Of a DNA stretch of 32,000 bases, positions 1-32,000 are shown in pieces. The number at the start of each line of letters is the position of its first letter. Position 1 is the first letter of the stretch. The position numbers and the translations under genes are program-made. The DNA comes from Burkholderiaceae bacterium (lineage in GTDB: Bacteria; Pseudomonadota; Gammaproteobacteria; Burkholderiales; Burkholderiaceae_C), in the NCBI GenBank assembly GCA_965234775.1, contig OZ248566.1; one strand, given 5' to 3'. The notes beneath the pieces were generated by a model. The model did not search any database and was not told the DNA's origin. It worked only from the letters and a program-made list of their open reading frames with translations.

Positions 1-29
1 CAATGCGGCCAATAGGCGGTCGCTCAGGC

Positions 30-1370
30 TCACGTGGTTTTGCGAGAGGCTCTGCCGGTTTTGGTCGGAACCAACTTTTTGCTGGGTGTGGGCTTGTTCT
101 GTCCCACCACATGGTGGGCCAAGATGAAGTCGCGCACTTGAGGGAACACAATTTCTCTCCAACGACGGCCACTGAAAATGCCGTAGTGACCCGCACCCGG
201 AACTTCCAGGTGTTTTTTGTGTTGGCTGACTATGCCCGTGCACAGTTGGTGGGCAGCTTGTGTTTGACCGGAACCCGAAATATCGTCAAGCTCTCCCTCA
301 ACGGTCAACAAGGCCGTGCCTTTGATGTCTTGCGGGCGAACACGTTCTGCTTCGCCGCTGGAATTGCGCACGTCCCAGGTGCCTTTCACCAGGGCAAAAT
401 CTTGAAAGACCGTGCGGATGGTTTCCAAGTAGTAGTCAGCATCCATGTCCAGAACGGCGTTGTATTCGTCGTAAAACTGCCGGTGCGATTCTGCGCTGGA
501 GTTGTCGCCTTTGATGAGGTCTTTGAAGTAGTCGTAGTGGCTTTTCAGGTGCCGGTCAGGGTTCATGGCGACGAAGCCAGTGTGCTGCATGAATCCTGGA
601 TAAACACGCCGACCGGCGCCCGGGAAATTGGGCGGCACTCGAAAAATCACATTGTTTTCGAACCACTCAAAGCTTTTGTTCATGGCCAAATTGTTGACGG
701 CCGTGGGCGATTTGCTGGCATCAATGGGCCCACCCATCATGGTCATGGATTTGGGTAGCTTTTCCCCTTGAGAAGCCATCAATGAGACAGCGGCCAATAC
801 GGGAACGGTGGGCTGACACACACTGATGACGTGGCAGTGTCCGTAATGCTTTTGCAAATGTTGAATGAATTCGCGGATGTAGTGAACGTAATCGTCCAGG
901 TGAAATTCGCCCTCTGACAGGGGGACCAATCGAGCGTTTTTCCAGTCAGTGACATACACCTTGTGGTCTGCCAGCATGGTACGCACGGTGTCGCGCAACA
1001 AAGTGGCGTAGTGGCCAGAGAGGGGCGCCACGATCAGCACAACGGGCTGCACCTTGAGCCGATTCAGGGTGGCAGGGTCATCGCTGAAGCGCTTGAAACG
1101 GCGCAACTCGCAAAAAGGCTTGTCGATTTCAATGCGTTCGTGGATGGCAATTTCTTGATCACCAATGGCCACGGTGTTGATGCCGAACTGGGGTTTTTCG
1201 TAATCTTTACCCAGCCGATACATCAAGTCGTAGGTGGCGGAAATTCTTTGAGAAAACGGGTTTTGGCCCAGTGGCGAGATGGGGTTGCTATAAACCTTTG
1301 CGGCAGCCTGTGCAAAATCAGCGAACGGCTCCATCAGGGACCGTTGGGTTTCATAGATTTGATAAAGCAT
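30..1370 (-). CDS. phaZ: intracellular poly(3-hydroxyalkanoate) depolymerase, PhaZ family
   Basis: 446-aa ORF. The N-terminus MLYQIYETQRSLMEPF and the overall length and layout match intracellular PHB depolymerases of Burkholderiales as I recall them. The family call is from memory. Confidence 0.8.
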   Translation of the reverse strand: MLYQIYETQRSLMEPFADFAQAAAKVYSNPISPLGQNPFSQRISATYDLMYRLGKDYEKPQFGINTVAIGDQEIAIHERIEIDKPFCELRRFKRFSDDPATLNRLKVQPVVLIVAPLSGHYATLLRDTVRTMLADHKVYVTDWKNARLVPLSEGEFHLDDYVHYIREFIQHLQKHYGHCHVISVCQPTVPVLAAVSLMASQGEKLPKSMTMMGGPIDASKSPTAVNNLAMNKSFEWFENNVIFRVPPNFPGAGRRVYPGFMQHTGFVAMNPDRHLKSHYDYFKDLIKGDNSSAESHRQFYDEYNAVLDMDADYYLETIRTVFQDFALVKGTWDVRNSSGEAERVRPQDIKGTALLTVEGELDDISGSGQTQAAHQLCTGIVSQHKKHLEVPGAGHYGIFSGRRWREIVFPQVRDFILAHHVVGQNKPTPSKKLVPTKTGRASRKTT

Positions 1371-1451
1371 GGTGTTCCTGTTTGATGCAAAGCAATATAA
1401 CAGTGGATTTTTAAGTAAATTGGGGTGATCGCACCAAAATGAGATGTCAAA

Positions 1452-2648
1452 TCAAAGTACTTTGGCAATGCTTGCGCAGACGTGATCGATGTTTTTGCTG
1501 TTCAGGGCTGCGACGCACATGCGGCCTGTATCGGTTCCATAGACGCCGAACTCGCTGCGCAATCGAATCATTTGATCCTTAGACAAACCTGAATAGCTGA
1601 ACATGCCAATTTGCTGGGTGATGAAGCTCATATCGCGTTGCACCCCAGCCGCTTTGAGGCCTTCGACCAGTTTTTGACGCATGTCTTTGATTCGAACGCG
1701 CATGCCAGCCAGCTCGCTTTCCCAAAGGCTGCGCCATTCTGGGGTGTTGAGCACGGCAGCCACAACCGATCCACCGTGGATGGGTGGGTTGGAATAGTTG
1801 GTGCGGATGGCAATTTTCAGTTGTGACAAAACTTTAGCGGCTTCATCAGCGGTTTCGCAGTGCACGGACAAGGCACCAACACGCTCACCGTAAAGGCTGA
1901 AACTTTTGGAAAAAGACGTCGCCACAAAAAAACTCAACCCCGCTTGGACAAACAAATCAACCACGGCTCCGTCCTCGGCAATGCCATGGCCAAAGCCTTG
2001 GTAGGCCATGTCCAAAAATGCGGTCAATCCGTTGGCTTTGACGGTTTCCACCACTTGCTGCCATTGGCTGGGTGTGATGTCATAGCCCGTGGGGTTGTGG
2101 CAGCAAGCGTGCAAAACAACAATGGAGCCAGCTTGCGCAGACGCCAAAGATGCAAGCATCTTGGGGAAGTTAACGCCCAGGGCCTGGGCGTCATAGTATG
2201 GGTAAGCCTGAACTTCGAACCCTGCTTGGGTGAACAGCGCTTTGTGGTTCTCCCAACTGGGGTCGCTGATCAAAACCTTGGCCTGCGGATTCAAGCGCTT
2301 GAGAAAATCGGCGCCCACTTTGAGTCCACCCGTGCCCCCCAGGCACTGTACGGTGGCCACGCGCTTGGCCAGTACCGATGGGGATTGCGCACCAAACACC
2401 AACGCTTGTACAGCGCTGTCATAGGCTGCAATACCGTCGATGGGTAAATAACCGCGAGCGCTGGGTTTTGCCATCATCGCTTGCTCGGCTTTTTGAACGC
2501 ATGCCAGCAGGGGCAATTTGCCATTGTCATCATAATAAACACCAACGCCGAGGTTGACTTTTTTCGGGTTGCTGTCCGCCGCAAATTGTTCGTTCAGCCC
2601 CAAAATGGGGTCGCGGGGTGCCATTTCGACAGCAGAGAACATCGACAT
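1452..2648 (-). CDS. aspartate/aromatic amino acid aminotransferase (class I, AspC/TyrB type)
   Basis: 398-aa ORF. It has the typical N-terminus F..VE.AP.DPILGL, the SFSKSFSLYGERVG block holding the PLP lysine, and NYSNPP. Confidence 0.9.
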   Translation of the reverse strand: MSMFSAVEMAPRDPILGLNEQFAADSNPKKVNLGVGVYYDDNGKLPLLACVQKAEQAMMAKPSARGYLPIDGIAAYDSAVQALVFGAQSPSVLAKRVATVQCLGGTGGLKVGADFLKRLNPQAKVLISDPSWENHKALFTQAGFEVQAYPYYDAQALGVNFPKMLASLASAQAGSIVVLHACCHNPTGYDITPSQWQQVVETVKANGLTAFLDMAYQGFGHGIAEDGAVVDLFVQAGLSFFVATSFSKSFSLYGERVGALSVHCETADEAAKVLSQLKIAIRTNYSNPPIHGGSVVAAVLNTPEWRSLWESELAGMRVRIKDMRQKLVEGLKAAGVQRDMSFITQQIGMFSYSGLSKDQMIRLRSEFGVYGTDTGRMCVAALNSKNIDHVCASIAKVL

Positions 2649-2731
2649 GAGGTGTCCTAGATGGGGTGATGTGGTTGAAGGTTGCGCAGACTGTTGTAGG
2701 CTACGTTGTTGTTGCCAATTTTAACGCTCAC

Positions 2732-4852
2732 ATGACCACACCCCTTGCCGTTGATACGCATCCACCTCAGGTGGGTGACATTGAAGGTCAATTTGTTCAA
2801 TTTGCAGGCTCGCCTTTTGAGCTTTTTCAACCCTATTTGCCCGCAGGCGATCAACCGCAGGCAATTGATCAATTGGTCGCGGGGGTGAATGATGGTGAAG
2901 TTTTTCAAACCCTTTTGGGCGTGACGGGTTCTGGCAAAACTTTCACCATGGCCAATGTGATCGCGCGTCTGGGACGGCCTGCCATAGTTTTTGCCCCCAA
3001 TAAAACACTGGCCGCACAGCTTTACAGTGAGTTTCGTGAGTTTTTTCCGCGCAACGCTGTGGAGTATTTCGTCAGTTATTACGACTATTACCAGCCTGAG
3101 GCCTATGTGCCCCAGCGTGACCTCTTCATTGAAAAAGACAGCGCCATCAATGAGCACATTGAGCAGCTGCGGCTGAGCTGCACCAAGAGTATTTTGGAGC
3201 GACGCGATGTGATTGTGGTGGCCACGGTCTCGGCCATTTACGGCATTGGCGAACCTGAAAGTTACCACCAAATGGTGATGACCTTGCGCAGCGGCGACAA
3301 GTTGGGCCAGCGAGAGGTGATCGGCCAATTGGTGCGGATGCAATATGAACGCAATGACATGGATTTTTCGCGGGGTTGCTTTCGCGTCAGGGGCGAGACC
3401 ATTGATGTGTTTCCAGCTGAGCACAGTGAATTGGCGCTGAGGATCAGCTTATTCGACGATGAAATTGAATCTCTTGAATTGCTGGATCCCTTGACAGGGC
3501 GAGTGCGCCAAGCCGTGCCCAGGTTCACGGTTTATCCATCGAGTCACTATGTCACCCCTCGTGACAAAGTTCTGGCCGCCATTGAAACCATTAAATTAGA
3601 GTTGGCCCAGCGCTTGGGCGAATTGGTTGGCATGGGGAAATTGGTAGAGGCGCAGCGCCTGGAACAAAGAACCCGGTTTGACTTGGAAATGCTGACCGAA
3701 GTGGGTCACTGTAAAGGCATCGAAAACTACACCCGGCACTTGTCTGGCGCCAAACCGGGCGAGCCTCCCAGCACCTTGACCGACTACATGCCCAAAGACT
3801 CGGTGATGTTCTTGGATGAAAGCCATGTGCTCATGGGCCAATTTGGTGGCATGTACAACGGAGACCGTTCGCGCAAAACGACTTTGGTGGAGTATGGGTT
3901 TCGATTGCCCAGCGCCTTGGACAACCGCCCTTTGAAGTTGGAGGAGTTTGAAAAACGCATGCGCCAAGTTGTGTTTGTTTCAGCAACACCGGCGCAGTAT
4001 GAAAAAGACCATGCCGGTCGTGTCGTGGAGCAATTGGTGCGTCCCACAGGGCTGGTAGACCCCGAAGTGGAGGTGCGACCTGCCACCCATCAAGTCGATG
4101 ACGTGCTGCAAGAGATTCGCTTGCGTGTTGATTTGAAGGAGCGGGTGCTGATCACGACATTGACCAAGCGCATGGCCGAGCAGCTGACCGACTACCTCAG
4201 TGACAACGGTGTCAAGGTGCGCTATTTGCACAGCGATATTGATACGGTCGAGCGCGTGGAAATCTTGCGCGATCTTCGGTTGGGAACCTTTGATGTATTG
4301 GTGGGCATCAACTTGTTGCGAGAAGGCATTGATTTGCCGGAAGTCTCCTTGGTGGCCATCATGGATGCCGATAAAGAAGGGTTTTTAAGGTCAGAACGCA
4401 GCCTGATTCAAACCATTGGACGGGCAGCACGCAACATCAATGGGCGCGCCATTTTGTACGCTGACGTCATCACAGAGTCCATGAAAAAGGCCATTGGGGA
4501 GACCGAAAGACGTCGCGAAAAGCAAATCGCTACCAACTTGGCCGCAGGGATCACACCCAAGGGTGTTTTTAAACAGGTGCGCGATCTGATTGACGGGGTG
4601 CACAGCGATAAATCGTCAAAAGAGGCGCAGCGAGAGGAGTTGCTGCGTGCACAAGTCTTGGACATGGGCGAAAAAGACCTGGCCAAAGAGATCAAACGCC
4701 TGGAAAAAGCCATGCTGGAGCACGCCAAAAACCTTCAGTTCGAACAAGCCGCACAAGTTCGTGACCAACTCTCTCGCTTGAGAGAGCAGGTGCTGGGTGC
4801 CAGTGGCAAAGACACCTTGGCAAGAGACGACATCAAAGCCACCACTCTTTGA
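2732..4852 (+). CDS. uvrB: excinuclease ABC subunit B
   Basis: Contains [12 protein letters not shown], the Walker A motif [10 protein letters not shown], helicase motifs and the C-terminal UVR motif ([11 protein letters not shown]). The start is uncertain: ATG at 2732 is chosen, GTG at 2771 is possible. The track ORF start at 2666 would nearly abut the divergent gene. Confidence 0.93.
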
Positions 4853-4858
4853 AGGCCT

Positions 4859-4914
4859 ATTACCCGAGCAATTTGTTTGGTTATCGGTTATAGTTGACTT
4901 GTTTAGTCGACATA
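4859..4914 (+). promoter_or_regulatory. two tandem IscR type-1-like operator boxes upstream of iscR
   Basis: ATTACCCGAGCAATTTGTTTGGTTAT (4859-4884) and ATAGTTGACTTGTTTAGTCGACATA (4890-4914) resemble the E. coli iscR promoter sites and the consensus ATASYYGACTRWWWYAGTCRRSTAT. They lie 18-73 bp upstream of the iscR ATG. Confidence 0.65.
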
Positions 4915-4931
4915 GCCCTAAGGAGCTTCAC

Positions 4932-5468
4932 ATGCGTCTCACCACCAAAGGTCGTTTTGCAGTTACCGCCATGATTGACCTGGCTTTGCGCCAGAACAAT
5001 GGTCCTGTGACTTTGGCTGCCATCAGCCAGAGGCAACAAATTTCTTTGTCTTATTTGGAGCAGTTGTTCGGCAAACTGCGTCGCAATGAGCTGGTGGAAT
5101 CTACCCGTGGCCCAGGGGGTGGGTATACCCTTGGCAGAAGGGCCGCTGAAATCACCGTTGCTGACATCATCGTTTCTGTGGATGAGCCAATTGATGCCAC
5201 CCACTGTGGCGGCAAAGAGAATTGTCTGGGTGAGTCGGGGCGCTGTATGACCCATGACTTGTGGACCAGTTTGAACCAGCGCATGGTTGAGTTTTTAGAT
5301 TCGGTCACCTTGCAAAAATTGGTTGATGACCAATTGGCCAAAGGTGTGCAAATCGAATCCAAGCCCATGATCAAAAGGGCCATATCCAGCTCGCCGGTGG
5401 TCAAGCCATTGCGGGTGAATGCGCCCAACTCGGTTTTTGCACTGGGCAATGTTTTTGCCAAAAGCTGA
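4932..5468 (+). CDS. iscR: Fe-S cluster assembly transcriptional regulator IscR (Rrf2 family)
   Basis: [19 protein letters not shown] is an Rrf2-type N-terminus. AGGAG lies 6 nt upstream of the ATG at 4932. The Cys cluster (C..GG.ENC....GRC) fits an Fe-S ligand region. The gene sits at the head of the isc operon. Confidence 0.92.
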
Positions 5469-5511
5469 TCCAAGTTTTACTTTTTACCTGATCTGAAACA
5501 AATTGCCGAAA

Positions 5512-6732
5512 ATGGACGCCACGCCTCATTTCCCCGTGTACATGGATTACGCCGCCACAAATCCTGTGGATCCCCGTGTGGTTGATGCCATGATTCCTTG
5601 GTTGCGAGAGCATTTTGGCAACCCCGCTTCACGCAGCCATGCGTGGGGTTGGGAGGCCGAAGAAGCAGTTGAAAAAGCACGCCAATATGTGGCTGAATTG
5701 ATTGGGGCTGACCCCAGGGAAATTGTGTGGACGTCCGGTGCAACCGAATCGAATAATTTGGCCATCAAGGGCGCGGCGCATTTTTACCAATCCCGCGGCA
5801 AGCATTTGATCACGGTCAAAACCGAGCACAAAGCCGTTTTAGACACCATGCGTGAGTTAGAGCGTCAAGGATTTGAGGTCACCTATCTCGATGTGCAAGA
5901 AGACGGCTTGCTCAGCATGGCTGCTCTAGAGGCGGCCGTTCGCAAAGACACCATCTTGATCAGCGTGATGTTTGTGAACAACGAAATTGGCGTGGTTCAG
6001 GATATTGCTGCCATTGGGGCCATGTGTCGAGCCAAAGGCATCGTTTTTCATGTGGACGCCGCACAGGCCACTGGAAAGGTTGATATCGATTTGCAGACTT
6101 TGCCGGTTGACCTCATGAGCCTGGCGTCGCACAAAACATATGGGCCCAAGGGCATCGGCGCGTTGTACGTTCGCCGCAAACCCCGTGTCCGACTTGAGGC
6201 CCAAATCCATGGGGGTGGGCATGAGAGAGGCATGAGAAGCGGCACCTTGCCCACCCATCAGTGTGTGGGCATGGGCGAGGCTTTTAGGTTGGCAAAGATC
6301 GAAATGGCTGACGATTTAAAGCGTACCAAGGTTTTGCACGACAGGCTTTTGGCCGGCTTACAAAATTTGGAGCAGGTCTTCGTCAATGGTCATCTGACCC
6401 AAAGGGTGCCGCACAACCTCAACATCAGCTTCAACTTTGTTGAAGGCGAGTCATTGATCATGGGCATCAAAGGCTTGGCCGTCTCTTCCGGATCGGCTTG
6501 TACCTCTGCCAGCCTAGAGCCCAGCTATGTTTTGCGTGCCTTGGGCCGCAGTGATGAGTTGGCCCATAGCAGCTTGCGCATCACCATTGGTCGTTACACC
6601 ACAGAAGAAGAAATCGATTACGCCATTTCAACCATCAAGCACAACGTCAATAAGCTTCGTGAGCTCAGCCCCTTGTGGGAGATGCATCAAGACGGTATTG
6701 ATATCAGCACCATTCAATGGGCTGCTCATTAA
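5512..6732 (+). CDS. iscS: cysteine desulfurase IscS
   Basis: 406 aa from the ATG at 5512. Contains [23 protein letters not shown] (PLP lysine) and SSGSACTS (active-site Cys loop). Confidence 0.95.
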
Positions 6733-6751
6733 AAATTGAAAAGGTAACCCC

Positions 6752-7144
6752 ATGGCTTATAGCGAAAAGGTCATTGACCATTACGAAAACCCGCGAAATG
6801 TGGGCTCCTTTGACAAGGGAGATGAATCCGTAGGTACCGGCATGGTCGGAGCACCTGCTTGCGGTGACGTCATGAAGCTGCAAATCAAAGTCAACCCAGA
6901 AACTGGGGTGATTGAAGACGCACGTTTCAAAACCTATGGCTGTGGTTCCGCCATCGCCTCGTCATCTTTGGTCACAGAGTGGGTCAAGGGAAAAACTTTG
7001 GACCAGGCTGCTGCCTTAAAGAACAGCGAAATAGCCCAGGAATTGGCGTTGCCCCCGGTCAAAATCCATTGCTCCATATTGGCTGAGGACGCGATCAAGG
7101 CGGCCGTTGAAGATTACAAAAAGAAACACATCAGCCTTGCCTGA
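6752..7144 (+). CDS. iscU: Fe-S cluster scaffold protein IscU
   Basis: [36 protein letters not shown] and the conserved Cys triad. Confidence 0.95.
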
Positions 7145-7182
7145 GATGTGTCCCGTTTTTTGAACTGCGATCATCAATCATC

Positions 7183-7506
7183 ATGTCTGTTTCTTTGACC
7201 CCAGCGGCTGCTCGCCACGTGAACAAATATTTGTCCAAGCGGGGCAAAGGCTTGGGTGTCCGACTGGGTGTGAAAACCACGGGCTGTTCTGGCTTGGCGT
7301 ACAAGCTGGAATACGTGGACGATATGACACCAGAAGACATCGTCTTTGAGGCGATGGGTGTGAAGATTTTGATTGATCCCAAAAGCTTGGCATACATCGA
7401 TGGCACCGAACTCGACTTTGTTCGAGAGGGCCTCAATGAGGGGTTCAAGTTCAACAACCCCAACGAGCGTGACCGTTGCGGCTGTGGTGAGTCATTCCGG
7501 ATCTGA
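7183..7506 (+). CDS. iscA: Fe-S cluster insertion protein IscA
   Basis: 107 aa. The C-terminal CGCGESF motif and the gene position after iscU support the call. Confidence 0.9.
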
Positions 7507-7507
7507 G

Positions 7508-8056
7508 GTGACCGCGCCAGACAAATTTCAGGCACCAAATCTGGCTGCCAATGACTTTGCCTTGTTTCAATTACCCCAGCAGTACGCCATAAATTTGCTG
7601 GCGTTGGAGCAGAGCTGGAAAGCCTTGCAACGGCATGCTCACCCGGATATGCATGCCCAAGCCGATGCATCTGCACAAAGGCTGTCCATGCAATGGTCTG
7701 TCCGGATCAACGAAGCCTATCAACGGTTAAAAAACCCCATTAAACGTGCCGCCTATTTGTGTGAACTGCAAGGCGTACCTATTTCTGCTGAAACCAATAC
7801 AGCCATGCCCACGGATTTCTTGGTACAGCAAATCACTTGGCGCGAAGCCCTGGACACGGCAGCCAGCCCGGCCGAAATGGATGGGCTTCTGACCGAGGTC
7901 AAGGCATACCGAGATTCCTTGCTTGCAGAATGTGAGCGGTTTTTAGACGTGATCTGCGATGCACATAAGGCTGCCATGTCTGTCAGGGCTTTGATGTTTG
8001 TGGATCGATTTATTCAAGCTGTCGTGCTGCAATTGGACCGATTAGAGAGTGCATAG
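7508..8056 (+). CDS. hscB: co-chaperone HscB (J-domain)
   Basis: DFALFQLPQQY....LQRHAHPD is a J-domain HPD motif. There is no in-frame ATG near the conserved N-terminus. GTG at 7508, 1 nt after the iscA stop, is the most plausible start. The track ORF start at 7373 overlaps iscA and is rejected. Confidence 0.8.
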   Translation: MTAPDKFQAPNLAANDFALFQLPQQYAINLLALEQSWKALQRHAHPDMHAQADASAQRLSMQWSVRINEAYQRLKNPIKRAAYLCELQGVPISAETNTAMPTDFLVQQITWREALDTAASPAEMDGLLTEVKAYRDSLLAECERFLDVICDAHKAAMSVRALMFVDRFIQAVVLQLDRLESA

Positions 8057-8068
8057 TGCACCAAATTC

Positions 8069-9925
8069 ATGGCCTTATTACAAATCTCTGAACCTGGTCA
8101 AGCGCCAGACCCCCACCAAAGGCGAATTGCCGTCGGAATCGACTTGGGAACCACCCACTCCTTGGTTGCATCCGTCAGGCATGGTGTGCCCGAGTGTTTA
8201 CCAGATGAGCAAGGTCGAGTTGTATTGCCCTCTGTTGTTCGGTATTTGCAGGGTGGTACGCGCCAAATTGGTTTTTTAGCGCAAGACAACCAAACCCAAG
8301 ATGCCCCCAATACCTTGGCTTCGTTCAAGCGCTTTATGGGCCGTGGACTGAAAGACATTCCTAATCACGCACAACTTCCCTATCGATTTGAAGACGCACC
8401 TGGAATGCTTCAAATTCACACTTCGGATGGTTTGAAGTCGCCCGTGGAGATCAGTGCCGAAATTTTGGCCACCCTTCGGTACCGTGCCGAAGACAGCTTT
8501 GATGATGATTTGTTCGGGGCGGTGATCACGGTGCCTGCTTACTTTGACGATGCCCAACGACAAGCCACCAAAGATGCGGCTCAACTGGCTGGGCTACATG
8601 TATTGCGACTCATCAATGAACCCACTGCCGCCGCTATTGCATATGGGCTCGACCAAGGCAGTGAGGGGATTTACGCCGTCTACGACTTGGGCGGTGGTAC
8701 CTTTGATATCTCCATATTGCGCCTTCAAGCTGGTGTGTTCGAAGTGCTTGCCACAGGGGGGGATTCTGCCCTTGGGGGGGATGACTACGACAACATGCTG
8801 GTGGAAGCGCTGTTACAAAAGTTTGGCGTCAAGCCGACATCGCCACAAGAAAAAGCCCAACTTCAATTTGCAGCTCGCGCATGCAAAGAGCACTTATCTG
8901 CTGCGCAAGAAAGCCGGTTTTGTGTGAATTTGTCTGCTGGTGCCATAGATGTACTTGTCAGCCGCTTTGAGTTTGATCAATGGACCTTTTCATTGACCCA
9001 GCGGACCATTGCGGCCGTGCGCAAAGCTTTGCGTGATGCAGATTTGGAAAAGAATGATGTTCAAGGTGTGGTGATGGTGGGGGGATCCACGCGCATGCCA
9101 CAAATTCAAACTGCAGTGGCGGAGTTTTTTCAAAAGCCGCCTTTGAACAACCTCAATCCTGATGAAGTGGTTGCTTTGGGGGCGGCCATCCAAGCCAATC
9201 AGTTGGCGGGCAACAACCCAGATGGAGAGATTTTGTTGTTGGACGTGATTCCATTGTCCTTGGGGCTGGAAACCATGGGGGGCTTGGTCGAGCGCATCGT
9301 TCCGCGCAACCAAACCATACCCACAGCCATGGCCCAAAACTTCACAACCTATCAAGATGGCCAAACGGCACTGGCCTTGCATGTGGTGCAGGGCGAGCGA
9401 GACTTGGTGGCAGATTGCCGCAGTTTGGCGCGATTTGAGTTGAGGGGCATCCCCCCCATGGCGGCCGGTGCTGCTCGCATCCGTGTGACATTCACAGTGG
9501 ACGCGGATGGTTTGCTACAAGTCAGCGCCCAAGAAATGATCAGCGGTGTACAAGCCCACATCGACGTCAAACCCAGTTACGGTTTGAATGACCAAGACAT
9601 CGCCCGAATGTTGCAAGCGGGCTTTGCAACGGCACAAGAAGACATGGCTGCGCGTGCATTGGCCGAGGCCCGGTTGGATGCGGATCGAATCTGTTTGGCC
9701 ACCCGCAGTGCGCTACAAGCCGATGGCCATTGGCTAGACACGAATTACCGCGCGTCGATTGAAAAAGCCATTGACGAATTGATCATTGCCAAAGCTGCCC
9801 ATGACCCATCCATCATTGAGGCTGCCACGAAAGCCTTGTCCAATGCCACAGAATCTTTTGCCGCACAAAGAATGAATCGCGGTATACAACAGGCCCTGGC
9901 CGGTAAAAACATAGAAAGCATTTGA
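8069..9925 (+). CDS. hscA: Fe-S protein assembly chaperone HscA (Hsp70 family)
   Basis: 618 aa. Contains [20 protein letters not shown] and [10 protein letters not shown], which are Hsp70 ATPase motifs. The operon context also fits. Confidence 0.95.
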
Positions 9926-10263
9926 TGCCCATCATCAAAATTTTGCCCCACGCTGAATATTGTCCGACGGGTGCTGCGCTCAACTCTCCCGTTGGCAACA
10001 CCATTTGTGAAACACTTTTGGAAAATCAGATCAACATTGAGCACGCTTGTGACATGAGTTGTGCCTGCACCACTTGCCACGTGATCGTGCATGAGGGCTA
10101 TACAAGCCTCAATGCCCTAGAAGAAACCGAAGAAGATTTGCTTGATCGCGCTTGGGGCTTGCATCCCAACTCACGCCTGAGTTGTCAAGCCATTGTGGCC
10201 CTGCAAGACTTGGTGATTGAAATACCAAAATACTCGATCAATCACGCCAAAGAAAACCACTGA
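9922..10263 (+). CDS. fdx: [2Fe-2S] ferredoxin of the isc operon
   Basis: 113 aa with the Cys pattern C....C..C...(C) ([11 protein letters not shown] ... SRLSCQ). It overlaps the hscA stop by 4 nt (ATGA). Confidence 0.9.
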
Positions 10264-10264
10264 A

Positions 10265-10954
10265 ATGCGACAGATAGTTTTAGACACAGAAACCACGGGC
10301 CTTTCTGCTGAAAATGGCGATCGGATCATCGAAATCGGATGCGTGGAATTGCTGGGCAGAAAAATCACTGGCAATCATTTTCACCACTATCTCAATCCAC
10401 AAAGAGACAGTCACGAAGACGCGTTGAAAGTGCACGGAATCAGCAATGAGTTTTTGCGCGATAAGCCTGAATTTTCTGTCATCGCATCTGATTTTTTAAA
10501 CTTCATTGCAGGTGCGGAAATCATCATCCACAACGCCTCTTTTGATATTGGGTTTCTCAACAAAGAGCTAGAGCGTTTGAACTTAGGGCGCTTGACGGAG
10601 CATGTGGCGGGGGTCACAGACACCTTGTCGATGGCCAAGGAAATGTTTCCTGGCAAGCGAAATTCACTGGATGCACTTTGCGATCGATTGGGTGTGAACA
10701 ACGCAGAGCGAACATTGCACGGCGCTCTGTTGGACGCTGAGCTCTTGGCCGATGTCTATATTTGTTTGACGCGTGGACAAAACGCACTGTTGATCCAGGA
10801 AGATTCTCAAGATCAGGTTCACCATGAAAACGCTGACATTGACTTGTCTCAATTTGATCTGCCTGTGATTTCTTCAACTGAGCAAGAAATCACAGAGCAT
10901 TCAAATGCCATGGCCACGCTGTCTAAGTCCAGTGGCGGCCACGTGGTCTGGTAA
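10265..10954 (+). CDS. dnaQ: DNA polymerase III epsilon subunit (3'-5' proofreading exonuclease)
   Basis: MRQIVLDTETTGL (ExoI), HNASFDIGFL (ExoII) and HGALLDAELLADVY (ExoIII). The ATG at 10265 lies 1 nt after the fdx stop. Confidence 0.9.
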   Translation: MRQIVLDTETTGLSAENGDRIIEIGCVELLGRKITGNHFHHYLNPQRDSHEDALKVHGISNEFLRDKPEFSVIASDFLNFIAGAEIIIHNASFDIGFLNKELERLNLGRLTEHVAGVTDTLSMAKEMFPGKRNSLDALCDRLGVNNAERTLHGALLDAELLADVYICLTRGQNALLIQEDSQDQVHHENADIDLSQFDLPVISSTEQEITEHSNAMATLSKSSGGHVVW

Positions 10955-11061
10955 TCCACATCTCCCTGAGCACACGGATATCAAGCGCCTTAAATTTCGA
11001 CGGAGCGAATCGATTTTCAGGTCAAATTTATGTCAAAATGCCGCCTTGAAATTTGGATTTC

Positions 11062-11136
11062 GCGTGGTTAGCTCAGTGGTAGAGCATCGCCTTCACACGG
11101 CGGGGGTCGGGGGTTCGAAACCCTCACCACGCACCA
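11062..11136 (+). tRNA. tRNA-Val (anticodon CAC), CCA encoded
   Basis: Folded by hand. Acceptor stem GCGTGGT/ACCACGC, D arm GCTC-AGTGGTA-GAGC, anticodon stem TCGCC/GGCGG with loop TTCACAC, T arm GGGGG-TTCGAAA-CCCTC, discriminator A plus CCA. Confidence 0.9.
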
Positions 11137-11253
11137 AAAATTTCCCTTTATCTTCAACAACTTAAGCACTTTTATTGGCGCTTTACTTTAAGAAATTTGT
11201 AGTATACCGGTCCCATACTACATTTCATAGATTTTTCAATGTGTTTTCATAGA

Positions 11254-11428
11254 TTTCTCGATCAGAAATCTATCTAATTTTTATCTCGCGTGTGTGTGGT
11301 GAGCTGCCCTTTGCGTGCAAGCCCTACAAGCGTTGATCTCATGTGCCAGCTACTTTGCCCAGCCCTGGTGTGGAAAAGTGTGCTGTAGGGCTTTTTAAAC
11401 GCCCGCGTGCAGGGCTAGAAAGTTGTGA
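11254..11428 (+). repeat. copy A of a ~175-bp imperfect direct repeat (partner at 28733-28906)
   Basis: Blocks shared with copy B, in the same order and at the same spacing: TTTTCATAGATTTC; AGCCCTACAAGCG(T/C)TGATC; TGCCAGC 23 nt after the IR arm; GCTGTAGGGC; CTAGA(A/C)AGTTGT. The internal IR is GCCCTACA (11321-11328) / TGTAGGGC (11384-11391) with a 55-nt spacer. Confidence 0.8.
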
Positions 11429-11431
11429 GGC

Positions 11432-11635
11432 TCAAGCGGGCTTGCAGTCAGCGCACATGAACATGCTTTGATTGAGCACGCGTCTGAAGCTGCCCAGTGC
11501 ACGCGGCTTGTGCAATCCGCATTTGTAGCAACTCATGCTGGCGCCAGTACCAGAGGCTGCAAATGGACTGCCACCTTCTTTGGATTTGTACCTGAGGCCA
11601 TCGCCAGAAATTTTTGTGGTTTCGTCTTTGCTCAT
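11432..11635 (-). CDS. small zinc-ribbon protein (CxxC-N21-CxxC), function unknown
   Basis: 67-aa ORF directly downstream of, and co-oriented with, the integrase (36-bp gap). It has CYKCG...CADC, but no family was recognised. Coding status is supported only by position and the Cys pattern. Confidence 0.5.
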   Translation of the reverse strand: MSKDETTKISGDGLRYKSKEGGSPFAASGTGASMSCYKCGLHKPRALGSFRRVLNQSMFMCADCKPA

Positions 11636-11671
11636 GCAGGCATTCTATTGAGCAAGCCTAGATTGCGGCGA

Positions 11672-13018
11672 TCATTCCCAAGGCCTGGGTCTGCGCTTGC
11701 TCTGCAGTTCACCCACGTTCATCTCACCCTGCAAGGGAGCAGCGTAAAAGCGGTCAATCATCTCAGGACTGGTGCGAGCATTTCGTGCCAGGGTCAAGGT
11801 GTCCACCGTTCTGCCAAACATCAGCCGGAACATGATGCTGCTGTGGCGCAGACTGTAAAGACTGCGTGGCTCACCCACATTGCCAATCTTCAGTTGTGTG
11901 ATGTCAAGTATTGAGTCAAATTGTTTGGCCAGCAACTTCATGGCATGGTCTCTGGTGGATGCCAGGGGCATGAACACAAAGTCATCTGGCTGAACGGCTC
12001 TGCCAAATTCAAGCTCTTGGCGACGGCAAATGCGCTCATACACCTTCACAGCCCAGGGCATGGTGGTAATTGGATAGCTGTGGCCCTTGCTGGGGGGTAG
12101 GGTCAGCCGCAAATAGGTCCATTCGCGTCTGACAATCTCCACATGCTTGTGCTGCATGTTGCGAACATCAGTGGGGCGGATGTAGCTGTTGACCATGAAC
12201 ACAATGAGATCGGCCAAGTCTCGCGTGATGTCATAGCTTTTGATCAAACGGTCACCTGGGCTGTGCTTTTCCCCTGAGAGGCAGAAGTAATTGCCCTCAC
12301 CATCACTTTTCACACGCCACTCAATGCGCTTGCCAGCAAACTTTTTGGCGGCTCTGAACAGCTGCTTGTACTCGCCCACATTGAACCAGCCCCGAGGCTT
12401 GTCTTCCACGCCCACCTTGGGAAACTCCGGCAGGTGCTGCAAAAAGCTGTGCCTGGCACCATGTTGAAGCACCTTGCGCACCAGCCCCATGTAGGCGCTC
12501 AGAGTTGAAATGCTCAACTTGGGTTCAAGACTGGACATTTTCTGCAGGTACTCATCCAACAGCTTGTAGTTGATGCTCAACACATCCGTCTGACCAAAGA
12601 ACGGCAGGATGTGCTTGTCCATCCTCAGCTGCAGGTTCATGTAACTGGTCTTGGACAGCTGCATGCGATTGAGCTTGGCCAGTTCAGTGTCCATCAGCAT
12701 CTTGGCCACCTTGGCAAAAGACACCACCTCTGCTGCGTTCACATCAATGGGCAAGCCCTCAAACGTTCCGCCATGCATGCGCAGGTTGATGTCATCGTAA
12801 AAGCGCTTGGCAGCTTCCAGTGCATCACGCTTGTTTTCTGTCTTGGTGGTGCGCTTGAAGATGTGCTTTTCAGCGTAGTAGCGTACCCACCAGTAGCTTG
12901 AGGCTGGGATTTTGAAGATCACCAACTTTCTGGGGTAGCCAGGAATCCGTGTGATGGTGTCCTGTAGCGGGACAGATCTGTGGCGCTGATGGGAGTCGGG
13001 TTCTAGTGCTCGGGCCAT
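11672..13018 (-). CDS. tyrosine-type site-specific integrase
   Basis: 448 aa from the ATG at 13018. The C-terminal catalytic region has SLYSLRHSSIMFRL (HxxR-type box) and IDRFYAAP (candidate catalytic Tyr). The gene sits next to the tRNA gene, in the orientation typical of island integrases. Confidence 0.88.
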   Translation of the reverse strand: MARALEPDSHQRHRSVPLQDTITRIPGYPRKLVIFKIPASSYWWVRYYAEKHIFKRTTKTENKRDALEAAKRFYDDINLRMHGGTFEGLPIDVNAAEVVSFAKVAKMLMDTELAKLNRMQLSKTSYMNLQLRMDKHILPFFGQTDVLSINYKLLDEYLQKMSSLEPKLSISTLSAYMGLVRKVLQHGARHSFLQHLPEFPKVGVEDKPRGWFNVGEYKQLFRAAKKFAGKRIEWRVKSDGEGNYFCLSGEKHSPGDRLIKSYDITRDLADLIVFMVNSYIRPTDVRNMQHKHVEIVRREWTYLRLTLPPSKGHSYPITTMPWAVKVYERICRRQELEFGRAVQPDDFVFMPLASTRDHAMKLLAKQFDSILDITQLKIGNVGEPRSLYSLRHSSIMFRLMFGRTVDTLTLARNARTSPEMIDRFYAAPLQGEMNVGELQSKRRPRPWE

Positions 13019-13127
13019 GGCTTTCACTCGCAATGTTCTACATAGTGTGTTTTCTGAGAAGCAGGGCAGTCAACCGAAAGCTGGCTGGACTGTGGCTTTT
13101 AGACGATCTGCACAATCGATCGAATGG

Positions 13128-13784
13128 TCAGGCAGTTGCTGTTTGCTCTGCAGGTTCATCTGCACTGCTCTGGGAGGTTTGACCTGTCCAATAGTGCTTG
13201 TCATGCCAATCACGGAGATCTGATAAGGTTTTATCGATCGCTTGTGTGCCATATCTTTCTGTCATTGCTTTTAAACAGTCAACATCAAAGTTTTCGATCA
13301 CAGTGTCTTGAATGCCACTTTCCAGGAGTTCTTCTTTGTGTTTTTCAACTTTTTCGGGCCATCTTTTGACTTCATCAAACAAGTGCCTGGCATGGTGATA
13401 GTTGTGCAATCGCTTGCTTAATTTTGTAAAGTCGTTGTTCTCTACGTAGAAAGATCCACTGCATATTTTTGAGTACTTCAAAATAAAAAAACTGTTGGGT
13501 TGAATTCTTTCTGCAGTGAAGTAAAAGTGTGAAATCGGAATCGTTGCCCAATAGCCAGGACCTTCCTCGCCAGTGTCTGGACTTAAACAATATTTCAATC
13601 TACCAAGAGAACGGATGTAATTTCTGTGATGACCGTGTGCTTTGTAGCAACTGAAATCCTCAGTACCCAGCAGACGAACGATCTCTTTGCGCTTGGGCAG
13701 CTCGCCTTCGTCCTTCACATGCCAAAGCAAGATTGAGCCTTTGGTAATTTTTTCGAAAAGATTTGACATGACATTCGCTTCCAT
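13128..13784 (-). CDS. hypothetical protein (AT-rich orphan)
   Basis: 218-aa ORF, or 213 aa if it starts at MSNLFEK (13769). It is markedly more AT-rich by eye than its neighbours. No motif was recognised. Confidence 0.55.
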   Translation of the reverse strand: MEANVMSNLFEKITKGSILLWHVKDEGELPKRKEIVRLLGTEDFSCYKAHGHHRNYIRSLGRLKYCLSPDTGEEGPGYWATIPISHFYFTAERIQPNSFFILKYSKICSGSFYVENNDFTKLSKRLHNYHHARHLFDEVKRWPEKVEKHKEELLESGIQDTVIENFDVDCLKAMTERYGTQAIDKTLSDLRDWHDKHYWTGQTSQSSADEPAEQTATA

Positions 13785-13789
13785 AAATT

Positions 13790-13811
13790 CCCTAAACCCG
13801 AAGGTTTAGGG
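13790..13811 (-). promoter_or_regulatory. intercistronic stem-loop (9-bp stem, UUCG loop on the mRNA strand) overlapping the RBS of ORF 13784
   Basis: The minus-strand RNA reads CCCUAAACC-UUCG-GGUUUAGGG, then AAUUU, then AUG (13784). It is preceded by a C5UC6 tract. Confidence 0.5.
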
Positions 13812-13830
13812 GGGAGGGGGATTGCTTGGT

Positions 13831-14865
13831 TTAAGCGGGTTGATTAATCGTCACGCCGCCAATGGTTTGGGTCTGGGGCGCATTGAGCATGGCCTCAGGT
13901 TGCACTGCACCGTTCACTGCAGGCATGCCACTGGGTTGATAGCCCTTGTCGCCAGGCTTCATGCCCCAGCCAGAGGTGATGCCCAGTTTTTCGCGCAAGA
14001 CGTCAAGCTTTTGTTGCATGGCTTCCAGGTCATCTGGCATGCTGGCCTCGGCCACCAGGTTCAAGATCTGCGACTCCATGGATTCGTTCAGCTTGAAGAA
14101 CCTGACCACGCGGCGCTCTTGGCCAATGGGGTTCACGCAAACCGCAAACTCAAAGCTGCCTTGCTTTTTGCCCTCAACCACGGTGTTGAGCACAAACTGG
14201 TCATCCACATGCACCACGGTTTGGCTTGACTTGGCATTGGCCAAAAGAATTTTGCGCAGCATCTGCGTCTTGGCTTCCTTGTGATCCTTGACGTTTTTGG
14301 CTGCTTCGGCCTCGTCCCTGGTGGCTGTGATCTTGCCAATGCCGCCACGGTCTTTGATGTAGTTGGGCAGCTCTTGGGCCGTGAGGTTTTCATCATGCGC
14401 CACCTGTAGTACTTTGGAGTACGAGTAGGCGGTCTGACGATCCGTTGGCAGGATGAAGCGCAGCACCGTGGTGATCCAAGGCGTGTTGGCCTGGGTCTTG
14501 ATCTCATGCTCTTCCTCCAAGCGCTCACGCATGCGCTGAAGGATGTGATCCCGCAGGGGTGACTCGTTGATCTGCAGGGCATAACTGTAGATGGCACCCA
14601 AGAGGGCATAAAGCTCCTTGGTACCCCTCACAACGTATGTTTCCACATACTGGTCGTTCATCTTGGACAGGTTCTGGGCCTGCCCCAAAACCATGTCCAC
14701 CTGAGCGTCGTTGGCGCTCTTGTCACTGGGTCGGCGGCTATCGGAACCGCCAAGGGCGCGGTTCATAAGTAGGCCAAAAGCAAACTCATCCACAGCTGGA
14801 ACCGCTGGGGCAGGGCTGGGTGGAACCCCATGAAAGGCAATGGTTTGGACGGACTCTTGATTCAT
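13831..14865 (-). CDS. hypothetical protein
   Basis: 344 aa from the ATG at 14865 (MNQESVQT), which has a strong AGGAG 6 nt upstream. The N-terminus is Pro/Ala-rich, followed by a helical-looking core. No family was recognised. Confidence 0.65.
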   Translation of the reverse strand: MNQESVQTIAFHGVPPSPAPAVPAVDEFAFGLLMNRALGGSDSRRPSDKSANDAQVDMVLGQAQNLSKMNDQYVETYVVRGTKELYALLGAIYSYALQINESPLRDHILQRMRERLEEEHEIKTQANTPWITTVLRFILPTDRQTAYSYSKVLQVAHDENLTAQELPNYIKDRGGIGKITATRDEAEAAKNVKDHKEAKTQMLRKILLANAKSSQTVVHVDDQFVLNTVVEGKKQGSFEFAVCVNPIGQERRVVRFFKLNESMESQILNLVAEASMPDDLEAMQQKLDVLREKLGITSGWGMKPGDKGYQPSGMPAVNGAVQPEAMLNAPQTQTIGGVTINQPA

Positions 14866-14979
14866 AAAAACTCCTGTTGAAAAATAACTTTCGGGACCGT
14901 CGGCCAGGATGGACACGACAAGCACAGGTTAGTTTTCTGGCGTCGGAGGTTTTTCACTTTTTCGAGGGGGTACGAAAAA

Positions 14980-15720
14980 ATGAAAGTTCAAAGGCTGGAA
15001 TGGTGTAGGCAAGAAAAGCTGGTTTCCTTGATCGCTGGTGGGCTACTGAGGTCTGAGGTGACCGCGCCCTTTATCCACGGCACCTACCTGGAGCTTTGGT
15101 GGCGATGCCTTAAGTGTTCTAAAGAATTCACCCAAAGCGGCCGTACCGGCATATTCACCTCTGCCGGCGCATACAAGACCTTCTGCATGTTTGGCTCAAT
15201 AGAAGACATGACGTTTCATGACTGGTGGCTGAGCAAGGGCCATGAGTTTTTTAGTCAAAGCATTACGACCTTGCAAGTCACGCTGTATGTGAAACGCAAG
15301 AACATCAATGCATTTGCAATTACCGTAGATGCATTTCAAGATGTATCAAGCCAGTTGGCCGGAAAAGAGTTTGGCTTTTGGCACGACCAGATCTGCCTGC
15401 TGAATGCAAAACAGGGGCTGCTGTCTGAGGCACCATTGTCCTGGCCAATTTTTCGCAGTCGAATTGGCTTGGAAGCGATCTCTCAGCTGTTGAGCATCAT
15501 GGAAACTCATGACCAAATCGTTCGCAATGCGCCAAAAACATGTCTATGGCAGATAGGCGAACAGCTAAAACTCAACCCTAAGGCCATGCCTAAACATGAT
15601 GACTTCCCTGCTGATGCGGCAGACAAGCACAAGGCCATGGGTCAGACTGTGAGCAACTACCTGAGAAAAGGGAATCGCCTTGTCAAAAATGCATGCAATG
15701 GCATATTCCCTAAATGCTGA
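14980..15720 (+). CDS. hypothetical protein
   Basis: 246-aa ORF with GAGGGGG 9 nt upstream of the ATG. It is divergent from 13831-14865 across a 114-bp intergenic region. No family was recognised. Confidence 0.55.
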   Translation: MKVQRLEWCRQEKLVSLIAGGLLRSEVTAPFIHGTYLELWWRCLKCSKEFTQSGRTGIFTSAGAYKTFCMFGSIEDMTFHDWWLSKGHEFFSQSITTLQVTLYVKRKNINAFAITVDAFQDVSSQLAGKEFGFWHDQICLLNAKQGLLSEAPLSWPIFRSRIGLEAISQLLSIMETHDQIVRNAPKTCLWQIGEQLKLNPKAMPKHDDFPADAADKHKAMGQTVSNYLRKGNRLVKNACNGIFPKC

Positions 15721-15851
15721 TCAAAATTAATTTTTTCTCCCGTCAACTACAACGTGGGGCATTCAAAAAGGTTATGGGCTAAAGCCTGGATTCATGCGTG
15801 GAGCTCGCAAACCATTTAAGTATGAAGGATTCCCAATCGCTCAAAGCATTG

Positions 15852-18800
15852 TTAATCTGCTCTTTCTGAGATCACCACCAACGTGCGTTGTCCGCCAAAG
15901 GTCAATGCCACTTGCAGTGGAAAAGCGCCATCCGGCACGGCGCTGGCATCAAACCGCAAGGTTTTGACATCAAATTTCAGCCATTCAGGAAGTGCAGAAC
16001 CACTCGGTAAGTTTGCGCGAATATCGGAACTTTCTGCGGCTGCGGTACGAACCGATTCAGGCAGATCAAAGCTAAATCCTGCGCCCACGGTAGACGTTCC
16101 CTTTGGCAAAGAAACCGCAAACATCATCGACAAACCGGTTGAACTGGGTGCATTGCGTTGCTCAACGCTGATGCCTGATGCCTGCGAGCTTGCAGCTGAG
16201 CTGTTGGCAGAACTGCCTGAGTCATTCGTCACCAAAGTTTGGGTTGTGGCACTCACCATCAACGGTTGAGGTATGTTGGCATTGGACAGACTTGTGCCCA
16301 TCACAGGCGGTGTTGGGTTATTGGCCAATAATTTAGAGGCGACAACTTGCGCCGCGGTGACATTGGGTGAGACAGAGACATCGCGTGTGATGTTGGTGCC
16401 CGTTTTGTTGACAACCCCAGTGAAGTTGTTGGTGCCGTCTAGGGTGATGCTGCCGCCAGCGGTGAGGTTGGTGGGGCCGGTGGCGACAGTGAGTGTGCTG
16501 CTGGTGCCCTGGGTGACGTTGCCGGTGGTGGCAGTCAGGTCCAAGGTGCTGGCGTTGACCACACCGTTCACAGCGAGGTTGGTGGCAGCAGTTGCGTTGA
16601 GGTTGCCAGCCGTGGTCACGGTGCCCAGTGTGAGCGCATTCGCATCGACGATGGTCACGTTGCTGCCATTCAGGCTAACGGCACCCACAAAGTCATTGCC
16701 CGCATTGCCCAAGTTGATTGCGGCGGGTTGTCCGCCCTGCGTGGCTGTGAAACTGCTGGTCGATTGCGCTGTGATCACGCTGCCGCTGGATTGGCTGATG
16801 GCGCCATCGGTGCTGGTCACGCTCAATGTGCCTGTGCTGGTCAGGTTGCCCAATTGCACGCCAGCCGTGGTGTCTGTGATGCTGGTGTTTCCACCCACAG
16901 AAACACTGCCCGAAGCGCCTTGGCTGAAGTTTTGGGTGACTGATAGGTCACCTCCAAGGGTCATGGCACCGCCAGTTTGCACCAACGAGGCTGCCGTCAT
17001 GGCGCCTGTGCCCGAAAAGCTGCCACCGCTTTGGTTGAAGCTGTCCGAGGTGGTTGAGCCTGTATTGGTCAGAGTGCCGCCACTTTGCGTGAGGCCGCTC
17101 AAAACCATGCCGCCCGTGCCCACATTCAAGGTGCCCGCGCTTTGCGACAAATTGCTGCCCGTGCCCGTCAACCCGTCAATGTTGACCGCACCGCTTTGCG
17201 CAGGAGCAACCACTGTGCTGCCAAAGCTGGCCGTCACGCCAGAGGGAATGACCACGTTGGCCACGTTGGACAAATCAGGCACCGCACCGCCCGCCCAGTT
17301 GGCGGGATCAAACCAATTGCCCGTTGTGCCGCCCACCCAAGTGACAGAGTTCAGGCGTGTGATGCTGCTTTGCGTGTTGCTGGCGTAAGTGATGGCGTAA
17401 TTGCCGCCGCTGTTGCCGTCAGCCACCACCGCTGCGCTTGGCGTCAGCGTTTTGCCGGTGCCCACATTCTTATTGTCAAAGTTAAGGCTGACGCCACTCA
17501 CCGTATCGCCTGCAACACCCAGTGCTGTGCTCAGTGCCGTCAAGTCTGCTGCGGTCACTGAGGAGGTGGTTTGCCCGTCGTAGACCTTGGTGCCCGTCGG
17601 TGCAGTCAGTGTCACGGCTTTGGGCGTGATGGTGCCTGAGCCACTGATGGACGCATTGGTGATGGTGTAGTTGCCAGCATCGTTGCCCGTCAATGCCAAA
17701 TTGCTGAGGGTGTAGGTGGTCGAACCTGCATTGCGCGAGGCAAATTGCCCATTTCCGCCAGCGCTGACTGCGTCGGTCAGGGCACCCGACGTCACCACGC
17801 CGGTCATGCCAATCGAGACCCCAGTCGCTGCGGTGGTGCCGTCATAAGGTTTGGTGGCGTTATTGACATTGGGGGTCAATGCTTTTGGTGTGACAGACAA
17901 GTCACCCACGACGGTCAAGCGACTGAAGTTGGGGTTGGCGCTGGGCGTGATGGCAAGCCCAGAGCCTTCCAACTGGTAAGCCCCTGCCTTTGTCTGTAAG
18001 GTCGTGCTGAGCGAAGCATTGACAGGGGTGAGATTGAATGTGGCCGATGTGCCTGCGCCGTCGTTCACGGACACGGCATTGCCGTTCACGTTCACAGTGC
18101 CTACGTTGACCGGTGCAGCAGGGTTGCCCCCCGCAGGCATGTACTGAGCGCTGCTCACGGTGTAGGTGGGCGCAGACCCGTAGGTGGCACTGGCGCTTTG
18201 CAAGCGAACCAAGAGTTGCTCAGCCGGCACGATGGTGTAACTGCCCTTTGCGTAACTGATTTGGTAATTTGGCGCAACAGCGCCAGAAGGTACCAGTGCA
18301 TTGGCATAGGTGCCTGCAGACTCGGTGCCACTGCTGGCCAACACACCGGTTGCAGCGCTGCCGTTGGTGATGTTCAAGGTGTTGGTGCGGTCTACGCTCA
18401 CCGTCGGTGTGCTGGTCAGAACGCCAGCGGTCGACGCCGTTTCGCCCACCACAAAGGGTGAATAACTGAATGTGAAGCCAGGGTCTGCGGTGGTCACAAA
18501 CTTGGCATCGTTGTTGGCGTAAACCGTTAAAGAAGCTGGGGTGATTTGTTTTGTAGCCGCTGCAGGCTGCGTGAGCGAGTAATTGCCTGACTGCGCACCC
18601 GACAAGCTCAGACCCGTAAAAGTCACTGTGCTGGCCGTGGCGACGTCTTTGGTGTTGAAGTTGCCAAGGGCTGTGCCAGTCAGAGCAACGGTGTCGCCCA
18701 AGTAGGCCTTGCCGTCACTGCTGGTGCCCGTGCCTGTGGCAATGGCGGTTTGCAAGACCGCCGTGCCGCTCACAACGGCTGTGGTGGTGCCGTCGTAAAC

Positions 18801-21800
18801 CTTGTCAGCGGTGGTCACGCCCGACACCGTCAATGCCTTGGCCGTGATGCGTGGCGTTGTGGCGTTGGCGTGCTGGGTCAGGCTGTAGTTGTCTGCGCCT
18901 GTGCCAGTCAGACCCAGACCTGAGAAAGCCACCGTGTTGGCTGTGATCACGTCTTTGGTGTTGAAGTTGCCAAGGGCTGTGCCAGTCAGGCTCACGGAAT
19001 CAACCGCATAAGCCTTGCCGTCGCTGCTGGTGCCCGCGCCTGCCGCAATGGCAGTTTGCAGCACAGCGGTGCCGTTGACGGCGGCTGTGGTGGTGGCGTC
19101 GTACACCTTGTTGGCCGATGACAGCCCGCTGACGGTCAGCGCCTTGGCCGTGATGCGCGCCGTGTTATCGGAAGGCTGCGTGAGAGCGTAATTGCCTGAT
19201 TGCGCACCCGTCAAACTCAGGCCTGTGAAAGCCACCGTGTTGGCCGTGAGCACGTCTTTGGTGTTGAAGTTGCCCACAGCTGTGCCCGTCAAGCTCACCG
19301 TGTCACCCGTGAAGGGTTTGCCATCACTGCTGGTGCCTGTTGCCACAGCCGCTTGCAATACTGCGGTGCCGCTCACCACGGCCGTGGTGGTGCCGTTGTA
19401 AACCTTGTTGGCGCTTGAGAGCCCAGAAGCCGTCAGCGCCTTGCGGTTGACCGTCAGCGTATTGGCGGAGACGCTGTAGCCCAATCCAGTCAAGTTGCTG
19501 GTGATGGTGTAAGGCGTGGCATTGGCATTGAGACGGCCCGAGGAATAGGCCGCGCTGGTGATGGTTTGAGAGAACGTATCGCCATTCAACAACCCAGTGG
19601 GCGTGGTGGACAACGCAAAACTGTCGCCATAAGTGATGACTTGGTTGAGGTTGTCCAGGGTGATGGCTGTGGGCTGTTCGCGATAAATGCCATACACACC
19701 CGAGCTAAGGGCGGTCCAGCTGCCAGTGGCAAAGTTGGTCGATTCATCGGCGTTGTACCTAAAGCGCCCAGTGCCTGCCGTCAGGCCGCTCAAGCTGGTC
19801 AAGCCCGTACTGCCTGTCACGCTGCCAGTCATCAGGCTGATCCTTCCTCCAGTACCGACGCTCAGCGTGGGCGTTCCAGAGATCAGCAAGTTGCCCCCGG
19901 AGGCAGTTCCTGGGGCGGTGCTCTTACCCGCGTTGAGCAAGATGGCACTGCTGGTCGTGCTGGTGGTGTTGATGTTGTCAGCCAAGGTGAGGTCGCCCGT
20001 CAAGGTAGAGACACTGACGGCGCCGGTGGCTCCAATGCCAGAGGTGGCACCCACTGTGCCGATGGTGAGCGCATTGCTGTCAATGTAGGTTAGGCTGCCC
20101 ACGCCGCTGGCCGCCAAGGTGCCAACGTTGTTGCTGGCGTGGTCAAGCGTGACGTTTCCGCCTAAGAGGAACAGGTCACTGGCGACAACGAAGCCGCTGG
20201 TGCCATCGGTGACAGCCTTGCCGGTGCCGCCTTTGAGGGTGATTTGGCTGTTGGTGGCCGTGATCGGCGCACTGATCGTGATGGCCCCACCGTTAATGGA
20301 GATCGGACCTGTTGCGGTGATGGCTGTGCCCACGGTCACATCGGCGGTGTTGGCGCTCTTGCCCAGGCGCACGCTAGAGGGGGAGCCTGAAATCGATGGA
20401 AATGTCTGCGCCGCTGAGAAGGTGGACCCTGCTGATTCAAAAACGATGTTGCCACCCGTGTTGAGTTTCAGAGCATTGGGGTTGAAAGTTTTGTTGGCCT
20501 GTATCGTGATGTCAGACGTGCTGGTGGTCACAGATGATCCACTCACAGCCCCGATATTCAAAGTTTCACTTCTTAGAGAGGTGATTGAGTTCTGCGTACC
20601 TAACGAGCTTCCATCCGGTGTCAGGTCAACGATACTGATGCGCCCAGACTGCGACAGCAGACTGGCCCCGGCCCAGTTTTGCAGACCATCTGAATTGGCG
20701 GTTGTTCTACGGTACAGGTTCAGGGTGAGTGCACCGGAGTCGGTGACGATGGTGTTACCGCCACTGAAATAAATACCCATTGCGTTACCGGTGGTGGTCA
20801 GATTGGATGCATTTCCTGTCACGGTGATGTTGCCGCTGCCACTGGTCCGGACAATGGAGTTGTCGCCAAAAAGAACGGCGACGTCATCTTGAGTTCCGCT
20901 AGCCCCCCCAGCTGCAAAAGAAGAACTTAGATTTATGTTGCCGCCAGAGGCATTGAAGCTGGCGTTGTTGCCAATTAGCAGAGCATAGTCTGTGCTGCTC
21001 GTTTGGGGTGAATTTGTGACGCTGTAAGTGATCGGTGACCCTTGGGTGGTCACGCTGAAAGACCCCTGTACGATGGCTGTGCCGGAAAGGCTGATACCCG
21101 TGCTGTTGGTCGCGGTGCTGGATAAGTTGTTGTTCACCGAAATGATGCGGCCAGCGTTCAGAGTAATCCCACCACCAATGCTCAAGGCATAGTAAACATT
21201 GATGTCTCTGTGCGCGGTCAGCGTCAGAGAATTAGCGGCCGCTTGGGTGACTGCGGCATTCACTCTGATGTCGCCATTGCCTCCCGGTGACGCATCCGTG
21301 GCAATGGCAACGCTGGTGGTGAGTAAGTTGCCGGCCAGGGTTGTCGCGCCAATGCCACTCGTGGTTTGCCCGCCTGAACCGGCGCTGATGGTGAAGTCAA
21401 TCGGGTCCAGCAGCCATTGGCCAGCGTTGCCTTTTGGCGCCAACGTGTTCACCCCGGCTGTTTCAGCCACGCGCAGTGTGTGCCCTGAGGTTTCGACACG
21501 CCCACCTTGGCCGCTGTTGGGGCCGCCTTGTGCATGAATTTGCCCTGCAAAATCGGTTTCACTGCCTTCTGCTTTGACATCACTCCACAGCACCACCATG
21601 CCGCCATCGCCATTGTGCGTGGCGCTGGCATCGATGGTGGCACCGCTGGCCATGTTCACTGTGGTGGCCTGTTGGTTAGGCTGCTCTGTGACTTGCAGCA
21701 GCGGGTCAGCGCTGCCTTGCCAGTTGCCCCCCACCAGCACCGTGCCGCCGCCGGCAGGCCCCGTGGCGCTGATGCGGCTGCTGCTTTGCAGCTCAATGCT

Positions 21801-22799
21801 GTCGCCTTGCAGGCTGATGTTGCCGCCTTTGCCAAAGGCCTCAGTGCTGCTGGCATCCAAGGTGCCCGCATTTTGCACACGCGCGCTGCCCGACAACACA
21901 ATGCGCCCGCCTTGTTGTTGAAGGCCAGTGGCTTCCACCGTGCCACTGTTTTTCACCACGCCGCCGACCAGGCGGTCCATCGATTGCGCGCTGATGATGA
22001 CCAAGCCGCCAGGGGCTTGTACGGCCAAGCGGTTGTCCACCAGGGCTTGAATTTGGCTGGGCGTGACGCGCAGGCTCGTCAGGCGGTTGTTGCTGTCGAA
22101 CTTCAAGTCAAAGGCTTCGCCAGCGGCCATGGCCACGGTGCCCATGTGCGCGATGACGGCACCTTGGTTGCGCACCTCAGGTGCGAGCAGTGCGATGTAG
22201 CCGCCCAATGTGGCCTTGAGCTCGCCTTCGTTGACCACGCTGGCGGTGCTGTCGTTGCGCTCAAACCTGTTTTTGCCCGCCATGAAGTCGGCATTGCCAA
22301 TGCCATGTGTGGTCGCGATCAAACCGCCCACATCGACGCGCGCATCTTTGCCAAAAAACACACCCGACGGGTTGGTGAGGATGACTTGGCCGTTGGCTGA
22401 AATTTGGCCAAAGATTTGGCTGGGGTCGTTGCCGAGCACACGGTTGAGCGTGACGCTGCTGGCACTGGGCTGTACAAACTGCACCTTGGCGTCTTTGCCC
22501 ACATTGAAGCTTTGCCAATTGATGGCCGCGCGGTCGGTGCTTTGCTGGATGAGCATATTCGCACCCGTTTGCCCAATGCTTGCCTTGCCCGCGCCGACTT
22601 GCCCGCCCGTGGGCAAGGTGCTGGGTGGTGGTGCCGTCTGGGCGTAGGCGCTTTGCGCCAAAAGACCCCCCAGAATTGCAGCAATGGCTGAGACCACCTT
22701 CGCACCCGAGCTGGGCTTGCCTTTGGCGCTGACGGTTTCGGCAGCGGCGACATAGGTTTGCTTACTGGCGTTCCAGATGCTGTGGAATGACTTGTTCAT
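15852..22799 (-). CDS. two-partner-secretion exoprotein TpsA (filamentous hemagglutinin-like adhesin)
   Basis: 2315 aa. It has an extended signal peptide (MNKSFHSIWNASKQTYVAAAE...) and a TPS/hemagglutination-activity domain (AAINWQSFNVGKDAKVQF...LNRV...ILTNPSGVFFG). A long Gly/Thr/Ser/Ala-rich beta-helix-like region follows, then five KVYDGTT-type repeat units. The C-terminus is Ig-like (LPEWLKFDVKTLRFDASAVPDGAFPLQV). Confidence 0.92.
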   Translation of the reverse strand: MNKSFHSIWNASKQTYVAAAETVSAKGKPSSGAKVVSAIAAILGGLLAQSAYAQTAPPPSTLPTGGQVGAGKASIGQTGANMLIQQSTDRAAINWQSFNVGKDAKVQFVQPSASSVTLNRVLGNDPSQIFGQISANGQVILTNPSGVFFGKDARVDVGGLIATTHGIGNADFMAGKNRFERNDSTASVVNEGELKATLGGYIALLAPEVRNQGAVIAHMGTVAMAAGEAFDLKFDSNNRLTSLRVTPSQIQALVDNRLAVQAPGGLVIISAQSMDRLVGGVVKNSGTVEATGLQQQGGRIVLSGSARVQNAGTLDASSTEAFGKGGNISLQGDSIELQSSSRISATGPAGGGTVLVGGNWQGSADPLLQVTEQPNQQATTVNMASGATIDASATHNGDGGMVVLWSDVKAEGSETDFAGQIHAQGGPNSGQGGRVETSGHTLRVAETAGVNTLAPKGNAGQWLLDPIDFTISAGSGGQTTSGIGATTLAGNLLTTSVAIATDASPGGNGDIRVNAAVTQAAANSLTLTAHRDINVYYALSIGGGITLNAGRIISVNNNLSSTATNSTGISLSGTAIVQGSFSVTTQGSPITYSVTNSPQTSSTDYALLIGNNASFNASGGNINLSSSFAAGGASGTQDDVAVLFGDNSIVRTSGSGNITVTGNASNLTTTGNAMGIYFSGGNTIVTDSGALTLNLYRRTTANSDGLQNWAGASLLSQSGRISIVDLTPDGSSLGTQNSITSLRSETLNIGAVSGSSVTTSTSDITIQANKTFNPNALKLNTGGNIVFESAGSTFSAAQTFPSISGSPSSVRLGKSANTADVTVGTAITATGPISINGGAITISAPITATNSQITLKGGTGKAVTDGTSGFVVASDLFLLGGNVTLDHASNNVGTLAASGVGSLTYIDSNALTIGTVGATSGIGATGAVSVSTLTGDLTLADNINTTSTTSSAILLNAGKSTAPGTASGGNLLISGTPTLSVGTGGRISLMTGSVTGSTGLTSLSGLTAGTGRFRYNADESTNFATGSWTALSSGVYGIYREQPTAITLDNLNQVITYGDSFALSTTPTGLLNGDTFSQTITSAAYSSGRLNANATPYTITSNLTGLGYSVSANTLTVNRKALTASGLSSANKVYNGTTTAVVSGTAVLQAAVATGTSSDGKPFTGDTVSLTGTAVGNFNTKDVLTANTVAFTGLSLTGAQSGNYALTQPSDNTARITAKALTVSGLSSANKVYDATTTAAVNGTAVLQTAIAAGAGTSSDGKAYAVDSVSLTGTALGNFNTKDVITANTVAFSGLGLTGTGADNYSLTQHANATTPRITAKALTVSGVTTADKVYDGTTTAVVSGTAVLQTAIATGTGTSSDGKAYLGDTVALTGTALGNFNTKDVATASTVTFTGLSLSGAQSGNYSLTQPAAATKQITPASLTVYANNDAKFVTTADPGFTFSYSPFVVGETASTAGVLTSTPTVSVDRTNTLNITNGSAATGVLASSGTESAGTYANALVPSGAVAPNYQISYAKGSYTIVPAEQLLVRLQSASATYGSAPTYTVSSAQYMPAGGNPAAPVNVGTVNVNGNAVSVNDGAGTSATFNLTPVNASLSTTLQTKAGAYQLEGSGLAITPSANPNFSRLTVVGDLSVTPKALTPNVNNATKPYDGTTAATGVSIGMTGVVTSGALTDAVSAGGNGQFASRNAGSTTYTLSNLALTGNDAGNYTITNASISGSGTITPKAVTLTAPTGTKVYDGQTTSSVTAADLTALSTALGVAGDTVSGVSLNFDNKNVGTGKTLTPSAAVVADGNSGGNYAITYASNTQSSITRLNSVTWVGGTTGNWFDPANWAGGAVPDLSNVANVVIPSGVTASFGSTVVAPAQSGAVNIDGLTGTGSNLSQSAGTLNVGTGGMVLSGLTQSGGTLTNTGSTTSDSFNQSGGSFSGTGAMTAASLVQTGGAMTLGGDLSVTQNFSQGASGSVSVGGNTSITDTTAGVQLGNLTSTGTLSVTSTDGAISQSSGSVITAQSTSSFTATQGGQPAAINLGNAGNDFVGAVSLNGSNVTIVDANALTLGTVTTAGNLNATAATNLAVNGVVNASTLDLTATTGNVTQGTSSTLTVATGPTNLTAGGSITLDGTNNFTGVVNKTGTNITRDVSVSPNVTAAQVVASKLLANNPTPPVMGTSLSNANIPQPLMVSATTQTLVTNDSGSSANSSAASSQASGISVEQRNAPSSTGLSMMFAVSLPKGTSTVGAGFSFDLPESVRTAAAESSDIRANLPSGSALPEWLKFDVKTLRFDASAVPDGAFPLQVALTFGGQRTLVVISERAD
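18545..19445 (-). repeat. three tandem 303-306-bp (101-102 codon) in-frame repeats inside tpsA
   Basis: GTCTTTGGTGTTGAAGTTGCC recurs at 18645, 18951 and 19254. The first two copies share a ~39-nt perfect stretch. The protein units run KALT(V/A)SG...KVY(D/N)(G/A)TTTA.V.GTAVLQ...GNFNTKDV...F(T/S)GL.L(T/S)G...NY(S/A)LTQ. Confidence 0.9.
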
Positions 22800-22862
22800 G
22801 GTGCGGGGCTCTGTGGGTGCTTCAGATGAAAAAAGCGTGTTGGGTCTTGGATCGTGGGTGGA

Positions 22863-24554
22863 TCAAAAAGACAAGCCTGCGGTGAACCAGATGCGGTTGA
22901 TCAGAAGCGTGCCGTCGCCATCGGTACCGGTGGCTGTGGGCTTGGGGTTGCTGCCTTCGCGCTGAGACCACGTGAGCTTGGCGTTGAGACCCAGGGGGCC
23001 TTGCCAAGCCGCGCTCAGGCCATACCCGCGCAAACTCGATGGCGTGGATGCGTCAGCGGCTGTGGTTGGCAGCGCGGTCACCCAAGCTTGGTCTATAAAA
23101 CCGCTCAGCAACCACGCAGCATGCAAGCGCCAGCGCCATTCGCCCGTCAGCAGTTGGCCGCGCTCACCACCCAACTCGCTGCTGGGGTAGGCGCGCACGA
23201 TGGTGGCACCGCCGATGTAAAACTTCTCAGACGAGTCCAGCAACTGCGTGGCGTATTGGCCTTGGAGGTTGAGGAGCAGAGAGTGGTCCTTGGTCAATGA
23301 CTGTTGTCGGCTCAGGGCGTAGTTGAATTTGATGTAGTCGCGGCCCAGGGTGTCGATCTGGGTGTGGGCCTTGACACGGGCGAGTTGACCTTGCACCACT
23401 TGCAATGAGGCACTGTTGGCACCGCCGCCACCCAGGTCGTCAAAAACGTTGCCAGAAAAACCCAACTTCAGGCTGTTGGTCTCGTAATCGGCGTAGCTGT
23501 TGGTGGCGCTGGTTTTGTTGATGCTGTCGTTGTAGAAACGTTTGTTATCCAGACCCCCAGAAAAATACAAATTGCGCATGCGCTGCCGAACGACTGGAAA
23601 GCTCCAGTCCAAGCCTATGCTGTCGGAGCTGCCTTGGACGTTCAAGCTCACCAAGCTGCTGGGGCCGTCGATGACTTTGTAGTTCATCGTGCTGCCGTTG
23701 AACCCAAAGCGCAAGCCGTTGTAGCCCACAGGGACGGTCAGACCCAATCGGACGTAGGCACTGCCTTGGGTGCGCAATGCGGTCAAGTTGATCAATTCGC
23801 CGTGGTCGCCAGGGCTGTTGATGTTCAGGTTGAGCATGACGCGGTTGCTGCCGGTTGAGCGCGCACCGGTGTTGTCCAGGGTCACTTCGCCGTAGACAAA
23901 AGCCTCGTCGCTGTTTTGAATCGCCAAGCCCGTTTCGCCTTCGGCCTGGCCTGGAACCAAGGTGCCTGCGACGCTGATGCCGGGCAGGTCGTCGGCCAAC
24001 AGCAGGGCACGGTCGAGGGCCAGTGTGTTCAAAGGCTCGCCCGTTTTTTGTTGCTCCTCGAAAAAGGCCTCAATGTCCGAGGAAAGAACGCGCTTGGAAG
24101 GTTCGCCTTCCAGGCGCAGGCCAGCAAACCGTGCTTCCACCACTTGCAGGGTGATGGTGCCTTCGCTGATGTCTTGCTCTGGCAAATAAACCCGCGCCAA
24201 CCATCCGGACTCACGGTAGGCAGCGGCGACCGCATCGGCGGCGCGCTGTATCCCGGCAAAGTCGAGTTGCAGGCCCACAAACGCCTGCAGGACGGTTGCC
24301 AGTTGTTCGCTGCTGAGCAAGTTGTTGCTTGCAAAGCGGAAGGATTTGACCATGACGGTCATGCCCGATGTGGGCTGGATTTGGGGGGGCAGCGGTGCGC
24401 TTTGGGGGCGCGCTGCGGGCAATGGCTGTGGGCGTTGTTGCTCGATTTGCTGACGCAAGCTACCGGCGTCTGGGGGCGTTTGGGCCCATCCCGAAAAGCT
24501 CAGCCCCAATGCGACAGGCAAAGACCAATAAGTGGGAAGAGGTCTATTGGGCAT
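22863..24554 (-). CDS. TpsB outer-membrane transporter (ShlB/FhaC/HecB family, POTRA plus beta-barrel)
   Basis: 563 aa from the ATG at 24554, with a signal peptide ending SGWAQ. A POTRA-like region (VKSFRF.SN.LLS.EQL) is followed by a C-terminal barrel ending in an aromatic residue (AGLSF). It lies immediately upstream of tpsA (63-bp gap). Confidence 0.9.
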   Translation of the reverse strand: MPNRPLPTYWSLPVALGLSFSGWAQTPPDAGSLRQQIEQQRPQPLPAARPQSAPLPPQIQPTSGMTVMVKSFRFASNNLLSSEQLATVLQAFVGLQLDFAGIQRAADAVAAAYRESGWLARVYLPEQDISEGTITLQVVEARFAGLRLEGEPSKRVLSSDIEAFFEEQQKTGEPLNTLALDRALLLADDLPGISVAGTLVPGQAEGETGLAIQNSDEAFVYGEVTLDNTGARSTGSNRVMLNLNINSPGDHGELINLTALRTQGSAYVRLGLTVPVGYNGLRFGFNGSTMNYKVIDGPSSLVSLNVQGSSDSIGLDWSFPVVRQRMRNLYFSGGLDNKRFYNDSINKTSATNSYADYETNSLKLGFSGNVFDDLGGGGANSASLQVVQGQLARVKAHTQIDTLGRDYIKFNYALSRQQSLTKDHSLLLNLQGQYATQLLDSSEKFYIGGATIVRAYPSSELGGERGQLLTGEWRWRLHAAWLLSGFIDQAWVTALPTTAADASTPSSLRGYGLSAAWQGPLGLNAKLTWSQREGSNPKPTATGTDGDGTLLINRIWFTAGLSF

Positions 24555-24608
24555 TTTGTGGGTCAAGAAAAAACATCGCGCGAGGTTAAAACGCGAAAAT
24601 CTTTCTTT

Positions 24609-24625
24609 GCCTACAAAAACCTACA
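24609..24625 (-). promoter_or_regulatory. tandem 10-bp-phased direct repeat GCCTACA-AAAA-CCTACA upstream of tpsB (candidate response-regulator box)
   Basis: On the gene strand it reads TGTAGG-TTTT-TGTAGGC, 55 nt upstream of the tpsB ATG. The same bipartite pattern occurs at 27355-27371. An AT-rich hexamer (TTTAAC) lies 18 nt downstream. Confidence 0.55.
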
Positions 24626-24664
24626 AAATTGACATGTCTTAATGGGTGAGGTCAGCAGGTACTG

Positions 24665-25381
24665 CTAAACCACTTGCACTGAGATGCACAGCTGGTAGCC
24701 GTGCCCCCGGATGGCTTCGATGCAGTTGCTGCCCGCTCCGGCGTCTACCAGTTTCTTGCGCAGGCGCACCATGCGCACTTCCAGGCTGGCTTTGGGGTAA
24801 GTTTCCAGGTTCAGGCCGAGGGTTTCGGCGATTTGCCAGTAGGCGATGCGCTGTCCTGGGGCACGTGAAAAGGCGGTCAAGATGGAAGTTTCAGAAGCGC
24901 TCAGGACAATTTCAGACTGACCAGGCTTGGCAATACGCATGTGCTGCTGATGCAGGGTAAAGCTTTGCTGGTTCTGGTTTTGCAGCAGGGTGTCAACCCT
25001 TTGTCGACGCCGACCAAGGGCGCCAACCGCGGCACAGAGTTCGGGCACTTCGATGGGTTTGCTGAGGTACATGTCGGCACCTCGCGCGTAGCTTTCGAGC
25101 TTGTCGCTCAGGCCCGAGCGGGCTGTTACCACGATCAAACCCGCGAGCGGGTAGGCGGTGCGTACGCGCTCAGTTAGGCTCAGGCCATCTTCGCCGGGCA
25201 GGTTCAGGTCGATCAAAAAAATGTCAACGTGTTGGCCTTGGGCCACGTCTTCGAGCTCTTCGGCACAAGACAGTGCAACGACTTGATGGCCTGATTCCTC
25301 CAGCGCTTGCTGGAGCATGTCGCGCAAAATGTCGTGATCTTCAACAATCACCAGGTTCAGGCGTGGTGCAGGGGTATCCAC
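24665..25381 (-). CDS. OmpR/PhoB-family response regulator (receiver plus winged-helix)
   Basis: 238 aa. The receiver has LVIVEDHD and DIFLIDLNLPGEDG. The C-terminal winged helix has MVRLRKKL...IEAIRGHGYQL. The start is GTG at 25381, overlapping the kinase 3' end by 25 nt. Confidence 0.9.
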   Translation of the reverse strand: MDTPAPRLNLVIVEDHDILRDMLQQALEESGHQVVALSCAEELEDVAQGQHVDIFLIDLNLPGEDGLSLTERVRTAYPLAGLIVVTARSGLSDKLESYARGADMYLSKPIEVPELCAAVGALGRRRQRVDTLLQNQNQQSFTLHQQHMRIAKPGQSEIVLSASETSILTAFSRAPGQRIAYWQIAETLGLNLETYPKASLEVRMVRLRKKLVDAGAGSNCIEAIRGHGYQLCISVQVV

Positions 25382-27282
25382 AGAACAAACTCCACATGTT
25401 GATAGCTGGGCGCGTAAACCAAAGTGCCCCCCAGGCTTTGCGCCAGCTCTCGCGATAGGAAAAGCCCGAGGCCTGTGCCCGATTCGCGTTGTGCGGCATT
25501 GGCGCGGTAATACTTGTTGAACAGTTGCTCAGTGTCAGGCCAGCCAGCCAGCCCCGGTGTGTTGCTCATGCGCAGTTCCAAGCCCGGCAGATCATCCTGG
25601 GTTTTGGGCTTCAAGGTGACGGTAACGGGGGTGAGGGGGTCGCTGTAATGGGCCGCATTGATAAGCAAATTGGTCAGAACGATTTGCAGCAGTTGTGGGT
25701 CTGTGTGTGGCCGAGGCAAGTTTAGGTCTGCGGCGAGATCGAAACGCCCCTTAAGCTTTGAGATGGCCTTTGCTTGTTGACGTAAGAGCCCCACCACATT
25801 GACTGGTTGGCGGTGTTGCTTCAGTCGAAGTTCTCCGATTTGGTCAGACTGCACGCAGCGCTCGATGATGGCTTTCATGTCTTGCACAGCATGGCTGGCA
25901 TGTGCCAGGTTTTCTTCCCGGTTTGTCTTGTTACCCAGCGCTAACGACACGATAGACAGCGGTGTCTTGAGCTCGTGCATCAGCATGTGTAAAAACTGAG
26001 ATTGCTCTTGACGCTGTCGCTGCTCAAGGGCCAGGACTTGCTTGGTCCTGTCTAGGTTCATGGCCATCATGGTTTTCTCGTTTTGTAGCTCATGCGATTT
26101 TTGGGCCATGTTGTATACACGCAATTGCATCAGCAAGAACATCACCAGTCCATCGAGCAAGACATGCATCAGGTTACCGGCCAGCAAGAAGCGGTTGATT
26201 GGCAGCCACCCCTGCCGGATGGCGGCGGGGATGATGTTGATGGTCGCGAAAATGGAAAAATAAGCCAACAATAACAAGTAGGACAAGCTTTGTTTTTGCC
26301 GGGAGGGTTGAGCGAACAACAAGGTAAACCACATCAAGCCCAAGCAAACAATCACCATGACATTGGTGCTTAACAACATGAATCGGGTCATGTCAAAGAA
26401 CTGGAGAAAGGGCAGTACGCAGACCAGCGCCACAGCGGCAAGTGTTGCGCGCAGAAAGCCGCGCTGCAGGCCATAGTCTTCAAACAAGACGGTATAGAAC
26501 CATACGCCGCTAGCAAGAGTCCAAATCCGGATAAAGTATCCTAGGCAGAGGCGGAAGTTCAGGGGAATGAGATCGCTCAGCAAAAGCCCACTGAAACCCA
26601 CCATACTGAAAGCCCACAGCGTGGCCATCCATTGTTTAAAGGCGTATACCCCCATCACTCGCTCTCGACTCATCCACCATTGCATCGTCGACCACAGGGC
26701 AAAGACGATGGACACAGACTGCAGAAAGACCACGAGTCTTTCCATGTTGTAATTTTTGACTTGTGCTTTGCGCAAAGGCCAGACATCGGTCATGACCAGC
26801 CGGGCACTTGGGGTGTCGATGCGCAAGTACAGGTTGCGCTCTTCGGGTAAGGGTGGAATCTGAAATGAAAAATTGATCGAATCCAAGGCATCCTCACTGC
26901 GCGGTCTAGCATAACCACCGTGCTGGACCCGGGTTGAGGCTGAGTCATACAAAGTCAGTTGATCGAGGAAAAACGGTTCAACACCGACGATCCATGCCTC
27001 TTTTTCTTCGGGTAAGGCTGCACGCAAGGTGTAGCGGATCCAGATGGGTTCTTCCCCAAATCCCCAATTCATCTTGCCATCAAAAGATGTCCAGCTTTCG
27101 ACGGCTTGGACCTCTTGAAGCGTGGCACGACCGCTGGAGTCCATGTGCCAGGCCATGGATTGGACGAGCGGAGGTGCTTTGCTTCCGTCTGGGGATGGTT
27201 GGCAAGCTGCCAGCCCGAATGTGAGCAGGAGCGTCAGGAACAATCCAGACCAACGGAACCAGCGGGGAGCATTGACGAGCAT
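25357..27282 (-). CDS. sensor histidine kinase with 7TMR-DISM-type N-terminal sensor and seven-TM region
   Basis: 641 aa from the ATG at 27282 (TTG at 27288 is possible). It has a lipobox-like signal (LTFGLAAC) and a periplasmic domain, followed by about 7 hydrophobic helices. The H-box is MHELKTPLS and the ATPase N/G boxes are LLINAAHYS and GTGLGL. Confidence 0.85.
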   Translation of the reverse strand: MLVNAPRWFRWSGLFLTLLLTFGLAACQPSPDGSKAPPLVQSMAWHMDSSGRATLQEVQAVESWTSFDGKMNWGFGEEPIWIRYTLRAALPEEKEAWIVGVEPFFLDQLTLYDSASTRVQHGGYARPRSEDALDSINFSFQIPPLPEERNLYLRIDTPSARLVMTDVWPLRKAQVKNYNMERLVVFLQSVSIVFALWSTMQWWMSRERVMGVYAFKQWMATLWAFSMVGFSGLLLSDLIPLNFRLCLGYFIRIWTLASGVWFYTVLFEDYGLQRGFLRATLAAVALVCVLPFLQFFDMTRFMLLSTNVMVIVCLGLMWFTLLFAQPSRQKQSLSYLLLLAYFSIFATINIIPAAIRQGWLPINRFLLAGNLMHVLLDGLVMFLLMQLRVYNMAQKSHELQNEKTMMAMNLDRTKQVLALEQRQRQEQSQFLHMLMHELKTPLSIVSLALGNKTNREENLAHASHAVQDMKAIIERCVQSDQIGELRLKQHRQPVNVVGLLRQQAKAISKLKGRFDLAADLNLPRPHTDPQLLQIVLTNLLINAAHYSDPLTPVTVTLKPKTQDDLPGLELRMSNTPGLAGWPDTEQLFNKYYRANAAQRESGTGLGLFLSRELAQSLGGTLVYAPSYQHVEFVLWIPLHHA

Positions 27283-27354
27283 GGTCAAGGAACAGGTGGG
27301 TATGACAATGAAAGGCTTGAAAGCTGGTAGTTTTTAACAGAAAAGCAAGTTGAA

Positions 27355-27371
27355 GCCTACATTTCCCTACA
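27355..27371 (-). promoter_or_regulatory. tandem 10-bp-phased direct repeat GCCTACA-TTTC-CCTACA upstream of the kinase gene (candidate autoregulatory box)
   Basis: On the gene strand it reads TGTAGG-GAAA-TGTAGGC, 67-73 nt upstream of the kinase start. An AT-rich hexamer (TAAAAA) lies 18 nt downstream. Confidence 0.55.
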
Positions 27372-27500
27372 TCGCTGAAGCCATCACTTGTTCCAAGCTA
27401 CTGGGTTGATCGAAACCCGTCCTTATCTGTCACACCCGGCTAGACCGGGTAACCATCCCCGCCGAAGTCACCCAAGCGTTTAAAGGTTGCGACGACCTTG

Positions 27501-27676
27501 CCAAAAAGCAAAGGGAATGCTTGGATTACATCGTTGTGCATGAACTGGTGCATTTGCTGGAGCCGGCACACAACGAGCATTTCATCAAACTGATGGATCA
27601 ACATATGCCCAAGTGGAAGTCACATAGGCAATTGTTGAACAGCTTGCCGGTCAGGCATGAAAACTGGGAGTACTAA
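27501..27676 (+). pseudogene. 5'-truncated remnant of a DUF45/YgjP-type zinc metallopeptidase (gene class usually found beside type I R-M hsdR)
   Basis: The frame translates to DDLAKKQRECLDYIVVHELVHLLEPAHNEHFIKLMDQHMPKWKSHRQLLNSLPVRHENWEY*. This includes the HExxH motif and the conserved C-terminal part of the family. About 170 N-terminal codons and any start codon are missing, and an in-frame stop lies at 27417. Confidence 0.65.
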
Positions 27677-27961
27677 GAACCTTAAACTATATGCTTATGA
27701 AATTAACTAATATATGGATATGGCAATATTTTAAAAATTCCGTATTCGCAAGTGCAATGTCACAATGGTTGAATGGATCGCTAAATGATCTATCGAAAAT
27801 TTTTGACGAAATCGCGTATCCTGATGTGTCTCATCGCAAATGTGGTTTGCACAAATTAAACTAATAAATTATTTTTTACTACTTTCAAAATGCAAATTTA
27901 TTTCGATTGAAGCTTCGATGAAAAATAATTAAATTTGATATCTTTAGTTATAAGTCAGGAA

Positions 27962-28534
27962 TCAAACCAGCTCGACAGCTGCCTTCAATTGACTGGGGCT
28001 GCTGTAAAGATAGGCAGCGGTGGTGCTGATTGAGCGGTGCCCAGCAAGCGTTTTTAAAATATGTATCGCAGTGCCTTTGTTGGCCAAGTTTGTTAGGAAC
28101 GTTCTGCGCCCACTGTGACTGCTGGCACCCTCAACTCCAGCGCCTTCGTACATGAGTGCAAAGGCCTGAGCCAAGCTGTTTGCGCCGAATCCTGACTTGA
28201 TGCTTTTTTGGCTGGCAAAGAATGGGTAGTTGCGATCCACGCACCGAGCCTGTGCTGCATACGCTGCCAATTCCTCGCGCAGTCGGATGTTGACGAAAAC
28301 AGTCCTTGGGTGTCGGCCCTTGGTCATGTCGGGCAGCAAGCGGATTTCTTCCTTGACTGTGCCGTCCTGCTTGATCACATCGCTCCAGCGCAGGCAAGCA
28401 ACTTCACCGATTCTTAAACCTGCCAGGTGAGTGAGCAGCATCATTGCTCTGTTGCGTGGCGCGAAGCGGCGTGTGCGGATGTGGTCCAGTACCCGTGTCA
28501 GTTCTTCTTTGGTGAGTGTTTTTGCCTGTGCCAT
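27962..28534 (-). CDS. short tyrosine recombinase (catalytic domain only, 190 aa)
   Basis: Strong RBS (AAAGGAGAActtgaATG). Catalytic residues can be traced: LAGLRIGEV (Arg I), SSHSGRRT (HxxR), LAGHRSISTT (His II) and AAYLY (Tyr). There is no N-terminal core-binding or arm-binding domain. Confidence 0.85.
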   Translation of the reverse strand: MAQAKTLTKEELTRVLDHIRTRRFAPRNRAMMLLTHLAGLRIGEVACLRWSDVIKQDGTVKEEIRLLPDMTKGRHPRTVFVNIRLREELAAYAAQARCVDRNYPFFASQKSIKSGFGANSLAQAFALMYEGAGVEGASSHSGRRTFLTNLANKGTAIHILKTLAGHRSISTTAAYLYSSPSQLKAAVELV

Positions 28535-28732
28535 TCAAGTTCTCCTTTAATCATGTGTTTGCGTTAATTGCATTGTGTTTTCACATATTTATCTGGGCAA
28601 CCTGAGTCCTGCCAGAGTGGCGGGTTACCGAGCTAGAGAGAGGGCGAAATGAACTGGTTGTGGATAACTTTTTCATTGAAAAAATCCTCAACAATTTCAA
28701 AGCTCAAGAGGCGAAATCATTAGAAAGCTGAA

Positions 28733-28906
28733 TTTTCATAGATTTCCGCATCGCTTTCGCACTCTTTTGGTGCCCAAATCACCACTGCATCAAATCAGCC
28801 CTACAAGCGCTGATCGGCGCTGCCAGCATCCCAAGTATTCGGTCAGGTAGATCGATGCGCTGTAGGGCGTTTTAGCGCTGGGGTTTTGTGACTAGACAGT
28901 TGTTGA
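28733..28906 (+). repeat. copy B of the ~175-bp imperfect direct repeat (partner at 11254-11428)
   Basis: See copy A. The internal IR is GCCCTACA (28798-28805) / TGTAGGGC (28861-28868), and the spacer is again exactly 55 nt. It is flanked by the 10-mer AGATTTCCGC at 28740-28749 and 28931-28940. Confidence 0.8.
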
Positions 28907-29114
28907 TTGCAGCTTTAGGGCAAATCTGTGAGATTTCCGCCACGGGCATGTACACAGCCCGAATGGGTCCTGCAGCTTTCGATTTCACAGCTACGGAAAT
29001 TCGGGGTCAAGTACTTGAATTTCTGCCCAGATGATTTTCATTCGGTACCCCGCCAAGTTATCGGGACACCACGTATCGGTTGCCCATTTGAGCATGTGAA
29101 ACAAAACTGTGGTC

Positions 29115-29519
29115 ATGCAAACAACGCAGGACACAGCGATGAAAACACAAGATGAACTAGAGCAACTGGGACTTGACACTCTGACCCTGGCTCAATTCAC
29201 CGGTACCAGCGCCTATTACAGGATCAGCCGCAGGCACCTGCTGACAGATGGCACCCGATACTTGGCAGAAAAGGGCGCTTGCTTTTGGATGATGGATGCT
29301 GTGGCCAGCCACCTGTGTGAGATTGGCACGGAGGACTGGTTTGTGCTGATCCGTGTGCAAGTGTCGGAGGGCAGGGCGGAGATGATCTACGAAGATGGCA
29401 ATGGCCGCGAGCACGCCAGACAGGCGATACCCTACACAGACTTTGCCCAGAGTGAAATCACGCTGTACGCCTGCTGGGACCGGGAGCACTGGGTGATCAT
29501 GCTGCCCAGCGAGTATTGA
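29115..29519 (+). CDS. conserved MGE protein, DUF6876-like (assignment from memory)
   Basis: 134 aa from the ATG at 29115; the ATG at 29139 is also possible. F.GTSAYYRIS..HLLTDGTRYLAE..A.W..D...S and a C-terminal IPYTDF...LPSEY resemble a family common on plasmids and ICEs. Confidence 0.6.
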   Translation: MQTTQDTAMKTQDELEQLGLDTLTLAQFTGTSAYYRISRRHLLTDGTRYLAEKGACFWMMDAVASHLCEIGTEDWFVLIRVQVSEGRAEMIYEDGNGREHARQAIPYTDFAQSEITLYACWDREHWVIMLPSEY

Positions 29520-29705
29520 TCTGTGTTGGCCCCGACTGAATGCTGTGAAATCCCCACTGCGCCCATAGCAACCAACGCGCGTCCTGAGCGTTCATGGCTC
29601 GAACTTCAGTTTTGATCACTTGGCTGCGGCCGTGGACCTGTGCGCGAACAGATGCTTGATAGGTGTGCATCAAGTACTTATCACTTGCGTGAAGGTAGTG
29701 CGCAT

Positions 29706-29730
29706 AAAAAAGCCAGCGTGAAGCTGGCTG
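29706..29730 (-). terminator. Rho-independent terminator of the zeta-like operon
   Basis: The minus strand reads AGCCAGC-uucac-GCUGGCU followed by UUUUU, 21 nt after the stop at 29751. Confidence 0.7.
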
Positions 29731-29750
29731 TTTGATGATCGCAATGCCGT

Positions 29751-29957
29751 TCAGAGGTGTGACTGGTGCTCTTCTTGCTCACGCAGCTTGATCAAATCAG
29801 CTGCTGCCAACTCAACGTTTTTTCCATCAATCGCCACAACGATACCCGTATTGGTTTTGATGGCTAGATCTTGCGCTGCACGGGCTGCACGCTCCATGGC
29901 CGCATATGAGCCTGCCAAATCTGGATCACTAGAGGTGCGAATGTCTTTGGTGTTCAT
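29751..29957 (-). CDS. small protein translationally coupled to the zeta-like kinase (candidate antitoxin or partner)
   Basis: 68 aa. GGAG lies 9 nt upstream of the ATG. The ATG overlaps the upstream gene's stop (ATGA). A terminator follows. Confidence 0.6.
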   Translation of the reverse strand: MNTKDIRTSSDPDLAGSYAAMERAARAAQDLAIKTNTGIVVAIDGKNVELAAADLIKLREQEEHQSHL

Positions 29958-30466
29958 TTTTTACTCCAGTCAATGAGCTTAGGGTGCATGCCAGAACTGT
30001 CATAAAACGCCCATGAATCAACTACCTTGCTGTAACGCTCATGGAAGTTGGCTAACCCAGCTTTGAAGCGTCGGCGAATAACGTCTTCAGGAATGTTGTG
30101 GCCACCTTGCAGAACGCGGCGCGCAACCCTGGATACGGCGATGTCTTCATTGGGCAATGACAAGAACCAAAGCTTAACTTGATAGCCTAGGTGCTGCCAT
30201 ACAGCTATCTTTTTCAAATAGGTCAAGCCGGACAGCGTGGTTTCAAACGCAAAACTGTGTCCAGCATCCACGCATTCGTCGATTTCTTCCAGCATCAGGC
30301 GGCCAGCCTTGAAAGAGGCTGTCTCTGGATTGAATGGAGCCAAGCCAGCAGCGATCAAATCGGCGTTGATGAATCTCAGCGTTTGGGCCTCAGCAGGCAA
30401 GAAATCACGGGCAAATGTGGTTTTGCCCGCGCCGTTGGGTCCAGCAATGATGATGATTTTTTTCAA
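29954..30466 (-). CDS. zeta-toxin-like P-loop kinase / AAA-type ATPase (COG4185-like)
   Basis: 170 aa. The N-terminal Walker A is IIIAGPNGAGKTT. Length and layout resemble zeta/PezT-like small P-loop kinases. The only available start is TTG at 30466, since an in-frame stop lies at 30482-30484. Confidence 0.75.
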   Translation of the reverse strand: MKKIIIIAGPNGAGKTTFARDFLPAEAQTLRFINADLIAAGLAPFNPETASFKAGRLMLEEIDECVDAGHSFAFETTLSGLTYLKKIAVWQHLGYQVKLWFLSLPNEDIAVSRVARRVLQGGHNIPEDVIRRRFKAGLANFHERYSKVVDSWAFYDSSGMHPKLIDWSKK

Positions 30467-30802
30467 ATAACGCTCGTGTTCTTATGATTTTATGCTTTGC
30501 AGGGCCAATTGCCAACCGGCAGATCTAGGGTGCATTTCCGCGAAATTCCTGTCCAGCTAGTGACAAAAAAGGAATTGTCAATTTACTCGAGCCCGAAGAT
30601 TTTCTCGAGCAAGGAGCTGTCCTGCCTTCGGCATGTGGTGGCAATGCCACTCCAAGATCCCATTTGGCCAATGAATTTCAACAATTCAAGCTTATAAATT
30701 ACTATATGTCTGTGACTTTTTTTGTGATCCTGAAATCTGTAAAAAGGTGCTAAATACACTGGAAATCCTAGATTTCATTTGCAAGGAACGTGTATCCAGT
30801 GT

Positions 30803-31294
30803 GTGTCAGGTTTAAAAGCATTGAAATTGGTCCAGGCCAAGCGAGAAAAGGGTGCCAGCCAACAGCATGCAAGGCGTCAAAAGCTAAGCACCAAGTTGGC
30901 TGAGCAGATCCAGTTGGCCAAAGCACAGCAGTCAGGCACAGAGTTTTCGCCTGTAAGGATCCGTACGGTCCGAGACGAAGTGACAGGTGAGAGCCGTAGG
31001 GTTGAAGTGCCCAAGAGACTAAAGCCCTGGTGGTGGACAGATGACAAGGGCAAGCTGTGCATCACTGTTCGCTATGGGGCACGCACACTGGAGATAGTGG
31101 AAGGCAAAAACGCCATCGAGACTGACAGCATTGCCGATGTGATTGCTTCCTTGCAAGTGATCCCCTCTGCAGTTGACGCTGGTGAGTTGGACCGGCGCAT
31201 TGACGCGGTGATGGCACAGGTCAAAGCTGGCATGGCCAAGCAGTCGGCGCCAAGTGCTCGTTCAACTTTGAAGCTGCCCAGTAAGACAACCTAA
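30803..31294 (+). CDS. conserved MGE hypothetical protein (DUF6641-like, assignment from memory)
   Basis: KALKLVQAKR...RRQKLSTKLAEQIQLAKAQ...KRLKPWWW...GKLCITVRYGARTLEI..GKNAIE...GELD. The N-terminal part has no in-frame ATG. GTG at 30803 (giving MSGLKALKLV) is chosen by analogy; the track uses TTG at 30779. Confidence 0.55.
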   Translation: MSGLKALKLVQAKREKGASQQHARRQKLSTKLAEQIQLAKAQQSGTEFSPVRIRTVRDEVTGESRRVEVPKRLKPWWWTDDKGKLCITVRYGARTLEIVEGKNAIETDSIADVIASLQVIPSAVDAGELDRRIDAVMAQVKAGMAKQSAPSARSTLKLPSKTT

Positions 31295-31535
31295 TACAAG
31301 ATGCTTGATCAAGCTTGATTCAGTTTTGGATTTCACCCGGGATATGGTTCAGGGGTATGGATTTTGATCTAGATCAACCTAGATTTTGAGCCATGTCTTG
31401 TTATTACACATCCCGGGTACATATGCATAGCAACCACCCCAGATAGGGCTTAATGCCGCAAGTATTTTTCTCATACTGCAGTAAGAAAAGTTCGGAAGAA
31501 GACGTCTAAATGAAGTGATCTCGAAGGAGGTTGAT

Positions 31536-32000
31536 ATGAATGAAACACGCCAAACGCCTCATCGCAATGTGTCGCTGCTGACGAACGCTGAATTGGACCA
31601 ACTTTGGGCGATCTCTAGTGATTCAGCAGACGAGAAAACTGCCTTCAAAAAGCAAAGCACCCATCACCTCTACATGGAGTTCTTGCAACTCTCCAGCGCC
31701 AACACATCAAGCCGAAATGTGCCAAAGTTGACAACTAATGAGCAGCACCTTCTAGAGCAGATTGCTGTTCAAAGTGAGAGCGGCAACCCAATAAGTGTGA
31801 GTGAGGCTTGCTTAATGCGCCAGTTCGGTTGTGCATCTACAGTTCACCATCAGATCCAAAAATTAAGGGCTGCAGGCTTGATTTTTCTAGGCGTTGATCA
31901 AAAGGATCGGCGTAAAAAATTCATTAACCTCAGTTCAAACGGGCTCAGATACTTTGAGCAGATTGAGGATTGCTTGGATGCGGCTTTGATGAATCAGTAG
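31536..32000 (+). CDS. MarR-like winged-helix transcriptional regulator
   Basis: 154 aa from the ATG at 31536, with AGGAGG 5 nt upstream. The C-terminal half (ISVSEACLMRQFGCASTVHHQIQKLRAAGLIFLGVDQKDRRKKFINLSSNG) has the MarR HTH-plus-wing pattern. The stop is the last codon of the window. Confidence 0.7.
   Translation: MNETRQTPHRNVSLLTNAELDQLWAISSDSADEKTAFKKQSTHHLYMEFLQLSSANTSSRNVPKLTTNEQHLLEQIAVQSESGNPISVSEACLMRQFGCASTVHHQIQKLRAAGLIFLGVDQKDRRKKFINLSSNGLRYFEQIEDCLDAALMNQ

Follow-up and report, generated by a model that had tools for sequence, protein, structure and literature searches.

The window analysed here, a stretch of 32,000 nucleotides from a Burkholderiaceae bacterium (GCA_965234775.1 OZ248566.1), harbors a tRNA-Val island and two related stretches of non-coding DNA in direct orientation, copy A (about 11150-11428) and copy B (about 28659-28906), which share ordered blocks. 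The genes between them agree with the initial annotation, which had named an integrase, unknown genes, a TPS module, a two-component system and a short recombinase: a Zn-ribbon ORF, a 453-aa integrase (int453), three unknown ORFs, TpsA/TpsB, a histidine kinase, a response regulator and a 190-aa recombinase (rec190) can be found there. The features considered are the following.

11062..11136, + strand: tRNA-Val(cac) (ARAGORN, Rfam); its last 46 nt are the att core at this locus, defined by a 46-nt direct repeat in locus L134
11150..11428, + strand: module copy A, the A-type, tRNA-Val-proximal variant, from alignment to B; kept beside tRNA-Val in L029, L013, L116, L117, L134 and L135
11199..11221, no strand: inverted repeat GTAGTAT..ATACTAC, A-type only, read in the sequence; kept in L013, L029, L116 and L117
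11223..11234, + strand: M box TTTCATAGATTT, first member of a direct pair 22 nt apart
11244..11257, + strand: M box TTTTCATAGATTTC, the first block of the initial annotation
11264..11273, - strand: partial inverted M box AGAAATCTAT, forming a palindrome with the preceding M box
11321..11332, + strand: G-box left arm GCCCTACAAGCG of the 71-bp unit, copy A
11382..11396, + strand: G-box right arm GCTGTAGGGC plus T-run, copy A (arm itself 11382-11391)
11415..11426, + strand: last shared block CTAGAAAGTTGT (the CTAGAMAGTTGT block, 11415-11426) at the right edge of copy A
11672..13033, - strand: int453, divergent 453-aa tyrosine integrase of the tRNA-Val island (PHROG_1 integrase, E = 7e-14)
27962..28534, - strand: rec190, 190-aa tyrosine recombinase consisting of a catalytic domain only (Pfam Phage_integrase, E = 2e-21)
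28578..28591, + strand: M' box TTTTCACATATTTA, in the best-conserved part of the intergenic DNA, at 44-57 nt ahead of the rec190 start codon
28659..28667, + strand: DnaA-box-like motif TGTGGATAA, about 99% conserved over the family
28684..28700, + strand: M''-like box, family consensus TTCAATGATTTCAA
28713..28746, no strand: M-box palindrome GAAATCATTAGAAA-GCTGAA-TTTTCATAGATTTC (TTTTCATAGATTTC half 28733-28746), 10/14 complementary, candidate core/crossover site from the palindrome scan and the linkage break
28798..28809, + strand: G-box left arm GCCCTACAAGCG, copy B
28859..28873, + strand: G-box right arm GCTGTAGGGC plus T-run, copy B (arm itself 28859-28868)
28892..28903, + strand: last shared block CTAGACAGTTGT (the CTAGAMAGTTGT block) of copy B
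29109..29519, + strand: DUF6876 gene (Pfam E = 1e-30), conserved partner beyond the module by synteny in most family loci; the start is probably 29139 rather than the called 29109

As judged from their alignment, A and B are diverged copies of one conserved non-coding DNA module. All the shared ordered blocks reported initially were found in place, and the similarity is well beyond chance: a local alignment of 11320-11426 with 28797-28903 spans 107 nt at 66% identity (z = 9-12 against shuffles), blastn inside the window pairs A with B at E = 2e-5, and a profile search of the window gave no third copy. The spacer in GCCCTACA...TGTAGGGC does measure exactly 55 nt in A and in B, as had been claimed. 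The inverted repeat described as 8 bp long is indeed an 8-bp stem, which goes on past a bulged A with another 4 bp (GCGY/RYGC), and TGCCAGC (at 11344 in A and 28821 in B) does lie at 23 nt, although this distance counts from the start of the left arm and not from its end. The repeat size of ~175 bp was an underestimate, the similarity in copy A beginning at ~11150, i.e., 14 nt past tRNA-Val, and stopping at 11428, which is also the breakpoint where the homology of L134 to copy A stops.

The module is present in more than 100 public loci, all of them from freshwater Burkholderiales. In the canonical layout, to which copy B belongs, the module is located ~260 nt upstream of rec190 and faces a DUF6876 gene, while copy A is a variant found directly downstream of tRNA-Val. 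A two-arm scan returned 27 genome loci, again all from freshwater Burkholderiales and about 22 of them exactly 71 nt long; the chance expectation, our own estimate from pattern and database size, is ~2 loci. The layout upstream of rec190 and facing DUF6876 can be found in most of these 27 loci, and in essentially all sufficiently long loci among 80 metagenome loci picked by rec190 alone. Some natural variants without the right arm still have rec190, and DUF6876 too where the contig reaches (L086, L101, L113). The arms are kept in more than 100 loci lacking two-component cargo, which makes the tie initially drawn between their TGTAGG motif and the box of the local regulator unlikely.

Regarding the island integrase, int453 displays weak SAM-like and catalytic Pfam matches, and its homologues adjoin tRNA-Val. 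A and B were considered as att sites of this enzyme and rejected: the real core, as seen in L134, consists of 46 nt at the 3' end of the tRNA, and neither copy contains tRNA sequence. A second copy of the tRNA-Val 3' end (46-nt core) is absent from the window.

In rec190, the candidate catalytic residues R41, K72, H140, R143, H166 and Y175/177, assigned by inspection, keep the R-K-HxxR-H-Y set. The protein matches Xer profiles and the XerA structure 4a8e; its alignment with XerA and XerD is confined to their catalytic halves, an N-terminal core-binding domain being absent. Its match to tyrosine-type DNA invertase (Fim-type) profiles is full-length but weak (E = 2e-7). A homologue search gave 3974 relatives (clusters) among candidates at E <= 1e-15, and since the best 120 of them measure 190-203 aa, rec190 can be regarded as full length. 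Because the island has its own integrase, rec190 may serve purposes other than recombination.

In B-type copies, two M boxes (TTTTCATAGATTTC) pair as a lox/dif-like palindrome with 14-bp arms and a 6-bp spacer. Among the loci checked, the complementarity of GAAATCTATGAAAA-N6-TTTTCATAGATTTC is 14/14 in L043 and L067 and 13/14 in L010, L026 and L031, and shuffled controls reach 11 at most. The canonical copy holds four M boxes, one of which overlaps the rec190 promoter region, and the boxes drift alongside rec190 divergence (L121). Copy A has the order M-N10-M-N7-inverted M and no B-type palindrome. Between adjacent 50-nt windows, pairwise distances correlate at 0.6-0.85 along the intergenic region and at 0.24-0.37 at the palindrome (bootstrap intervals 0.69-0.89 and 0.22-0.47, respectively), and the drop persists with each of three window sizes and when only metagenome loci are used. 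No collapse occurs at the 8-bp inverted repeat, and linkage across the 71-bp unit is no lower than in its surroundings. In pairs such as L061/L069 and L054/L073, the two sequences agree completely as far as the spacer plus TTTT, past which they are unrelated. The collapse marks the palindrome as a putative recombination hotspot, and the dip together with the pairwise breakpoints there is an indirect population signature consistent with flank exchange at the spacer; part of the dip could stem from the alignment of non-homologous flank types.

Direct module pairs around cargo can be found in four other loci (L073, L032, L013 and L009), the cargo being a four-gene metabolic operon in L073 and a single peptidase gene in L032. 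The pairs come from different lineages, and tandem partial modules are present in L069 and L054. The initial proposal of recombination sites or tandem accretion is thus borne out as far as the module appears to be a hotspot whose direct pairs bracket cargo elsewhere; the crossover signature, however, lies in the TTTTCATAGATTTC palindrome and not in the 8-bp inverted repeat or its 55-nt spacer, and the repeats are not att sites of the tRNA-Val integrase.

The 71-bp unit lies 50-75 bp to one side of the M palindrome and has inverted G boxes, GCCCTACAAGCG and GCTGTAGGGC, at its ends, followed by T-tracts. The centres of the two arms are 63 bp apart, i.e., six helical turns. Even where rec190 identity falls to 44% (L025, a locus found via an arm-sequence search) the arms are unchanged, which argues for a binding partner other than rec190; any role given to the arms is a guess. 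L025 and the A-type copies have unrelated interiors in this unit. In all of about 90 elements, CTGATC adjoins the left arm and CCAGC stands at +26, and the interior hence has a single orientation.

Our overall best reading is that A and B are cis-acting DNA sites of rec190, whose function would be that of a recombination site or of an oriT for a tyrosine-recombinase-like relaxase. The form of it that we prefer, tentatively and at somewhat less than even chances, is that they are two diverged copies of a roughly 250-290-bp, island-borne module constituting the cognate site region of rec190. Comparison of the more than 100 related loci suggests a DNA site for the swapping of cargo genes, not a structured RNA. 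Rec190 would bind the M boxes (TTTTCATAGATTTC) and strand exchange would take place within the lox/dif-like M palindrome; both the assignment of rec190 as the protein acting at the module sites and the exact exchange position are what we infer from the comparisons. The 71-bp G-box unit would be an accessory, protein-bound architectural element, a role with which the initial suggestion of spaced protein-binding sites is consistent. DNA circles carrying a module would insert at module copies, or be deleted between them, and the direct A/B pair would allow the loss or gain of the 17.5-kb segment with int453, the TPS system, the two-component system and rec190. Copy A, with its rearranged M boxes, may be a weak or degenerate partner, and since it has no B-type palindrome, exchange between A and B may be inefficient.

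A different function of the same DNA, which we consider unlikely, is that the module is an oriT in which rec190, as a MOB_M-type relaxase, nicks, with the inverted repeats as hairpins or relaxosome-binding sites and DUF6876 and toxin-antitoxin genes as the leading region; two direct oriT copies would then mobilise the 17.5-kb segment alone or the rest of the island. Like rec190, the MOB_M relaxases of pCW3 (TcpM), pIGRK (MobK) and SGI1 (MpsA, with MpsB) consist of a catalytic domain without a core-binding domain, and their oriT is found upstream of their own gene in a few hundred bp of intergenic DNA with several inverted and direct repeats (PMC9299015; PMC8152469). The module would be compatible with this in position and repeat content, and no feature in it points to a nic site. 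Relaxases of this type, often annotated as integrases, are reported to be frequent on chromosomal islands, with an integrase near 96% of them (bioRxiv 10.64898/2026.01.13.699239), and the present island has both int453 and rec190. On an Acetobacter plasmid, DUF6876 adjoins ParB-N, BrnT, a zincin-like metallopeptidase and a TOPRIM primase gene, a neighbourhood that reads as leading-region-like, and a breakpoint at one fixed position would also suit a nic site. Against this, rec190 gives no BLASTP alignment with TcpM, although the known MOB_M members are mutually unrelated in sequence (PMC8152469), no MpsB-like partner was found, and the contexts examined contained no T4SS, coupling-protein, helper or other transfer genes, minimal ones such as L127 having only metabolic genes on their flanks. 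A recombination core would more typically have a perfect 14-6-14 palindrome, a feature that, like the cassette-like arrays, has not been described for MOB_M systems; nor does oriT-oriT resolution predict foreign cassettes inserted between module copies.

Still less probable is a merely regulatory module, i.e., divergent promoters or operators copied along with rec190 and the downstream gene, in which the M and G boxes are operators of island regulators and the direct repeats only offer homology. The location between divergent genes, the M' box close to the rec190 start codon, the dense conservation over the entire intergenic region and the + strand gene that in most loci begins 190-430 nt past the 71-bp unit would all be accounted for, but opposite-strand genes follow copy A and the B-type copy of L013, and the abrupt loss of linkage at the palindrome, as well as the arrays resembling cassettes, require further explanation. 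We give the lowest probability, a slight one, to the 71-nt unit being a + strand sRNA of 75-95 nt or a 5' leader/attenuator, with the long-range stem, its U-run included, and a second hairpin as alternative terminators. The T-run 3' of the stem is conserved on the + strand in most copies, the second hairpin shares the 3' arm and is also followed by a T-run, C-to-T changes in the GCGC extension yield G:U pairs on the + strand, and SGI1 requires an sRNA encoded in the interval between its recombinase-like relaxase gene and oriT (PMC9299015). However, Rfam 15 returned only the tRNA at gathering and E-value thresholds, its other matches being at chance level, and RNAalifold on 70 sequences selected without regard to arm sequence gave -7.7 kcal/mol for the closing stem alone, with no conserved interior fold. 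One compensatory arm change stands in this set against many uncompensated ones, among them a C:A left uncompensated in a clade of at least 9 sequences, and two mismatches in others; substitutions favour neither strand, fold z-scores are only -1.5 to -3 and alike on both strands, the interior can be unrelated, variants without the right arm persist, and promoter scans gave nothing convincing. The structured sRNA or terminator put forward initially, for which a covariance check had been proposed, therefore lacks support, though the conserved T-runs leave it a slight probability.

Returning to the preferred cognate-site reading, its close parallels include lox/FRT/dif-type cores with an adjacent recombinase gene, such as Cre-loxP, ResD-rfsF of F and the internal resolution site of Tn4430 TnpI. 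These have inverted arms of ~13-14 bp around a 6-8 bp spacer, just upstream of the recombinase gene, with extra direct or inverted motif copies nearby as accessory sites; two direct copies lead to deletion, and a circle plus a site to insertion, as they would for the module. Arms and spacer of this kind are present in the family, at 10/14 in copy B of the window and in another arrangement in copy A, and so are the catalytic R-K-H-R-H/W-Y residues. Unlike these recombinases (TnpI and Cre measure 284-343 aa), rec190 has 190 aa and no N-terminal core-binding domain, and neither the 71-bp G-box unit nor the DnaA-box-like motif of the module has a counterpart there. In the XerC/XerD-dependent pdif modules of Acinetobacter plasmids, discrete cargo is likewise bounded by short Xer-type sites and shuffled between replicons, and rec190 is most similar to Xer catalytic domains; however, pdif relies on host XerCD and 28-bp sites in alternating orientation, whereas here the recombinase is element-borne and the unit is ~250 bp, direct and composite.

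As in integrons (intI, attI and cassettes with attC), a tyrosine recombinase diverges from an adjacent site, followed by same-strand cargo and by more sites downstream (L073, L032). An attI/attC identity was nevertheless rejected: the match of rec190 to integron-integrase profiles is no more than weak and partial (4e-8), at about 190 aa against 315-337 positions in the NCBIfam profiles, and no GTTRRRY/RYYYAAC boxes are visible in the module sequence; furthermore, its cargo can be a multi-gene operon and nothing indicates a folded single-strand substrate. FimB/FimE switches have a recombinase similar in size to rec190 and short inverted repeats beside the gene, but the segment between the module arms is only 47-55 bp, and a Fim-type invertible switch was rejected on the uniform interior orientation, which holds no sign of inversion. 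It is conceivable, if rather doubtful, that A and B are one cassette boundary pair of a cargo-exchange system not described before and carried by islands of freshwater Burkholderiales, in which rec190 inserts and deletes cassettes from one gene to 17 kb at a ~250-bp composite site, the lox-like M palindrome serving exchange and the invariant G-box pair being bound by a second factor; such a system would parallel integrons and pdif modules functionally while using different parts.

A recombination site or oriT at this position would explain the swapping of metabolic operons, toxin-antitoxin genes, secretion systems and defence genes among islands, would make the M palindrome a concrete sequence testable in vitro, and would add a minimal recombinase devoid of a core-binding domain, together with its site, to the small known set of such systems. 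With regards to abundance, most of the 3974 rec190 homologue clusters are on short contigs that break around the module, a pattern suggestive of a major force behind genome plasticity and fragmented assemblies in freshwater bacteria of the Limnohabitans and Polynucleobacter type.

The two repeats are real and functional-looking, and they are part of a widespread, undescribed non-coding module, of which copy A (~11150-11428) and copy B (~28659-28906) are diverged copies lying 17.5 kb apart. All the blocks that it listed as shared are present in both copies by direct reading of the sequence, and the spacing between GCCCTACA and TGTAGGGC is exactly 55 nt in both. TGCCAGC is indeed found at 23 nt in both copies, but counted from the start of the left arm and not after it. 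These inverted G-box arms and the 55 nt between them make up a 71-bp unit, followed by a T-run; its stem consists of 8 bp, a bulged A and 4 bp. Local alignment of 11320-11426 with 28797-28903 gives z = 9-12 over shuffled sequence, blastn of A against B within the window gives E = 2e-5, and a weaker similarity reaches left to ~11150 in A and ~28684 in B. A profile search of the window returned no third module copy. Two readings were rejected: a miniature transposon with terminal inverted repeats, since there are only two copies in the window, both in the same extended context, and a tRNA-like element, since ARAGORN was negative and the GCGC pairing beside the stem is incompatible with a cloverleaf. 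An exact TTTCATAGATTT 12-mer is also found at 1349-1360, in the 5' part of the coding sequence of a core gene; ~0.004 such matches are expected by chance, and this one is probably a coincidence.

The repeats are set among the following features.

left of 11062: core genes uvrB, isc-hsc-fdx cluster and RNase T-like exonuclease
11062-11136: tRNA-Val(cac), followed by copy A
11432-11635, minus strand: 67-aa Zn-ribbon ORF (CxxC...CxxC), between copy A and int453
11672-13033, minus strand: int453, a divergent 453-aa integrase (PHROG_1, E = 7e-14)
between int453 and rec190, in this order: three unknown ORFs, TpsA/TpsB, histidine kinase, response regulator
27962-28534, minus strand: rec190, a 190-aa tyrosine recombinase with the Phage_integrase catalytic domain alone, last gene before copy B
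right of copy B: DUF6876, zeta-like toxin pair, DUF6641

Cas12f/TnpB-like proteins have a zinc-ribbon (TNB) domain to which the Zn-ribbon ORF bears a weak likeness (PADLOC E = 0.002, Pfam E = 0.09), and other genes take the place of this ORF in two related loci (L116 and L117). Exact-protein look-up returned no identical records for int453 or the Zn-ribbon ORF, Pfam, NCBIfam, PHROG and PADLOC scans gave nothing informative for the unknown island ORFs, and no mention of DUF6876 or DUF6641 was found in the literature. The structure model of DUF6876 is moderate (pLDDT 67), and a fold search led only to a protein of unknown function. Three diverged ~306-nt tandem repeats (73-81% identity) are found at 18551-19443 in the TpsA gene (2315 aa). 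Between the two-component system and rec190, a short ORF with a HExxH-type motif (HELVHLLEPAHN) at 27521-27676 resembles a metallopeptidase gene reduced to its C-terminal part. A 58-aa ORF (29497-29673, minus strand), convergent with DUF6876, may be a real small gene; the stretch harboring it begins directly after the DUF6876 stop and shows DNA conservation across 15 or more related loci.

A search of one genome per species for the two-arm pattern with a gap of 35-65 nt retrieved 27 loci versus ~2 expected by chance, an estimate based on pattern and database size. All are from freshwater Burkholderiales (Limnohabitans, Polynucleobacter, Oxalobacteraceae and Comamonadaceae), and the element measures exactly 71 nt in ~22 of them. 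Most display the same order, namely rec190 (-), ~260 nt, the element (+), 200-1100 nt and DUF6876 (+), so that copy B is the canonical copy. When metagenomes were scanned by rec190 alone, with no selection on arms, 80 loci were obtained, and the element was found in essentially every one whose contig extends far enough. In eight metagenome contigs, the stretch comprising rec190, B and DUF6876 is 98.6-100% identical to the window, and the DNA differs outside the stop codons of rec190 and DUF6876; homology ceases just past the DUF6876 stop (29521), and several contigs terminate ~30 nt past the rec190 stop (27931). In one locus (L002), a LysR-DctPQM cluster is found where the window has the toxin-antitoxin pair. 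Homologue search yielded 3974 rec190 relatives at E <= 1e-15, and since the 120 relatives listed measure 190-203 aa, rec190 is not truncated. Module DNA had no match in the plasmid collection. Judged by the relatives retrieved, the window would stem from a Limnohabitans-like freshwater betaproteobacterium. Metagenome assemblies appear to be broken by the module: many of the contigs (L036-L115) end ~75-300 nt before the start codon of rec190, and members of the rec190 and DUF6876 families are mostly found on contigs of <2 kb. In ~10 loci (L038, L127-L129, L092, L107, L069, L061, L071 and L036), a tRNA 3'-end-like fragment (GTTTGAATCCCTTTTACCCCGCCA) is placed immediately 3' of the rec190 stop codon in the same orientation, with no full tRNA nearby. 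This fragment may descend from a former att site, in which case rec190 may once have been located at the end of an element.

Regarding copy A, its layout is also found 3' of tRNA-Val in six related loci (L029, L013, L116, L117, L134 and L135), with a terminator-like hairpin, a GTAGTAT..ATACTAC repeat, M boxes and the 71-bp unit, in that order. There are two direct M boxes, 22 nt apart and usually followed by a partial inverted one, and the unit has an interior CCAGCTACTCAGCCCAGC; by these features, copy A is a distinct subtype tied to tRNA-Val. In L117 (~330-1000), an insertion of ~850 nt encoding a highly repetitive Gly/Pro-rich protein (GPGG-type repeats) separates the M boxes from the 71-bp unit. 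L134, of the same species as the window because its exonuclease is identical, offers a clear case of tandem accretion at tRNA-Val: a 0.9-kb islet with one 127-aa gene lies inside the tRNA (L134:1856-3149, corresponding to window 11091-11136), with 46 nt of the tRNA 3' end (CTTCACACGG...CACCA) directly repeated on its two sides. The T-loop of the reconstituted tRNA is slightly altered; copy A remains beside the original tRNA end, and the match with the window breaks off at 11428. The A element is missing from the 40 nt that separate homologues of int453 (56% identity) from tRNA-Val. It follows from the islet and these homologues that A and B are not integrase att sites, that A is dispensable for integration at tRNA-Val and that A is not strictly linked to int453. 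A second tRNA-Val 3' end (attR copy) is absent from the window, and the integrase-defined island therefore continues past 32000.

The initial annotation had also proposed a structured small RNA, and the conserved T-runs of the 71-bp unit would suit a transcribed RNA, but this reading is improbable. No Rfam family beyond tRNA was found in the whole window or in either copy, single-sequence fold z-scores are modest and alike on both strands, and no covariation was detected by RNAalifold and pair counts. With the 27 sequences, then with 70 chosen regardless of arms (consensus energy -7.7 kcal/mol), RNAalifold returned the closing stem alone, with no interior structure. In sequences retrieved independently of the arms, at least nine, forming a clade, have GCTATAGGGC and with it a C:A mismatch, further ones have two mismatches and a compensatory G-C is found only in L044; the transitions observed show no strand preference. 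In L025, as in A-type copies, the interior of the unit is unrelated, and the right arm is wholly absent in eight loci that retain rec190, three of which (L086, L101 and L113) retain DUF6876 too. In a second hairpin, past the first T-run, pairs are kept in 57-86% of sequences. No inverted-interior variants, as a sign of an invertible switch, were found. The arm centres are 63 bp apart, i.e., six helical turns, and the arms are unchanged at rec190 identity down to 44% (L025, a locus from the arm-based search); this spacing and constancy would fit two in-phase sites for a DNA-binding protein other than rec190.

The first block of the initial annotation, TTTTCATAGATTTC, is a recurring motif (M box), with four copies in the canonical module: M', M'' (TTCAATGATTTCAA), an inverted M and M. 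M', which lies within the most conserved block of the region, precedes the rec190 start codon by 44-57 nt. The inverted M and M form a palindrome (28713-28746 in copy B) with 14-bp arms and a 6-bp spacer of variable sequence; the arms are fully complementary in L043 and L067, and L010, L026 and L031 reach 13/14. Linkage was measured on an alignment of 73 intergenic regions as the agreement of pairwise distances between adjacent 50-nt windows. The correlation is 0.24-0.37 at the palindrome versus 0.6-0.85 everywhere else (bootstrap intervals 0.22-0.47 and 0.69-0.89), and the dip persists at windows of 30, 50 and 80 nt and with metagenome loci alone. The pairs L061/L069 and L054/L073 are identical as far as the spacer and TTTT and then unrelated; L023 shares ~90% identity with L011 and L009 beginning at the right arm, its left side being unrelated to theirs. 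The 71-bp unit itself was rejected as a crossover hotspot, since the correlation across it (0.55) is not below that within the flanks.

Direct module copies are found in four further loci. L073 harbors between them a four-gene operon whose products, named by reading translations and not by Pfam, are a TctC-like binding protein and amidohydrolase-like, SDR-like dehydrogenase and acyl-CoA-ligase-like proteins; L032 has one peptidase-like gene and a third, partial copy, L013 shows the order tRNA-Val, A, truncated DUF6876, B, and L009 has a further direct copy. Paired copies are of different flank lineages and are therefore not recent duplications. Partial modules are in tandem in L069 and L054, and two modules are head to head in L083.

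The recombination sites envisaged at the outset thus gain from the linkage break and the cargo-bracketing pairs, but not as integrase att sites or as a hotspot in the 71-bp unit. Our leading, still tentative, reading is that the module acts in cis as the DNA site region of rec190 and that exchange takes place at the M palindrome. rec190 is nearest to catalytic domains of the Xer type (XerA structure 4a8e, E = 1e-12), Fim-type invertase profiles match it weakly over its full length, and its catalytic residues are kept. Relatives of rec190 of the same size (36-43% identity) are found on 516 plasmids, one adjoining RepB on an Acinetobacter plasmid. The main rival, rather unlikely, is an oriT with rec190 as its relaxase. 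TcpM, MobK and MpsA are tyrosine-recombinase-like relaxases lacking a core-binding domain, with a repeat-rich oriT upstream of their own gene (PMC9299015, PMC8152469), and such relaxases are reported to be common in integrase-carrying islands (bioRxiv 10.64898/2026.01.13.699239); SGI1 also needs an sRNA encoded between the relaxase gene and oriT (PMC9299015). DUF6876 on plasmids lies among genes read as typical of the leading region. However, rec190 has no similarity to TcpM, and transfer genes were not found in the contexts examined. A purely regulatory region is less likely than an oriT, although it ranks above the RNA. TGTGGATAA at 28659-28667, ~99% conserved in the family, is the complement of the DnaA-box consensus TTATCCACA, and in one flank type it recurs twice more in direct orientation (TTGGATAAC...CTGTGGATAAC), close to the left side of the 71-bp unit. 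Such motifs may represent DnaA boxes or iterons.

Follow-up and report, generated by a model that had tools for sequence, protein, structure and literature searches.

The DNA studied here (a window of 32 kb, i.e., the whole analysed stretch of 32,000 nucleotides) carries an 11.6-kb cassette of four co-oriented minus-strand genes, recognised by ORF analysis, which encode a 7TMR-DISMED2 histidine kinase, an OmpR-type response regulator and the two-partner secretion (TPS) proteins TpsB and TpsA. This cassette is carried by a genomic island of a Comamonadaceae genome as cargo and, judging from its sequence, probably represents a self-regulating two-component switch dedicated to a secreted EtpA-like adhesin. 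Cis-regulatory support for a dedicated switch is provided by a conserved box located ahead of both gene pairs.

Organisation of the cassette and its genomic island

The genes were placed as follows (all from ORF calls):

15852..22799, minus strand, TpsA, 2315 aa
22863..24566, minus strand, TpsB, 567 aa
24665..25381, minus strand, OmpR/PhoB-type response regulator, 238 aa
25357..27288, minus strand, sensor histidine kinase, 643 aa from TTG

ORF coordinates and domain searches bear out the order sensor–regulator–TpsB–TpsA given by the initial annotation, together with its three junctions: a 25-nt overlap between the kinase and regulator genes, a 98-bp gap before tpsB and a 63-bp gap between tpsB and tpsA. 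The kinase gene was extended from the previously proposed end at 27282, which is an ATG two codons further in, to the TTG at 27288. The overlap, in which the regulator start precedes the kinase stop, is kept in loci L001 and L005. The tpsB start is ambiguous (TTG 24566 or ATG 24554), so the gap upstream of it comprises 98 or 110 bp; no terminator-like site was found in this gap. In public gene calls for identical contigs the kinase is only 599 aa and TpsB only 499 aa long, which would take away both signal peptides; the long N-termini of both proteins are kept in the translation of related loci.

The kinase possesses a periplasmic 7TMR-DISMED2 domain (PF07696, residues 44-170, 55.4 bits against a cut-off of 22), followed at residues 185-386 by at least six, probably seven, hydrophobic spans detected by hydropathy. 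The corresponding 7TMR-DISM_7TM profile (PF07695) scores 17.5 bits, under its cut-off of 29, and a precomputed PF07695 match is present in many homologues of the kinase. HATPase_c exceeds its cut-off, HisKA lies just under it (22.8 versus 26.9 bits), the H-box reads MHELKTPL, and the kinase core matches solved histidine kinases. According to hydropathy, the N-terminus is a signal ending in the lipobox-like LAAC, the Cys of which is retained only in the closer clade. Neither HAMP nor receiver domains are listed for this protein by Pfam and NCBIfam. The initial description of the sensor, with a lipobox-like signal, a 7TMR-DISM architecture and no HAMP or receiver domains, holds, the seventh membrane span being probable.

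In the regulator, Response_reg and the winged-helix Trans_reg_C both score over their cut-offs, and the receiver phospho-acceptor region is FLIDLNLPGEDG. The winged-helix segment EVRxVRLRKKL has an RLRKKL core that is invariant in a 10-sequence alignment. An H-box and ATPase domain in the kinase, a receiver Asp and winged helix in the regulator, and adjacency of the two genes fit the OmpR/PhoB class. Across orthologous loci the regulator retains 67-95% identity, and identity of the sensor domain falls to 21-25% where that of the regulator is 67-80%.

TpsB combines a signal peptide with POTRA_2 (56.7 bits) and ShlB barrel (69.7 bits) domains. TpsA contains ESPR (46.8 bits), TPS (PF05860, 142.5 bits; TIGR01901, 79 bits), MBG_2, five YDG and DUF5649 domains, and its gene includes tandem repeats of 303-306 nt. 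A TPS-domain TpsA with a signal peptide and an adjacent Omp85-type TpsB correspond to type Vb secretion. The TPS region matches the TPS domains of EtpA, HMW1 and HxuA, and the closest relative of the N-terminal 450 aa is the ETEC adhesin EtpA (E = 9e-76; for HMW1, E = 6e-36). This similarity, along with repeat domains to which no function is assigned, suggests that TpsA is an adhesin or aggregation factor. Its C-terminal 250 aa have no Pfam matches even at E <= 1; the reading of this region by eye as cadherin-like was dropped, since the Pfam scan gave no support to it.

The island is outlined by the following features:

11062..11136, plus strand, tRNA-Val(CAC), about 580 bp before the island start
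11672..13033, minus strand, divergent ORF resembling an integrase, left island end (integrase-domain matches all below threshold)
27521..27676, plus strand, YgjP-like metallopeptidase remnant (profile positions 166-206 of 207 left)
27962..28534, minus strand, short 190-aa tyrosine recombinase consisting of the catalytic domain, just upstream of the cassette and inside the island

The insertion is absent from a 97%-identical relative (L109), which matches the window at positions 1-11719 and then diverges; homology with L108 stops at 11409, and DNA homology with L001 begins at 27418. Genes of the cassette have a GC content of 0.53-0.59 compared to 0.48-0.52 in the surroundings. The island setting proposed earlier is supported by absence from a close relative, the nearby tRNA, the recombinase gene and the atypical GC content. 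Its right end is located beyond the window. The YgjP-like remnant is truncated on its cassette-facing side and therefore marks a rearrangement at the upstream edge of the cassette. Direct or inverted repeats of at least 10 nt were sought at both cassette edges and none was found; the ORFs at 13128-15720 have no Pfam matches even at E <= 1. A tblastn search with the regulator against PLSDB plasmids returned a single match (40%, Gemmobacter); no known plasmid therefore carries the cassette. Neither the cassette nor the left flank had a megablast match in E. coli genomes, which shows that the DNA does not come from E. coli.

Distribution of the module and candidate regulator sites

The arrangement is common rather than rare in freshwater Burkholderiales. 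In metagenomes, the kinase gene adjoins the regulator gene in 69/69 testable loci, and a same-strand tpsB lies no more than 5 kb downstream in 43 of the 63 testable loci, down to 44% regulator identity. The order kinase–regulator–tpsB–(sapC)–tpsA occurs in Comamonadaceae, Hylemonella, Polaromonas and uncultured betaproteobacterial genomes, being conserved at kinase identities of 90% (L001-4), 58% (L005-7) and 37-38% (L009 of Hylemonella, L011, and L013 of Polaromonas). The neighbourhood check therefore shows that adjacency of the pair to tpsBA is not confined to one genome. Orthologous cassettes occupy other chromosomal contexts. In about one third of the related pairs tpsB does not follow. 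Orthologous pairs elsewhere adjoin autotransporters, trimeric autotransporters (YadA-anchor) or type I secretion adhesins. Downstream of a few pairs lie TonB receptors or solute-binding proteins, so the link of the pair to adhesins is not a strict one.

The candidate regulator site is the direct repeat TGTAGG-N4-TGTAGG, of which the 32-kb window holds exactly two copies, both on the coding strand, where shuffled sequences predict none:

27356..27371, minus strand, box 1, direct repeat TGTAGGGAAATGTAGG, starting 83 nt upstream of the kinase TTG
24610..24625, minus strand, box 2, direct repeat TGTAGGTTTTTGTAGG, in the regulator–tpsB gap
24583..24588, minus strand, −10-like hexamer TAACCT (pattern TAnnnT), beginning 22 nt after box 2

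These positions suggest that box 1 may serve for autoregulation and box 2 for the tpsBA promoter. In both, the tandem direct repeat with a period of about 10 bp that is characteristic of the OmpR/PhoB class is present as the candidate GTAGG-N5-GTAGG, and the TAACCT position puts the promoter-proximal half-site of box 2 at about −39 to −34.

Position and strand of both boxes are conserved in orthologous loci and the flanking sequence is not; the box pair occurs at the two equivalent positions in 20 of 26 loci. Over 90 non-redundant loci (1.05 Mb) we counted 57 box matches, versus 3 in a reversed-sequence control, and 44 of the 57 fell inside the two expected intergenic windows. A motif-blind tally of hexamers with 10/11-bp periodicity in the sister clade (44-52%) likewise ranked TGTAGG top ahead of the kinase gene and gave it a shared first place ahead of tpsB. 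TAnnnT stands 21-22 nt after the downstream box in all 16 non-redundant orthologous loci, where the next gene is tpsB, an ESPR-protein gene or a gene preceding a YadA-anchor gene. The −10 element after the kinase-proximal box is poorly conserved, and no recognisable −35 hexamer is conserved near the −10 element after box 2. A simple promoter scan missed the box promoters, as is expected for activator-dependent promoters lacking a −35 element. From this geometry and conservation we infer that the regulator binds the box. At the type I secretion loci L012, L036 and L037 only the kinase-proximal box was found, and no box was found at the classical autotransporter loci L080 and L058; direct control of the adhesin is therefore unsupported at these loci.

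Proposed mechanism and its alternatives

Gene content, synteny, boxes and promoter geometry are observed directly, and the following scheme would account for them. The kinase may detect a periplasmic or envelope cue via DISMED2 and the seven-helix membrane module, autophosphorylate on the H-box histidine and, as expected from the protein families, hand the phosphate to the regulator, which is encoded by the overlapping and presumably translationally coupled gene. The phosphorylated regulator would bind (T/C)GTAGG-N4-(T/C/G)GTAGG as a tandem dimer. At box 1, ahead of the kinase gene, binding would result in positive autoregulation. At box 2, whose proximal half-site occupies the −35-element position 21-22 nt before the TAnnnT −10 element, the regulator would recruit RNA polymerase in the manner of PhoB at pho boxes and thus switch on tpsB–tpsA. 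TpsB would then export the EtpA-like TpsA with its YDG/MBG repeats to act in adhesion or aggregation. Both the activating sign and the nature of the signal in this scheme are inferred.

The same boxes may be read with the opposite sign, the regulator on the GTAGG repeats repressing tpsBA and its own operon by occlusion of the −35 region until the signal relieves it. Overlap with the −35-element position is a classic repressor location too, and box 2 lies there; however, the lack of a conserved −35 hexamer beside the −10 element is typical of activator-dependent promoters, such as the pho-box promoters of PhoB, and positive autoregulation in this regulator family usually goes with a box ahead of the operon that encodes the pair. 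We consider repression unlikely. Rather improbable is an absence of any dedicated control, with the pair mainly regulating distant genes or only itself, and tpsBA travelling along under read-through or other regulators. Such an explanation would suit those orthologous pairs that stand beside unrelated genes or convergent type I operons with no box in reach, and a wider regulon is possible, the box scan of this genome having covered the 32-kb window. Nevertheless, it does not agree with the fixed spacing of box 2 from the −10 element between the regulator and the next gene in 16/16 non-redundant loci, or with same-strand tpsB linkage that still holds at 44% regulator identity.

The assignment of TpsBA to contact-dependent inhibition or toxin delivery, under which the two-component system would control competition, appears highly improbable. 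CdiA toxins are frequent among the large TpsA proteins of mobile islands, but Pfam detected no pretoxin, toxin or DUF637 domain in the present TpsA, and its last 250 residues are free of family matches. Because the ORF after tpsA runs convergently, there is no immunity gene in the same orientation behind it; the attributes of CdiBAI (pretoxin/VENN, a C-terminal toxin domain, a downstream immunity gene) were not found. In addition, the repeats are of the YDG/MBG rather than the FHA type, and the N-terminus is closest to the adhesins EtpA and HMW1.

Beyond the single cassette, we tentatively suggest that freshwater and soil Burkholderiales possess a portable "when to stick" control module made up of the pair and its GTAGG box, in which the regulator with its recognition helix stays almost constant and the sensor domain diversifies quickly. 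This module could have been recombined before no fewer than three classes of type V surface adhesin (two-partner, classical autotransporter and ESPR/trimeric autotransporter), and it is placed also beside type I RTX adhesins. If so, giant adhesins would share a general regulatory front end that can be exchanged between them, which has not been described so far.

Relation to known systems

Regulation of TPS adhesins is well understood in only a few pathogens, chiefly Bordetella. Here, the sensor, regulator, candidate DNA site and target operon are brought together in a compact system, which recurs in many Comamonadaceae and other Burkholderiales, bacteria that abound in fresh water. It raises the questions of which cue triggers giant-adhesin production in planktonic freshwater bacteria and how one regulator family is rewired to different secretion pathways, and the conserved box offers a simple prediction of the regulon in any genome with the pair.

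The initial annotation could not assign the arrangement to a described system. This stands in that full-text literature searches found no paper combining 7TMR-DISM with two-partner secretion; it does not stand for the general principle, since adhesin loci with their own two-component system are already known in kind: BvgAS-fhaB, BfmSR-csu and a trimeric-autotransporter cluster of Burkholderia cenocepacia.

The analogy with BvgAS and fhaB-fhaC of Bordetella, as well as the differences in sensor type and gene order noted from the outset, are upheld by domains and orientation. In both cases a two-component system lies beside a TPS adhesin; BvgAS activates the adhesin promoter directly and autoregulates. 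BvgS possesses periplasmic Venus-flytrap domains as well as PAS, receiver and Hpt domains, and its partner BvgA is of the NarL/FixJ type; the bvgAS genes run divergently from fhaB, and Bvg regulates virulence globally. By contrast, the present kinase is a plain 7TMR-DISMED2 protein in which Venus-flytrap, PAS, receiver and Hpt domains are absent, its partner is of the OmpR and not the NarL type, and all four genes are co-oriented.

In Burkholderia thailandensis, the adjacent BfmSR pair activates one promoter driving the adhesin genes csuFABCDE and itself (PMC12124856). This system (also BfmRS-csu of Acinetobacter) is similar in that the adhesin operon has a two-component system of its own next to it, but the adhesin is a chaperone-usher pilus, the pair is located downstream of it, and the sensor type is different. 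The B. cenocepacia cluster BCAM0218-BCAM0228 includes histidine kinases and regulators with large type V adhesins beside a genomic island, and its authors proposed dedicated control (PMC3404963, PMC3417366). It resembles the orthologues of the present pair that also adjoin YadA-anchor proteins, and differs in its type Vc adhesins, several monocistronic units and undefined binding site.

EtpBAC of enterotoxigenic E. coli and HMW1ABC of Haemophilus share with the cassette the matching TpsA N-terminus and location on mobile DNA, and etpBA has the same tpsB–tpsA order. They include a glycosyltransferase (EtpC, HMW1C) and, to our knowledge, no adjacent two-component system; the present cassette has no glycosyltransferase, and in its relatives a SapC-family gene is found in place of one. 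The sensors LadS and RetS of Pseudomonas aeruginosa resemble the kinase in that a signal peptide, DISMED2 and a seven-helix module (probable in the present protein) are fused to a kinase core. They belong to the hybrid or unorthodox kinases, carry receiver domains and feed the Gac/Rsm pathway, and we know of no cognate adjacent regulator for them, whereas here a classical kinase is accompanied by a cognate OmpR-type partner and a putative local target. Some sources give homologues of the kinase the name "LadS".

Gene layout and encoded proteins

The four minus-strand genes for a 7TMR-DISMED2 kinase, an OmpR-type regulator, TpsB and TpsA form a cassette from a large and so far undescribed family of two-component modules linked to adhesins, in which a candidate operator and the candidate promoter architecture are conserved. 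The open reading frames of this cassette are as follows:

15852-22799, minus strand, TpsA, 2315 aa
22863-24566, minus strand, TpsB, 567 aa
24665-25381, minus strand, regulator, 238 aa
25357-27288, minus strand, kinase, 643 aa, TTG start

These coordinates reproduce exactly the junctions described in the initial annotation, namely a 63-bp gap between tpsB and tpsA, a 98-bp gap between the regulator gene and tpsB, and a 25-nt overlap of the kinase and regulator genes. The cassette end placed there at 27282 corresponds to a real in-frame ATG, but the ORF itself starts at the TTG two codons earlier. For tpsB, translation could begin at the ATG at 24554 rather than at the TTG at 24566. In contigs L017-L025, which encode an identical regulator, the proteins annotated in the public gene calls begin at residue 45 of the kinase (599 aa) and at residue 69 of TpsB (499 aa), so that both signal peptides would be lost. 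Since the long N-termini of both proteins are conserved in translated alignments, we prefer the long forms, and the short public starts are probably a systematic start-site error for the cassette family.

Pfam and NCBIfam scans detected Response_reg and Trans_reg_C in the regulator, POTRA_2 and ShlB in TpsB, and ESPR, TPS, MBG_2, five YDG stretches and DUF5649 in TpsA. For the kinase, the same scans gave 7TMR-DISMED2 (55 bits) and HATPase_c, a slightly sub-threshold HisKA match and a sub-threshold 7TMR-DISM_7TM match, and reported no HAMP or receiver domain. Its hydropathy profile has an N-terminal signal ending in LAAC and six to seven spans in residues 185-386, in agreement with the lipobox-like signal proposed initially and probably with the proposed seven-helix 7TMR-DISM organisation; the proposed lack of HAMP and receiver domains agrees with the domain scans. 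The H-box reads MHELKTPL, and the lipobox cysteine is kept in the closer clade only.

The TPS region of TpsA is closest to the ETEC adhesin EtpA (E = 9e-76), followed by HMW1 and HxuA. Because of this similarity, the YDG/MBG repeats, and the lack of any detected toxin or pretoxin domain in TpsA, we read the protein as a putative adhesin or aggregation factor. Three tandem copies of 303-306 nt (73-81% identical) occupy 18551-19443, in the part of tpsA that codes for the YDG repeats; recombination could lengthen or shorten such repeats.

Linkage of the kinase-regulator pair to adhesin genes

Homologues of the kinase occur at 90% identity in loci L001-4 and at 58% in L005-7 (a Comamonadaceae MAG, with mutL-miaA context); the genes downstream of them encode the regulator, TpsB, a SapC-family protein and TpsA. 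Querying genomes with the kinase gave nine true relatives. The order kinase-regulator-tpsB-tpsA occurs in Hylemonella (L009), an uncultured betaproteobacterium (L011) and Polaromonas (L013). In two Aquabacterium loci, the pair precedes an ESPR/PATR protein of 2221-2222 aa, which is followed by a YadA-anchor protein in L008, the only one of the two scanned. The pair of Rhodocyclus purpureus is followed by a 212-aa gene and then a YadA-anchor protein, and that of one Burkholderiaceae locus lies beside a convergent type I secretion operon with an FG-GAP/RTX giant.

A metagenome scan with the regulator alignment listed 80 loci of 539 stretches encoding a relative. Among these 80, the kinase abuts the regulator in all 69 testable loci, and a same-strand tpsB lies at most 5 kb downstream in 43 of the 63 testable ones. 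By clade, this linkage was found, among the matches listed, in 6/9 loci with regulators at least 67% identical and in 37/54 of the sister clade (regulators 44-52% identical to that of the window). Other metagenome neighbours of the pair are classical autotransporters (L058, L080), an ESPR/PATR protein (L030) and a cadherin-like/He_PIG/TIG protein (L048); a few pairs adjoin unrelated genes, e.g., TonB receptors or a solute-binding protein. The neighbourhood comparison thus places the pair and tpsBA side by side well beyond this genome (L001-7, L009, L011, L013 and the 43/63 listed metagenome loci). The earlier interpretation of a TPS adhesin with a dedicated two-component switch is supported by this conserved linkage and extended by the box and promoter architecture.

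The concept as such is already known, with BvgAS-fhaB among the closest functional analogues of the cassette. The same is true for BfmSR-csu (PMC12124856) and for the Burkholderia cenocepacia trimeric-autotransporter cluster with its kinases and regulators (PMC3404963, PMC3417366). New here are the class of sensor, the way the operon is laid out, the box, and the apparent swapping of adhesin types; full-text searches found no paper that connects 7TMR-DISM/DISMED2 sensors to two-partner secretion or to type V adhesins in such a manner. A Bvg-type system was rejected for the cassette because the sensor and regulator classes differ, and the kinase is no LadS/RetS-type hybrid.

Across orthologous loci, the regulator retains 67-95% identity, whereas the kinase retains 35-90%; within the kinase, identity is down to 21-25% in the sensor part and is 53-60% in the catalytic core. 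Such fast evolution of the sensor suggests that the cues it perceives are lineage-specific.

In many orthologous cassettes, tpsB and tpsA are separated by a SapC-family gene (PF07277; 5786-6682 in L001, 14535-15305 in L005 and 14998-15969 in L009, each in its own numbering), which is absent from this position in the window (22800-22862) and in loci L011, L013 and L032. Its product may assist or modify the exoprotein, and full-text searches found no paper tying SapC to TpsB or two-partner secretion. In the sister clade, an extra match to the C-terminal winged-helix part of the regulator only lies between the regulator gene and tpsB (L051, 11651-12010; also L057, L060, L065, L072, L083, L085, L090, L095 and L098). 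In L051 this match corresponds to an ORF of 119 aa that lacks a receiver domain and overlaps the start of tpsB, and between it and the regulator gene lie minus-strand ORFs of 106 and 123 aa (10727-11411), which by eye read as a toxin-antitoxin-like pair.

Candidate binding site and promoter geometry

Two copies of a direct repeat and one promoter-like element were located in the window:

27356-27371, coding strand, box 1, TGTAGG-GAAA-TGTAGG, starting 83 nt upstream of the kinase start
24610-24625, coding strand, box 2, TGTAGG-TTTT-TGTAGG, in the regulator-tpsB gap
24583-24588, TAACCT, -10-like hexamer following box 2

The boxes are the only two matches in the 32 kb with at most one mismatch (0 in 100 shuffles). 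The exact motif stands at both equivalent positions in 20 of the 26 loci examined. When one or two mismatches are allowed, almost every orthologous locus has it ahead of the kinase gene and behind the regulator gene, and the sequence around it is not conserved. Ninety non-redundant loci (1.05 Mb) contain 57 motif matches versus 3 in the reversed-sequence control; 44 of the 57 fall inside the two narrow expected windows, and several of the others are directly upstream of a more distant tpsB. When hexamers repeated at 10-11 bp were tallied motif-blind in the sister clade, TGTAGG headed the list upstream of the kinase and shared the top rank upstream of tpsB. In Aquabacterium and L030 a box also stands before the ESPR gene, and in Rhodocyclus before the two genes of which the second encodes the YadA-anchor protein; none was found, within the sequence examined, near the classical autotransporter or type I secretion neighbours.

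Each of the 16 non-redundant boxes downstream of the regulator gene is followed at 21 or 22 nt by the start of a TAnnnT hexamer, which would put the promoter-proximal half-site at about -39 to -34; these candidate promoters lack a conserved -35 hexamer. A half-site at the -35 position without a -35 hexamer is the geometry of PhoB-type activator-dependent promoters. Since the regulator-tpsB gap contains no terminator-like site, read-through from the upstream promoter may add to tpsBA expression.

From the sequence, we infer that the kinase would perceive a periplasmic or envelope cue and phosphorylate the regulator, which would bind box 1 and box 2 as candidate sites, raise its own operon and activate tpsBA, with TpsB exporting TpsA. 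Calcium is the signal for LadS, and calcium or polysaccharides are leads for the kinase cue.

Polaromonas L013 has GTAAG half-sites instead of GTAGG at both boxes (9733-9748 and about 12640), and its regulator reads EVRIARLRKKL versus the otherwise conserved EVRIVRLRKKL (Val to Ala), a single hint of possible protein-DNA co-variation. The distant pair of L014 (kinase 29%, regulator 39% identity) has three TGTTGG repeats with 10-bp spacing between the kinase and regulator genes (4271-4296), which may be a different operator for a related regulator.

Island context of the cassette

The left 11 kb of the window are core genome with genes for PHB depolymerase, an aminotransferase, uvrB, iscRSU-hscBA, an RNase T-like exonuclease and tRNA-Val. 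The naming of HscA cluster members points to Comamonadaceae, and the region is not E. coli DNA. A relative, L109 (97% identical), matches the window at 1-11719 and then runs into a LysR gene, and another, L108 (89%), matches up to 11409; therefore, the window right of about 11720 is an insertion, which comprises at least 20 kb and extends beyond the window end. The island setting assumed in the initial annotation holds, with L109 diverging at this point and a short tyrosine recombinase gene inside. The features of the flank and island are:

11062-11136, tRNA-Val, in the core flank
11672-13033, minus strand, integrase-like ORF of 453 aa at the island edge, with sub-threshold matches only, to three integrase-domain models
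13128-15720, three ORFs of 218, 364 and 246 aa between the integrase-like gene and tpsA
27521-27676, plus strand, remnant of a YgjP-like (HExxH) metallopeptidase, 51 codons covering the last 41 profile positions, truncated on the cassette-facing side

Homology with the island-free L109 ends 48 nt inside the 3' end of the integrase-like ORF. The three ORFs have no Pfam match even at E <= 1, and the 246-aa one is convergent with tpsA. The island also encodes a 190-aa tyrosine recombinase, DUF6876, a zeta-toxin-like P-loop protein and DUF6641. GC content is 0.53-0.59 in the cassette genes versus 0.48-0.52 in the core and remaining island. DNA homology with L001, the closest cassette elsewhere, begins at 27418, 47 nt before box 1. 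Given this edge and the YgjP-like gene truncated just beyond it, the cassette appears to have entered an older island as a unit; a search of its edges gave no flanking repeats.

Two partly similar stretches, 17.5 kb apart, lie in the core after tRNA-Val (11223-11400) and in the island after the 190-aa integrase (28734-28880). Their similarity lies in conserved blocks over about 150 nt, and both have the inverted pair AGCCCTACA...TGTAGGGCT; they may be att-related sequences or copies of a small hairpin element. The TGTAGG that they contain may be a coincidence.

Follow-up and report, generated by a model that had tools for sequence, protein, structure and literature searches.

Tandem GTAGG boxes as predicted operators of an OmpR/PhoB-type regulator encoded beside a two-partner secretion locus

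The two copies of a direct-repeat box found in the window, the whole 32-kb stretch of DNA that was analysed, are very probably operators for a response regulator of the OmpR/PhoB type whose gene lies between them, with binding predicted from the sequence. On the coding strand the target box (D box; 24609-24625, minus strand) reads TGTAGG-TTTT-TGTAGG-C and the kinase-upstream box (U box; 27355-27371, minus strand) reads TGTAGG-GAAA-TGTAGG-C, the top-strand reads being GCCTACAAAAACCTACA and GCCTACATTTCCCTACA, respectively; the architecture is a direct repeat with a 10-bp period and an AT-rich spacer. An earlier note on this DNA had claimed identical boxes at these two places, and both are confirmed as the sole exact matches to GCCTACA-N4-CCTACA in the whole 32-kb window. 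The D box starts 39 nt past the stop codon of the regulator gene and ends 55 nt before the ATG of tpsB (24554), and the U box lies 67 nt from the TTG and 73 nt from the ATG (27282) of the kinase ORF, the distances claimed earlier (55 nt to tpsB, 67-73 nt to the kinase start) both being correct. The only further match in the window at up to two mismatches (24273-24289) does not qualify as a third site: its mismatches fall on core positions, and it lies in tpsB coding sequence that is protein-conserved in homologs. The bipartite core is kept across homologous loci, but the extra C of the 7-mer, in the proximal repeat, is not, as only G or C is seen there elsewhere.

The response regulator is a 238-aa protein (24665-25381, minus strand) composed of a receiver domain (Response_reg, 4.9e-23) and a Trans_reg_C winged helix (3.9e-10) of the OmpR/PhoB family, and it has full-length matches to BasR, KdpE and PhoB-family structures; the presence of this output domain upholds the claim that a regulator of this family is encoded between the two boxes. 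Compared with the named NCBIfam equivalogs, it falls under the cut-off for every one. The sensor histidine kinase (25357-27282, minus strand) is 641 aa long from its ATG, the start used by 641-aa homologs, and carries a periplasmic 7TMR-DISMED2 domain, a 7TM region, HisKA and HATPase_c; it is of the classical type, free of receiver or Hpt domains. The kinase and regulator genes overlap by 25 nt and therefore form one operon. Further along the same strand, tpsB (22863-24554, minus strand) encodes the outer-membrane transporter of a two-partner secretion system, with POTRA_2 and ShlB domains, and tpsA (15852-22799, minus strand) encodes a 2315-aa secreted protein with an ESPR signal, a TPS domain, YDG, MBG_2 and DUF5649 repeats. 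The POTRA domain with a ShlB/Omp85 barrel in the one protein and the N-terminal TPS domain in the other are those of two-partner secretion (type Vb), and domain content likewise bears out the gene assignments of the kinase, the regulator and tpsB.

Homologous loci keep the box at both of these positions. A scan with nGTAGG-N4-nGTAGG over both strands of 21 non-redundant homologous loci (243 kb in total, with shuffles as control) gave 30 matches against a shuffle mean of 0.59, although many of the loci share descent, so that fewer of the matches are independent than the counts suggest. All 30 have the coding-strand orientation; 17 of them precede the kinase gene and the other 13 lie just past the regulator gene, with none elsewhere. 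No exact match was present in 23 unrelated loci. The earlier note had named commonness at random positions and absence from homologous loci as refuting its reading, whereas in the 243 kb the box is seen at both expected places and nowhere else. The U box is present in 17 of the 19 loci for which kinase-upstream DNA was available, 64-265 nt before the tblastn or annotated kinase start, the exceptions being one locus in which the regulator has decayed (L038) and one with a TGTAAG variant (L007). The D box is kept wherever a co-directional gene follows an intact regulator gene (13 loci), and is absent where the neighbours of the regulator are convergent type I secretion genes; further D boxes occur as variants in L007 and L054 and in the hold-out loci L064 and L067. 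These two loci, fetched once the model had been formed, fit it: L064 adds one U box and L067 carries three hexamers, while no U box was found in L067, an intact locus.

Within the box, all 33 matrix sites share an invariant GTAGG core and a period of exactly 10 bp, with three sites from the hold-out loci in agreement, and the two middle positions of the spacer (2 and 3) are always A or T in these 33. The box recurs at both positions even in genera as far apart as Rhodocyclus, Aquabacterium, Hylemonella and Limnohabitans, in intergenic DNA that is otherwise unalignable between distant loci, and loci with the kinase-regulator-tpsBA arrangement carry it at these two places even where the kinase is only 34% identical. 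Across loci the regulator is 67-95% identical, against 34-90% for the kinase, and this strong conservation of the regulator matches the invariant GTAGG core. The system is spread through freshwater and soil Betaproteobacteria, always next to genes whose products are very large secreted or surface proteins, and the targets of the box elsewhere include autotransporters and a trimeric autotransporter.

These results bear on whether the boxes could be chance matches, or the functionless remnant of a local duplication or of a mobile-element end. The hexamer CCTACA does also occur in two repeated elements of about 80 nt that flank the region (11319-11395 and 28797-28875); however, these hold single hexamers, inverted and 61 nt apart, with no 10-bp tandem, while the flanks of the two boxes are unrelated to each other, 30 matches were observed where 0.6 were expected, and both positions are conserved across distant genera. 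With the scan of homologous loci having already refuted it, the probability left to such an origin is negligible. The same elements (CCCTACA...TGTAGGG) were also considered as extra sites of the regulator and rejected on the arrangement of their hexamers; a comparison with a plasmid collection gave no match to them.

Three natural experiments tie the box to the adjacent regulator. In L038 and L039 an insertion has frameshifted and truncated the regulator gene; no D box is left there, and the U box, whose flanks still align, has degenerated at four invariant positions. In Polaromonas (L007) all four half-sites read GTAAG or GCAAG, with A for G at the fifth hexamer position, and the recognition helix of the regulator is KTSLEVRIARLRKKL, compared to the usual KASLEVRIVRLRKKL. 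A 43%-identical paralog (L055), with the recognition helix KSAIELHIVRLRKKL, has TGAAGG-GTTT-TGAAGG before a type I secretion operon. The claim that the box belongs with the adjacent regulator is thus supported, as the box changes in step with the regulator, or is lost or decayed where the regulator is broken.

The box could instead be a real cis-regulatory site of another protein, either a global regulator or a different OmpR-family paralog. Such paralogs are numerous in bacteria, e.g., a second kinase-regulator pair in L009 and another regulator in L005, and the link between protein and DNA is a predicted one. However, the box is found solely next to this kinase-regulator pair, at either end of it and in every lineage, it decays where this regulator is a pseudogene, and its half-site changes together with the recognition helix of this regulator, so that recognition by another protein is considered unlikely.

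At the tpsB promoter the predicted -10 hexamer is TAACCT (24583-24588, minus strand), 21 nt past the proximal repeat. A TAnnnT hexamer is present at 20-21 nt past the D box in 17/17 loci, at a base rate of 0.0024 per position, and no -35-like hexamer was found at the D-box promoters. With the transcription start placed by this hexamer, the D box would span about -49 to -34, and the geometry is predicted to be that of an activator-dependent promoter. The earlier note had described a -10-like hexamer after the tpsB box, which is indeed present; the one at 18 nt (TTTTAA), however, is not the conserved one, and TAACCT at +21 is. The predicted -10 also sits inside the loop of a hairpin (24565-24607, minus strand; dG -14.3 kcal/mol, z = -3.1) made up of an A-run, a GC stem and a T-run, which may either terminate the kinase-regulator operon or act as a leader structure. 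This overlap, together with unrelated hairpins immediately past the predicted -10 in other loci, hints that the promoter picture is incomplete.

The hairpin also permits an RNA-level reading of the box, in which the transcript would begin upstream of it and UGUAGG-N4-UGUAGG plus the hairpin would serve as a leader, an attenuator or the site of an RNA-binding protein. In its favour are the T-run hairpin after the D box of the window and strong hairpins at the same place in other loci, as well as the short 5' UTR, lacking a clear Shine-Dalgarno sequence, that the promoter model would leave. Against this, the hairpins of the other loci, immediately past the predicted -10, are unrelated and share neither sequence nor position register, and the hairpin alignment contains only one compensatory change (in L001). 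The fixed distance of 20-21 nt from box to TAnnnT in all 17 loci is a DNA-level promoter signature, and no Rfam family is found at this site, the Rfam search having returned tRNA only. An RNA-level box is thus judged improbable. A site of the CsrA/RsmA type was rejected, the repeats of the D class being devoid of the GGA motif.

At the kinase promoter a candidate extended -10, TGtTAAAAA (27331-27339, minus strand), lies 19 nt past the U box, but its assignment is weak and it is kept only between the window and a 90%-identical locus (L033); a weight-matrix search of the U-box loci for a common sigma-70 geometry downstream of the box gave no consistent answer. A conserved TTGGACATTTCAGC-like block is located about 18-32 nt past the U box and could be a -35 element, which would place the box near -62, although no matching -10 was found. 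The U box could serve in activation, in repression, or in action from a class-I-like position, positive autoregulation being only one of the options.

Taken as operators, the two boxes suggest a circuit in which the 7TMR-DISMED2 kinase would phosphorylate the regulator, and the phosphorylated regulator would bind as a head-to-tail dimer to two GTAGG half-sites one helical turn apart, its wings contacting the AT-rich spacer. At the tpsB promoter the D box would stand in for the missing -35 element, so that RNA polymerase would be recruited by the bound regulator and tpsB-tpsA turned on. At the kinase promoter the same regulator would feed back on its own operon with either sign. This circuit logic, in which a regulator controls its own operon and a neighbouring one, is textbook; the sensor system itself is uncharacterised.

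Among the known systems nearest to this one, PhoB and the pho box of the E. coli phosphate regulon also combine a winged-helix OmpR/PhoB-family regulator with tandem direct repeats that start with TGT on the coding strand, an AT-rich 4-nt spacer and a -10 (here a predicted one) without a -35; a box is likewise present at the operon of the regulator itself, as expected for autoregulation. The pho box has the half-site CTGTCAT, a period of 11 bp and an end about 10 nt before the -10, whereas here the half-site is TGTAGG, the period 10 bp and the end of the box 20-21 nt before the predicted -10. A PhoB ortholog acting on a pho box site (CTGTCATAWAWCTGTCAY) was rejected, as the regulator scores 92 bits against an equivalog cut-off of 296 and the sequence differs. 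OmpR, of the same protein family, binds GTTACA-N4-GTTACA type sites with a 10-bp period at ompF and ompC, which are likewise hexamer direct repeats with a 4-nt spacer, one helical turn apart; however, the half-site sequence is different, and OmpR sites come in arrays of three or four with graded affinity, in contrast to the one pair per promoter seen here (three hexamers in L067). Against the OmpR equivalog the regulator scores 100.6 bits, with a cut-off of 331.

In position and predicted targets the system resembles BvgAS of Bordetella, a two-component system adjoining the two-partner-secretion adhesin locus fhaB/fhaC and controlling the adhesin genes as well as itself. BvgA has a helix-turn-helix of the NarL/FixJ type and recognises inverted heptads, and its partner BvgS is a hybrid kinase of the Venus-flytrap/PAS kind; control of the BvgAS type was rejected, as the output domain here is Trans_reg_C and not GerE, and the kinase is a classical 7TMR-DISMED2 one and not a hybrid. 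The periplasmic sensor domain and 7TM architecture are shared with LadS and RetS of Pseudomonas, which also control a sessile versus adhesive lifestyle, and several homologs of the kinase are labelled 'LadS' by JGI. LadS and RetS are hybrid kinases that work via GacS/Rsm small RNAs and lack a DNA-binding partner of their own, whereas the kinase here is classical, and its gene is translationally coupled to that of a DNA-binding regulator for which an operator is predicted. ShkRS of Variovorax was set aside, its two genes being oppositely oriented and no link to this kinase-regulator family being found.

No published description of the system was found in the literature searched, which covered TGTAGG regulators, 7TMR-DISMED2 with two-partner secretion, 7TMR-DISM with adhesins and autotransporters, and the OmpR family with two-partner secretion. 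Literature matches to TGTAGG were mostly to the pKD3/pKD4 primer site. The timing of the deployment of such very large adhesins is understood mostly in a few pathogens and little in environmental bacteria. The present results provide a predicted operator consensus, (T)GTAGG-N4-nGTAGG, for a two-component system so far uncharacterised, along with a predicted activator-dependent promoter and natural variants for testing; the operator opens the way to regulon scans of genomes, reporters and screens for the signal of 7TMR-DISMED2.

The spacer of the box depends on the promoter class, which was unexpected: it is TTTn in 16/17 D boxes and nAAn in 17/19 U boxes. A tentative reading, which we hold to be possible rather than probable, is that the pair is an unrecognised master switch for large surface adhesins that has been repeatedly re-wired to the adjacent secretion locus, with the spacer as a code for affinity or output. 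If so, the switch would be widespread in Burkholderiales and Rhodocyclales and would serve two-partner secretion, classical and trimeric autotransporters and type I secretion; the T-tract at the targets and the A-tract at the autoregulatory promoter would set different affinity or output, and the code could, e.g., place the feedback threshold below the adhesin threshold. The two spacer classes persist in lineages that otherwise share no alignable intergenic DNA.

All four genes of the locus are encoded on the minus strand, which reads, in order, U box, kinase, regulator, D box, tpsB and tpsA; U box denotes the box ahead of the kinase gene, and D box the target box between regulator and tpsB. 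Both 17-nt strings are confirmed at the coordinates proposed in an earlier note on this DNA, as are its distances of 55 nt on the tpsB side and 67-73 nt on the kinase side. On the minus strand the D box (24609-24625, GCCTACAAAAACCTACA) reads TGTAGG-TTTT-TGTAGG-C and the U box (27355-27371, GCCTACATTTCCCTACA) reads TGTAGG-GAAA-TGTAGG-C; no other exact match occurs in the window, and the sole match with two mismatches (24273-24289) lies within tpsB. The kinase (ATG at 27282, 641 aa) has 7TMR-DISMED2, HisKA and HATPase_c domains, and its gene overlaps by 25 nt that of the regulator (25381..24665; Response_reg and Trans_reg_C). TpsB (ATG at 24554) consists of POTRA_2 and ShlB, and the 2315 aa TpsA of ESPR, TPS and YDG/MBG repeats; three tandem ~306-nt copies in tpsA (18551-19443), 73-81% identical, probably encode repeated YDG/MBG-type domains. 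A Pfam search gave no match for the four ORFs downstream of tpsA (11672-15720; 453, 218, 364 and 246 aa).

Homologous loci were collected by scanning a kinase-homolog profile against one genome per species, by exact look-ups of homologous kinases on metagenome contigs, and by a metagenome scan using the regulator. They are drawn from Comamonadaceae, Aquabacterium, Hylemonella, Polaromonas, Limnohabitans, Burkholderiaceae and Rhodocyclus, with kinase identity to the window as low as 34%. The relaxed pattern nGTAGG-N4-nGTAGG matched 30 times on both strands of 21 non-redundant loci (243 kb), against a mean of 0.59 and a maximum of 4 in block shuffles. All 30 matches lie on the coding strand: 17 precede the kinase gene by 64-265 nt, 13 follow the regulator stop codon at a distance of 34-816 nt, and the 243 kb contains none elsewhere; the box, for which the earlier note had suggested a search of homologous loci, is kept at both positions. 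Unrelated loci returned by the same scan held no exact copy. Four further loci were retrieved after the model had been formed, and the two representing new lineages agree with it: L064 carries both boxes, and L067 carries a three-hexamer D box (8650-8675, TGTAGG-TATT-TGTAGG-TTTT-TGTAGG) without a U box. An IS66-family transposase gene (8779-10206) is inserted in L067 between the D-box promoter and tpsB. In several chromosomal loci (L044 at 7877-7892, L037 and L001) the upstream miaA (IPPT) gene has its 3' end within or right next to the U box; in these loci the module neighbours mutL-miaA, and in the window it sits beside an integrase-family ORF.

Across the loci the regulator is 67-95% identical and the kinase 34-90%, as would be expected if the DNA specificity of the regulator were fixed. 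In a position matrix built from the boxes, the GTAGG core does not vary. The homologous loci L038 and L039 carry a regulator pseudogene (L038 3396-4240, L039 4753-5597) with a frameshift after about residue 139 and, in place of its 3' end, an insertion that resembles a piece of an opposite-strand IS transposase gene; kinase, tpsB and tpsA are still intact. The D box is missing from both, yet the downstream promoter sequence remains alignable, and the U-box site, aligned through its flanks, reads GGCAGAGAAGGATAGAC and not TGTAGGGAATGGTAGGC, with mutations at four positions that are invariant elsewhere. In the Polaromonas locus L007, position 5 is A instead of G in all four half-sites (U box TGTAAG-GATT-TGTAAG, D box TGCAAG-GAAT-TGTAAG), and the predicted recognition helix is KTSLEVRIARLRKKL in place of the otherwise invariant KASLEVRIVRLRKKL. 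The paralogous pair in L055 has a regulator of 43% identity with the helix KSAIELHIVRLRKKL, and TGAAGG-GTTT-TGAAGG is found immediately before an outer-membrane-factor/ABC type I secretion operon. By alignment to PhoB, the changed helix residues occupy what we take, from the PhoB-DNA structure, to be base-contacting positions. These three natural experiments link the protein to the site. Binding of the boxes by the adjacent regulator is considered likely. Sequence comparison, within its limits, supports the view of the boxes as operators that the earlier note first put forward; they are predicted to serve a new, conserved regulator of the OmpR family.

On the target side, TAnnnT occurs 20 or 21 nt after the D box in 17 of 17 loci, with a base rate in these loci of 0.0024 per position; in the window this predicted -10 is TAACCT (24588..24583, minus strand). 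The hexamer TTTTAA at +18, which had been suggested for this role, overlaps TAnnnT but is not the conserved element. No -35-like hexamer was found at the proper distance from TAnnnT, so the D box would cover roughly -49 to -34 in a promoter without its own -35, an activator-dependent arrangement. Activation of tpsBA by the regulator thus seems reasonably probable, if less so than binding. A hairpin at 24565-24607 (minus strand; A-run, GC stem, T-run; dG -14.3 kcal/mol, z = -3.1) contains the predicted -10 in its loop, and close relatives retain it with one compensatory change; more distant loci, including L003, L005 and L049, have unrelated strong hairpins beginning at or just after the -10. 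These structures do not fit neatly with a simple promoter picture: they might form the 3' end of the kinase-regulator transcript or act as leader elements, and the window hairpin may be a terminator of that operon nested in the tpsB promoter.

No promoter geometry common to all U-box loci was found downstream of the box, so the regulator may either activate or repress its own operon. In some loci a good TAAGAT or TAGGCT falls between +17 and +21, and in many gTTTAAT stands immediately 3' of the box. Many also have, 18-32 nt downstream, a block like TTGGACATTTCAGC. This block, similar to T(T/G)G(G/A)ACA(T/G)T(T/C)CA(G/A)C, may serve as a -35-like element or be bound by another factor. It is seen at 27323-27337 in the window, in L037 (819-850), L001 (5933-5964), L049, L005, L008 and L053, and even in L038 (~1440-1470), where the box has decayed.

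The two box classes differ in their spacers (27362-27365 in the U box and 24616-24619 in the D box of the window). Spacer position 2 is T in 16/17 D boxes vs 1/19 U boxes (Fisher p = 6e-8). The spacer is TTTn in 16/17 D boxes and nAAn in 17/19 U boxes; L007 (GAAT in its D box) and L049 (GTTG in its U box) are exceptions. D boxes are flanked by a T-run ahead and C-AAA behind, U boxes by A ahead and S-TTT(AAT) behind. Distant loci cannot otherwise be aligned in their intergenic DNA, and for this reason the class difference looks to be under selection; it might tune affinity or DNA bending at each of the two promoters.

The D box is seen only where a co-directional gene follows the regulator. That gene is tpsB in some loci, where a SapC-family gene and then tpsA often come next; in L044 and L066 it is an ESPR/PATR autotransporter, in L064 a 1005-aa autotransporter, and in Rhodocyclus L009 small ORFs and then a YadA-anchor trimeric autotransporter. 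Loci with convergent type I secretion neighbours (L006, L008, L042, L046 and probably L053) have only the U box. Large secreted or surface proteins are the shared theme of the neighbouring genes. In most homologous loci the SapC-family gene (L033 5786-6682, L037 5331-6194, L040 5442-6323) separates tpsB from tpsA; the window lacks it, and tpsA directly follows tpsB.

The system resembles the pho box and OmpR site in its winged-helix regulator, head-to-tail repeats and AT-rich spacer, as well as in the replaced -35 and autoregulated operon, which are predicted here from sequence. The regulator falls far below the cut-off of every NCBIfam equivalog, and for this reason membership in any named regulon is denied. 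As in BvgAS-fha, a two-component system lies beside a two-partner-secretion adhesin locus; unlike BvgAS, both proteins here are from other families. A search of the accessible literature library found no description of this kinase-regulator/box system. While the circuit logic is textbook, the operator, the range of adhesin-type targets and the class-specific spacer make the system directly testable.

Two partly homologous elements in direct orientation (11215-11420 and 28705-28900), each containing TTTTCATAGATTTC and a ~80-nt unit AGCCCTACAAGCG(T/C)TGATC...GCTGTAGGGC(T/G)TTTTA, enclose a 17.5-kb segment with tpsBA, the two-component system and the 190-aa integrase-family ORF (27962..28534, minus strand). 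A tRNA-Val(cac) gene (11062-11136) lies just outside the left copy, and the pair may mark genomic island boundaries; no match to it was found in the plasmid collection. The motif TTTCATAGATTT has four copies in AT-rich intergenic DNA (1349, 11223, 11245 and 28734). Between the U box and the integrase-family ORF, a plus-strand frame at 27400-27600 holds VHELVHLLEPAHNEHF, an HExxH motif, read by eye, that is typical of DUF45/YgjP-like metal-dependent hydrolases, and appears to be a gene fragment.
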